DNA from: Protoeuglena noctilucae
Taxonomy: Eukaryota
NCBI GenBank assembly: GCA_958009085.1
Contig: OY253669.1
Span: 1,054,001 to 1,118,000, forward strand
Reading direction: 5' to 3'
DNA length: 64,000 nucleotides
Position numbers and translations under genes: made by a program. The notes beneath the pieces are model-generated. The model had not been told where the DNA came from, did no database searches, and was given only the letters and a program-made list of their open reading frames with translations. Shown here one piece after another: positions 1 to 64,000 of the stretch (the first letter of the stretch is position 1; each line of letters opens with the position of its first letter).

Positions 1-3000
1 AGCTGGCATCTGCAGAGGAGCATCAGCCACCCTCGGATGCGGGGGAGGCGCAGGCGCGGCTCAGCACAGCATCGGGGGCAGCCAGCACGCAGGCCGAGCA
101 AGCAAGCAACAATGAGGGTGGCGACGTGGATGCGGGTGATGCGGTGGAACCTCATGCTCAGAGTGACCGGGGCAGCCTTGCCAGCGATGGCGGGGCCATC
201 GGCTTGCACGCGTCAACAGCGGGCCTGGAGATGACTCACAGGCAGCGCTCGGTACCCGAACCTAAAACAGCGACGCTCAGCTCTCCGCGCGTTGCACAGT
301 CGGGGCCAGAGGAGGCGGTGGTGGGGAGCGAGAGCAAGAGTGGGTGCGCAGACAGCGAGGTGCTACCTGAGCCATTGCTTGCGGCCACCACACGCCCACA
401 AGCGGCCGAGGGAGATGCGGGGCGGAGCGCGGTCATCCGCCGCGCTCCTTCGCATCGCGCCAGTGCGGGTGCCGTGGCTGGGACAAGTGATGTGACCGGG
501 ACAGGTGGGGCTGACGGCGTGGCCCTGGGTGCGGGCGAGGAGGGCACAGCCCCAGTGGGGTTGGCTGTACGTGTTGCCGGGGAGAGGGACGTCCGAGAGG
601 GTGTGGCCATTGGTGCTGCCGAGGACGCCACTGCGTCAGTAGGTGTGGCTGGGCCTGAGGCGGCTACGACTGAGAAGGCGACGGAAAGGGCGGGGGCGAG
701 TGTGGTCGTGGGCTCCAGACAAGGCGCGGCCATCGACACAGCGAGCGAAGCGCCTGAACGCTGTGACCAGGATGATGCTGCAGCGTCGGCTTGCGAGGTG
801 ATGCTGGGCTGTGGCAAACATAACGCTTCCAGCGTCGCACAGCTCATGCCAAGGCACTCGTCTCAAACACCGCAATGTACCGTGCATGCGCAGGTCCCTG
901 GGCAGCCCGTGGGGAGGGCGGAGTCGCTGTCGGCGCCGCAGAGCAGGGCTGAGGCTGTGCAGACTGATGTTACGCCGAGTGCGCACGGTGTGGCACAGAC
1001 GGATGCCATGCCGAGCGCACATTGGGCTGCGCAGACAGATGCGACACCGAGCGCACATGGCGTGGCCCAAACCAACGCCCTACCGAGCATGCATGGGGTG
1101 GCGCAGACAGATGCTGTGCCGAACGTACACGGGGCCGCACAGACGGAGGCTGTGCCGAGCGCACACAGTGTGGCCCAAACAGAGGCTGTGCCGAGCGCAC
1201 ATGGGGTGGCACAGACGGAGCAAGCGATCGTGCCGCAAGAGGGCGCTATGCCGATTGCGATGTCGACCACGGCTGAGGTGGTCATGCAGACGCCGTGCGG
1301 CCCCAAGGCTCACGATCACGGAATCGTCACAGCCTCGAGGGTCACGAGCGTGCAGACGGACGGCGTCGCTTCAATCCACCGCTCCGTGCAGACGGATCCG
1401 ATCACCCCATCGCCTCCGTCCCTGCCAGTCACTGCGGACATTCCGATACGGGACGCAGCCGGCCCACTCTCCGCCGCCTATCCATCGCTTTCGCAGTCCA
1501 AGCAAGCCCTCCCGCGGCCGGCGCGCTCCCCAGCGGTCGCGACGCCCGCGTTTGCCAGCACCCGTGCGCTCTCGGGAGTGCAGCGGCTCCGGGGAGGCGG
1601 CCAGGTCGGCGACGATTCCGTTTCGGGTTCCCAGAGCGGCTCACCGGACGCGCCAGACCGGGCTGGGCAACACGAGGTGCGCGACATGCAAGCCAGATCG
1701 GGCGGACCCCCGGTTGCAATTGGTCCCCAGCAGAGCAGCCCGGGACCGGTGGAAGCTGGCTTGCCATCGCCGACACCGGCAGACCCGCCCTCAACTGCCC
1801 AGCGGTCCACGGGGCTGCCACCGAGACACGACGGGATCGCGACTGGGGCGGGTGGCGTGACTGGGGCGAGTGGCGTGGTTACTGGGGCAGGTGCTAGGTC
1901 GGTTGTGGACTCACCAGACGGCTGGGACGGCGCAGCTGCGGCCGGGAGTGCGCAGGAGGAACCGAGGAGCCACGAGCTGGAGGATGCGAGGAGTATAATC
2001 ACGGAGGTGATGCTTGCGACTGCGGGCCGCGATGTGGGGAGTTGGAAAGTGCCCGGAGCAGTGCCACAATGCCAACGTGATGCACCTTTGCTGCGCTCGT
2101 AGGTTCCCCTGGCACGCATGCCCTCTATGGGTGCGTCGGTGGCCCCGTCAATGCAGCCGCGCGTGTCGGTCGGCTGGACGGTCGCAACGCTGTCGGAGAT
2201 ATCGCCGCCCGTCGGAGGGACCCTCCGCGGGGCCCCGGTAGGGCCCCTGGACGCCTGGCCGCTGATGCGCGTGCAGCTGTCGGGCACGGCGGAGGAAGAG
2301 GGGGGCGCGCCGCTGCCGGATGCGGCCAGGGTGGCGGCGGTGGAGGCGGGGGACGGCGGCCGGGGGTCCGCGGCTGCCACGAGCGTGGGCGGCTACGACC
2401 CCGCTGCCAGCGCCGTCAGCTGGGCTACCCGCATGGACCAGGGCTACGTCGGGGACGCCGCGGTTCTGACGGCCCACGCCCTCCGCACCGCCGCTCCCAG
2501 CGCGGCGCCCAGCGGGGCCCTGGGGGCGGCGGTGGCGGCGCTCGGGCCGCATTCGGCGGACCCGGCCTCTGGCGTGCCGGGCGAGCAGGAGGGTGACCGG
2601 GATGCGGGTGCGGGCGCGCTCCCGGGCGACACGCCTGTTGGGGTCGGGGAGCGTGATCGTGCGGGAGGCGCAGGCAGCGAGGGTGCCTCCGGGGCACTCG
2701 CGGGTGGCAACGCCAGCGCCCACGACCGCATCGTCCAGTCCATCGTCGACGGGGTGCGCCGCAAGCGCAGTTCCCCGACTGCGGGTGCCAGCCAGTCACG
2801 GTCGTCGCACAGCCCGGGCCATGGGGCGGCTGCGGGGGAGGGCGTGGGGCCGGACGGCCTGGAGGTCGTCGACTGGGCTCTGCTGCAAGTGGGGCGGGCC
2901 GTGGATGTCGACGAGGAGGGGTCTGCGGGCGGGGGTTTGAGTCCCGAGGGCATCGTGAGGGACGCCAAGGGTGAGAAGCAGGTGGGGCCCATGGAGCTGG

Positions 3001-3734
3001 GGGACGCGCGGAGAGGCGGGCGCGGGTACAGCGACCGTGCGCAGGCGGCGCGGGGGGAGCCGGAGAGGCGCGGCGGGAGGCGAGGCGAGGGGCAGGCCCT
3101 CCTTGCCCCGCCGGGGGTGGCGACGGCCGCGGCTGGGGACGCGAGGGCGATGGAGGACAGCGTGCGCTCTGCGGTGCCGACGGCGGACGCGGGGGGACCT
3201 GCCGCAACGCCCCGGCTGCCGCTGCCGCCGGGCTACGACGTCGCTGCTTTGGAGGACCTGAGGGACTTTGAGGTGGCGGGGGAGGGCGGGGACGAGGCGG
3301 AGGGGAACGGGGACGCGACCCCGCGCAGCTCGTCGAGCGCGGAGCCGCGGTCGCGCGTGGAGGCGGCGGCGCCGGTCGGCGAGCGCGGGATGGGCCCGGA
3401 GTGGCGCATGCACCTGGCGCGACTGCCCGGGCGCCCCGGCACGTTCGGGTCGACGCCCGCGGCTACGCTGCGCAGCGACGGGGCGTCGGGGTACCCCGTG
3501 GGATACCTGGGCGCGAGCGGGGCGGCCTGCGCCTTCCGCGTCGGTGGCTTACGCGTCCCGCGGGGGACCAAGGCCGTCGTCTTCGTGCTGCAGGGGGTCC
3601 TTAGCTCGGGCGAAGTCGTCCCCGTCAGCCGCAGCCCGCGCGTGCGCATCGTCGTGGGGCCCGGGGGGTCGCTGCGCAAGCTGACGTCGATGGCCATCGC
3701 GGAGCCCAGCCGCACCGCCGTGCTCAGGAACTAG
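1..3734 (+). CDS. 5'-partial large low-complexity protein with a 12-aa QT repeat array and a C-terminus resembling cytosolic endo-beta-N-acetylglucosaminidase (GH85/ENGase)
   Basis: The frame is open from base 3. A probable GT-AG intron at 2007-2102 removes the TAG at 2100. The C-terminal YLGASGAACAFRVGGLRV...VVFVLQGVLSSGEVVP resembles the ENGase C-terminal beta domain as I recall it. The catalytic domain would lie upstream of the window. Confidence 0.5.
954..1220 (+). repeat. 36-nt coding tandem repeat, about 7.4 units of (V/A)AQT(D/E)AxPSAHG
   Basis: Translation reads AVQTDVTPSAHG VAQTDAMPSAHW AAQTDATPSAHG VAQTNALPSMHG VAQTDAVPNVHG AAQTEAVPSAHS VAQTEAVPSAHG VAQTE. Confidence 0.95.
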
Positions 3735-3959
3735 ACTGGCGTGCGCCAGTGCAGGCGCGCATGATCGCCAGGCTGGCGCGCCCGTGCTCTCAGTTGCTTG
3801 GAATAGACGTAGGGGGAGGCGCCTTTCTTGAAACTTCGGCGTACACGCGAAATCCTTCAAACGGCTAGCGCTGACTTCGCCTTTCTTTGGCGCCTCCGCA
3901 TCGCCTTCCTCGGCATTGCTCGTCAGTAATTGTTTTCGCTTTTCAAGGGACTCAGCGGG

Positions 3960-6548
3960 ATGTCCTGGGCGTCGCCGCCGCGGTGCGGCTGCCGTCCCGG
4001 GCCCCTTGTTGACCCCAGTCCCTTTTTACGTGTGCACCGATCAGCAGCGTCGCTGCCGTCCAGGATGCCTGCGCGATTTGTGGAGCTTGGTATGAATGGT
4101 ACGTGGCGGGACTGGCGACGGCGCATCTCGCGATCCCGATCGCCGGGGCCGTGGTTAAAGGGCGCCTTGTCCGATTCGTCGGCCGGTTCCGTCGAGACGG
4201 TGCGGGGCCACGACTCGCTGACGATCCATGCGTGGGTGCCGTCGAAGCCCGTTTCGGAACGCCAGCATGGGGCGCACGGAGTCCCGCGGGTCCGGACGTA
4301 CACGCACCACGCCGGTTCCAAAAAGGCCGACCTTAAAGCTGCCCACGGAGGAGATCAGCCCGCCGGCGGGACTGTGTCTCCGGCACTGCCGTCGTTCGTC
4401 ACCATCCTCCTCCAGGTGGCCGTGTGTGCAGCAGCAGTCGTGACCGACCCCGGTGAGCCCAGACGAAGCTGCCTCTGACCTGATGCCCCACTCCGCATGT
4501 CTGCCGATGCCCAGGTGTGTCCCCTCGCTCGCGCAGTGATGGGCCTCATCGACGCGGCTTTCGTGGCGCGGCTGGGCACCGTGCAACTGGCTTCTATGGG
4601 CCCAGCCACCACGGTCTTCAACACCATCGCGATCCTGGTGTCTGCCTCCCTCGCCGCTGCGACCACGGAGACAGTGTCGGCTGCCCTGGGGCGCAGAGAG
4701 GCGGCCCGTGGAGTGGCGCCGCCTAAAAGGAGCCACAGCACCCAAGGCAATGCTCGCGCCGTCTCTTTCCTCACGGGGGGCGGCGACGCGGCTCTGGGTG
4801 AGGGGGCGGTGCCCTAACCCCACGCTGCACTTGCACGCTGCGATGACGACTGACTGGCTGGACTGGGCTGGGCTGGGCCACCCCTCGTGAGCCCGCCCTA
4901 TATGTGACACGTCAGGGTTATTGCTATCGCAGTGCGTGACCAGATGGGCACCGAGGCAGTCGCCGCCGCGAGCAACATGGCTGCCGAGAGCGCCCCGGGC
5001 CAAGCCCTGGGAGCAGCGCTGGCGACGGCACTGGTTTTGGGGACCTCGCTGGCTGCAGCTGTCCTGGTGGCGCCTTCTCAGTGGCTCTGTTACGCCGCCT
5101 GCGACCCGGCCCTCCTGCCCTACGCCGTGCCCTACCTGGCCATCCGAGGCGAGGCTCGCCTTGCCAGAATGGCACTTGCATGGGCATGGGCTGGCTGACC
5201 AGTGCTGAGGCGCAGGGAGGTCTGGCCTTGACTGAGACACTGAGATTGAGACTGGCCCTGCCCCGCAGCGCTGGCCCTCGTGCCCGGCGGCATGTTCATC
5301 GTGCTGCAGAGCGCCCTGCACGCCGCGTCAGACTTCCGCACGCCACTGACAGCCATGATACTGGGTGAGACGGACCGGCCTGCCCAGTCACACCCAATGA
5401 CGCAACTGGCACTCTCTGACACGTGCATGCTGACACCCGTATCCCGCCCATGGCCCCGCAGGCTCCCTCGTAAACGCTCTCCTGGACCCGGTCCTCATCT
5501 GGTGGGCCGGGTGGGGCCCCGCCGGTGCCGCGGCCGCCACGGTGGTCGCGGAGCTCTGCCAAGCCACGTATCTGACGGCCCACATCCTGACTGCGAAGCG
5601 TGACGTGTTCTTCCTTCCCCTGCCCCTGCGCAAGGCTCTCGCGGCCGCCCGGCCGCCCCTGGTGCGCAGCGAGCGGCGCGGCAGCACGCATGCTATTCAG
5701 CCACGTTTGTACATGGCCACCGCGCCTCCCATCAACCCACCCCGCATTAGCACCCCCCGCCGCTCCCTGGCCGCAGGACGCCGTGTCGCAGTTCGTGCGC
5801 AACGGCGCGGTGCTCATGACGCGAGCGGTCACAGTCGTGATGATCTGGACCGCCACGGGCTTCTCGGCGGCCAAGCTCGGCGTCGGTGCCTCCGCGGCCC
5901 ACCAGATCGTGCTGAGCCTGCAGCAGTTCCAGGCCATCGCCGTCGGGGCCTTCACGACCGTCGCCACCGCCCAAACGGCCCGGGCCCTGGCGGCGTCGGG
6001 CCCTCGCACCGCTGTGCGCGTCGGGCAGCGCGTCGCAACCCTGGCGCTCCTGGCGTCCGTGACGTTCGCGGGCGTCACCTGGGCGGCCCAGGGCCCGCTC
6101 CTCCGAGGGTTCAGGCGAGGGAGCGGTAGGCCAGGGCAGATGCATGGTCACATGATGCGTACCGCCCATAACCACCGGTGACATGTCCTACGCGTGTTAT
6201 CTGCCCTGCCGTCACCGCCCTTGCGTCCCCGCCATCGCCCGCAGCTCGGACCCCGCCGTGCTGGCCATGGCTGCGCCCGCCTTCGGCCCCATGTGCTGCA
6301 TGCTTGGCATCATGTGGTTTAAGGCGCTGGAGGGCTCGCTGATCGGCGTCGGGGACGGGGCATTCATGGCGTCCGCGTTTGCCCCGGGCGCTGGGGCTTG
6401 CTTGGCATGTCTTGCGTTAGGGCCACGCTTCCTGGGCCCAGACGCCGGACTCGTGACCGTGTGGATGGCCCTTCTGGCCTACTACCTCGCCGTCGCCTCG
6501 CTGCTGCTCGGGAGGTGGCTATGGAAGTGGCAGCCTCAGGGTATCTGA
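3960..6548 (+). CDS. MATE/DinF-family (DETOXIFICATION) transporter, probable transit peptide, 7 exons
   Basis: Motifs VTDPVMGLIDAAFVARLGTVQLASMG, YLAIRALA, DFRTPL, GPAGAAAATVVAE and AAHQIV. Introns at 5149 and 6115 have GC donors. Confidence 0.85.
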
Positions 6549-6824
6549 GCCATCCCGCATGCACGTCGCATTTGCCATCACCCGTGCTAATGCTGTTGGG
6601 TGACGTTGGCCAGCCCGCTCGCTCGGCAGCTGAGTATGAGAACCCGGTGACTCTTGCGGTGTGTTTCAAATGTCCAATCTTCAAGGGGCTTGAAGCGGGC
6701 GCAGAGAGTTCCAATTATGGGTCCGACGGTGGGAAACGGTAACACGCCTCTACTCGCATCGCTATGTCTACATCGCTAGTCTCCGTGTCACAACACAAAG
6801 GGGCCATGCGCACGCCACCTGCAT

Positions 6825-9800
6825 TCAGGTGCGCCCTCCCGGGGGCCCCGGCCAATAGTCCCGGCCACGCTGCCCCTCGCCGCCACCGTCACCACCACCA
6901 GCACCGCCCTGCGGCGACAGGGGGCTCTCCTGGGCCAGCCGGACCCGGTAATCCCGCACCCGCTGCTGGTGCGCGGCTCTAAGGAAGGAAGACCGGGACT
7001 CCGGGGACAAACCCCTGCCGGCCAGGGGCACACCGGCCCCGCGGCCCACACCCCCGCGCTCAGCGGGCGGCCCCGCCCCCGCACGCGGCCCGGGCGGCTC
7101 GGCCAAGACCGCGACTGACACCGACACCGATCGAGCGCTGTGGCCGCCGCTGCTCGCCAGGGGCGCCGTCCTGTCGCGCGAGCCCCCGCTGTGCCCCGAG
7201 TGACCTCGCAGCATGGGCGCCCCGGACGTCTCCCTCCCAGCCCCGCCCTCGCACTCCCCCATCGCACCCTCCCCCTCGCCGCCCCCGCTGGCCCCCGCCA
7301 CCTCGTACCCCGCCACTAAGCTCCCCCGCCGCGTCAGGGCCAGCAGACCCCGGCTGCCCAGCTGGCTCAGGGACGACAGCGTCGACCGCAGCGTGGTGCC
7401 CAGGGCCGCCATCGCAGACGCCATGTGCACCTGGAACCCTGACCCCAGGCCCGGGCGCTCAGTCCCGCCCATACTCGACGCCGCGTCCCGGGATGGCGCC
7501 CGGTCCTTGCGCCCAAGCCCTGGGCTGGGCGGCACCCCACCGACGTGCCGCCCACTCGACGCATCCCCGTTGACGTCGCCCCCGGCGCCACGACCCCGCT
7601 GCGCCCCGCGCCCGCCCAGCCGCAGTACCGAGTCGGACAGGCGCTTCCCCACCGTCGCCGCGCCCCTGCTGGAATGGGGCATGCCCGGCGACCAAGGCCC
7701 CCCCGACCCCCGGTCCTGCACCAGCAGACTCCCCAGCTCCGACTCCCCAGCGGAGGACGTAGATGCGCCCGCGCTCGAGGACCGGCGGTCGCGAGCCGCG
7801 TTCCTGTGGGTCTGCTCGTGCCACGTGGGGCTGCGGGTCCCCACTCCCACGCTGCGGTCTCTGTCAGCCGGCGCGCGGCGGGGGCGGGTGGGCGAGACGG
7901 CCAGCGCCGAGCTCCACCCGAGGCTCGACGCCGAGGGCAGCCGGCCGACGTGCGGCGACGCCCCGTACAGCGTGCGGCGCGAGCGGGGGGCGCCGTGGTT
8001 GCCGGCCAGCCCCGCGGCCACCAGCTCCGCCATGAACGCACCCCGGGCGCTCGAGGGCGCGCGGGCCGCGTGCTCCCGGAGGTCGGCGCCGAGGGATCCG
8101 TACCCCACGGACCAGAACCCGGCGAAGGGCTCCCGGGCGCGTCCCCTGGTGACGTGGCGCCTATCAGCGTACGCGTCGCCCGTCTCCGACCAAATGCGCG
8201 ACTGGGCCGCCTCCCATTGCGCCGCCTCCTTCTCCTTCGTCCGCCCCTGCCGCACCGCCGACCCCGCCCGGTGGCGCAGGGACGCCTGGTCCGCCGCGCC
8301 CGCCGCGTTCCCACCAGCCGCATCCGCGCACTCCCCCGTGGACTGTTCGGATCCGGAGGGGTGCGAGTGGGCCACCGTCAAGTCGCTCTCGGACGGAGCG
8401 TAGCCACGCAGGTTCCGCACCCACGCGGCCGCCGGCGCCAGGGCCCTCCGGATCCAGAGAACTGCGAGGGGGCGAGCCCAGAGACCAGTTGTCGAGGACT
8501 GGCCGCGCTTGGTGGATTCGCCGTGGGCCGGCGCAGTGAGTAGCAACTCACCCGAGGCTGCGGCGGCGCGCCTGGCGAGGGGCCACGGCTTACGCTCTTG
8601 GGGCGGGAGGAGCAGGGCGGTGGCGATACCCAGGGCGAGCAGCCACGTGAGGCAGACGGCCATGCCGACCGCCCAGCTGTGGTAGCGCCCCGCGGAGGGC
8701 AGCAGCTCCGGGCAGGTGCTGTCCAGAAAGTCCTGGAGCGCCCCGTCTACGAAGGAGCACATGAGGATGCGCTCAGCAATGGGGACAGCCTCGAGCACCG
8801 TCTTGTAGGACCCCACCATGCGGTTCATCAGGTCCACGTCGGAGGGCGCGAACTCCCGGTCCTGGCGGAGGCACGCTGCCCGGTCGTTGCTGGAGCAGCT
8901 GTGCTGGATAACGAGCCTGCGAGGGGTGCGGGGTGCGGGCGGGATCACGCGATCGGTGTTAAGGAGGGGTGCGGGGTAGTGACGGTCATGGTAGCTCTCG
9001 CGTGTGTTTATGATTAGTGTCGCGGCGCACCTCACGGCGTCTTCGGGAGTGAGGGTGTGGAGAGGAGAGGGGTAGGGGTTGCCGGGGCCGCAGTTGGTGA
9101 CGGGGAAGTCCCCCGTGGCGAAATCCGCGGGGGGCGGCCCAAAGGGTAGGCAAATGAGGTTGAAAGGGGGGTTACCGGCGGACTGCGGGCGGGGTGGCAG
9201 GTGCACGGTGAAGCCCTGGTACGCCGGTGCAGTGCAGTGGGGCTGCGTGGGCGGGCATCGCAGCGCACAGACCTGGCGGAACATCGAGGCCTGCCGGATC
9301 CGGTTGTTGATCTGCTCGACGATATTGTTGATATAGCTCTTGACGTTGTTGATGGTGAGGTGCGACCTGCGGGGAGGACAGCAGTCGACGCGTCGTCCCC
9401 AACGGCGCAGGGAGGTCCAGGGGCAGAACAGCATCAGGACATCGCCAGCTCACCACACGTTGCTGGGACATGTGATCATGTCCCGGATGGCCGTGTTGCT
9501 TCCCGGGGTCACGCGGGGGTCCGTCACGAAGTCGTAAGAGGCGCGGCAGACATCCAACACGGCCTGTGACACACGAGTAATGCTCTCTCCTCGGTGCGTA
9601 GGTCCCATTCGGAGCTTTTAGCAAGCTCATCCGCTGATGTACATGAGACGAGTACGACATGTAGAGAGACTACGACAGCAGCGCGCCCGTCACCTCGTCC
9701 AATGCGACCAGGCCACCGGCGCCCACCCAGACGGACGTCGTGATGGGGACCAGGAGGACGAGCAGGGCCACCATAGCCGCCCTGCGCTGCTGCGTCATGG

Positions 9801-11796
9801 ACGCCGTCACTGCTGCGCCCTGCACGAGACGACAGGCAACCGCGGTTGCCGCACGTGCCGACGAGGCGCCGTGACACAATCGTCCCCAAGCACAGCCGCA
9901 GCAAGGTGCCTTACCAGCCCCGCTAGGAGGAAGGCGACGACCGTCACGCCCGTCTCAAACCGCCAGGCCATGCTGACTGCGGTCCCGCTCAGGGTCAGCA
10001 CTTTCGAGTAAGCCTCCGCCGCTTTCACCGACAGCATCCCCGCCGTGTTGAGCAAAATTTCCGGCGGAGCGACCCCGCCTTGCACTGCGAGCGGGGCACG
10101 CAGGGACTGTTTGCTGTGGGCGCCCCCAGCAACCCTGTTGCAAACACGACCGTTGGCTCTCGTGCGCCACTCGCCCGCGGCCTCGATGACGTGGGACGCG
10201 AGGGACAAGGTGTCCTCCGCGAAGCTGTCCACGTATGCCTGGATGCCCTCCATGGCCCCCTCCACCTCCCGCGCCATCACCCCTGATGCTCGGTACAAGG
10301 CAATGGCGGCCGCCAGGAGCATCGCCGCAGCCAGGCCGGCCGCGAGCCGCACCGCTCTGCAAGAAAGGCCGCGTGTCACGAGGTCCCTCCCCCGCCCGCC
10401 TTCGACCCCTGCGGGCTGACCAGGGCAGCAAAGCGTCACATGTCACCTGGCGGCCCTGGCGGTGCGGTCCCCGACGTAGTCCCCCACGCGCTTCCCGAAG
10501 AAAGGGCGGCGGTCGACCCACATGAACAAGCCGCGGACGATGGACGCCAGGACGGCCAGGGCGACGATGGCGGCGCCCGTGATGGCCGGCCCGTGCCCGG
10601 TCCACGCGAGGGACGACCAGTACGCGCCGATACCGGGCTCGAAGCCGCCCACATACGTTGCCAACGCGTGCATGGGGTCGGGACGCGGCACGACCGCGAG
10701 GGGGACCCGGGGGCCCAGGCCCAGCAGCTGGTTCCTCGTGGAGAGAAGCGACGACGGGTCGGGGAGGAGGGCCTGACCCCTTTGCTGCAGGAGATCCATC
10801 AGACGATTGCGCTCCTGGGCGCTGATTTGGCCGCTGCTCACCACTTGGCTGCAGGGCAGGAAAAGGGTAGACGGAGGTAAAAGATGTCGAGCCGCGACGC
10901 GCGCCCGGTCCACGTCCTGCGCAAGTCACGCAGCTGCTAGCTTCCTAACTTACTTGATCTCTTGCCACGGCCCCGTTGGGTCGGGCGTCACCGCCGGCGA
11001 CGCGCTGGGTGTGGGCGTGGCCCCCGGGGCACTCGCGGGGGCCCCTGCGGCCGCGTCATCCGCCTGCGCCAGATATCGCGCCGGCGAGACCTGCGGGGTG
11101 ACACGTTCGTTCGAGATCGAGAAGTCGGAGCGCACATCGAGCTGAGGGGCCGGCCAGCCAGGTGGCCGGATGCTGGACAGGAACCCCCGCACCTGGCGCC
11201 GGGGGCTCGCATCCCGCAGACCAAGTGCATCGCTTCTCACGTTGACCGTGCAGGAGTTCCCCAGACCCGTCCCGTGAAGGCCCCTCCCCCCTCCTGCAAT
11301 TCGCAGCACGACATAAGGTTGCATGCAGAGGAGCGCAGCAAGGGCGACCCGAAGGCCGTCGCGTCGTAGGCACAGACTCAATTATGGCAAGCGCGCTCGC
11401 GGTTTGAACGCTCGTGCCCCGCTCGGCCGCAGAGGCCCCGAGTGTGCCCTCACCAAAGCTCAAGGTGTGCTTTCCGGACGAGGACGCTGGCGCGTCCATC
11501 ACCAACAAGGAGTCCGCGGGTCTTTCCCCCTCCCATCGTGCCCGCGGTTCCCCCCCGGCATCCGCATGGCCCAGGGTTCCTTCCGCGTGGTCAAGGGCCT
11601 TGACTGGGGTGCCCGCCGAGCGTTCGCTCTCAAAAACCACACTCCTGGGCTCCGATACCAGCATCCCGCCCGCGGGATTGGGTCCCGGCTCTCCGCTGGG
11701 TCCCAGCTCCGCCGGTCCTCGCGCGCGCTGCACAGAGGCAAAGGCCCCGCCAGCGCCACGCGCGGGGGCCCCGCGGCCCTCCCCGACACCAGTCAT
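6825..11796 (-). CDS. Tweety/prominin-like multi-pass membrane protein (plant transmembrane family) with long disordered C-terminal tail
   Basis: Multiple hydrophobic helices. Cys-containing loop motifs LDVCRASYDFVTDP...AIRDMITCP, ICLPFG and ILMCSFVDGALQDFLDSTCPEL are followed by a TM helix. The start codon and 5' exons are uncertain. Confidence 0.6.
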
Positions 11797-12059
11797 GGAC
11801 TCAGCTTCCCATGCTGGCCAGGCGCGAGCACATAGACTCCGCGCAACTAAGGAAGGCGCTCAGGAACGCGCGTGCCGGCATGGCCACATCTATGCGCGCG
11901 CCAACGGGCCTATTTCCCAGGATTGTGGCTGCACCGTCGTTGGGCAGGCGTGAAACCCCGGCTTTTCGCCTCCCCTTCTCGCCAGAAAGATGTGCCGCAA
12001 GCGCCGAGTGTGCGCGAGGGTGCACGCGTGCGCGCATTCCGTTCGCCAAGTCAGCCGGT

Positions 12060-13887
12060 ATGCAAGTCGCGCGCACCGCCTCCGTCCTCCCCGGGCACCG
12101 CACGTGCGGAGCGCAGCGGGCCCGCCCTGCGACGGCACCATGCCGGGGCCGGTCGGTGGTCAGGCGTGCGCTTGCGGTGCAGGAATCCTATAGCGCGCCG
12201 CAGGATGTGAACCCCCTCGCGGCGGCCCCGCCCTTCACGCTGCAGGTGCGGATCCAGCGCCGCTGCGCGTCGCAGGGATTCCCGGGGGGTTGCGCTGCCC
12301 ACAGCATCCGATTTATCGAAATGGTCGCATGCTGACGACCCAGGATCGCTGCAGGCGCCCCCCATGCGGCGCGGGGCGCATCCCCGCGTTTGCCTGGCCA
12401 GGAACGGACTTCTGCCGCAAACTCTCCCGCAGGATATCAGGAAGGCGATCCCCGAGCACTGCTGGGAACGCAACGCGCTCGCATCCATGGGTTACCTCGG
12501 TGATCAGTCGCTGCGGCCGGCCCCCGCCCTAGGTCTGTTGAAGCCGCCACCCGCCCGCGTGCTGTCGCGAGAAAGCGTCCTGGCCCTCCCCGCCCACAGC
12601 CCGCGACGTGGCCGTCGTTTTCGGTCTGGCATACGCCGCCTTCGCAATCAACCAGCCTTGGGTGTGGCCCCTGTACTGGGTCGCGCAGGGCACCATGTTC
12701 TGGGCGCTCTTCGTCGTCGGGCACGACTGCGGCCACCGCAGCTTCTCCAACAACAACACGCTCAACGACCTGATCGGCCACCTCACCCACTCGTCGATCT
12801 TGGTCCCCTACCACCCCTGGCGCATCTCGCACCGGTGAGGCGCTGGCAGCAGCGCGTCTTGAGCCTCCTAGCCGCGACCCCTGGAGACCGTGGAGTGTCC
12901 GCAAGTCGCGCCTCAGTTCGCCGCCCCCATCTTCTCCCCCTTGGGGAGGGCTTCCCTCGCCAACGGCTCACCCTCCCCTTTTGCCCCAGGACGCACCACG
13001 CGTACCACGGGCACGTCGAGCTCGACGAGAGCTGGGTCCCCACTCCCGAGTCCGAGTATCGGTCTCTCAACTGGTTCCTCCGGTTCGTGCGCTTCTTTCC
13101 CGTCGCGTCCCTGTTCCTCTACCCCTTCTACCTCGCCCAGGCCGGCCGCGGCTCCCACTACGACCCCAACGGGGCGCTCTTCACCGAGAGCGAACGGGGC
13201 CTCGTGGTGCAGTCCAACCTGTGGCTGACGGGCATGCTGGGCCTCCTGGCCTTCACGGCCTCCAAGATCGGCCTCGCCATGACCGCCGGCCTGTACTTCG
13301 TGCCCTACCTCGTCTTCGTCGCCTGGCTCGACTTCGTGACGTACATGCACCACCACGGCCCGGAGGACGGGGAGCGCGTCCCCTGGTACCGGGGTGAGGA
13401 GTGGTCCTACCTCCGGGGGGGCCTCTCGACGCTCGACCACGACTACGGCATCTTCAACAAGATCCACCACGACATCGGCACCCACGTTGTCCACCACCTC
13501 TTCCCCCAGGCGAGGACGCCTTCGCAGACTTCATGCGGCGGCTCCCCTGCTCTGCGCCGGCCTGGCCTTATCCGCGACACGCCTCTCCGCCCATGCAGAT
13601 GCCCCACTACCACCTCTGCGAGGCCACCGAGGCAGTCAAGCCCGTCATGGGCCCCTACTACCGCGAGCCCAAGAAGAGCGGGCCGATCCCCTTCCACCTG
13701 TGGGAGACCTTCTCGGCCGCCCAGGCGCGGGACCACTACGTGCCCGACACGGGCGACGTGGTCTTCTACCAGGTGAGGCCCGCGCTGTGGAAGGGTCCCG
13801 GCTGCTCGCGGAGTCGCCGCCGACCTCCCGCTGAGCTCTGGCCCCTCCTCGTCTTTGCAGACGGACGCAAACGTGCTGAAGCCCTAG
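12060..13887 (+). CDS. FAD7: Plastid omega-3 fatty acid desaturase, 6 exons
   Basis: His boxes HDCGH, HRTHH and HVVHH. Motifs [17 protein letters not shown] and [14 protein letters not shown]. Transit-peptide-like N-terminus. GC donor at 13510. Confidence 0.93.
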
Positions 13888-14264
13888 TCGCCGGGGGCGC
13901 ACAGGCATCAGTGCCCCGCGATCCGCCAATCCTATTTTCTTACGGACAGCTACCCTTCCCTCTATTGCACCACTTGATAGTCCACACGAACAGTGCCATG
14001 GGCTCCTGACGCACGGAGTCTGTACAGTTTAAAGGCCTGCACCGCTTTTGAAGGCGCGGTGGGTGCTGCCACGCGAGAGAGCTAGCGACTGGGACGCACC
14101 GCGTCGTGTTTGATCCGGCAGGAATCGTCGGAGGAACACAGGACAGAGTCCTGACAGGAGGTACCGTCTGACGTGAGCATTTCCAAAGCCTCCGGCGCGG
14201 GGTTGCCGAGCGACACTCCGCGCGCGCACGCAGACGTCCCCGTCTTCATTGCAAGGGGACCACC

Positions 14265-17200
14265 ATGACGACCGGGAAGGAGGAGTGCGTGAAAGTGGTG
14301 GTCAGATGTCGGTGCGTAGAAGCGGGGCGCGTCCCGGCGGGCCCGCGGCGCTCGCGGGGCCGGCGAGGTCGGCCAATCGACATGTTTGAGTAACCTTCCA
14401 CCGCGCAGGCCCCCAAACTCGAAGGAGATCAATGAGGGCCGCAAGAACATCGTCACGATGGACGTGAGCCGGGGGGAGGTGACGGTGGTGAATCCCAAGG
14501 CGGAGCCGGGCACCGCGCCGATGCGCTTCACCTTTGACCAGGTCTACGACATGGACACGCGTCAAATCGACCTTTACGACATCACGGCGCGATCCATCGT
14601 GGACAGCGTCCTGGACGTGAGCGCATGCCGAAGCCCCTTCGCGCCTCGCCGATTTTCGCCCCTGTTCCGAAGCCCTGACATCATCCCTTGGCTGCTCCCG
14701 CGCAGGGCTACAACGGGACCATCTTCGCGTACGGCCAGACGGGCTGCGGCAAGACATTCACGATGTCGGGGAAGGAGGACAGCGAGGAGCTCCGGGGCGT
14801 CATCCCGCGATGCTTCAGGCGAGGAAGGGGCTCATACGCTGCGCTCTAGGACCGGGACCAACGGCTGCAGCGCATCGGCGGGCTGCATGCGGACCGTGTC
14901 ACCACCGTGCCAACTTCGCAGGCACATCTTCTCGGCCATTTCCAACAACTCCGTGCGCCAGTACGTGGTTCGGGCATCCTTCCTCGAGATCTACAACGGT
15001 GGGTGGCGGCAGGCCCGGCTCCTCGCAGTCCCATGCGCCCACGCTGGCCTGCAATGTTGCTGGATGCAGGCCTTGTCCCCGCGCCGCAGAGGAGATCCGC
15101 GACCTGCTGAGCCGTGACCAGACTCGCCGCCTCGAGTTGAGAGAGAACGTGGAGAAGGGCGTCTACGTTCCCGACCTGTCCCAGCTCGCGGTATCGGGGG
15201 TGGCGGAGCTCGAGACGGTCCTCCAGGTCAGCGGCTGAGGTCCCTGAGGGTGTTTGACTGCCCTTTGCAATTACAGTAGCAAAAAGGCCTAGGAATCTTG
15301 TCCCACGCCCCTCGGCCCTCCCGCAGGTGGGAACCAAGAACCGCTCCACTGGTGCGACCAAGATGAACGAGGGCAGCTCGCGGTCCCATTCGATCTTCAC
15401 GATCACCATCGAGTGTGCGGACAAGGACATGGGTGAGCGCAGGGCCGCATGGGCCGCGCACGCTTGCCGCCTCGGCTGACGTTGCAGAAAGCGCCCAGGG
15501 GTGCGTTCCTGGTAGCGGTTGCTGAGTCACTCGGGCAACCTCGTCCCCGCAGACAACCCGGACTCGGAGGGCGGCACGGGCGGTCACATCCGGGTGGGGA
15601 AGCTCAACCTGGTGGACCTGGCCGGGTCGGAGCGGCAGGAGAAGACGGGTGCGACGGGGCAGAGGCTCAAAGAGGCCACGAAGATTAACCTCTCGCTTTC
15701 GGCGCTGGGCAACGTGATCAGGTGCGGCGCTGCCGTGGCCACGCTCCCCGGGCTCGGCGCAGGGTCGCCCCCAGCACCACAGCTCCTCCGCCACAGCATG
15801 CGGCACCCACCCGCCCCCGCCCCGTCGCGTCGCAGCTCCCTGGTGGACGGCAAGTCGCAGCACATCCCCTACCGCGACTCGAAGCTCACGCGGCTGCTCC
15901 AGGACAGCCTGGGCGGCAACACCAAGACGTGCATGGTGGCCAACATCTCTCCGGCGGACTACAACTACGACGAGACCATATCCACGCTGCGGTACGCCAA
16001 CCGCGCCAAGAACATCCAGGCGAGGCCGCCTTGCGATATTAGCTCGCGCGGCTCACTGGGACGGGCGCCCGAGCCGGGGGCGACGGGCGCGGGGCGATGG
16101 GACGACCTCACCACCATCATGCCGCCCTTGGCTCGTGCAGAACAAGCCAAAGATCAACGAGGATCCCAAGGACGCGATGATTCGGGAGATGCAGGAGAAG
16201 GTGGCGAGGCTGAAGGCAGAGCTGGCTGCCAAGGCCGGGGGTGCGCCCCCACCCCCGCAAGTGGTCAAGAAGGTCGTGGAGGAGGGGCCGGGGGAGGACC
16301 AGCTCCTCGAGATCCGCGAGAACATGATGAGGTGACGGCGGAGGCGCGCCTGGGGCCGCTGGGGGGTTATGGTGCCCAGCGAGTTTGCCGGAGGACGCGG
16401 CGCATGGTGCTCATGCTTCGCCTGGCACGATGCTCTGCGCAGGGAGCTGAAGGAGAAGATGGAGGCTGCGGCGAACGAGAAGGCGCGTGCCAAGGCGAAG
16501 GAAGACGCGGAGAGCATGGCCAGGAAGGCGCTCGAGGCGCTGCTGCAGGAGCAGAACAAGACGGACGAGCAGCGCAAGTGAGCGGGCGACGGCGGTGGCT
16601 CGATGCTAGCGGGCGACAAGGCGCGGCTCACTTGATACCACTGAGACCCCGAGTCTTGACGGGGCGCAATGTGGAGGTCTAACCCCTGCGACTTTGTTCT
16701 CAGGGCCATCCAGGCCGCTCTCGCGAAGCAGCACGCGGAGATGGAGGCCTACGCGTCGCAGATCGAGGAGGAGCAGCAGGAGAAGGAGAGACTGGAGGCG
16801 CAGCTGCGGGAGATCGAGAGCAAGGTGGGGCCGGGAGGCGTGCTTGGTCAGAGTGACTCTGAAATGACGTCTTTTGGCTCTCTTGTCCGAGCAGTGCGAA
16901 TGCTGCACCGGCAGCGCGTGGTGCCTGCTTGAGGCAGCACGCCCGTGACCGTCAGCAAAACCCTCTGGCTGTCCATACAGGTCCTGGAAGGCGGGGTGAA
17001 CTTGATCGAGCAGGTCGAGAAGCTGGAGAGGGAGGGCGAGGATATGGAGCGGAACATGATGATTCAGAGGCGGCAGGAGGAGGAGCTGGCGCGGAGGCTG
17101 AGGTGGGGAGCGGCGAGGGCGGGCGCACGTGCGACGTGTCTTTCGCTTTGACGCACAACTCAGCTAGTCCCCGCGGCCATCGCTCGCAGAGAGCTCAAGG

Positions 17201-18133
17201 AAGAGGAGATGCTGGAGCAGAAGAAGTTCAAGGACGTGAAAGAGGAGGTGGCGGCCATCAACAAGCGCATCACGGAGGTGCAGCAGCAGTACGACCAGCG
17301 CATGTCCGAGGTGAACGAGGTGCAGAAGATCCATCAATTGGAGCGAGAGGATCTGCTCGGCCAAATCCGGGAGCTGGAGCAAATCATCAAGCTGAGGTGC
17401 GGACGGCACGAGCGCCAGCGGCGTGCGCCTGACTCCGGCACGCCGCGCCCGGTCGGTCTAACGCACAGCAACTGCACTGCGCCTGTCACGCAGGGACCTC
17501 GTCATCTCGTGGTTCATTCCGCCCGAGTTCCTCGCGGTCATCAAGGACCACTGCTACCAGGACCCCACCACGGAGGACTGGGTCGTCAACAACGCGCACT
17601 TTGCGGGGAACGCCGCGCGCGAGCAGGCGGAGGCCGCGGAGGCCAACCGGGTCCGCGCCATGGACGCCAGCTCAGACGCGGCCGACACGGCCAGCGTGTA
17701 CTACAGGCAAGCGGCCGCGACCCGGCACGACGCAACGCGGGTGCACAGCTTGCAGGCTGCGTTTGGCTGCAGCCGACCGGGCTCGGTCTCCGCTCGTTTG
17801 CAGCTACAAGCAGCTCAAGGGGGAGGACAGCGGGCAGGGCCGCTCGGGGTCGGCGGGCAGCGGCACGGGCCGCGCGTCGGGGATGGGGAAGAAGCGGCCG
17901 CAGAGCCGCATTGGGTCGATAATGGCGCGGCCGTCCTCGACGCGGGAGATGAAGGCGAGGTCGCCTCCGCAGCGGCAGTGCCAGGTGCTTCGTGATGGCT
18001 TTGTGACGGACCCTTGCCCTGCTCTCCTTTGCAGGTGCCCACCGACGCTCATCAGGGCAAGGCGGGTGGCCGACCACCTCCTGCATCGGCTGGGGAAGCC
18101 ATTCCGTGGGCGAGGGGGCTGGTGAAACGGTAG
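14265..18133 (+). CDS. FLA8: Kinesin-II motor subunit (FLA8/KIF3B-like, intraflagellar transport), 16 exons
   Basis: Motifs [67 protein letters not shown] and [12 protein letters not shown], then coiled coil and C-terminal ARGLVKR. Confidence 0.9.
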
Positions 18134-18493
18134 GTGCCATTGTCTGGCAGCGCGTGGCGACAGTCACTGACAGTGTGATGCATGTCGCCTTCCTGCGCTC
18201 AGATTGCCCATCGCCGAGAGCATGGTGCAGTTCCAGTTGCAAATCTCGTGCGCTAGAGACGCGTAGTTTTGTGCATAGGCACAGCCCCGAGGAAATCCCC
18301 CAAGTGCCGTGAATTGTGAACCGGACTGTGCGCCCCGTATCCCCTGCAATCGCTTGTGCTGCGCATTGCGCGATTGCGTCGCTGCCGGGGGACCTAATGC
18401 GCGGGGAGTTGCGGGCTGCGGCTGCGCTGCTCCGCGGGGGCCAGGCCGCTTGCTCGAGCTCAATGTCTGAGCCGTGGTGAGTCCCTGAGAACC

Positions 18494-19243
18494 ATGGAGT
18501 TGTAAGCGCCCCGATGAGGGTGGCGTGGCGTGACGTCGACTCGCTGCTGCCCGCCGGGGGGCGTGCGATGCAGACGTGGCTGCTCCCGCGCCACGCGAGG
18601 GTCTCGGCTGTTGATGACCACTGCCGCTCGTTGCATTCCTATGCAGTGTGCTTTGGATGCGTTTTTTTGCCAAAGGGACTGCGCCGGTGTCCGCCAACGA
18701 TCTCGTTCTGCCGGACGATCTGATTCCCGGTGTCCGGGAGAAGTCCGAGAAGCGCCGATGGCCGACGACAGCAGACATCAACATCAAGGTGCGTTGCATG
18801 CTCGCCGCGGTCCCATCGGCCGGTGCCCTGGCCTTTTGGACGACATGAGCAGCGAGTCCTGCCATTGCTGGCCCTGCACGCGCCGCAGAAGAGGTCATTG
18901 CACCTAGCTTTTGTCGCCGATGTGTTCCTGATCGCCGCCTGCCTCTTTCCTGCAGGGGTGGGTGAAGGCGCACGTGTCGGTGCCAAAACAGCTGAAGTTC
19001 AAGGGTCCCCAGACGTACATTCCTCCCAAGGGCGTGGACAGAATGGCAACTCTGCTTGCGGACGGGGGCAACCCGTACGCAGACCTCCTCGGAGTGCTGA
19101 CCGGGCCTGCGGCTGGGACGGCGCACGTGCTGCGGGCAGCGGTGGACAAGGCAGCGTCGTTCGGGGCAGTCAAGGACTTCAACTACCTGCAGCAGTACGT
19201 CGCGCGTGAGAAGGCGTCGGGGGGCGAGGCCGGCGACCCCTAG
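18494..19243 (+). CDS. Hypothetical protein, about 145 aa, 3 exons
   Basis: In-phase splicing ATG GAG TT|gtaagc...cag|T GTG and AAG|gtgcgt...cag|GGG TGG, with host-like codon use. No family recognised. Confidence 0.5.
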
Positions 19244-19414
19244 CACGAAAGTTCAGGGCACTGCGTCAGGTTTTCTGGGCCGTCTTGTCTTGCAGGCCTC
19301 CAGATCTCTTGCCACTTCTCACACGGATGGACATAGCTGAGATATTTTGACTGGGCGCTGGAGAACTTGAAGTAGAAGAGGTGGCACGCCGGTGTGGGCA
19401 CTTCGCCACGCGCG

Positions 19415-20423
19415 ATGGGGGAGGAGGTCCAGCTGTTCGCGTCGAAAAAGGAGAAGGAGCACGTGGAGCATCTCGGGGACCTATACGCCATCTTTAGGTG
19501 ACGGTTGTCCCGCTGCGGAGGGGCCGCACGCCGCGGCGTGGAAAGGCAGTCGTGCGAGACAGATGCCGCCCCGCCCGCGCGCAGGACGACTGACAAGCTC
19601 GAGAGGGCTTTCATTGGGGATCACATCAGCGCGGGGGAGTATGAGACTGCGTGCGGGAAGCTCATAACGCAGGTGGGCCGCGGGCAAGGCGCAATGGAGC
19701 GCGTACCGACACGCTTTTCCTCCCGCTGCCGCGCCGCGACCTCGCTGCCGGTCCTGATGCGCAGTACCGGACGCTGCGCAACATTCTCGAGAGGGACGGG
19801 TTGCAGATACCTCAGTTCGTCGAGCAATACAGCGTCCAGTGCCCGTATGCGGAGGCACGCTTCGCCATCGGTGTCCCCGCGACCCTCGAGCACGGTCTGA
19901 GGCGAGCGTCGGGGATAGAGGATCTAAGAAAAGACGTAGCTGTCAATTTTTCGCGAGGGAGATCCACCTGGACGCTTCTGGCCTTTGCAGGAGGTCGGAG
20001 GCGCCCGCCAATGCGGCTGCAGTGGGGCAGGTGACGGAGGAGTTTATCAGCACGATCGATCATTTGGAGATGGCCAGCGACTGCTCGGTGGACGCGCTCA
20101 TGCCGGACGTGCAGGCGCTCCTCAACCACCTCCGGGGCTTTGCGCTCCCTCCCGACTCGCCCATTCGGCAGCGCCTCCTGAGCTGGCAGGTCACGCTGGA
20201 CGCCAAGGGGGCCACGTACGAGGTGACAGCCTCGCATGCGACGACGTAGTCGATCCGGATATGATTCAAGACGCCAGCAGCTGCGCTGCCGCACACCCCA
20301 GTCACAGTCCATCCCCTGTTCGCAATCTCGCAGCTCACGGAGGACGAGTACAGGCGGCTCAAGTACGACGTCAACCAGTGCTACACCGAATTTAAAGACT
20401 TCTTGCAGCGGGGCGGCGCATAG
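19415..20423 (+). CDS. VPS28: ESCRT-I subunit VPS28, 5 exons
   Basis: LGDLYAIFRTTDKLERAFIGDHISAGEYETACGKLITQY, FAIGVPATLEH and LTEDEYRRLKYDVNQCYTEF. Confidence 0.9.
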
Positions 20424-20484
20424 GCCGGGCAGCGCTGCACGTAGCGTGGTGCAGCGTGCACCCCACCGTTCCATGCACGTTTTC

Positions 20485-22420
20485 TCAAAGGTCGACAGTG
20501 ACCTTGCCCCGCAAGGCGGCCCAGAGAAGCTTGAGCTGGAATGCGAGGGGGTTGACCCCCATGAGCCCCCGGGACAGCTGTGGATCCATGACGTTGAAGT
20601 TGAGACGCTCTAGCTTGGACAACACCATCCTGTGGGCAAGAAAGCCAAGAGACGCACCGTCTGTCATTTCGCTGCGACTTACGAACCGGCAGGAGTTGGG
20701 TGGCCATCGAGTGGCGCGTGTGGCAACCCCGCTGACCCACCCCGGGTGCACGGCGTGTAGCAGCATCAGCTTCTGTTTGGCGGAGAGCTTGGGGTGTATC
20801 GAAAGAGCCTCCTTGAGATGCGCGCGAGCCACCTTCGCCAGCTCGAACGCCGTGTCCTGGGAACGCGAACGGCCGCAACTAGGGTCAATGGGTCACAGGG
20901 ACACCCATCGAGGGTGGCGGCGAAGCCAAGCAAAGCCGCCTGTGACACCCCGCCACGTGCAGACACGTACCTGCACGGCGTTGACGTCGAAGTCCCCTTT
21001 GAACAGGGCGTCCTCGTTGACCCCAAACTGGTCACTGCGAGGGTGGGCCCGGCACGAGGTGCACAGGTTAGGGCCGCACCTCCACGCAGCGCCATGACCC
21101 AGCGCCATGCCAGCTACCTCAGCTGGTTTTCCAAGCACCCGGCGGATGCTCACCACATGTCCGCTGGCAGGTAGACGCGCCCCTGCTCCAAAAGTGGCAC
21201 CGTGCCAGCCAAGAGCTGGGCGATGCCCTGCGCCTTGCCCAGGTGCGAGAGGGCGTGGTCCAAGTCCGCGCTGGACAGGCCCGAGCACTGCGAGGGAGAG
21301 ACGGGCTTGTTGTGAGCAAAGACGCCAATCTGGGCGTGGCCCGGCTGTCCGGGTTGCAAAGTGGCTCAGTCACGACACAGGAGGCAACGAAGAGTTCTAT
21401 CACCTCCGCGATGATGTAGTTGCTGTTGCTGCGCGTACTCTCTGCAAACGCCTCCAGCTCTGCCAAGCTCTGCGGCTGGTGAGGGTCCGTGAAATCCTGT
21501 GCCCGCGCGTCCACAATACGGTTGATCCGATACCTGTGGGTGGACAGGGAAGTTTGATGAACGGACGTTCGCTGGCTATGTGCTGCGGGCGTGAGGGGTC
21601 GCATGAGTGGCGTCTCCCGTGCAGCAGCGAGGACTCACCGTGACACGGGGGCGTGCAGGTTGAGCTGTTGCAGCGCCCGCAGGACAGGGTGGTCGGGGCA
21701 GTTCTCCCCCTTGAGAGCGGCTGCGGCACAAGACGAGCGGGTGAGCGGGTGTTCCGACCGTCTGTGGGTAAGGGCAGCGCCTGAGCACACAGGCCAGCGC
21801 GAGGGGCGTCCCACGCACCGTTCACGCCATCCTTCCACCACTGCATCCGCACGCTCGCAAGCTCCGGCGTCTTGGCCTGCACTCCCGCGTTGATGAGCTC
21901 TGCGGCGCATGATGACGGAGCCAGCGTCACGATGCCGCCTTCGTTGCCACCGTGGTGAGGCCACGCCACCCACCCAGCCCCGGCCATCACCGATGTTGAG
22001 CGCCCGAATGATGATCTCCGGCGTCCGCATCCCGTGCGTCATGTGGGACGTGGGCATGTAGTGGGCGTAGTCGAATCTCCGCAACAACGAGTAACTGCGG
22101 GGGGCACGGGTGCCGTCTTTGGACACGATGGCGCCCCGGCGGACCTGCCGCGGATCGACATGGCGCCGGCATGTGAAGAGTCACGACCATCGCTGCGGAT
22201 CTCGCCTGTACCGCATGTCCTCGCGCAGCTGCTGCGATGCGCTCACTGCCTTCATGTTGTGCTTCCCCACGGAGTAATCATTCGGTTTGTTGCTCATCGC
22301 CCTGGCCAGTGTGGATAGCAAGTATGGCGAAGCGGCCATCAGACCGCCCCTGGACCCGTGCGGCGCGGCGCAGCAGTGCGCGGCGCTGCTCGTCGCGTGC
22401 TGCCATGCCAGGGACCACAT
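20485..22420 (-). CDS. NDUFAF6: Complex I assembly factor NDUFAF6 (squalene/phytoene synthase fold)
   Basis: LLRRFDYAHY, IRALNIEL, VRMQWWKD, DHPVLRAL, HLGKAQGIAQLLAG and GRVYLPAD. The start codon is uncertain. Confidence 0.85.
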
Positions 22421-22855
22421 CGCGGACCCCAGGGCCCCCGTCCTCCGATCAAACCGACGCATGGATGCGACGCATCGGCGGACGTGGCGGAAATCGCCCA
22501 GGAGCCGCGAGGCTGGCGCAAGGGGCCGTGATGCTGTGTCCCGACACGGGCCTTACTCCTCTTCTAGGATTGACACGCCAAAGCAGCACTGCACCCGGGG
22601 GTCTCTTCAGCGGAACTGACGACTGCACGCTGACGAGAAACCCAAGTTGACATCGATTGTGCTGCAGCGTCAAAACCCTAAGCTGGGTAGGCCGCCAAAA
22701 CCAACTGGTCTGAGCGCTCTGCATGCCCTGCACAAACTTGGCGTGACAGGACATACTGGAGTGCGGAGGACGGCGCCGCTCGCGTCCAATCCTCGCAGGG
22801 CTGCCTCCTCCAGGCTCGCACAGGCGGCGATTTGCGTGGGTTGCTGACGGCATCA

Positions 22856-24814
22856 ATGGCGGACAGGGACACGGCAGCAAAACGCTTGAGCGTCATCGCT
22901 GGCCACCTGGCCTCGAGCGCGACGGAGGGCGTGGCGGTCCAGCCCTGCTCCGGGCTCTCCCCTCAGCCAGCGGTGAGGGACGCCGAGCTGCGTGCACTTT
23001 TTTCCATGATAAAGGAAAACGTTGTACTGCGAAGCATGCCGCAGATGTGCCTGTGCGCGTCAAGGGCGCCTTAGATAAATGCGAGGGATCAGCTCCCCGC
23101 GGGGCGTCGTAGGCGGGAAATTGGAGCGCCTTTCCTGCGCGCTGGATGGAGATGAATTACTGGAACGGCTTGGGTGCAAAACTGCCCTTATATCTTTCAC
23201 CGCTCGCAGGCCCCGCGATACACCAACGCGTCCATTGGGACCACCCCGTCGAGCTACCAGCGCATCCATGGAGAAGTGTCGCGTGAGGTGAGGTCTGCAT
23301 ATTTGGCTCGTATTGCGCCTCTCGCACGCGCGGAGCGATAGAACCGTGCCCGCACGAGGCGCGGCACAGGCCACCGACCCCTGGCCCGCAGCTGGTGTCC
23401 TGGAAGCGCGTGGCCACGCTGGGAGGGCGGGAGCTGAAGGAAGTGATTTATTCGAAAGCCGTCGGAGAGGCCATCGTGAAGATCTCCATCAACCGGCCGG
23501 AGCGCAGGAACGCGTTCACGCCCCTCACGGGTACGTCGGGCCCGTCACCGCACATGCGTTGTAGCGCCCTGCCCGCTCGGTCGAGTCTTACTCTGCTCCG
23601 GGCCCGCAGTCACGGAGATGTCCTGGTGCTTCGCCGACGCTCGCGACGACCCGGCTGTGGGCGTGGTCATCCTGACGGGCGAGGGTCGGGAGGCCTTCTG
23701 CAGCGGCGGGGACCAGGCCGTGCGCGGGAAGGGCGGGTACGTGGGCACCGATCAGATCCCGCGACTGAATGTTCTCGACCTGCAGATTCAGGTGCGGCAA
23801 AGCGCGTCTCATGCTCACATGCGCAGTGCTGCGATGCACGTTGGCCCGCCCCCGTTGTTGCCGGCAACATGCCACATGCCACATGCAGCATACCACGGCC
23901 CATGGTGTTGCCTGCGCAGATCCGGCGGATGCCGAAGCCGGTGGTGGCCATGGTCGCCGGGTACGCGGTGGGCGGGGGCCACATCCTGCACATGATGTGC
24001 GACCTGACCATTTGCGCCGACAACGCGGTGTTTGGGCAGACGGGCCCTAAGGTGACGAGTTGCTTTGGCACATCGCGTGTCGTTGAAGTGCACCGGCGGG
24101 AGCAGCGACCGGACGGAGCTTGTGCCTGCGCCGCCCGCAGGTGGGCAGCTTCGACGCTGGGTACGGTTGCTCGGTGATGGCGCGGCTGGTGGGGCAGAAG
24201 CGCGCGAGGGAGATGTGGTTCCTGGCGAGGTTCTACAGCGCGGACCAGGCCCACCGCATGGGCCTCGTCAACACGGTGGTGCCCTTGGACCAGCTGGAGG
24301 GCGAGACAGGTGAGGCGGCACTTGCAAGGGGAGGGATGGGGCTGGGGCAAACTGCAGTGGACCGCATGGCTGCGGTAACCACGCGTGGTATTGAGCATCG
24401 CGTTTCGCGGTTAGTATGTCTCGGAGCAGTTGGGTCAGGGCTGGCAAGTTGATGAACCACCGCCATTTGTTCCCTCCACGCAGTCAAGTGGTGCCGGGAG
24501 ATGCTGCGCAACAGCCCCACGGCGCTCCGGCTGCTGAAGAGCGCTTTGAACGCCTGCGAGGACGGCCATGCCGGCCTCCAGCAGCTGGGGGGCGACGCGA
24601 CGCTGCTGTTCTACCAGGCGAGGCGCGCAGAGTAACACCGGAGCGGGGGGGCTGGCCGGGGTGGAGTTACATGTCAGCCCCCTGCCCTGACCGTGTTGTC
24701 TATCAAACGCTGCGTATCTCTGCAACATCGCAGACGGAAGAGGGCAACGAGGGCCGCCAGGCGTACATGGACAAGCGGCCCCCGGACTTCGGCAAGTTCC
24801 CGCGGTACCCGTGA
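22856..24814 (+). CDS. menB: 1,4-dihydroxy-2-naphthoyl-CoA synthase with N-terminal PTS2, 8 exons
   Basis: [53 protein letters not shown] and [11 protein letters not shown]. The PTS2 reads RLSVIAGHL. Confidence 0.95.
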
Positions 24815-25026
24815 TGGGGTTCGAAGGCCCGACGTGGCAGCCGGCCTGGGCGACTAGCACCCTTGCGCCTATTTCCGCACTCTCTGCAACCGCTTCTCGT
24901 ATCACCGACCCCTTGATAGCGAGACGACGACATGCGCCCTCTCCACGCCACAGCGCAGCCGGTAGTAGCCTTCAAACCCGACAGGAAACAGAATGCTCGC
25001 AACTAACTCAGCGAACGGCGGTGCGA

Positions 25027-26598
25027 TCAGAGCGCCATGGGCCCGGCGGGTGCGCGGATGACCAAATGCAGGAATCCGTCGGGTGACCCCAGTGTTTGGT
25101 ACAGCCACTGCAGGGGCGCATCGAGCGGCACCGGAACGCCCAGGGTCTCCACGATCGTCCCGTCTTGCAATGGCCCCGCGCCCACAGCGTCAGCCCCCGC
25201 CGCCACCCCCCCGGCGCTCTCGCTCACGGTCGCCACGGTCAGGGCGTCGCTCGGGGCACTCTCCAGGCCCGCCCCGTCGCCCGCGCCCTCGCCGCCGGCC
25301 CCATCGCGACCTGACGCCCGCGCCGCTTCGCCACCCGCCCGTGCCATGCTACTCCACCACGACACCCGGCCCCGCAGCACCGCCTCCACCGTCGTCGGCG
25401 CCCCGTCCGGCCCCGCCACCGGCCAAGGCCGCGACGACACCCGCACCTGCTCCCACCGGCACGTCGCACGAGAGGACGGCTGCTGCGATGCTCCGGCGCC
25501 CCTCTCTGCCTCCCCGGCGTGGCTCGCCGGCTCCGGTTGCTGCACCACATACGTGCGCACGGGGATGCACGGTGGGCGGCCACCCCGGGAGGCCGGGCTC
25601 GAAAGCACCGTGCTCAAGACCTGCTGGATGCGATCCCTGCGAGGGTATGCGTCAGCAAGCAGGTCTTGGGGGGCCAGACAACTCTTGTTGTGCGGAACCA
25701 AGCGCATAACAGCCATTGCAGCACAGGCCGGTGCTGCAGGAAGCACCCGGCTCGGAATGAGCCCGTGACAAACACGTCAGCAAGCGTCCCGAAGCTCCTG
25801 TGCTAGAGGCGCACGAAACGCCAGCGACGCACCGGTCCCACGCCCCGACCCCCGCCACGTAGCGGTCCTGTCTCTCCCCCGGCATGCCCAGCACCGCTTC
25901 CGGCAACTGGCCCAAAATGGCGGAGGCCTCCTTGAGCGAGTTGAACAGGTAGGACTGGACCAGCGATGCCCTGCAACCATCTTTGAGGTGTGCGTTGACA
26001 ACAGGAAAGGACTGCAGGACACAGGACACGCGACACGTTGCATGCCGTCGCTGAGCCCATCGGATGCGCACGCGCAGTCACCGGATGGCCTGCCACGGCC
26101 CCGGGTGGCTCGCGGCCGACGTCGCAGTCCGCGGCCCTCGGATGCGCACCGAGACCTGCCAGGGCCTGCCCTGCGCCGCGTCGTCCCTCGCCAGGATGTC
26201 GTGGAGCACGCCCACGGGCACGTGCCACGGCAGGGTCTGCCCCGCGTACTCGAAACACGGCTCCTGGGTCGCCCCGGGCACCTTGGGCACGATGGGGCCG
26301 AAAAACTCGACCGCCGTCTCTCCCAGGACGGGGAAAACCTGCAGATACCGAGATTATGTGGACGTCCTTTGCTAGGGATGGGACCGGCCGTGGCATCCCG
26401 TGGGCCGGGCCATCCAATAAGGTCTGCGACTCCGCTCCCCCCAGTTCTCACCCAGTGCCACGGCGCGAGGACGAAGAGCGGCCTCGGAGCTTCGAACGCG
26501 CCAATCTCGTCCTTACAGAGCGTGATTTCGAGGGGCACGGCCGCCTCCCAGCATTCCCGGGCAATCGCAGAGTCCGCGGTCGATGAAAGCTGAGCCAT
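25027..26598 (-). CDS. ATG5: Autophagy protein ATG5
   Basis: WEAAVPLEITL, LPWHVPVGVLHDIL, NSLKEA (the ATG12-conjugation Lys region) and PLQWLYQTLGSPDGFLHLVI. Confidence 0.88.
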
Positions 26599-27157
26599 GC
26601 TCGAGACGGGCTCGAGGGGGGCTCCGCGGATCCACGCAGAGACGCGTCTGCGCTGCCTCAGCAGTCACAGCAGATAGCGATGGCCGTGAACGCTCTCCCA
26701 GGCTCAACACTGTCCCACGTGGTGCACGCACGGGTATTGGAAAGCAAACGCACTGAATTTCCTGGTCAACGCAAGCCATCAGTCATGAGAGACGGCTTTG
26801 TCCTTCGCAAGGTGAAGGCAAGGTGAAAACCCGGTGCCAGCGACAGGGCGATTGCAGCACAAGGAGCTCTCCCTTGACCTGCGGGTCTCGCCCGTCCTCG
26901 CGAGCTCCGCGCTTCCACAAACACGCGTGCTTATGTGGAGGGCAAGCTTTTGGAGCTGTTTGTGGACTCACCCGCGCAAGAACAACTGCGTTGTTGAGCA
27001 GGGTCGCTGTGTCTTGCTGAGAACTCTCGCGCCCTGGATACACGCTAGCGCTGCAAACATTGGTGCCGTCGCTTGGCTTGGTGGGCAGGACAACCTTCTG
27101 GGTCGAAGGGGGGAGCGCGGGACCTTGCGGTCCTGTCGCTAGGACGAAGGAGGGCCG

Positions 27158-30100
27158 ATGGCGCACGCCCAGGCTTCTCACGCTCATCCACATAACCACA
27201 ATGCCTTTATCGATCCGCGTCTGTCCCAGACGCTCCCCACACAATCTGCAGGCGCTGCGCAAGCTCCGCCAGGGTCGCCGCATGTAGCGCACCACCCTCA
27301 GCGCGTGCGCGAGGCCGACCTGCAGCGCTCGGTGGGTCCAAACATGCCGTTCGCAGCCGGGGCCACCGATTACAGCAGGCTCCGGCCCGAGGCGGTCTGG
27401 GGCCTCAGGTCCGCCTATCCCATCTCGTCGTGGACGCCCGTCGGGGTCGGCATCTGGGTGGGCGCGTCTCGGGACAAGGGGGGCCTTGGCCTCGCGAGAG
27501 AGGCGCGCATGCTCGAGCACGCGTGCGTCGACGGGCCGCTGCTCCTGGCCCTCGATGACAAAACGCTCCACACCACGACAGGCATCACTGACCCCCCGGT
27601 GCGCTTTTGTGACCCTCACATGCTCTCATATGAGTGACCCTGTGTGTCCTGCTCGTGGGTTGCCGCCTTGCCTGCTGCGCCCCTTGCGCGTTCTTCTCCA
27701 CTCATATCACCATCACATTGCGCTGCCGTGCTTCCCGCAGGCACGGGCCATCATCCTGCAGGGCGTGCAGCTCCTGGTGGTGGAGCAAAAGGGCGGGTTG
27801 CACCCGCAGATGGCGCCCAAACGCGACAGCGACCGCCAGCCCCTACTGCCCGCCGAGTTCCCCACGTGGGCAGGGCGGCTGCGCTCCGCCGCCGATGCCC
27901 CTCCAGTTCCCGCCGCCCCGTCCGCTTACGGGGGCGCGCAGCCGTCTCCCGGGCCGCACGCGGACTCTGCGGCGCACCGCGGCCCTGCGGCGGTTCATGG
28001 TGCAGACTCCGGGGCCCCCGGCGATCGCCAGTCTCTGGACTATCGTGCCGAGGTGGAGCGCATGCTGGCGGCGGCGGCGCAGGGGCACCCCTGGGCGGTG
28101 CGGGAGCGGGACGCCTACTACCGCACCATAAAGCAGAAGAAGGCGTTGGACGACGCCGCCAAGGACGCCGTGCGGGTGCTGGAGCTCAAGGCCCAGGTGG
28201 GGACGGCTGCACAGGCGCAGTGGCAGAGAACAGATGGCATGTTGCATGCAGTAACGAGCGTCAGCCCTGAGACACGTGCACTTCGGCCATTGCCAGATGT
28301 CAGTAGCACTATCATGTGGTACCATGTTGTAGCTCAACTGTCAGTCATAGCTTGCCTTGCTCGCAGCTGGAGGAGGCAGAGGCGAAGGTCCGCCTGACCC
28401 ATCGAGCTGGGGCGGCCGTGGAGCTCCCCCCAGAGGGCATCCTGCACGCGGCGCGCCAGGCGAAGGACGGGGTATACGGTGCGGTCGGGCATGGGCAGAG
28501 GGAGTCTCGGTACGTCTCCCATGAGGCCGTGCGGTTGAGGGAGGGCGCTGGTCGTGCCGTGGGCCTCGATAACCGGGGCAGGAGGGTGGCAAATGCGGGG
28601 ACCAGGTGGGCGCCAGGCATCGTAGCTCACGCAGAGTCATTTGAGTTCACGGACACTGATGTCTGATGCGCACTTCCAAACTGCGGTCTGCGCAGGCCGG
28701 ACGGGCAGGACGGGCGGTGGCCGGCGGAAGAGCGGGAGAAGCGCGCGCGGATGCGGGCCGTGGCGGCGGCGCAGGCGCGGCTGCGGCGGCAGGCGGCCCA
28801 ACAGGAGCGGGCGGCCGCGCCTCGGTGGGACCCCCGGCACCACCTGGTGGGAGAGTCGGTGTCTCGCATCCAGCGACTCGTGCTGCAGGCGGATCGCGAG
28901 GCGAGGGCCGAAGCCACGGACGCCCGGGCTCCGATCCCCGCAAACGCCGACCCCCACGCCACCCGCCCCACCGGCGGCCCCTCCGCCCCCGTGGCATCCG
29001 CCCGCGGCAACACGGCGCTGCACGAGGCAGCCGCGTCGGGGTCTGCGGCCGAGACGCTCGCGGCGCTGCATCCCGACGCCGTCCTCACCCACCTGCTCTC
29101 TGCGGGGGCCGTGTACCCTGGGTCCCTGGGCCTGGGGGTGCCGCGAGGGTGGGCGGCCCCGTCCGCGTTCGGGCGCTCGCAGGGCCTCCTGTCCCGCCCG
29201 CGGCCACCCTTCCTCAACTACATGGTCATGCTGCGAGGCGCTTTGCGCCGCATGGGCTTCCCGGTTGCGAGCTCGGGCAAGGGAGGTGAGGAACCGCTGT
29301 GACAATTACAGAACTGGCAGCCATGAAATAATCTAGAGTGGCGGCCTTGGTTCCACCTGTAGTTTCAGCAATGCATCCTTCACTATGGCCCTTTGCCGCA
29401 GCCAAGGGCGGTGCGGATGGGCGCGTGGAGGTGGACGTGAACGTGCGCAACAAGGCGGGCCAGACGCCGCTGCTGCGGGTGGTGGCGACGAGCACCCTGG
29501 GAGAGAGGACGGTCCCCGTGGTGCGGCTGCTGCTCTGGGTCGGCGCCGACCCCAACCTTTCCGACCACCGCGGCGTCACGCCCCTCATGGCTGCCGTCCG
29601 CGCGCCCTCCCCGAGCCAAGAGGTGTTCGCCGCCCTGCTCGAGGCCGGCGCCTCGCCCAACGCCAAGGACGCGCGGGGTGACACGGTGGCCCACCTCCTG
29701 GCCGCATGCGCCCACCCGCGCGCCTTGGCCATGCTCGAGAGCGCAGTGGCGTTCTTCGAGGATCCCAGTGCCAAGAGCCAAGGGCTGGCATCGGACGTGC
29801 GCCTGGACCTCAACGCCCGCAACGCGGCCGGCCTCTCGCCCCTCCACGTCGCCGTCTCATCGTGGGCCAACGCCCTGCACCTGTCCCCCGCCGCGCCCCA
29901 GCGCAGGGCCGCGCGGCGGGCAGGCGGGGTTGATGCGGCGGCGGACGAGAGCGACGGACCCGCGCAGGGCGACACGCGGCCTCCCTGGGGCGCCAGCCCA
30001 TCCGGGCGCGTGTACTGGCGCGAGCGGATGCGCCCCGCCAGCGGTCGCACACCCTCCGACCCCTTTCACCCTCCCGGGGCGGACGAGGTGGTCGCCGCGG

Positions 30101-31895
30101 ATCGAAGCGTGCAGGACGTTAACGTCAAGCCGCCGGCATCCCCCGCCGGCCACCATGCAGGTGCCCCGTCGCCCCTGGAGCGTGCTGCGGCGATGGCGGG
30201 GGTGGCAACGAGCACGGGAACCCCTGCGCCGCACAGCCTGGAGCCGAGGGACCGCACTGCGGAGGCGGAGGTGGCCCGCTCGTCCCCGCTGCGGGGGGTG
30301 TCGCCCCTGCACCTGACGCGCCGTGCACGGTCACCCAACCCCGGCTCACCCTCCCGCGGGGCCAGCGCCCACGCGACGCCGTCCGCGTCGCCGGAGCGGG
30401 GAGCACGCGGCGCAGAGCCGCGGAGTCCGAGGCGCGCCAAGGAGGTGCCCCTGGCAGTATTCGTGGTCCGTGCTTTGATCCGGGGGGGCGCCAACGTCAA
30501 CGCCCTGACGGGCGCGGCGGGTGCCAAGCCCGGGGACGCTAACGCGCGCGTGTCTATGGACTCCCGGGCCCCGCCAGGCGTAAGCCCCGGCGCACACCGC
30601 ACGTCCGCCGGGGCGTCGGCGACGGCCCCAGGGCCACCGGGCATGACGGCGGTGCACCTGGCGCTGCGCATGCTGCTGGAGATGGTCAACAAGGCGGTGC
30701 TCCTGCAGCAGACCGGGGCAGTGGAGCTCGACCCCGGGTGAGCTGCCGGCCACGACCGCGCTGTTGTGCTTGCTAGTGCCCCTCACAGCACGAGGCTTGC
30801 CTTGCCATGGAGTGCCCCTCTGTATGTCGTCACATCCGCCCTCTCTCTGCAGTGTGGGCCGGTCGTCCCAGAGCCTCATCAAGGCAGGCTCCCGGGTGTG
30901 CCGGGACTTGCTCCTCGAGCTGAGGACCCATGGCGCCGATTTCCACAAGTTCCTCCCCGGGGAGTCGAACTACCACCCCATCCACATGGCGGCCATGACG
31001 GGGTGAGAGCGGGCGCTGGGGCAACCTTGCGGAGGGTGCTCATCCACTCTTACGTGACGTGGTGGTGTGCTCAGAGGAACCCTGAGTTATGCCAATACGT
31101 CTTTCGTCATCGCAGGTCGCCCGCTGTCATCAGGGCGGTGGCAGGGCCCGAGTTCCGCGCCATCATGGTCTCTGAGAAGAAAGGCGACCTCGCCACGCAC
31201 GTCGCCGCGCGCCGGGTGGCGTTTGACCCCGTGCGCTACAAGGCGGCTCTCGGTGGGGCGCTGGCACGCTCCAACACTGCAGACCGTGTGTTGCATGATC
31301 CACAGGCACTGCCTTGCTTGTGTGGGCTGTAACTGTGGCGCTCGTGTGTACCATGTGTTGCATGACGCACCGGCACTGCCTTGCCCGTGCGGGTGGCATT
31401 GCGCCCCGTCTTTGGCGACACAGGGCAGTGACCCCTGCGCTATCTGACATCATATGGTATGTAAAGGCAGTCCACCACCCGTGTCCTGTGGCGCAGTGTG
31501 CCTCCTGAGGCTGGGCATTCCCATCGATGTCAAGGGCGCAGATGGGGACACCGTCAAGACCATCCTCAAGTGAGTGACTCATGAGTGACCCATGGACACT
31601 GCACTGGCCAACCTTGGACTTTCTAGCTGTTGTCATCCTCAGCCAGTTCGAGCAACACAATTGGACATATAAAGACCCCACCTGGTGAAGACCCCGCACA
31701 TGTAACTGCGCCCCCAGGAGGAGCGGGGCGGACGTGATATGGGAGGAGGTCAAGCGGGAGGCGGAGGCGGCGAGGAAGGACGAGGCTGCTGCGACGCAGG
31801 CACAGTCTCGGGCGCAGGGCGCGACGCCCTCTCCTTCCAGCCACCCACCGCCGCAGCACCAGCCTTCGGATTTCGGACACTGGCTGCGCGGCTGA
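27158..31895 (+). CDS. SAM-domain plus ankyrin-repeat protein
   Basis: SAM-like WTPVGVGIWV...LGL...VDGPLLLALDDKTL..TGITDP.ARAIILQGV. Ankyrin motifs GNTALHEAA, GQTPLL, GVTPLMAA, GDTVAHLL, GLSPLHVA and GMTAVHLA. Confidence 0.75.
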
Positions 31896-32429
31896 CGTCG
31901 TTTCGCGGCAATTCACGGGGATGAGCAGCCGCTATACTTGAACGCAAAGGGGGTGATAGGGAGTGATATATATTGTTGTCAGAGTTAGGCAAGGGCAAGT
32001 GCAAGGTCTACATTCTGACGGACGTTTCCAGCCCCAAGGCCGTGCGTAGCCCACGCAGCTCCGATGCTCGGGTCGGCTGGGGCAACGTCAAACCGTCGCT
32101 GGGTTCACGACTTATCGACTTGTTGAGACGACAGACAGCAGGGAGGGCAGGCGCCATGCCGCGCACCCACCGCTGCTCAGCGCGAGCTCGCCGGCCCCGA
32201 CGCAGCTGCTAGGAAGGAGGCACGCCGGCCCAGGGACCGTGTTTCTTACAGGACCTGGCGTGCCTCTGACGTGCTTCGGGCCCCGGCGAGCGCTTGCTGG
32301 TGCCGCGCAGGAGGCGGCGCGTGGGGAACTGGGAAGGAGCGACTCGACTCGGCTGCCTGCGTCGGTTCGGCCCTCCGTGACTGCCGCAATCGCTGCCAGT
32401 CACTGCCAGTCTCTGCCAGACCTGCCGTG

Positions 32430-34488
32430 TCATTCGTCGAAGTCGTCGCCAAAGTCGTCGTCCATCATGTCCACCTCCGCCTTGGGCGCCTTGGTCGCCT
32501 CCTCGATGATCTTCTTGATCTCCTCGGGGTCCTGCGATGCCAGTGAACAACACAGCGATTGCCATACATGCTACTCTGGGTCCTGCCAAGGCGATGGGCA
32601 GCGCGGCGACATGCGCAGCCGAGGCGACATCGACGGTGCCTGCCGGACGTGCCGGCGCAGGGGCATGTGTTGGCGCCCTGCGTTGCGTTACACAGCGCCG
32701 AGGCCCCGCCGGCCCCGCCCCTCACCTGCATGTCCGCTGGGACGTCGTCCGCATCCTCGGACGCTGTGCTCTTCTTCTTGCGCAGGCGAGAGGTGAGCTT
32801 CGACAGCCAGCCCCCGCGCTTGGCGCCCTTGCCCTCGATCTCGTCTGCGACGGCGTGCGGGACTGGCGGTGGCGGCGGCGGCGCGGTCGAGGGCGCAGGG
32901 AGGGCGAACGCCTCGCAGCCGCAGCCCACACGGCCCGGGATGGCCCCGCGGCCTCCGCTGCGCGAGATTCACCTGCCACCTCCTGCGGCAGGTCCTTCTT
33001 GTAGAACGGGTGCTTGAAGATCTCCGGCACGGTGATCCTGCGGCGACGCAGAGCCACAGGCGTCTTTCTGCCATGGCCCGTAGGATCGCCACAGGCTCGA
33101 GACTTGAGAAAAATTCTCTCAGCAAGCAGTTCCTCGCCTGGCCTCCGGATCAGCCACGAGCATCTTCTTCATCAGGTCGATGCACGGGGGCGAGAGGGAG
33201 ATGCTTGGAGGGATGGTGTACTGCACGTTGATGATGCGCTGGAGGGTCTTCTGGAAGTTCTTCGGGTCCTGGGGATCCTCAAAGGGGTACCTGCGGGCCG
33301 AGTCGACGCGACGCGGTGCCCGCGCAGCCACTGGGCGGCTCGCACGCCTTGCCAGCCCGGTCGCCCGTCACCTCCCGCAGAGCATGACGTAGAGGGTCAC
33401 GCCCGCGGACCACACGTCCGCCGGCTCCCCCGCGTACTCGGTGCGCAGCAGCACCTCCGGCGCGATGTAGGCTGGCGTGCCCACGGTCGAGTTGGGCGCC
33501 GACTGCATGACCGCGTTCTTCGAGTAGCCGAAGTCTGCGATCTTCACGTGCGGGCGGTCGCCGGGCGCGTCGAGGAGGATGTTCTCCAGTTTGAGGTCCC
33601 TGCGGGGGAGCGGAGGGGCAGGGGCCGGTCACATGCCGCTCTGCAGGGGGTCGGGTGTGGCGTCACAAGCCCGGGCACCCCGGCCCTCGCCTGTGGCAGA
33701 CCCCCTGCTTGTGACAGTGGTACAAACCGACGATGATCTGCTGGAAATACCAGCGCGCGTCGGCCTCGCTGAGGTGCTGCGGAAAAAGCGAGCTGGCGGG
33801 TCGTGACCCTCGCCGTGCGCTACGCCAGGCCGGCCAACGCCCCGCTCGCGAGGCGCGTCGAGACGAGGCATCCACACGCGCCCTTGCGACCTGCCTTGGC
33901 GCTCCGGACGCGCTTGAAGAGCTCGCCGCCCTCGGCGAATTCCATCACGATGCACAGGTCCGTCTTGGTGACGTACACCTCTCGGAAGCTCACGACGTTG
34001 GGGTGCTGGAGCGTCCTGCGGAGCACGGCGCCGGACCGGGGGATGAGGGCGGGACTGCGGGCCGTGCTTCCGGCATGTGCGCTTGTGCCGTCCCCGCCGC
34101 CCCAGCGGCCGGTTGGCGAGGACCGACGCCAGGACAGCGACGTCTGTGGTACATGGAGCGTCCGGACCACGCCGACGCGTCCCCGGGGGCGGCCCGCGAG
34201 CCTCGCCTGTGGTTCAGAATTTCACGCTCGACATGCCTCGTTATCTGCGATCCCCGGGGCAGGAACTTGATGGCCACCTGCTCCCCAGTGAGCTTGTCCT
34301 TGGCGAGCATCGCTTGGCCGAAGTTCCCCTTCCCCAGCTCGCGGATGAGCTCGTACTGCGGGCCATGGTGGCGGGGGGGCCAGCGTGTCGGCCAGCGATA
34401 CACGATGCGGTGCACTGACGATCAAATCGCGTGCAGCGGGGCATCGCACCCGGGCCTCGCCCTTGAGCTCCTTCCCCGAGTCCGCCAT
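32430..34488 (-). CDS. SnRK2: SnRK2-family Ser/Thr kinase, 9 exons
   Basis: [31 protein letters not shown] and [14 protein letters not shown]. SnRK2 box [13 protein letters not shown] and an acidic tail. Confidence 0.92.
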
Positions 34489-34895
34489 GGTCGCGCGCCG
34501 TCTCCGCGGCCAGGACCGTCCGAGGGGATACTAATCGCTCTTCGCTAGCTTGGCAGAGTCTCACGTAGTTTCGTCCGCGAGAAACGGGGTTCGTGCTGAA
34601 AACGACAGATAGGGAAAGAGAGGCTGGCGCAAGCACACAAAATCGTTACTAGGATTGCCGGGTGGAAGCGGTTCCCCGGGACACACTTCGGCCGTCGGAC
34701 GGGTTCAGTACCCTACTGGCAAAATCGAGCTTTACTTCATCTCCTCATCCTGGCCTCCCCGCGTGTTGCCATCGCGCTATTGAAGGGGCGGGGCGTGGGG
34801 GTGCGAGCGGGGTTGCACCCCCATTTCAACCTAGGGTGCCGTCGAACCCCTCCTGCTGCTTGTTCCCACCCCTCCTTCCAACAAAGCGCACTGTC

Positions 34896-36256
34896 ATGTC
34901 GCGGCGTGGCCATGACGCGAGCGTGGTTTCCTGGGGCTCCCTCGCGGCCCTGGTGCTGCTGACGTTCCAGACGTCGGCGACGAACCTGGCCGTGAAGGCG
35001 TCTCGGCTGCACCCGGCGCGGGCGGCCGATGGCGCCGAGATCCCCTACGCCGTGGGGACCACGGTCGTCTTGCCGGAGATCGTGAAGATGGCCGTGGCTC
35101 TCCTGCTCAGCTGGGCCACCCAGCCTGCCGGGCCGGCCAGCAAGCGCTCGACCCGATCCCTGGCCCAGCGCGCCGTCTCTCTCTGGCCCGTCGTCGTGCC
35201 CGCGCTCGCATACACCGTCCAGAACATCCTCGCAATCACGGGGTCCGGCAGGATGCCATCCGCAGGCAAGCAAGGCAGCACGGGGCCACGACACGCTCGC
35301 TCTGTTTGTGGGTGGTCCAGCGCCCCTGCCCCTGCCGCTGCCGGGCGCAACCCACCCGTCATGGCACCTCTCGGGCTCGCAGTGGCTCAGTCTATCCTGC
35401 AGCTGAAGATTCTGACATCCGCGTCCTTCTCCCGTCTCATGCTCGGCAAGCGCATCTCGGCAGTCCAGTGGCTGTCCCTCGTCGGCCTCGTCGGTGGCGT
35501 CGCGATGGTCACCAGCTCGGGTGGCCTCTCCTTGCGCGCGGTGAGGGCTTGAGTGCTATGCGCAACAGGCGCCGTGGGTTGCAAATCGCGGGCTCCCAAT
35601 CAGCGTTGTCTGCCCGCCCGCTTGCAGGTGGGGCCGTGGCAGGCGGCCGCCTCGGGCGCCTTGCTCCTGCTCGGCGCTGCGCTGCTTTCCGGGTTTGCGG
35701 GCGCGTGGACCGAGCGCCTCTTGAAGCAGGCCGTGGGGCCTGAGGAGGAGTCTTGGTGGGCCAAGAACGCGAGACTCTCCGCGATGTCCGTCCCCCTGGC
35801 GCTGTTATGCACGCTCGTGGTCGACCTGCAACACCTGCGGAGGTCGGGCTTCTTCAGCGGCTACACGGCCTGGACCTGGGCGGTCGTGGCGCTCCAGGTG
35901 CCGTGCTGGTCGCTGCCAGAGCATGCTAGGCTCATCAGCACAGGCGACACGTGCCCTGCTCGCGTCTCCCCACCGACAGCAGTCGACCAACGCTCATCCC
36001 GCAGGCTGCTGCGGGGCTCCTGACGGCCGTGGTCATTCGGCGCACCAACCAAATCGTGAAGAACTTCGCGTCAGCGGGGGCCGTGGTCGTGACCCTCATC
36101 GCGGCCCATGTGGCGTTTGGTGACCCCATCACCGCGGCGAACAACGTGGGTGTGGCTATCGTCGCCGCGGCCACGCTGGGGTGCGGGTTTGGAGGGGCGC
36201 CGCAAACACGGGCAGGGTTGACATCCGGCGATGCGAAGGATAGGAAAGGGCGGTAG
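34896..36256 (+). CDS. SLC35A-type nucleotide-sugar transporter (CMP-sialic acid/UDP-Gal family)
   Basis: VPALAYTVQN, QLKILTSASFSRLMLGKRISAVQW, SGFAGAWTERLLK, GFFSGYT and IVKNFA. Confidence 0.85.
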
Positions 36257-36342
36257 CGAGCACGCGGCTTGGTGCATAGCGTGGCATATCGTAGCATAGC
36301 GAGAATGCAGAGACAGTGGGCATGCGGCTTCATGGGTCGAGG

Positions 36343-38259
36343 TCAGTGGCCCTGAGCGGCCGCGGCCATGATGTTGGCAAGCGCCCGTGGGATGGACGTG
36401 ATGCTGGGGTTGTCACGGAGGACGAGACGGCCCATGACGGACTGTGCGACGGGCAACAAGGTGCGTGGGTGGGCGCGCGGGTGGGGCGGGCGTCGCTGCG
36501 ACGCGTGCGGTGCGGAGTGCGATGCGCGCCACCTCGCCTGAAGGGCCTGCAGGGCGGTGAGGTCGGCCAAGAGGGGGTCGCCGGCGATGGTGAGGTCGCC
36601 ATTCACGATCTGCAGCCTGCCGAGGCCGTCCAGGGACGTGATGGAGTCGTTGTTGGAGACGGAGAGGTTGCCACGGACGGCCACGAGGTTCGCCAGGCCC
36701 CCAAGGGTGCGCAGGCCGGGGCAGAAGGCAACGGTCAGGCTGCCACCCACTTCGTGCACGTCAGACATGGTCGCGAGGGACGTGAGGGCGATGAGGCCCT
36801 GGATGCTCACGCTGCCGGGGACGCGGTTGCTGAATGGGACGCTGTCGAGGTTCTGCGGATGCGTGGGGTCGAGATGGGGTGGCCGGGGCTGTAGCTAGCA
36901 AGGACATGGACGACTAGTGTAGTATGGTCCGCCGCACCTTGATCTTCCAATTGAACCCCACCAGAGCCACGGAGCCGCCGACTTGCAGCGCCGGGCTGAG
37001 GCCCTGGAACGTGCGAAGGGCGACGTTCTGTGCTGCAATGAAGTCGCCTGCTACGGATGTCAGGGACCCCATTCCCTGCAGCGTCTCCAGCGCGGTGTCC
37101 TTGATCACCAGGTCGCCTGCAAGCAACGGTTGAGCAGCTGTGTCGGGTGCAGCACAGGTGGGTGCTGCGACGGGGACCATCAAAGCACCCGGCGTGGGGT
37201 GCTGCGCCGCGCATGGCGTCAGCAGACGCGCCTTGGATGCGAGTGGGCCCGAATCCCGTCATGTCCTGCAACCCCACGCCTTCGCTGAGTAGCTTAATGC
37301 CGTCGCCCACCACCACCACGCTGCCATTCACGACCTGCACGGCACCGATGCCCGTCTCGCGAAGACTCTCCCACGCACCCGTGTCATTGATCACCACGTG
37401 GGCATCCACTGTCCCTGCAAACGCGATGCAGGAAGGCAATGTGCGCTGCAAAGTGTTGTGCGCCCTGGTGGAGCCGGCAATGTTAGACTAACACCATTCA
37501 GAGAGCAAGGGCGCCATTGCTTTGCACCTGACGCTGGCACGAGAGCCTTCACGGCCTGCACCGTCCAAGTGGCTGGGGCACCCAGCGATGTGGCGAGGTC
37601 CACCGCCTTTTGCTGCTGCCCCGAGGCGCAGACGACCAGCACGCGCGTCTGGCCCGAGGGCAGGGAGCGGAGCAGAGGCCGGGCGTCATCTCTGAGGCCG
37701 GGGACGGGGACCTGTCCCGGAGAGGAGGTGGGAGCCGCTGCAGGGCGCGCATCCAGGTACCCCGAGGTGAAGGTCGTGGGGGAAGCCCCGATCCAGGGGC
37801 GTGGCTGCGCTGACAATCCCCGGTTCTTCAGCCAGCATTGCTGGAAGGGAAACACGACCCCTGCGCAGGAGTGCGAAAGAGCTGGGGTCTTGGATAGGCG
37901 CACAGGTTCGCTGGAGTGCGACGCTGCACGGCTCCCAGCGGCGCTCGTCACCGAATCCGTTGTCGCAGCCTGTTGTCATGCCGCAGTAAACCCAGACGTC
38001 ACAGGATGGCGCGGCCTGGCATGATTGGCAGCACGCGGGCGCAGAGGGCTGCTGGTTGCTCTCCCCTGCGGGCGTGGAGTACCCGGTTCCGGCGACGAGA
38101 GGAAGATGCACAACGCGGAGACAACATGCGAACACACCACCCACCGCTGAGGACGATATCACCCCGCAGATTCGTCGCATCGAGCGTCCCCGAGCCGCAG
38201 GTGCTGGCTGCCACGGCCGTGAGCAACGGGAGGGAGATGAGGAGGGGAAGCACAGACAT
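36343..38259 (-). CDS. Secreted protein: signal peptide, PAN/Apple domain, receptor L-domain repeats
   Basis: Hydrophobic N-terminus, then ACCQSCQAAPSCDVWVYC...CWLK...FTSG. Repeats of LxxLxxVxGxLxIxxNxxLxxL. Confidence 0.75.
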
Positions 38260-38323
38260 GATCAGCGTTTCGCAAGAGAAGAGCGATGAGTGCCACCGAT
38301 TCGTGCAGGGGACGACAAGCGCG

Positions 38324-38331
38324 TATAAATA
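38324..38331. promoter_or_regulatory. TATA-like element in a short divergent intergenic region
   Basis: TATAAATA (TATTTATA on the minus strand) lies in GC-rich DNA between head-to-head genes starting at 38259 and 38549. Confidence 0.35.
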
Positions 38332-38548
38332 CTTGCCTGCGCTTTTCTGACACCACTTGAGCAGTATTTCCGTAACGCCCTCGCCCCCTCGCGGTCGACT
38401 GCGTTGCGCGCCGGTACTCCGGCCTCGCCCGTGATCGAGACGCGTCCACAGACGCGGACATCCCGCCTGCGGGCACCTGTTTTGCCGGTCTGGGGACGCC
38501 ACGATGCTGTCCGTGGTGTCTGCGCTCGGCCGGTTAGGCCTGGGGTGG

Positions 38549-41273
38549 ATGGACACCACGAAGATGTCCATCGCGGGCATCGGCGTGTCGGCTCACGGCC
38601 TGGACATTCCGTGGGCGGCAGTGTTCTCGAGCAGTTTTGGACTCTCGAAGGCGCGGGGGCATCGGCGGCGGTTCCCGCAGCCTCGGATGCGTCGTGGCTG
38701 ACGATTCATAACATCCACGTGCTGCCGTGGTCCGCAGAAGGAGGCGCACTTCATGCTGATGGCCATCCTGTCTGTCCCGAACGGCCTGGTGTGGGGTCTC
38801 ATGCCTCGCGGCGCAGGCGAGTCCGTTTCCGCATCCTGCTGGGTCTCCGCGCTAATACTTTTAAATTGTCGCGGGCGCGACGGTCCCCGAGGGCCCAAGC
38901 CTCTCACCGCGCGTCTTGTGGGCCCCTCCCGCAGCACGACACCTCTACTCGCTGTTAAGCGGCCTCCTGATGATGTTCGCCGTGTTCGGCATCGATTCCC
39001 TCGAGGTCTACATCCCCGCGCTTGTGGTGTACGCGATCATGCTCGCAGCTCCCAGGCAAGTCCACGACCGGCGCGCACAGCTCCCCTCCGCCGCTCGCCG
39101 GTCGAACCCGGGCCACCGTCGCGCCGCCGGACGCCCTCCGCAGGCACGCCGGCCTCGCGTCGTACTTCGTGGCGTTCCCGTATCTGATTTGGATGCACAC
39201 GGTGCACGGCAGCGGGGACGCGTGGCGCAAGGGTGACCTGGACTATACAGCGGTGATGATGCTGGTGGCGCTGAAGGTGGTCAGCATGGCGCAGAACTAC
39301 AGCGACGGCGTCAAGATGGGCGCGGAGAAGGCCGCGAGGCACCCCAGGGCCCTCACGCGGTGCCCGACGGCGCTTGAGATGCTGGGGTTCGTGACGATGG
39401 CGCACAGCAACCTGGTGGGGCCAGCGCAGGAGGTCAAGATGTACCTGCAGTTCTGCGACGGCGAGGCGAGTGATGAGAGGGGTTTTGGTCACGTGCGCCC
39501 AGTGTGCCTTGCCAGAACTGTCAGGGCCATGCCGGACAACGTGACACCACCACACGCTCCACGCCACGCTTCAGTATATGCCATGCCACACACACGAGGG
39601 ATGCGTGGTACCCGTGACCATTCGAACCATTCTTTATCGCCCCTGCCCATTCTCTCCTTTGTCGTTCAAACCCAGGGCGAGTATGCCGCGCGTCCCAAGC
39701 GGGGCGGAGACGTCTGGACCCAGGCTCGGTACTTCCTGGGCACTCTGGCGCGGTTCGTCCTGTTCCTCGCGGTCTACGTCCACTTCAACGACGTCTTCTC
39801 CCTCGACACGATCACGGGCGGCGCATCCCAGGTCATGACCGCCACGCACGCGACGCGGTTCGGCAGCTGGGCGCCCTTCAGCCAGTGGTGGCTGCCGACC
39901 AAGACGTGGTACGGCGACATGTACATCCTCTTAAACGTCCAGAGCAAGTACTACGCGCTGTGGTCCCTGTGTGAGCTGGGGATGGTTCTGGCGGGCATCA
40001 GCTTGCGTGTGGACGACAACGGCGACGGCCACTGGGACCGGTTCCGAAACTTCGAGGCGTGGAAGCTCAACACGGCGTCCTCGCCCAACCGCATGCCGCT
40101 CTTCTGGAACGTAGGCACCGGGAACTGGCTCAGGTGAGCATTGCGGGTGGGCGGGGGCGGAGTGTTGCCACGTCTAGTTGCCAGACTATGTACACCGCTG
40201 TACCACCCGCTGTACCATCTCCTCTTCTCTGGCTCTGTCTCCCTCACTGCACCACTCCCTGTACCAATCAATACCTTCTCTCTCCTCTAACCATTATACA
40301 TAAACTAATACATGTTATCCTCTCGACCGACTCGGCAGGTTTTACGTCTACGAGCGCAAGTGCTCTTCTCTTTAATTACATATATAACTTTTACATATAA
40401 TTATGCATGTCCTCTTGACTGGGCAGGTTCTACGTCTACGAGCGCATTCTGCTGGACGCGGGTGGCCGGCCCACGCCCCTGTCGCTCCTCGTCACGCAAA
40501 TGGTCTCTGCGCTGTGGCACGGGCTCTCCCCGGGGTACCTGTGGTTCTTCTTCACCACGGCGCTCTTTTTCGAATCCGGAAAGGCGAGGGACATGGCTGT
40601 GGGTGTGGCGATAGCACTATCTGTGGTAAGGGCACTGTGGTCCACGACTGCGGTTGGTGTGACTTCCATGGCAATGGCAATGGCAATGGCACGCACCGTG
40701 ATGGTCCATGACTGCCATTGGCATGACTGCCGTCTAACAAGGCTGTGCCCACCCCGCCCCCTGCAGACCATCTACCGTTACCAGCGCGCCAGCAAGAGCC
40801 CCGCCGTGCAGATGGCCCTGCAGGCAGCCAACTACGTCATGGTGAGTCGCAATCACACGATTGCAATCATAAGCAACCCCATGCAACCTCTAGCCATGAC
40901 GCAACGCCCCACCGCCCAGCAGCCGCACGCGCTTGCAACTCAACTCTTCTCTCTCTCTCTCTCTGCTCACCCGCAGTGCCACATCATGATGGGCCAGGCG
41001 GGCCCGGCTTTCATGGCCCTGACGCCCGCCCACACGTGGCGCATCATTAAAGAGTTTTACGGGTCCGCTCAGATCCTCTGCATGGTTATCATCATCGTTG
41101 GCATGGTGGCGCCCCCCGCGCGGGAGCCAAAGGCGAATGCGGGGGTCGTGGGGGGCAAGGCGGCGGGCAGGGATGGGGCAAAGGATGGGCTGAGGGATGG
41201 GGCTCGGGCGGCGGTGTTGGACGGCAAGAGTGCGGATGGGGCAGTGCAGGGCAAGGCTGGCAAGACCGAGTGA
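38549..41273 (+). CDS. MBOAT lysophospholipid acyltransferase (LPCAT/LPLAT-like), 8 exons
   Basis: LDYTAVMMLVALKV, NYSDG, KYYALWSL, WNVGTGNWLRFYVYER and VSALWHGLSPGY (catalytic His). Confidence 0.9.
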
Positions 41274-41794
41274 GCGGTGACACAGCACCGTGTGGGTGGA
41301 AAGATGCCCAGTGATGCTCCCATGCTGTGCTGCGATGCGTGGTGTGGCATGCAGCGTGGCGTGTGGTTGCGCGTGTGCAGCAGCTGCCCTCCCTGGCCCA
41401 TCCTGTCAGTCCCCCCGTTTCGTCCCTCGCTGTGTTGCACCCGCCTTTCTCGTATGTGTTACAATCACCCACACTTATGGCGCGCCACAGCCTCACGCAC
41501 TGCGCTGAGGCCTCGACTCGTGAAGCGCGGCAGGCGTGGACCCGACTCATCGTGTTTGAAACTCGCACGCTGGCATTGCGCTGCACGGACTCGATTCGAG
41601 CACGCAAATCGACACGCACCCCACATCCCGACTGCCACGAGATGGGACGGCAGCCGGCTTATCCGGGGTAAGCAAAGGCTCATGTGACCTAAACCAGGCT
41701 GATGCAAGGTCAGCCGGGCTCACGTAACCTCAACCAAGCTCATCATGCAGGGTCAGCTGAGCCCATGTTACTTCAGCCGGGCTCTCTCGTGGTC

Positions 41795-44700
41795 TCAGCC
41801 CCGGCCCCGCTTGCCCCGGCCCCTGCCCCTGGGCGAAGGGTTCAGCCCTCGGCCCCGGCCCCCGAGCCTCCCCCGGGTGAGCTTGGCCGCTGCGGGGGGG
41901 ACAGCGAGGGTGGCTGTGCTGAGCACGAGAGGGAAGGCATATGATACGCTGGCCCTCCCCCACCCCTGCACCTGAGCCCCTCCCCACCCCACTGCCCACC
42001 CCACTGCTCACCCCACTGCCCACCCCACTGCCCACCCCACTGCTCACCCCACTGCCCACCCCACTGCCCACCCCACTGCTCACCCCACTGCTCACCCCAC
42101 TGCTCACCCCACTGCCCCTCTGCACCTCAGCCCCTCCCCATCGCCCTCACCTGCCCCCTCCCCGGGCGGCTTCGTCTCGGTCACTTTGGGCGCCTGCTCC
42201 ACCGCCACCACCGTCGGCCCCTTAATCACAGGCGCAGGCGCGCTCGGCTCCGGCGCCGTCTCCTTGGCAGTCTTCTTCACTCCCGGTGGCGGGGCGATGG
42301 GAGGGATCGTGATGGTGGCCGCGCCACCACCGCCGTCCTTGCCACTCTGCCCGTCTTTGCCAGCGCCCTGCCCGTCCTTGCTCGCTTGCTTGTCCACCTC
42401 TGGCGATGCCGGCGCGCCTTCGTCCTGCAGGGCATCGGGGGCAGCAGGGTCACGCTCTCGCTTGGCGCGCCTTCATTGCACACGCCAACTTAGTCCCAAG
42501 CAAACCGGACTGCCCTACTCCTGCGCACCCGATACAGTGTGGCAAGCCGCAACCGGCAAGTCACCTCACTCACCACCCCATGCCCCTTGCAAACCACGCA
42601 TGTGCATCCCACCCCACGACACCCGATGCGTATGCACAACATCGCATACGCAACCCCACCCCACCCCACGCGCATGCACCACCCCGCCTCACCTCTTTCT
42701 TCCTCTTCCGCGCCAACAGGATGCTCGCGATGTCCATCTGAGGCTTCTCGGGCATCGCCGCTCCGCCCATTCCAGGCCCCCTGCCCCCGGGCGATGGGGG
42801 CTTGCGCATGTCCGCCAGCGCTGCCGCCGCCAGCCCTCGCTTCACCACGATCCGCGCCGGCCCCGTCCCCGTCGCCTCCCCGGTCCCTTGCCCCGTGGGC
42901 GATGCCGTTGACCCTACACCCTTCCCCGCACCCTGCACCACCCGCGCTGGGCCAGGCCCCTTCGCCTGTTGTGGTTTCGCAGCCGGGACCGACCCCTGAC
43001 CCTGGTCGGACTGGTCTGCCTGCCCATCTCCTGCACCTGCACCTGCCTCCTCGCTTGCACCTGTCCCTGCCTCCTCTCCCGCACCCGCACCCGCATCTGC
43101 CCCCGCCTCCCCAGCCGCTCCAGGCCCCTGCTGCGCCTGCCCGCCGGCACCCCTCGCGACGATCTGCCCCCCGCGCACCCCCTGCAGCCGCACCCGCTTC
43201 TCCAAAGGCCGCGTTGGGGCCTCTGCAGCCGCAGACCCCGCACCCTGCTCTCCCGCCCCAGCAGTCTCCTCACGTGGCCGCTTCCCCACCGACCCAGGCG
43301 CCGTGCCAGTCGCTCCGAAGCCACGAGACACAGCACCCGCACCAGCGCCACCCGTAGATGCCGCGCCCGCGCCCGCACCCGCTGCCTCCCCAGCACCGTC
43401 ACCGGTCGCACCGTCACCCCCCTCCGTCGCCCCCGCACCGCCCTCTGCACCCGCTGCCTGCTGGCCCTCCCGTTCCGGCTCTGCCTGCCCCACCTGCGTT
43501 GCCCCAGGCAGCGGCCGGGCGGCTGCGGCGGCCACGGCAGCGACCTCCTTGGGTGACGCCTTGCTGCCAAAGGGCGACCCCCCCGCAGCCGTAGAGCCAA
43601 ACTGCTGGAAAGGGGAGGGCCCAGAGGCGAAGCGGGCGAAGGAGGTGGCGCCGAAGACGGGCGCGGGGGTCGCGAAGGGCGAGGGCGAGGGTGCCGGGGC
43701 GGGGGCGGGGGCGGCTTCGGTGGTAACCACGGGGGCAGCGGCGGGCTCCGGGGCGCCTGCGGGGCAACGCGGGGTGGGGCATGCGTGGGCAAAGCGTAAG
43801 CACACAATTCATAGCTTTATGTAATACAATCACAGGGCCCGCAATGCGAGATGAGGTGAGGTGAGGTGAGCTCCGCAACCGCTACCGCTCCGCCGCCCCT
43901 CACCTTCCGCAGGCGATGGCTCCTGGTCCCCGGCCTGCGCCGTTTCCTGCTCCTCTGCGCCTTCCTGTCCCTCCTCCCCGCCCTGCCCCTCAGCCCCGCC
44001 CTCCTCCTCCCCTCCCTCGCCCTCCATGCCGCCTCCCTCACCCTCACCCTCGCCCTCTGCCCCGCCACCCTCCCCATCCCCCTCGCCCTCCCCCGCCTCA
44101 TCCCCACCTGCCACTGTACCCTCGGCATCGGTCATCCCCTCTTCCCCAGCCACCCCCGCCCCCTCGCCACCCTCACCCTCTCCCTCACCCTCCCCTTCTT
44201 CCCCTCCCTGCCCCTCCTCATCCACACCCTCCCCTCCCACCCCCTCTCCCTCACCACCTTCAATTCCCTCACCCCCCTCCACACCCTCACCCTCACCCCC
44301 CTCAGCACCCTCCACACCCTCACCCTCGCCCTCCTCTCCCTCCCCCTCCACCCCAGCCCTCTCCCCACCCTCCTCATCCCCCTCCGCACCCTCTCCCTCC
44401 CCCTCCATCCCCTCCTCCTGCCCACCCTCCCCCTCCCCATCCACCTCCATCCCCTCACCCTCGCCCTCCCCCTCACCCTCGTGCCCCCCACCCTCCCCCA
44501 CCTCATACTCCCCCTCCCCTCCCTCCCCAGCCCCCACCTCTGCCCCAGCCCTCGCCTCCCTCAACTCTGCCTCAAGCCTAGCAACCCTCGCCTTCACCAC
44601 CCGCAGCTGCTCCTCCGCAGCCGCCGCCCTCGCCTCCGCCTTCCTCAGTCGCTCCGCCAAGCCCCGCGTCTCCCGCTGCCCTCGCTCCAGCTCCGCTTTG

Positions 44701-47700
44701 GCACCCGCAGCCTCCTCCGCCCCCGCCCGCCACCCCACCACCCGCTGCTGCCACTCGGATGTCTTCATCTCCTGCCACGTGGTGCCCAATGCGGCCGCGA
44801 TCTCCCGAATCGCGTCCTGCAGTTTCTTCACCGTCGCCGCCTCCGCCCTCCGCTGGTCGACCTGCGTTTTGTTCGCGGCCGCCGCTGCAGCTGCTGCCGC
44901 CTGCGTGCGTGCCCCCGCCTCCTCCCTCAAGGCCGCCGCTGCCTGCCGCCCCTCTTCGGCCTTCGCCCGGGCGGCCTGCAGGTCCCTCTGCACCAACTCC
45001 AGCTCTGCCTTCACCGACTGGGGGTGGGTGAGGGGGATGAGTTTGGGGCGGGTGAGGGGGATGAGTTGAGGGTGGGTGAGTGGGGTGCACTTGTGGAGGG
45101 GCGGGATGGAGCAGGGTGAGGATGCAGGGAGTCATGAAGACGAGGGGAACACGAAGGTACAAGAGAGCTTGTCAGTGCCTCGCACCACCATCACCCTCTA
45201 CCCACCCCACTTCACTCCCACCCCACCCATCACTCCCACCCCATCCCACCACCCCACCATACTCCACCATACTGTCCTCACCCCACCCAACCCCACCCCA
45301 CCCCACGTCACTCCCCTCATCGCACCCCCACTCCACCCACCTGCAGTTCCTGCTTCACGGCGTTGTATTCGTCCACGTCGACCCTCTTGTACTTGTCCAG
45401 CAGCTGCTGCGTCCTCTTCTCCCACCGCGCGGCCTGCTCCTGCGCCGCAAGCAGCTCTGCACCCCGCGCCTCCGCGGCTGCCCTGGCCTGGGCCAGTTCT
45501 CTCTCCAGGGGCTGGATGCGGGACTCGGCGTCGCCCAGGCGCTTGCGCTCCAATGCCAGGGACTCCTGGAGCCGCACCGTCTCGGCCCTGCGAGGGTGGG
45601 GGTGGTGGTGAGGGGGTGGGGTGTGGGGTTTGGGGTGGGGGGTAGGGGTGGGTAGCGAGTGGGGCAGGGAGGTTGTGGCATAGGGGGGCATGGTAAAGCG
45701 TGCCGGGTGCTTGGCCATTGGCCCCTCGCCCAACAATATCGCACCCACTATGCACTGCCACACACGATGCCACCCACCATGGACCCCCCATGCACCCCTA
45801 CCCCTCGCCTGAGGCTGTTGTTGCTCTCCCGGAGCAGGTTCGCCTGGTGCGCCTGCTCCATGAGGCGACCGTGCTGCGACTCCTGAGCCGCCGCATCCCT
45901 GCCCCGCTGCTCCGCCCCCTCCAACTCCTTACGCAGGGCGTCGCTCTCCAGGCGGGCGTCCTCGGCGCGGCGCTGCCAGCGCAGGCGCTCCTGCTTGGAC
46001 TGCAGGGGGGGTGGGGGAGTAGAGAGGGCTGGAATGGATGTGGGGATGTGATGGCAGGGAATCCTGCTTGGACTGCAGGGAAGGTGGGGTAGAAGAGGGG
46101 GGTGGAATGGGTGTGGCGGTGAGAGGGTGGGCAGAAGTGGGATGAAGGGGTGGGGAGCACGTTTGCTCAGATTAGCGTTCGATGCCCGATATCGACAACC
46201 CCGCACACCCTTTACCTCCCCTCCATCGCTCCACCCGCCCCTCACCAGCATGACCTACGGTAGCCTCACCCACTCTGCACCCACCCAGTCCTCACCAGCA
46301 TGAGCTCCGCCTCCACTCTCTCCTTCTCCCTCCTCAGATACTTGAGCACCTCGTTCAAGTCACCCGCAGCCCCGCCCTCCCCCGACGCACCGCCCTCCCT
46401 GCCCGCCCCCGCTGCCACGGCCGCCGCTGCCTTCTGCTCCAACTGCAGGCGATCATGAGTAAAGTCAATGATAGTGATAACCGAAGCGTGAAACAGAAAA
46501 TCAGATTTTGCGTCCCTCCATTTGCTTTTAGAGGTGAATCCATGCTGCGCCCTACAACACCCTCTCTTGTTCCCACATCAATTCCCTCAGCACATCCCGC
46601 TCTCCCATCTCCCCGCTTCCCTCCCCCTCACCTGCTGCGTCAGCACATCCGCCTGCGCCCTCATCTCCCTCTCCCTCGCCTCCCCCTCCTGCCGCTCCCG
46701 GACCAGCGCCGACTCCAACTCCGCCACACGCCGCGACGCATCGCGCTTCTCTGCAGACAGCTCCTCCAGCTGACGGGCTGCGGTGACAGAAGTAGTAGAT
46801 GACGGCGTGAGAGACGACACATGACGGATCAATGGACCATGTGATTGATACCAGCATTACTGCTACTGCGAAGCGATCAGGGTAGAAGACGACCACCCCA
46901 CCCCCCCACCCATCTCACCCATCTCCTGCACCCTCGCCTCCCTCTCCTCCCACTGCCGCTTCATGGCGTCGTGCTTCTGAATGTGCTCCGCGTGCTGCAC
47001 CACCTCGTTGTTGTACGCGTCCTGCATGGACCGCCAGTTGCGGTGGTGCTGGTCGGCCATCTGCTGCAGCGCGGAGTGGCGGGCCTCGGCAGCTGAGAGC
47101 GACTCCCGGGCGCGGGTAAGTTCTTCGGTAAGGGCGGCGCGGGAGGACTCGCCCTCCCGGCGACCGCGCTCTGCCGCCTCCTCGGCCGCGTGTGCTGCAC
47201 GCTGCGGGGGCGGAAGCGGCGGGGGAAGGGTGCAAAGCAGGGCGTCATTCAGAGCCACTGTCTAACCAACGCCGTCGCACCTTACACGTCCCAGTCACAC
47301 CACCACCACCACCACCCCTCACCTGCAGCTCCGCCACCTCCCCCTGCGCCCTGTCGAGCTCCGCCTGCAGCTTTGCGATGCGCTGGGCCTGCTCCTCCGC
47401 GGCCCTCTCCGCCGCCTGCGCCTGCTCCGCGTGCTTCGCCGACAGAGCACGAACCGCCTCGTCGGCGGACTCGGCCAGAGCACGATACTCGTTGACGTGG
47501 CCCTGGGCGGCGGCCGCGGAACGCAGGGCCTGGTCCCGCTCCTCCCTCAGGCGGTCGAGCTGAGGGGGAGAGGAGGGGTGGGGGTGAGAGTTGTGAAAGC
47601 AGGGGTCGATGCGGATGGCGACATGGGGTGGGGGGCGTGGGTGGTCGGGATCGGTGCAGGTACAAACATCTCCCACATTCCTCTCACCTTGGCCCTGAGC

Positions 47701-50700
47701 TCCGCCTCCGCCTCGCTGCCCGGCTCCCCTCCCTGCGCCACCCCCGCACCCGCACCCGCGCCCAGGCCCCTCCCGCCCCGCTCCCGCTCCTCGCCCTCCA
47801 GCGCCCGCGCCTGCACCCGCAGCTGCAACTCCGCCGCCCGCTCCTCCGCCTTCTGCAGCGACGCCTGCAGCACGTCGCGCTTGGCCTCCGCTGAGGCACG
47901 CGCTGCCCGCTCCTGCTGAAGCTCCTCCCTGCAAACACAGAGCGGCGATGAGAATGCGCGGTGATAAGAATCAAACATCCGAATGTTCCAGATTCTTTTC
48001 GATGTCTGCATGCTACGTTTGTACAAAGTCTCACCAACCCAACCGCCACACCTGGTCGCCGGTCCCACCCACGCACCCCCACCCCCACCCCTCCCACCCA
48101 AAACCCCCACGCACCTGAGCGTCTTGGCCTCGTGTTCTGCCGTCTGCGCCCGCTGCAGCACCGACCGGTGCCCCACGGCGGCCTCCTCCCTGGCCGCCCT
48201 CGCCAGGTCCTCCGCCTCCCGCAGCCTCGCCTGGGCCTCCGCCCACTGAGCCTCCGCCCGCCGCGCCGCCTCCGCCGCACGGCTCGCCTCCCGCGCCTGC
48301 TCCTGCAGCGCCGACGCGTGCACCCGGGCGTCGGCCTCGAGCTGTGCGGCCAGCCGGTGCTTCTCCTCACGCAGCGCGTCGACCTCGGAACGCCGGCGCT
48401 CCTCCTCCGCACGCAGCACTGCGGAGAGTGAAGGTGGAGAGACGCTAACTTACTGAATGGTAATTGCATGCGCTGTTCTACGGCACACTTTGCAGCCAGC
48501 AACAGTCCACCCCATCCCACCCCACACCAACCCCACCCACCCGCTGCCCTCGCATGCAACCGCCCACCCACCCTACCTCCACCCCACCGTGCACCACCCC
48601 CCGCTCACCTGCCATCTGCGCCTCGAGCGTCGTGGCCCTCTGCCTCTCCCTCCGCAGCTCCACCTCCCTCTCATCCACCCGGGCCTCCACGGCCGCCCCC
48701 CGCCGCTGCATCTCCACCATCTGCTCCAGCAGCTGGTTGCTGCGCTGCGTCTGGTGCTCCAGCGTCGCCCGCGTCTCCTCCAGGGACTTCAACAGCCGCT
48801 CCCGGTGCGATCGCTCGAAGTCCAGGTCTCCCTTGTACCGCTCCTCTCGGGCGTGGGCCGCGCGGACCTCACGCTGGGCCTCCTGCGGCCGGGGTGCAGG
48901 TGAGATTTGCGTTTGCGTTACAGGAGATGCTGGCGCAGGTGGGCCTACCGGGCGATGCATGCACGTGTACCATTGCAAGCCCTCAACAGCCACCCCTAAC
49001 CCACCACCGCCCTCACCTCCACGTCCTTCCGCAGCAGCTCCGCGTTCCGCGCCGCCTCGGTCCTCAGTTCGGCGAACTCCCTCTCCTTGTCGGCCAGCAG
49101 CGCGCGCCAGTCGACGCCGTCCGCATTCGCCCCGGCGGACCCCGACCCCAGCGCCCCCGCCGCCGCCCCCTTGCCGACCCCACCGGGAGACCCCAGCGCT
49201 TGCACCAGGGAGAACGTCCCCGCGTCCACGGACTCTCCCCGCGCGACTCTCGCAGCCAGGGCTTTGAAGAGATCCCTCTGCCGCGCCACCTGCGCCACCA
49301 GCTCCTTCTCCCTCTCCCGGTCCTCCCGCATCCCCTGCACCTCCTCCTCCAGCCGCCGCTCCCGCGCCGCGAAGTCCTCCCGCAGCTGCGCCTCCACCTC
49401 CGCCCGCGTCCGCTCGTTGTCCTCGGACAGACGCCGCACGAGCGCCAGCAGCTCAACGTTGCGGCGGTGCAGCGCCTCCACGTCCTCGAACTCCACCAGC
49501 CGCTCCGCGATCACCTCCGAGGCCGTCAGAGCGCCGTTGCCGGACAGGCGGTCGCACGGCGGCAGGCGCGCGCGGGAGCCCTTGAGACGCGCCACCTCGG
49601 CCGTCAGCGCCATGACCTGGCGAGAGAGGTCGTCCGCCGTGGCGCGCGCCGACTGGGCCTCGCGCTCCCGCGCCCGCGCCGACGCCTCGAACACCCGCCG
49701 CGCCGCGGACGCGTCCTCCAGCCGCGCCTGCAGCTTGCGGTTCTCGTCCTGCAGCTCCTCGTACACCCGACGCTGCTCGCTGATTTGAGGCACCTTCTGC
49801 TCCAGCGACTCCACCAGCTCCGTCATCAGCTTCTCCGCACGACGCCTGCACATCGGGGGAAGCGCATAGGTGGTTGTGGTGGTCGTGGGATGGCCTCTGC
49901 TACCATGCGCAGTGGGCCCCGCCACTGCGCTCCGCACCTCTGCCGCGCCTCCTCCCGCAGGCGGGCCTCGACGGCGGCGTACTTTTCGTACTTCTGGAAC
50001 TCGGAAAGCGCCGACCAGGACCCCGGGGTGGCGCCGGGGGTGCTGGCGATGACCGAGCCGGGCGTGGCCCCACCCAGCGTCGGCCCCGGCGTCCGCGCCA
50101 CCGCCCCATTGGCCGCGTGCAGCGCTGCGGGCGGTCCGCCGTCCTCCAACTGCTCCCGCAGAGCCCGCAGCTCCGCCTCCGCCTCTTCCTGGGCCCTCTT
50201 GCGAGCCTCCAGGGCCTCCCTGGTCCGCCCCTCCAGCTCCCGCAGTGCCCCACGCAGCGCCTCCACCTCCCGGTCCCGCTCGTGCAGCTGCGCCTTCAGA
50301 TCCTCGGCCTCCTCGCGAGAAATGTTCAGCAGCCGCTCGGACGCCGCCAGCTGCGGGCAGGAAGCACGCGGAGGGGTGCAGCTGGGCGCGTGTCGTGCCA
50401 GCCGCTCCCGGACCGCCCGCCCCGGCCAGCCCCGCAGCGCACGCACCTCGGTCTCGAACAGCTGCTCCTTCTCCGCGTGCTGGGCGCGGACCCGCCGCAG
50501 CTCGGCCTGAGACTGGGCGAGCGCTTCGGTCGCCTCGGTCGCCTCCCGCTGCACGCGCCCCAGGTCGCGGCGCGCGCGGCCCAGCTCGTCGCGCGCCTGC
50601 GCGAGGCCCGTCTCCGCCTCCGCCAGCCGCCCGGCCAGGTCGCGCCGCGCTGCCGAGGCCTGCTCGGTCCGTGCGGCCAGCTCCTGTTCCAGCCAGGCGT

Positions 50701-51701
50701 TGTGCACCTCCAGCAGCTGCTTCTCCTGCGCCGAGCGCGCCGCCTCCGCGCGCGCCTCCGCCGCCTCCGCCTGCGCCCGCCGCGACGACTGCTCCGCCTG
50801 CGCCTTCTCCTGAGTCAGCTCCACCACGCGGTTCACTTGCTGCAGCAGGTCCGTCGCCTTGGCGTCCAGCTCCGCCTTCCGCTGCTCCAGAACCAGCAGC
50901 AGGGACGCCTGCGGGCGCGGCCAGCTGATGCGGTCGACACGCTGCCCGGCGCGGGCGGCCAGACAGGTGAGTGGCACTGGTTGTGGGCACTGTAGAGAGC
51001 CCAGGCCACTCGCCTCTGAGCCTTTGTGGATCTCCGCCTCCCGGCGAGCCTTGGCGGCTTCGCCCTGCAGCTCCACGTGCGCGATGCGGAGGTCCTGCAT
51101 CTCGCGCTTGGCTTCCGCAAACGCCTTGGACAAGTCCTGGCGCTCCTGCTGCAGCGCCCGGACTTCCTGCGAGGGAAGCGGCCGGCGCGGGCGCGCGATG
51201 CGTGCCGCGCATGGCCAATCCGCATCCTTATAGCTTCCTTGCGCTAACTACATTCCAATCCGCACCTTCTGAGACCTGTCCAGCTCGCCCTGCAGCTCCA
51301 GGACCTGCGCCTCCTGCTGTCGCGCCTGCCGCTCCCAGTCCTCCGCCGTCGTCTCCGCCTGGAAGCAAAGAGGAAGCGCAGCTTTTTTTTGAGGCACCGA
51401 AAGGCAAGCAGACGGTGGCGGGCGCGCGGCGAGCACAGGGACAATCCAAGCGCGTTTGCTCGGCTTGGCGCGCCCCCGGAGCGCGGGATCCGCGATCTGT
51501 CCAGGCGCCCGCGTCGAGCCAGTTCTATAGCAGGTGGCCAGCACGCGGCGACAGCAAAGGGAAGGTGGAGGCCGATGCGGAGGCGACTGATGGATACGAC
51601 ACCGAAAACGCGTCGCCCTCTTCCCAGCCCACCTCTTCATGGGCCCGCCGGAGCTCCTGCTCCAGCTCTCGAATCCGAGATTGCAAGTCCACCCCCTCCA
51701 T
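41795..51701 (-). CDS. TPR: Nuclear basket nucleoporin TPR/Mlp1/NUA
   Basis: Long coiled coil with [71 protein letters not shown] and [15 protein letters not shown]-rich C-terminus. Confidence 0.88.
41987..42118. repeat. 12-nt minisatellite (CCCCACTGC[C/T]CA)x11 in the last TPR intron
   Basis: Tandem array seen directly in the sequence. Confidence 0.95.
43965..44535 (-). repeat. Coding Glu/Gly low-complexity tract (GAGGGN repeats) in TPR
   Basis: Translates as EGEGEGEE. The plus strand is almost entirely C/T/A. Confidence 0.9.
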
Positions 51702-52251
51702 CTCGCCCCACGCGCTCTGCCCGCCCAACTACTGGGAGTGTGCCTGCGACCCTGCGCCGGGCGATGGGGCGACCCTGGGCACCTCACTGGCCCGATGGGC
51801 AGTGCTCCCCACTGTTCCAATAGCCGCGGGTGTGGGGGGTGATGCTTTTTACGAAAAGACTCGGGGAGGCCGGAGCCGTGTCGCGATCAGCCGCGACTCG
51901 AGCTATTCACAGCCAGCCACCCCCTTGCCAGCAAATGGCATGCGAATTTGGATGTGGTCGCCTATCGAGGTCCTGTCAACGGCGCCGTCCCAGCGCTGAC
52001 ACCGTCCTCACTGGCGGCAGAATCCGACGCTCTGAGCCGCTGGACTGCCGATTCCGTGACGCGCATTTCGCTGTCGATACCCCGTTCCTAGGGTTGCAAT
52101 CATAGCTCTCCAGCGCACCCGCCCTGGACGTGCAAAGAGAGTCAGGGCTGCGCGACTACTTAAGACCGAGTGCGTCGCCGCTGAGATCGAATTCGCGCGC
52201 TTCCTGCGGAGTAGTTGCGCACCGCACTGGTGGGGGGCTCTCTTCGGGAGG

Positions 52252-52801
52252 ATGTTGGGAGGGGGCGGCGGGGCACGGGCGTCCGCCCTCGTGGGGCTGC
52301 TGGCGCGGAAAAAGACAGGGAAGGGGGGGCAGTTAGGTGAGCGATGCGTCTGTAAGCCCATCATTGACACCTGCAGCGCGGCGCTTCCCCCGATGGAGAG
52401 CTCCCGACGCCGTGGGACCTCCGCGAAACCCACCGCAGTGTTCGGCAAGATGGTCTTCGACCGCGCGCCGGTGAACGTGCTAAAGGACGGCGCGGACCCA
52501 CCGCTGAAGCCGAACGCGGAGTACCCGGCCTGGCTGTGGAAGCAGATCGAGCCGAGGCCCACGCTGGTGCGGCGCTGCTGCGTGGCCGGGACTGCGTGGT
52601 TGGCCCAGCGGCCCGCGTGTGATGTGCAATGGGCGCTACGAGGCGCAGACCGGCACTGGTACACCGAGAGGACCGTCGTGTTCGCAGGGGGAGCTGAAGC
52701 GGCAGCCGTTGCTGACGGAGGGGGAGCTGACGCGGATGGTGCGGCTGATGAACAAGGAGCACATCAAGGCGAACAACAACGCGCTGCGCAAGTCCAAGTA
52801 G
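52252..52801 (+). CDS. MRPL54: Mitochondrial ribosomal protein mL54 (yeast L37 family)
   Basis: NVLKDGADPPLKPNAEYPAWLW and RLMNKEHIKANN. Confidence 0.88.
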
Positions 52802-52944
52802 CCGACCAGCGTAGCTGAATGTAGTGGCAGTCCGTTTCAAAGTCGGGAGCACTCGGCCCACAAAATCGTCTCTAACAGTCTGTCCTACACGCATCAACGG
52901 GTCGCCAGCCAATCCTCATGGCGAGGGAAACACCTCCGCAACGC

Positions 52945-54310
52945 TCATGCCGCCTTCTTGGCCTTTCGAGCCGCCTTCCCGTTCCCCGCCCGGCCCCCGC
53001 CCTCCCACGCCCCGCTCTCGCCGTTCCCCGCGCCGCGCTTGTCGGCGTGCATGGGCGCCACAGCCTCCGCCCCCCCGCCCTTGGCCCCCTTCGCGACCTC
53101 CGCCCCCGCCTTGGTGTAGGTCTTGTACGAAATCCCCGAAAAGACGCACGCCACGCCGAGCCACTGCGTCGGCAGCAGCCGGCTCTTGTTGTAGACCACG
53201 GAGGCGAGGATGGAGAAGAACTTGCGCGTGGTGGTGACGGTGGAGCACGTGAGGTTGCCGAAGAGGGCGATGAGGAGGAAGACGAACAGCTGCCCGAGCA
53301 CGCCCATCACGACCGTGACGGCCAGCTCCCACGCCGCCTCGGGGTGGCGCTGGCAGTAGCGGAACACGGCCACGAGCGACGAGCCGCCCGCGCCGGCCGC
53401 CGCCGGGCGGCCCAGCGCCCAGGACAGGGCGCGCTCCCAGCTGGGCTGCGCGACGTAGCCGGCCAGGCTAAAGGCCGAGGTGAGGAGGTTCATTCCCAGC
53501 ATGATGTGCAGGGGGTTGGTGTGCGGGTACTTGTGCCGGATGCCGTCCTGGAAGGCGGACGTCCACCCGTCGAAGAGGAGGTTGAGCAGCACGAGCGTGT
53601 AGCCGTGCACGGGGCTGTAGTGCTGGATTTTGCTCTTGACCTCCTTGGACGAACGCAGTGAGAAGAGCGTCACGCCGCCCGCGATCAGCGCCGTGCAGAC
53701 GTACTCCTGCGGGCAGACACAACAGCCAGGTGCGTCCACTGGGGGCGTGGCTACTAGCTGCATGACGGGTCCGCGCCTGTGTGCCGGGGGCAGCCTCACC
53801 GACAGCGAGTAGGAGGTGCCGTTCCACACGAGGTTCATGACCATAACGGGGACCATCTTGGAGGACTTGACCAGGACCTGGGCCGTGTAGGGGATGTGCT
53901 TGAGGGCCAGGCTCCCCAGCGCCGGGCCGATGCTGTGCGTGAGCGCCGGCGGGACCCAGGCCGAGAGCGGCGCGACCTGCTTGGGGGGGAAGAGGAGCGA
54001 GCAACGCAATCAGCACTGCGCTGGCAGGGCAGGGCTGCATTGGAAGCCTCGAGAGTCGAGCCTAGCCACTTCGCACCTGCGGGTCTCGCGTGAAAAGTCC
54101 CCCGGTGAGGGCCAGCAGGAGCCCGGCGGCCAATGCGCTCGTCAAACTGAGCGCGGAGGTGACGACCGTGAGGTCCGGGAACTTCTCCTTGGGCGGCTCG
54201 GGCTGCGCGAGGCGCTCGTTGAAGACCCCGCTGGTGATGAAGGTGACGTAGATTCCGATGGCGGCGAACGCGAGCACCAGCGCCTTGGTCGTCGCGGAGG
54301 CCTCGCGCAT
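52945..54310 (-). CDS. SLC35B1/UTr-type UDP-galactose transporter with KKxx ER-retrieval tail
   Basis: ALKHIPYTAQVLVKSSKMVPVM, LLFDGWTSAFQD and TTTRKFFSIL. Ends in KKAA. Confidence 0.9.
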
Positions 54311-55059
54311 GCCGGCAGTCGACCACAGCGGCCGGCGGGGCGCGTGGCCTTCCGCAACCTTCTTCCCTGCGGCGAGGGAGCTGCGGCCGCGTCGTGACGC
54401 CCAGCGCCTCGCAGAACCTATTGTGTGTGAGATGCAAAAGCGCACAGACGGAGCGACGACCGCAGAGGCGCGCGATCTGCGCCAGGGATCGGGCCCGCTC
54501 GCGCGACGCCCCACGGGGTCCTGCAGCGCCCCGCGGAACGAACGAGGCGCCCGATGGGTGGGCGCGATCGCAGGAGGGAGTAATGAGAACGCGCGCGGCG
54601 CCGGCGCAGGGGCAAAACGCGGGCGAGGAACGGTGCATTGACGCCTGCGCACCTCCGTTGTCCGTGCCCATCGCGCTTTCTCGACGAGGCGCCAGCCGCC
54701 TTGGCGGACGCGAAGGCTTGGTGGTTCGGATAAGCCCACGATACGCGTCTCGGGTAGAGAGGGATGCCGGTAAGGGGTTGGCAGAGCGCAGGGGGCGTTG
54801 AGGTCGAGAGACGTCCCGCGGCGCGTGCACAGGGGCGGCAAGGAGGGCCGCCGCGGGGCAGGAGTCGTCAGGCCCGGGGTTCAACGCGGTGAGTTCAACG
54901 AAGCCAAGCTGGATGATGTCAGGATCATGCATGCACACTGACGCCAGCTGGAGTCGGGCTCTGGCTGGAAGACTCCGAAGTGGCGTAGCGACACCTTCAT
55001 TGGAGTAGGAGGGCAGGCATATTTCCTTGGCCGTTGGCGAACGTCTGGCCTACGGCCAG

Positions 55060-56279
55060 CTAGGGCGTGTTTACAATCAGGGCATAATTTGACCATTCCC
55101 GCTTCTTGTCCATTTCCGGGTACAGCCTGCGTGCAACAGAGCCAAGCCATACGAGGACCTTGCAGCACTCAACAAGCGTGCATGCAGTCCAGTGATTTTA
55201 GCAAAACTCACGTGTCATCCATATCGTCCCTGAGCTGCGTGACTTCCTTGTCAGAGAAAAACCCCAGCTCCTTGACAATGGCTGCGGCCTTTTCCTTATC
55301 GCTGTTGATGCTGCGAAGGCAGCACATAGCTGATATTAGGATTCCCGTGTCGGCATACGGTCTGAGGCCATCACATGCATGCATCGCACTAGTACTCACT
55401 TGAGGAACGCGCCCTTGACGACCACCTTGCCATCATCGCGCTTCGTCAGGAGATTCAGGCACACGCCCTTCCCACCGGCGGCCGTCACTGCGTTCGCCAC
55501 CTTCTCCAGCAACCCGTTGTGCCCCACAAGGGGCGGCACCCAATCCGCCTTGTTGTCCCGGCCCCAAGTTCCCGGGTGCTCGATCAGGATCATGTCGCGG
55601 ACGCTCGGGTGGTAGCGAAGCGTGAACCCCGCGACAACCTTGCTGTCGGCGCCCTCGATCTTCGTGGAGCTTGTTCCAACGGCTCTCATTGTGCAAAATC
55701 TCCATCGCCTCCTTCTTGAGCACTTCTGGAATCGTCAGGTCATTCTCGTGACCGTAGAGCTTCGGCATCTTTTTGGGAAGGAACTCCCGCAGCTCGGGCC
55801 GTTTGACGCCAATGACGCCGTCGAAGGTCCAGTCCACGTTCTTGATGTAACTGCGGCGGGGAAAGCGTTTTTACGGTTTAATATCCCTGTGCTGTGGAAG
55901 TGAGGTCTTCGTGCAGGTCCGCAGCGTCGCCTGATCTCCAAGTCCGGAGACACGATGGGGAAGACCTTCACATGCGGCTTCCACCAATGGATCCATCCGC
56001 CAGCGTTCACGCGCACGAGTGTGTCCACGTCATTGGAAGCGGCGAGTGCAAGCTCGTACATCTGGGGGGGCCTTACAAAGATGGGGGAATCTGTAAACAT
56101 GCATGCACGTGGCAAGCGCGGGCTGCATCTTCGCACGCACGCACCTCAATGCGCTGTTTAGAGGTGACGCGTTGGGCATCGTAGATAGAAATTTTGCTCG
56201 ACTCGTCACCGCTGACCTGCGCCTCCATCACGATGCACATCCGCACCTGCCAGTCCTCATATGGCTTGACCCCTGCCAT
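55060..56279 (-). pseudogene. Spliced orphan gene carrying one apparent frameshift near 55668
   Basis: Five exons join in phase across GT/GC-AG introns, but the coding-like frame shifts by +1 at AAG CTC C ACG AAG. GC content is lower than in neighbouring genes. Confidence 0.5.
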
Positions 56280-56671
56280 GACGAAAGCAGGTCAGTTTCC
56301 TGAAAAAATGCCAAATTCTTATTTTTTTTGCGAGTGAGGATTCAAAGAGTTAGACCTTGAAGCTTTGTTGCCCGTCCTGGTTAATGTAACCTTACCTGCT
56401 GGAATGTCATGACGCAGGCTCCAGCCAGGCTCCTGAAGGGAAGGCCCATAGTAACCCGTAAAACGCTTTTCAGTAGAAAGAGGGGTGCGAGAAAGAGGAC
56501 AACCAGGCTCTTTTCTTTGGATGGGTTGCAGAATTTCCCCCACCTCCCAACCAGGCTGTGATGCAGCAAAGAGGTTGGCTGTGTGATGCTGGAAAAGTAG
56601 AGAAGCAGGTCAAGGACACGGACACTGATGTTCACCGGTATATTTACAACGTTTCAAAGATGGACTCCGTT

Positions 56672-58582
56672 CTACTGCCCCTCCCGCCGCGCCTCGGCCT
56701 TCATCTGCACGGCCATGGTGAGCAGCTCCCCCGCCGTCTCCATGGTGCGCCGCTTGGCCTCCAGCTTGCCGCGGTAGGGCTCGAGCGCCTTGCGCCGGAT
56801 GCCCGACCCCGCCGACGCCTCCCTCAGCCGCGCGAACGCCTCCTCCTCCTCCTCCTGCGCCCGCGTGGCGTCCTTGAGGACCGCCCGCACCTCCGCGATG
56901 AACACGTCCACCGGCACCGTCTCCTGCGACAACGCCTCCTCCACGGCCTCCGGCAGCGCCTCTTCCCCCAGGGCGTCGCCCTTGGACAGCACCCCGGCCA
57001 ATGAGAAGATGTCCACGCCTGCGGGCGGTGCCAGTGGCGCTGCTGTCGTTGAAACACTCCCAGCACACGACGGACGAGCGTAGCACAGTGGCAGCCATCG
57101 CACCTGGCAGCCCCGGCGGGAAGAAGGCCCGGCGCATGCGGTCGGCGGCCGCCCCGCGCGCCTCGGCCTCGGACGGTCCGCCTTCCCGGTCGCGCATCTC
57201 CATCACCGTCAGCAGTTCGTCCAGGAGACGCAGCGCGGGCCCGGAGGAACGCCGCTGGGCCTCCGCCTCCGCCATCTTGCTGCGGCGAGGGAGGGCCCAG
57301 CAGGAGACGTTCGTCGCAAGACACGCGGGTGCACCAGCGCAGTGCGTCACAAACAGCAGCGTCGCACCGCAGCAGCCGGAGCCCCTCCAGGAACTGTGGC
57401 TCGGAAGCCTGGTACTTCTCTGCAGCACGGATGCGGCGGTCGAGGAGGTCGAAGAAGAGCTCGTCCAACAAATGGCCCTGCTTGGACACCTCCTCCTGCA
57501 CGCACTCCCCGGCATTCTGCGACGCTTGAGGGATCGTACCCTTGCCCTCCCTCTGTCCCGCACCCACGTGCATCCGAGACCCTCCCCGCTCGCCCGCTCA
57601 CCATGATCGCCAGCAGCGCCTCGCCCCGCGCCGCCACGTTCTCTCGCGCCCGCCGCTCCTCCTCCGTCTCTTGCACCCCGTCGGGCCCCGCTCTCGCGTC
57701 CCTCATGCGATCGAGGGCCACCCTCAGGGCGTCGGCAGCCTCGCTCTTCGCAACACCGCCGCCCTCCGCCCCGGGCGTCTCCTCCTCCCATCCTGGCGGC
57801 AGGGCCGGGCCCATCGCCTCCGCCGTGTCCGCAACCTCGCTGCCGCTCACCACCTCCCCCTCGAACACCCCGCCCGTCGTCTCGAGCGCTGGCGGACCAC
57901 GCAGCATCGTACCCTCGGCCTCCGTGGCAGCCTCCGGGCCCCGCGAGTCTGGCTCCACACCTACCGCTGCATCATCATAAACAGGCTCGGCATCCACCAA
58001 CGGCGCAGCTTCGGCCCACGCCTCGTCGGGTGCGGGCGTCGGCCACGGCGGCGCCTCTGCCGACGGCGGCGCGAGCCCCGGCGCCCCAGAGGGCACCCTC
58101 TCCCGCCCCTGCGTGCTGCGGTACCGTCGCTCCCGACGGGCCTGGCTGGAGCCGCTGCCTGGCACAGCGGGGGCAGAGGCACGGACCGCTGCGCCGCTGC
58201 CGTCCCGCTCGATTGCGTCGCCTCTCAGCGGGGCGACCCTCTGTTCGTTCCCGTCCTGGCTAGCGGAACTTCGAGCAACCTGCTGGCGTGTCTGCCGCTC
58301 GCGCTTCCGGACAGGCGGAGGCCGACTGCGCACAGCAGCGGCGTGGCATCAGTCTCTGCCCTCACACGCATGTTTGGGCGCAAGGCCCGGCGGCCCTCGC
58401 CTTTGAGAGCTTGTCGCTGGTTCCGTCGCTTTCGACGACGAGGCGATTTGGTCCAGGATATCGAAGTTTCCCGGGTCCTCCCCCGTCGCAGCTGCGCGGA
58501 CACTCCGCGACGGTCTCCTGGGCCCCAGGGCAAAGGCCCGCGCAGGGCAGGTCGATGCGGAAGCATGCATCGCAGCGGCCAT
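56672..58582 (-). CDS. PALE CRESS-like plastid protein
   Basis: Transit-peptide-like start. The helical C-terminal region LDELFFDLLDRRI...PALRLLDELL...VDIFSL...VDVFIAEVRAVL resembles plant PAC as I recall it. Confidence 0.6.
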
Positions 58583-58933
58583 GGCGGGGCGGCTTGATAG
58601 TGTCGACATGGCGCCCATTGCGTGGCGGTGGCCCCAATGTGGACGCGCCAAGGGAGTAGAGTGGGTAAGCACCACCTCCGCACCCTCATCCGCCCGCGCA
58701 ATGCACGTGCAAATCGCTGCCGGCGACCGGGTTGAGGAAACCCGCTTGTTCAGGCATTGCTGACTGGCGTGTCCCGCGTCAGGGTGATTTTCGCAGCCCT
58801 GCGCTGCAATGCCGCTCCCCTCACGCTCTCTTTGGACTCTTCGCATCGCCGTTGTTTCGTCCCGCCTCTGCGCGTCGTCCAGCAGGGATTCCCGCACCGC
58901 TGCTGCGCGTTCGCATTCGTACGGTAGCCAGCC

Positions 58934-59994
58934 ATGGCCTCCGGGCACCGCCGGACGGCGTCGGACCCCGTGGCCGACGTATCCACGTCCAATCCGTGAG
59001 CTGATGGCCGCGGCGGGGCTGAGAACTTTCCAGGCCCGCGGCGTGGCGCGAACGAAGACAGCTTGGTGCGGTTTGCAGAATACCCGGCGATATCCTGGAG
59101 TCTATCGACCGTTTGGAGCACGTACCGAACGTCGACTTGGTATCGGAGGTCGCGCGGATCACCGGCGCCTGGAGGGAACACGTCGCGCGGTCGGGGGACC
59201 CCGGACTTGCGGGCCTGCTTGGGGTGGGGCGCCTGCAACGCGCGGCGCAGACGGAACAGGAGAAGAACCTCGGGTAGGTCATCACACCGAGTCGAAGACA
59301 TGCTTGCTGCAATGCACGGCTTTCTCTTTGCACGGCGCGCTCTTGACCAACGACTCGCCGTTGGTTCCCTTCGGTCCCCGCAGGCAAGTGCTCACGGAGC
59401 TGGCCGCATTCGCCACCCAGGTGCAATTCATGAGGATGCGCCACGCCGCGACGACGGCGCAGGTAGAGGGGTCCCGGGACGAGTTGGCACGCCTGCAGGA
59501 GGACGTGCAGTACAAAGAGGCCCTCAACGCGGCCTTGCAGGCGAGGGCCCGGCGGCACGCGGGGTGCCTGCGCACGCGCTGGGTCCTATCGACTCGACCG
59601 CGCGCTCCGCTGTGGGCCGGCGAGCTTCATGGCGGGCGCAAACTGTGGGCGCGCGAGACCCTTCCCGCACCACCCTGCCCCGCAGGAGGAGATAGGGAAG
59701 CTGGCGGTGGTCGCCCCTGCCGCGGGGCCTGCGGGGGATCCGTCGCGTGGGGCGGGGGACGCCAGGGAGATGGAGCGGGACCTGTCCGCATCGCGTGACA
59801 GCCTGTCCCTTCGGCCTGACTCGTTGATGCAAGTCGAGTCGCTCGGGGCCCGGGTCATGAGCGGGGACAGGGCGACGCCCATGGACTTTGGCGAGAGCGT
59901 AGACATGATCGATTTGCCACGGCTCGCAGGCAGCGCGGGCGAGGCGGACCCACCGGTGCCCGACAACAGCCAAGGGACAATGTCGTTTATGTGA
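58934..59994 (+). CDS. Hypothetical short coiled-coil protein, 4 exons
   Basis: In-phase splicing MASGHRRTASDP|IPGDILES|QVLTEL|EEIGKL, with a GC donor near 59541. Confidence 0.6.
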
Positions 59995-60222
59995 AATTCA
60001 AGCTGTTCTCCCCAAACGACCTGCGCAAAAAACTACATGGCAGCAGGCTGTCGGGCCTGAGACGCCCCCGGTCACGGGCAGTCACGGCCCATGCGCTAGG
60101 CCAGGCGGGGGTGCCCGTGTTGCACTGCACGGTCGTGCCTGCTGCGCGACGCCGTCCTTGACAGGGAATCCACGCGCGGTTCCCAATCGACGGCACGGCG
60201 TCAGGGAGCGCGGCGTATGCGT

Positions 60223-61829
60223 TCAGAGACGGTCCTGACTGTAGCTAGGGAAGCCACCGTACGACTCCGCGCCACTGCGTGGAAGGACAAAGCACGCGCG
60301 CTCTTTGCTTCCCGCGACCGACCCATCGCGAGGCTTGTTGGGCCACCAGCGCCCATTAGCGGCGCTCACCCTCCAAACGAGCCAAAGTCACCGCCGGACG
60401 GGCTGCCGTACGTCCCATAGCCCGGGCCGCCAGCCTGGCGCCTGCGAACGGCGCGGGAAACGCAGTTATTCCGCGAAAGGCCCCGCATGGTGTCTACGCG
60501 GTACATGTGACACGAGCCACCCCGGCCGCCCCACCCAATTCCAGCCTCACCCTCCGTTGTAGCCCCCGCCGTTCCCGTTCCTCCTCCCGCGCCCCCGCCC
60601 GCGGACCCCGTTGAACGAGTCGAAGCCGCCTCCCCCCATGGGGGCAACGTACCCCGCGCCCTGGTCCGGCGCGTCGTAGAAGCCCCTACCCCCGCCGAAG
60701 CCCCGGCCGCCATCGAAGGCGGCCGGAGGCGGGAACCCCATGTCAGGGAAACCCCCCTCCTGCTCCCACCCGCTACCGCCGCCGTAGCCGCCCGGGCCCG
60801 GGCCCATGCGGCCACGCCCCCGCCCGCCCCCGCCCCCGCGCCCCCCCCGGCCGCGCCCGTACCCGAACTCCCGCTCGTCCGGATAGGCGGGGAAGCCATC
60901 GAAGCTGGCAGGGCCGCCGAAGGGGTCGCCGCTGCCCTGGATCGCGTTGCGCTGGGCCTGCTGCGCCCGCACCGACTGCAAGGGACGCGCCGAAGCGGGT
61001 GGATGCTCGGGCTCGTTGCGCCGAGCCACGGAGACCTGGCCACGGAGCGCGCTGCCGCGTCCTACCTGGTACTTGCCCTCCCTCGCGTTCTGCACGGCCA
61101 TCTCCTCGAACTGGCGCATCATCTCCTCCAGCTCCCGCTCCTTCTGGTCGATCTCGGCCACCACGCGCGCGCGCTCCGAGACGTCCTGGACCTCGTCGAC
61201 CTGCTTCCGGAGCCCCTCGATCTCCGCCTCGGCGTCGCGCTTGATCCTGCTCTGCTCGGGCGTCAGGCGGATCTTGAGGTCCTCCGAGGCCGCCTCCTTC
61301 GCCAGGACGTCCTCCTCGCGCACGCCAGCCCGTTCCGCGAGGACGGCTTCGCGGGGCTTGGCCGCCCCGAAGATCCCGGCGTTCTGCGGGGCCCGAAACA
61401 AGGGGAGGGACCGTTGGCGCCCGACAGGCCGCCCCCGCCACCCGCCCCGACCCCCGGCTCCTCCACCCGAAAGAGGGGCGCGTTCAACGGGGCGGCGCGG
61501 CGAGCGCGGCCGCCGAGCGGCCCCGGCGGGGCCCGGGGAGCGAAACGGCCCTGGCCCGCCGTGGCCCGCCCGATCGACCGCGCCGGACACGCCGTAGACC
61601 GACCGATTGAAATTCACGGCGCTCGCAAGGGCCCGCCGGGACGCCAGCGTCGCCGGGGCCCGAGTCGGGCCGCCTCCGGGCCCGCCCGCATCCCGGAGGG
61701 CCCGCCGGGCGTTCCCCGACCCCGGTGGCCCGAGCTCACCTTCGCCGCCCTCTCCGCCTCCGCCTTCTTCGCGGCAGCGGGGTCCCGGGGCTTGAGGTTC
61801 AGCCGGGGGCGCTCGGTGGGCTCCGCCAT
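60223..61829 (-). CDS. Plant-type eIF4B-like RNA-binding protein with RGG/Gly-aromatic tail
   Basis: ERPRLNLKPR and IFGAAKPREAVL, then a coiled coil and RGRGG repeats. The last two small exons are inferred from splice phase. Confidence 0.7.
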
Positions 61830-62227
61830 TGTGACGACTGCCTTGCTGGGGGAGCAGAAGGCCGCGCGGAGACGGTCCGGGTAAATGCGCGCGGGGAAGG
61901 GCCGCGCGCTGACGAGTTCCCCCGGGACAGTAGCAAGGAGAGATCCGACCCCCGCGACCCCCGTGACGTTGGGTCGTGACGACTGCGCGAGCCCGGCAGC
62001 GACGGGGGCCGGTCGGTCCCGCGCGGTCGTGAAACAGCGGTTAATGGCGAACTGCCCCCAGCACTTCCTGGCCCGGGGGTGCGCTCATCGTGCCATATTC
62101 CCATCGGCGACGTCGCATTCGGAGGTCGGGCGTCATTGTACTGGCCCTGTCGCGTCAACCGAGGTCGCTCGCGTCAGCCCGTCGACGGATGCCCAGCTCG
62201 ACGGTCGCTTCGCTTGCGCGGATCTAG

Positions 62228-64000
62228 ATGTCCAAGCGTGCAATCGACAGTTCGTCCGAGCCGCGGGGAATCCAGGAAGGCGAGGGTCTGCAGCGCCCAG
62301 GGGATCCGTTGCGCCTCGCCTCCCCGGCCCCGTGTCTTGTATTGCCTTGCTATGGCGTGCCTGTGGCGGCGGGCTCCCTGGCCCCGCGGGGACGCGGAAG
62401 GCGCTCCCTTCCGAGGCACGGCAAGGGACCCCTCCCCGCGCTCCCTGCGTTTGGCGGGCCGAGGCACGCCTGGCACCCCTAGATTCGACGACTCGTGTGC
62501 TTGGGAGCGTGCCCGGGATCGGCCAGCCCGGCCCAGGGGCGCAGATCCAGCGGGCCCACCGTGCGCAGCGCGTGCTCCGGACATGCGCGGCCAGCGCGCA
62601 CCTGCGGGCCTCGGGCTCGCCCCCGCGACGGCCGAACTGCGTGGCGCCGGAGTGGCCGGGGCTAGCTCGGGGCTCCGATCGCTGGGCGTGGTCTTTGCGC
62701 GCAGTGAAGCGTGTGAAGGGCGACAAGATGGCAGCCGGGGCGAAGGGCGCCACGAACGGCGCAGATGCGCACATCGATGAGGATCTGCACTCCCGGCAGC
62801 TCGCCGTGTACGGCCGGGAGTCGATGGCGAGAATGGCGCAGGCGAAGGTCCTCATCTCCGGCATGCGGGGCCTGGGCGCCGAGATTGCGAAGAACGTCAT
62901 CCTCGCGGGCGTCAAGGCCGTCACCCTGCACGATGCGGACGCGGTGGAGGTCGCCGACCTGTCGGGTGGGCGCTGTTCTGTGGTGCCCGCCTCGCTGCGG
63001 AGGGCGCCATTGACGGTGCCTTCCCTTGACTCGCCGCCCCCCGCCCCTGCAGCGCACTTCTACCTGCACGAGGACGACGTGGGCAAGAACCGCGCCGAGG
63101 CCTGCCGCGACCGCATGCAGGAGCTGAACCCGAGCGTCACGGTCACCGCGTCGTCCTCGCCCCTCAACGACGGCCTCATCTCCCAGCACTCCGGTGAGGC
63201 GCAGCTGTAGGTGCAGAGCGAGCGTCGGGGTGGATAAGGGCGTGGGTCTGTGGTGCCGGCTGACTCCTCTCCCTGGGAGGAGCGGTTTTTGCCACACCGC
63301 CCGGACCACCCAACCCTGGGCCCATCCCGCTGGCTCAAGGGTGCCGTGCGACGTGCTGCAACCCCCCTCCGCAGTGGTGGTGGTGACGGAGACGGACTAC
63401 GAGTCGAGCGTCGCGGTGGACGAGGCGTGTCGCCGTGCCGGGGTCGCGTTTGTGCGCGCCGACATCCGCGGGGTGTTCGGGCAGATCTTCTGCGACTTTG
63501 GGGACCAGTTCGTCGTCACGGACGTCGACGGCGAGGTGCGGGACGAGTTGCACCTGGTTATAGGGCCGTCACGCTGGCTTCAGGCAGGGTCGACCCAGGT
63601 CGAGACGCCCTTTGCTCTGTGCCCCGCCGCAGAACCCTCGCACGGGCATCGTGGCTGGGATCGAGAGCGGCCACCCCACGATGGTCTGCTGCATCGAGGA
63701 CGAGCGCATTGAGTTCCAGGAGGGCGACATCGTGGAGCTGTCCGAGGTGCGATGGGGCGTAGGGCGTGGCAGACATTGATCCTAGGCCTGGCTCGTTGCC
63801 ACAGATGATATGACACAATCACAGATAGAGGCAAAAGGTGCATGTAACAAGAAGCACTTAAGATTGTGCAGATGGCACCACACAGCATCACATCACCCCA
63901 CAGCGTCGTCACCCCACACTGTCACCCCCACGGTCCCACCACCGCCCCGCAGGTGAAGGGCATGGAGGAGCTGAACGGCGTGCAGGTCCGCGTGCTCTCG
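62228..64000 (+). CDS. UBA1: Ubiquitin-activating enzyme E1, 3'-partial
   Basis: IDEDLHSRQLAVYGRE, GMRGLGAEIAKNVILAGVKAVTLHD, GVFGQIFCDFG and EVKGMEELNG. The upstream exon 62228-62279 is inferred, and a second ATG lies at 62728. Confidence 0.95.

Follow-up and report, generated by a model that had tools for sequence, protein, structure and literature searches.

GC-AG introns in a GC-rich 64-kb window of the green alga Protoeuglena noctilucae

A sequence-only reading of a 64,000-nt stretch of Protoeuglena noctilucae contig OY253669.1 (the whole stretch is called the window here) had placed GC donors at about one third of introns and had concluded that 5′ splice-site recognition is altered in this green alga. 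Two questions are raised by this locus, namely how frequent GC donors are among its introns and whether their frequency calls for a changed splicing machinery. Apart from NDUFAF6 and the PAC-like gene, the genes named in that reading agreed with the Pfam families found, which were MatE, FA_desaturase, kinesin, VPS28, ECH, protein kinase, MBOAT, TPR and ThiF, with ECH and ThiF being the families of MenB and UBA1, respectively. The three sites it had singled out were also present as written, CCCCAG|GCGAGG at 13510, ATCCAG|GCGAGG at 16020 and, on the minus strand, CACAG|GCGAGG at 33690.

GC donors supported by RNA and by proteins

The RNA evidence consisted of spliced contigs from four runs (X1-X4) of one study, covering the region 22501-42500. 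Among the 15 joints listed of the 34 in this region (the other 19 being unlisted), each had a single GT/GC..AG reading inside its ambiguity range, which was GT..AG at ten joints and GC..AG at the other five. Support for GC..AG came from these five joints and from six junctions of the identical proteins P0068 and P0122. In MenB (ECH family), the joints defined six GT-AG introns (all within 22973..24483, plus strand), used for comparison, and one GC-AG intron (24618..24733, plus strand; accag|GCGAGG), for which the joint found in X1-X4 had no other GY..AG reading. The SnRK2-like kinase gene on the minus strand had four GT and four GC donors by RNA joints, the latter belonging to introns 33038..33137 (gccag|GCGAGG), 33600..33690 (ccacag|GCGAGG, the site splitting the CHR|DLK motif in the sequence-only reading) and 34016..34206 (ccacag|GCGAGG), all three with resolved joints, and to 33777..33894 (gccaag|GCAGGT), the joint of which read CT..GC with zero shift. 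For the nucleotide-sugar transporter, a GC-AG intron at 35266..35382 (plus strand; ccgcag|GCAAGC) was indicated by the ab initio model, by the end of an RNA contig piece at 35260, where the following bases are CGCAG|GC, and by depth, since the 463 exonic bases predicted in the depth bin gave an X1 depth of 12.29 compared with 12.30 observed.

Spliced alignment of P0122 to the MBOAT gene (369 of 370 residues identical) placed GC-AG introns on the plus strand at 39056..39143 (tcccag|GCAAGT), 39466..39675 (ggcgag|GCGAGT; an RNA piece begins at 39674) and 40584..40766 (ggaaag|GCGAGG). Two further introns of this gene, on the same strand, 38651..38737 (tcgaag|GCGCGG, a weaker context) and 38817..38934 (gcgcag|GCGAGT), were indicated indirectly by the ab initio model and contig depth; with both removed, the depths predicted for bin 38509-39175 were 11.38 for X1 and 28.2 for X3, and those observed were 11.40 and 28.2, respectively. 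The segment 39220-39330 (gac|GCGTGG..GAAG), which is absent from P0122, was not counted as an intron: its removal would delete 37 residues of open frame, and depth arithmetic showed it to be kept in the X1 and X3 contigs.

In FLA8 (kinesin-2; plus strand), four GC-AG introns were found. Those at 14819..14921 (ttcag|GCGAGG) and 16020..16140 (atccag|GCGAGG, between AKNIQ and NKPKI) were supported by 20 of 20 homologues in spliced alignment, and P0068 was 100% identical across the junctions of the 16020, 17707..17803 (ctacag|GCAAGC) and 17955..18034 (atgaag|GCGAGG) introns. Forcing GT donors lowered the alignment by 237 score units and broke conserved motifs; at 14819 the motor-domain alignment was disrupted, at 17707 the alternative GT at 17698 lost three residues, and at 17955 the alternative added mismatched residues. 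The locus of the closest relative found for FLA8 (L001, 69% identical) had no introns in this gene, and a tblastx comparison of the window with L001 gave composition noise only.

The numbers of GC donors counted by hand in the sequence-only reading were thus reproduced for MenB (1/7) and SnRK2 (4/8) by RNA joints, for FLA8 (4/15) by spliced protein alignments and for MBOAT (5/7) by the P0122 alignment at three introns and the ab initio model with contig-depth arithmetic at two.

Candidate donors in other genes and share in the window

Outside these genes, GC donors were assigned by our own ab initio gene model, which recovered 33 of the 35 verified introns (12 with GC and 23 with GT donors) exactly and called no false GC donor in a leave-one-gene-out test. 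Gene-finder intron penalties of 7-16 bits were discarded, having led to over-prediction and fused genes. In the FAD7-like desaturase, direct reading of the sequence and the ab initio model both gave a GC-AG intron at 13510..13598 (plus strand; ccccag|GCGAGG), where the flanking exons, VVHHLFPQ and MPHYHL, force the GC donor. For the TPR nucleoporin, the ab initio model and the alignment of P0124 agreed on candidate introns at 50909..51013 (tcagag|GCGAGT) and 45588..45808 (cctcag|GCGAGG), both on the minus strand; P0124, a relative with 45% identity, backed 10 of about 21 introns of this gene, its C-terminal alignment being unreliable. The 276-aa protein P0123 matched one end of the 743-aa TPR frame with 100% identity and crossed no junction, and a homologous-protein search with this frame returned no match at E<=1e-10. 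The ab initio model alone predicted candidate introns on the plus strand in the MATE transporter gene, at 5149..5268 (tccgag|GCGAGG; its start coincides with that of the span given by the sequence-only reading) and 6115..6244 (gttcag|GCGAGG), which are the two GC donors noted earlier, plus a weaker third, and in UBA1 (ThiF), at 62280..62536 (aggaag|GCGAGG; with a weak acceptor, scoring 1.2 bits), its start matching the end coordinate of that span.

In total, 15 of the 41 supported introns in five genes had GC donors (37%, 95% CI 22-53%), which bears out the estimate of about one third, and the ab initio share over the entire window was 23/130 to 34/134 (18-25%), a range in which weak-context GC donors are possibly under-called, strong-context sites having been used to train the GC model. 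In the 64-kb window, between about one quarter and one third of the introns are of the GC-AG type, a level well above ten times that typical of plants. Each of the five transcript-supported genes contained at least one GC donor; therefore, a GC-donor model is needed in annotation pipelines, and gene finders restricted to GT would mis-model a large share of the genes in this organism.

The G+C content was 67% for the window and 64-71% in every 4-kb bin. The sequence AGGCGAGG occurred 27 times in the window compared with 5.3 expected, a number reached in 0 of 100 shuffles, although at least three of the 27 encode E-A-R repeats of the TPR protein and are not donors; AGGTGAGG occurred 14 times compared with 2.9 expected.

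Donor context and origin of the GC donors

The GC donors lay in a near-consensus context, AG|GC(G/A)AG, from which GT donors often deviated. Among the 35 verified introns, exonic AG at -2/-1, claimed earlier for all 17 GC donors counted, was found at 12/12 GC and 14/23 GT donors (p=0.015), the combination of A at +4 and G at +5 at 11/12 and 9/23, respectively (p=0.004), and both features jointly at 11/12 and 5/23 (p=1.6e-4). Leaving +2 aside, GC donors matched CAG|GTAAGT at 6.08 of 8 positions on average and GT donors at 4.65 (p=2e-4), indicating a closer fit to the U1-complementary consensus. Each of the 12 verified GC donors conforms to GC[GA][AG]G. Seen from the other side, GC made up 11/15 of verified strong-context donors and 1/18 of weak-context ones, and the corresponding ab initio values were 12/22 and 8/76, a contrast that may be partly built in by the strong-context training; the minus-strand model 36343-37262, which overlaps a plus-strand spliced transcript, was left out of these context counts. 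In other organisms as well, GC donors have stronger remaining 5′ splice-site positions than GT donors. Verified introns were 79 to 293 nt long, with 128 nt for GT and 125 nt for GC introns, and C/(C+T) was 0.64 in intron interiors. Neither the U12 donor [AG]TATCCT(T) nor the branch motif TCCTTAAC was found at any intron, the few matches in the window lying off the boundaries. By their sequence, the GC-AG introns are most likely ordinary U2-type introns of the major spliceosome.

It is scarcely credible that the GC donors are an artefact of counting by hand, with nearby GT donors truly used or the introns being of the U12 type. One VPS28 junction is ambiguous by sequence, with GC at 19902 and GT at 19908, but five RNA joints allow GC..AG only, GT-only alignment of FLA8 is costly, U12 motifs are missing at the introns, and the artefact is refuted at the 13 junctions that transcripts or identical proteins support directly. 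An origin from a transposon-like introner family carrying its own GC donor, of the kind proposed for some algae and dinoflagellates, would fit the start of these introns, as GCGAGG opens 8 of the 12 verified GC-AG introns, in seven cases after CAG, and introners occur also in the GC-AG-rich M. pusilla and in dinoflagellates (PMC11282704); it is nevertheless very unlikely, since an all-against-all blastn-short comparison of the 35 verified introns of this window produced no match between any two of them at E<0.01, their lengths varied from 79 to 293 nt, and similarity among introns was confined to splice-site positions. Somewhat less remote, though still quite improbable, is a share that is high only in this window or its genes and falls to a few percent genome-wide. 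A single 64-kb window was analysed, the share per gene in the ab initio models spans 0/3 to 5/7, and in genes other than the verified ones the ab initio model gives a smaller share (12/98 to 22/101); against this, GC donors were predicted in 17 of 24 gene models scoring above 20, on both strands and throughout the window, and the most GC-hostile prior (0.005) still yielded 23/130.

A more serious competitor, which we nonetheless consider unlikely, is a change in the splicing machinery of this lineage that weakens discrimination against C at +2, through U1C, LUC7, PRP8, U6, U5, snRNA modification or a variant U1. The 18-37% found in the window is far above the values of other GC-rich green algae (2.7% in Micromonas RCC299 and 7.7% in Chlorella sp.), and the nearly neutral ratio of T to C in strong contexts would correspond to very weak discrimination at +2. 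However, a donor with C at +2 depends more on its surrounding consensus than one with T, so U remains the favoured base there, which argues against a U1 variant pairing better with C. Moreover, the U1 5′ end is canonical, AUACUUACCUG, in Aureococcus, M. pusilla and M. RCC299 (PMC3033335). Within the window, Rfam detected no snRNA gene (0 hits) and Pfam scans no splicing-factor domain. A relaxation of +2 discrimination at the protein level is possible. It is conceivable, though unlikely, that the spliceosome of this intron-rich green alga makes T and C at +2 equivalent under selection wherever the other positions are near consensus, which would give the highest GC-AG share known in the green lineage. 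If a specific change in a U1 snRNP protein, PRP8 or snRNA modification were the cause, this organism would be a test case for the cause of GC-AG abundance. Of the earlier conclusion, then, the abundance of GC donors stands, but altered 5′ splice-site recognition is not demonstrated, and a new splicing mechanism does not follow from abundance by itself.

The probable explanation is that U2-type GC-AG introns accumulate under GC-biased substitution wherever the remainder of the 5′ site compensates for C at +2; that is, we infer mutation pressure and threshold selection acting with canonical machinery. In a window of 67% G+C, substitution pressure would drive T to C, and donors that otherwise fit the consensus complementary to U1/U6 (AG at the exon end followed by G-C-G/A-A-G) would be spliced well despite C at +2. 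At such strong-context donors T and C could drift to an approximately neutral ratio, whereas weak-context donors would be obliged to retain T, and the expected outcome would be GC donors at between one quarter and one third of introns with no need for a change in machinery. The context data suggest such a threshold, above which +2 is nearly neutral and below which it is constrained. GC content does not by itself predict the GC-AG level; therefore, some lineage-specific factor is needed in addition. Iwata and Gotoh (2011, PMC3033335) described what causes high GC-AG levels as an "enigma", which they could not put down to the U1 sequence.

Comparison with GC-AG-rich genomes

GC-AG introns account for about 1.2% of introns in 121 plant genomes (PMC6310983), so that they are 15-30 times more frequent in the window; in their GC..AG termini and lack of U12 motifs, the introns described here resemble the standard U2-type GC-AG introns known from plants and animals. 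High levels had been attributed earlier to some haptophytes and dinoflagellates. This holds for Emiliania huxleyi, with GC-AG at 56% of 241 manually mapped junctions in a genome of 65% GC (PMC4028052), but green algae had been missed, as the share is 22.2% in Micromonas pusilla and 7.7% in Chlorella sp., compared with 39.6% in Aureococcus anophagefferens (Iwata and Gotoh 2011, PMC3033335). GC-AG abundance has been tied to high genomic GC (PMC3033335, PMC4028052, bioRxiv 10.1101/2024.10.30.620910), and in E. huxleyi it was ascribed to GC content by the authors (PMC4028052), yet Micromonas RCC299 combines 64% GC with 2.7% GC-AG (PMC3033335). The dinoflagellates have introner-derived introns with a high proportion of GC-AG (PMC11282704); the introns of the window are similar in having many GC-AG boundaries, but differ in that the 35 verified ones have no mutual sequence similarity.

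The present organism is like E. huxleyi in being a GC-rich marine alga that combines GC donors with the canonical AG acceptor, and unlike it in being a green alga, in which GC is the minority donor, whereas E. huxleyi is a haptophyte with GC as the majority donor. It also resembles the GC-rich algae Aureococcus, M. pusilla and Chlorella, with 67% GC in the window, GC-AG at tens of times the usual level of about 1% and intron lengths that hardly differ between the GT and GC types, and M. pusilla and Chlorella are, like it, green algae. The share of 18-37%, based on 41-134 introns from a single window, reaches or exceeds the top green-algal figure found in print; the literature searched, which left out subscription journals, yielded no green alga with a share higher than the 22.2% of M. 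pusilla. Unlike M. pusilla, with 0.86 introns per gene (Pucker et al. supplement), the verified genes of the window have about seven introns each. A high GC-AG share in GC-rich algae is already described, and the present case adds an intron-rich chlorophyte to them.

Gene content and donor motifs

G+C content was 64–71% in all 4-kb bins of the window. A Pfam scan of stop-to-stop frames (≥100 aa) agreed with the gene names given by the sequence-only reading and added further genes. On the plus strand, matches were to MatE (from ~4.5 kb), fatty-acid desaturase (12.2–13.8 kb), kinesin motor (14.3–18.1 kb), VPS28 (19.5–20.3 kb), the enoyl-CoA hydratase family (MenB, 23.3–24.5 kb), ankyrin, nucleotide-sugar transporter (34.7–36.3 kb) and MBOAT (38.5–41.3 kb); on the minus strand, they were to ATG5, protein kinase (32.4–34.5 kb) and a TPR nucleoporin (~42–51.7 kb), and the right end contained mitoribosomal L37, UAA transporter and ThiF (UBA1). 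Two long, coding-like models, 6889–11212 (-), with 10 predicted introns including one GC donor, and 2265–3734 (+), had no Pfam family at E≤1e-4 except a weak ENGASE1 C-terminal Ig match (2103–3731). An Rfam search of the 64 kb detected no RNA families.

Three GC junctions cited in that reading (13510, 16020 and 33690) had the sequence described when read directly, and the one in FAD7, at 13510, appears to be forced by the protein motif. The motif AGGCGAGG occurred 27 times in the window versus 5.3 expected from shuffles, and AGGTGAGG 14 times versus 2.9. Three AGGCGAGG matches at 44550–44635 (-), spaced 36–42 nt apart, were rejected as donors, as they encode E-A-R repeats of the TPR coiled coil; the raw count therefore overstates the number of donors.

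Junctions supported by RNA and protein sequences

Four RNA runs (X1–X4), from one study with at most three samples, contained about half of the words sampled from 12001–22000, which is what spliced transcripts would yield. Their contigs showed no differing letters against 22501–42500 and formed 34 joints, 15 of which were listed. Enumeration of every cut position within the stated ambiguity left a single reading with a 5′ GT or GC and a 3′ AG at each of these 15, comprising 10 GT..AG and 5 GC..AG. MenB accounted for six GT joints and one GC joint (24618), and the SnRK2-like kinase for four of each, with GC donors at 33137, 33690, 33894 and 34206 (-). With these introns spliced out, both genes read through in clean open frames, 343 and 353 aa long.

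For the kinesin-2 gene FLA8, 20 of 120 homologues (those with the best tblastn scores plus named green algae) were aligned using a custom protein-to-genome spliced aligner with equal penalties for GT and GC donors. All 20 called the GC donors 14819 and 16020. The database protein P0068 was 85% identical to FLA8 overall (636/750) and 100% identical in both stretches inspected (15900–16200 and 17493–18140), which span the GC junctions 16020, 17707 and 17955; when GC donors were forbidden, its score fell from 2983 to 2746 and conserved motifs were broken. Two GT donors near the 5′ end were less certain in position: 14312 (17/20 homologues; ab initio alternative 14285, GT) and 15415 (9/20; runner-up the GC donor 15417, 3/20; ab initio alternative 15433, GT). 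Since P0068 and P0122, the database protein matching MBOAT, are spliced, we infer that both are transcript-derived.

The identical stretches of P0068 lie in the C-terminal two-thirds, and only about half of the residues were identical in the N-terminal motor stretch inspected (14700–15000); this protein could be an assembly chimera or contain paralogue sequence. Among the homologues aligned, the closest named FLA8 was from a pedinophyte (58% identity). Two proteins labelled 'UNVERIFIED_CONTAM ... Acipenser sinensis' (P0001 and P0002) headed the E-value list of kinesin-2 homologues, and P0001 had the third-highest summed tblastn score for the FLA8 region, which fits the contaminant label. In the metagenome contig L001 (69% GC), the closest related locus found, a 69% identical FLA8 occupies an uninterrupted frame (1655–3832, +), adjoined by a 9.5-kb intronless frame (4340–13831, -); with 15 introns in the FLA8 of the window, a near relative is therefore intron-poor.

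P0122, retrieved with an RNA-verified MBOAT exon, was identical at 369 of 370 residues, and its alignment placed GC introns at 39056–39143, 39466–39675 and 40584–40766 and GT introns at 40134–40426 and 40842–40976 (all +). The two upstream GC introns, 38651–38737 and 38817–38934 (+), were supported indirectly, by our ab initio model and depth arithmetic. Because each Logan contig has one flat depth, the depth of a bin measures its exonic bases. With both upstream introns included, predicted and observed X1 depths in four bins were 2.68/2.74, 11.38/11.40, 13.91/13.90 and 11.38/11.40, and X3 depths also agreed; a fifth bin (40510–41176) disagreed, with 10.62 predicted versus 12.0 observed in X1 and 26.3 versus 30.3 in X3. 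It was also noticed that P0122 lacks an in-frame 111 nt of the coding exon (39220–39330, +; ends gac|GCGTGG..GAGAAG), a gap that looks like an exitron whose GC donor is weak. This was not counted as an intron, because splicing it out would take 37 residues from the open frame and depth arithmetic indicates that the stretch is retained in the contigs of both X1 and X3.

For the nucleotide-sugar transporter, depth arithmetic (predicted/observed 12.29/12.30 and 13.61/13.60) and our own model gave indirect support to four introns (+), the GC intron 35266–35382 and the non-GC introns 35541–35627, 35898–36004 and 36461–36552. The last is a GT-AG intron for which pieces of RNA contigs give support; it falls 3′ of the final Pfam match in this gene, and its contig extends to 36966, overlapping a minus-strand model (36343–37262). 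Either the gene could reach further 3′, or convergent transcripts could overlap here.

GC-donor share and splice-site anatomy

GC donors were found in 1 of 7 supported introns in MenB, 4 of 8 in the kinase, 4 of 15 in FLA8, 5 of 7 in MBOAT and 1 of 4 in the transporter, giving 15/41 or 37% (exact 95% CI 22–53%; five genes, one window), a result with a probability of 7e-19 under a rate of 1.2%. The abundance of GC donors claimed from sequence was thus confirmed by RNA joints and protein alignments; the same counts had been proposed for MenB and the kinase, where RNA joints reproduced them, for FLA8, where spliced protein alignment did so, and for MBOAT.

A gene finder (codon log-odds, donor and acceptor weight matrices, explicit introns of 55–350 nt) was trained on the 35 introns verified by then. 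In leave-one-gene-out runs, 33/35 introns were exact and 12/12 GC donors were recovered with no false GC; the two misses were FLA8 introns whose GT donors were called at a shifted position. Over the whole window it predicted 34 GC donors among 134 introns at a GC prior of 0.3 and 23/130 at 0.005 (22/101 and 12/98 outside the verified set), suggesting a window-wide share of about 18–25%, below that of the genes counted by hand in the sequence-only reading. In the TPR gene, the ab initio model and the spliced alignment of P0124, a database relative, concurred at 10 introns, two of them GC; one VPS28 junction fits either GC (19902) or GT (19908).

Among the 35 verified introns, AG at -2/-1 was present in 12/12 GC and 14/23 GT donors (p=0.015), A at +4 with G at +5 in 11/12 and 9/23 (p=0.004), and both together in 11/12 and 5/23 (p=1.6e-4); mean matches to CAG|GTAAGT outside +2 (of 8) were 6.08 and 4.65 (p=2e-4). 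Intron lengths were alike (125 nt GC, 128 nt GT), and the 35 introns showed neither mutual sequence similarity nor U12-type motifs. In strong contexts, AG|GY(A/G)AG, the GC share was 11/15 verified and 12/22 ab initio, versus 1/18 and 8/76 in weak contexts, the ab initio contrast being partly built in by a GC matrix trained on strong sites. With C/(C+T)=0.64 in intron interiors, position +2 of strong sites therefore looks nearly neutral with respect to T and C, and weak sites seem to retain T. The last five intron bases were CGCAG in 27/35 (20/23 GT and 7/12 GC; e.g. 23383–23391 and 33600–33608, -), an unusually uniform acceptor, and the remaining GC introns mostly end in TGCAG.

Mechanism and comparison with other algae

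Ordinary U2-type GC-AG splicing is the best-supported reading, in which GC-biased substitution would convert T to C at +2, and C would be tolerated where the remaining positions make up for it by pairing with U1 and U6. The sequence-only reading had proposed instead that 5′ splice-site recognition is altered, an interpretation that is supported in part. The GC donors it described are in use; since these need more compensation than GT donors, the machinery would still favour U at that position, a point against a C-adapted U1 variant. A protein-level change in recognition is possible, and GC content by itself appears insufficient to set the GC-AG level, as the shares given in one report vary widely among GC-rich green algae: 2.7% in Micromonas RCC299 (64% GC), 22.2% in M. 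pusilla and 7.7% in Chlorella sp. (PMC3033335). In that report, the share in Aureococcus was 39.6%, U1 5′ ends were described as canonical in Aureococcus and both Micromonas, and the cause was called an enigma.

Elsewhere, figures of 56% are given for E. huxleyi (241 curated junctions; PMC4028052), 14–17% for Aureococcus strains and 14% for Pelagomonas (bioRxiv 10.1101/2024.10.30.620910). The mean over 121 plant genomes is given as 1.2% (PMC6310983); in the rows for four genera of its supplement, the top annotation-based green-algal figures for major non-canonical sites are those for C. sorokiniana (7090/124,435) and M. pusilla (496/8831). Abundant GC-AG introns, and their association with GC content, are thus already known, green algae included, and what is new here is one more organism, an intron-rich one, for which the database search yielded no named protein of identical sequence. 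Compared with the green algae in print, its GC-donor share, taken from one window, appears to equal or exceed the highest values.
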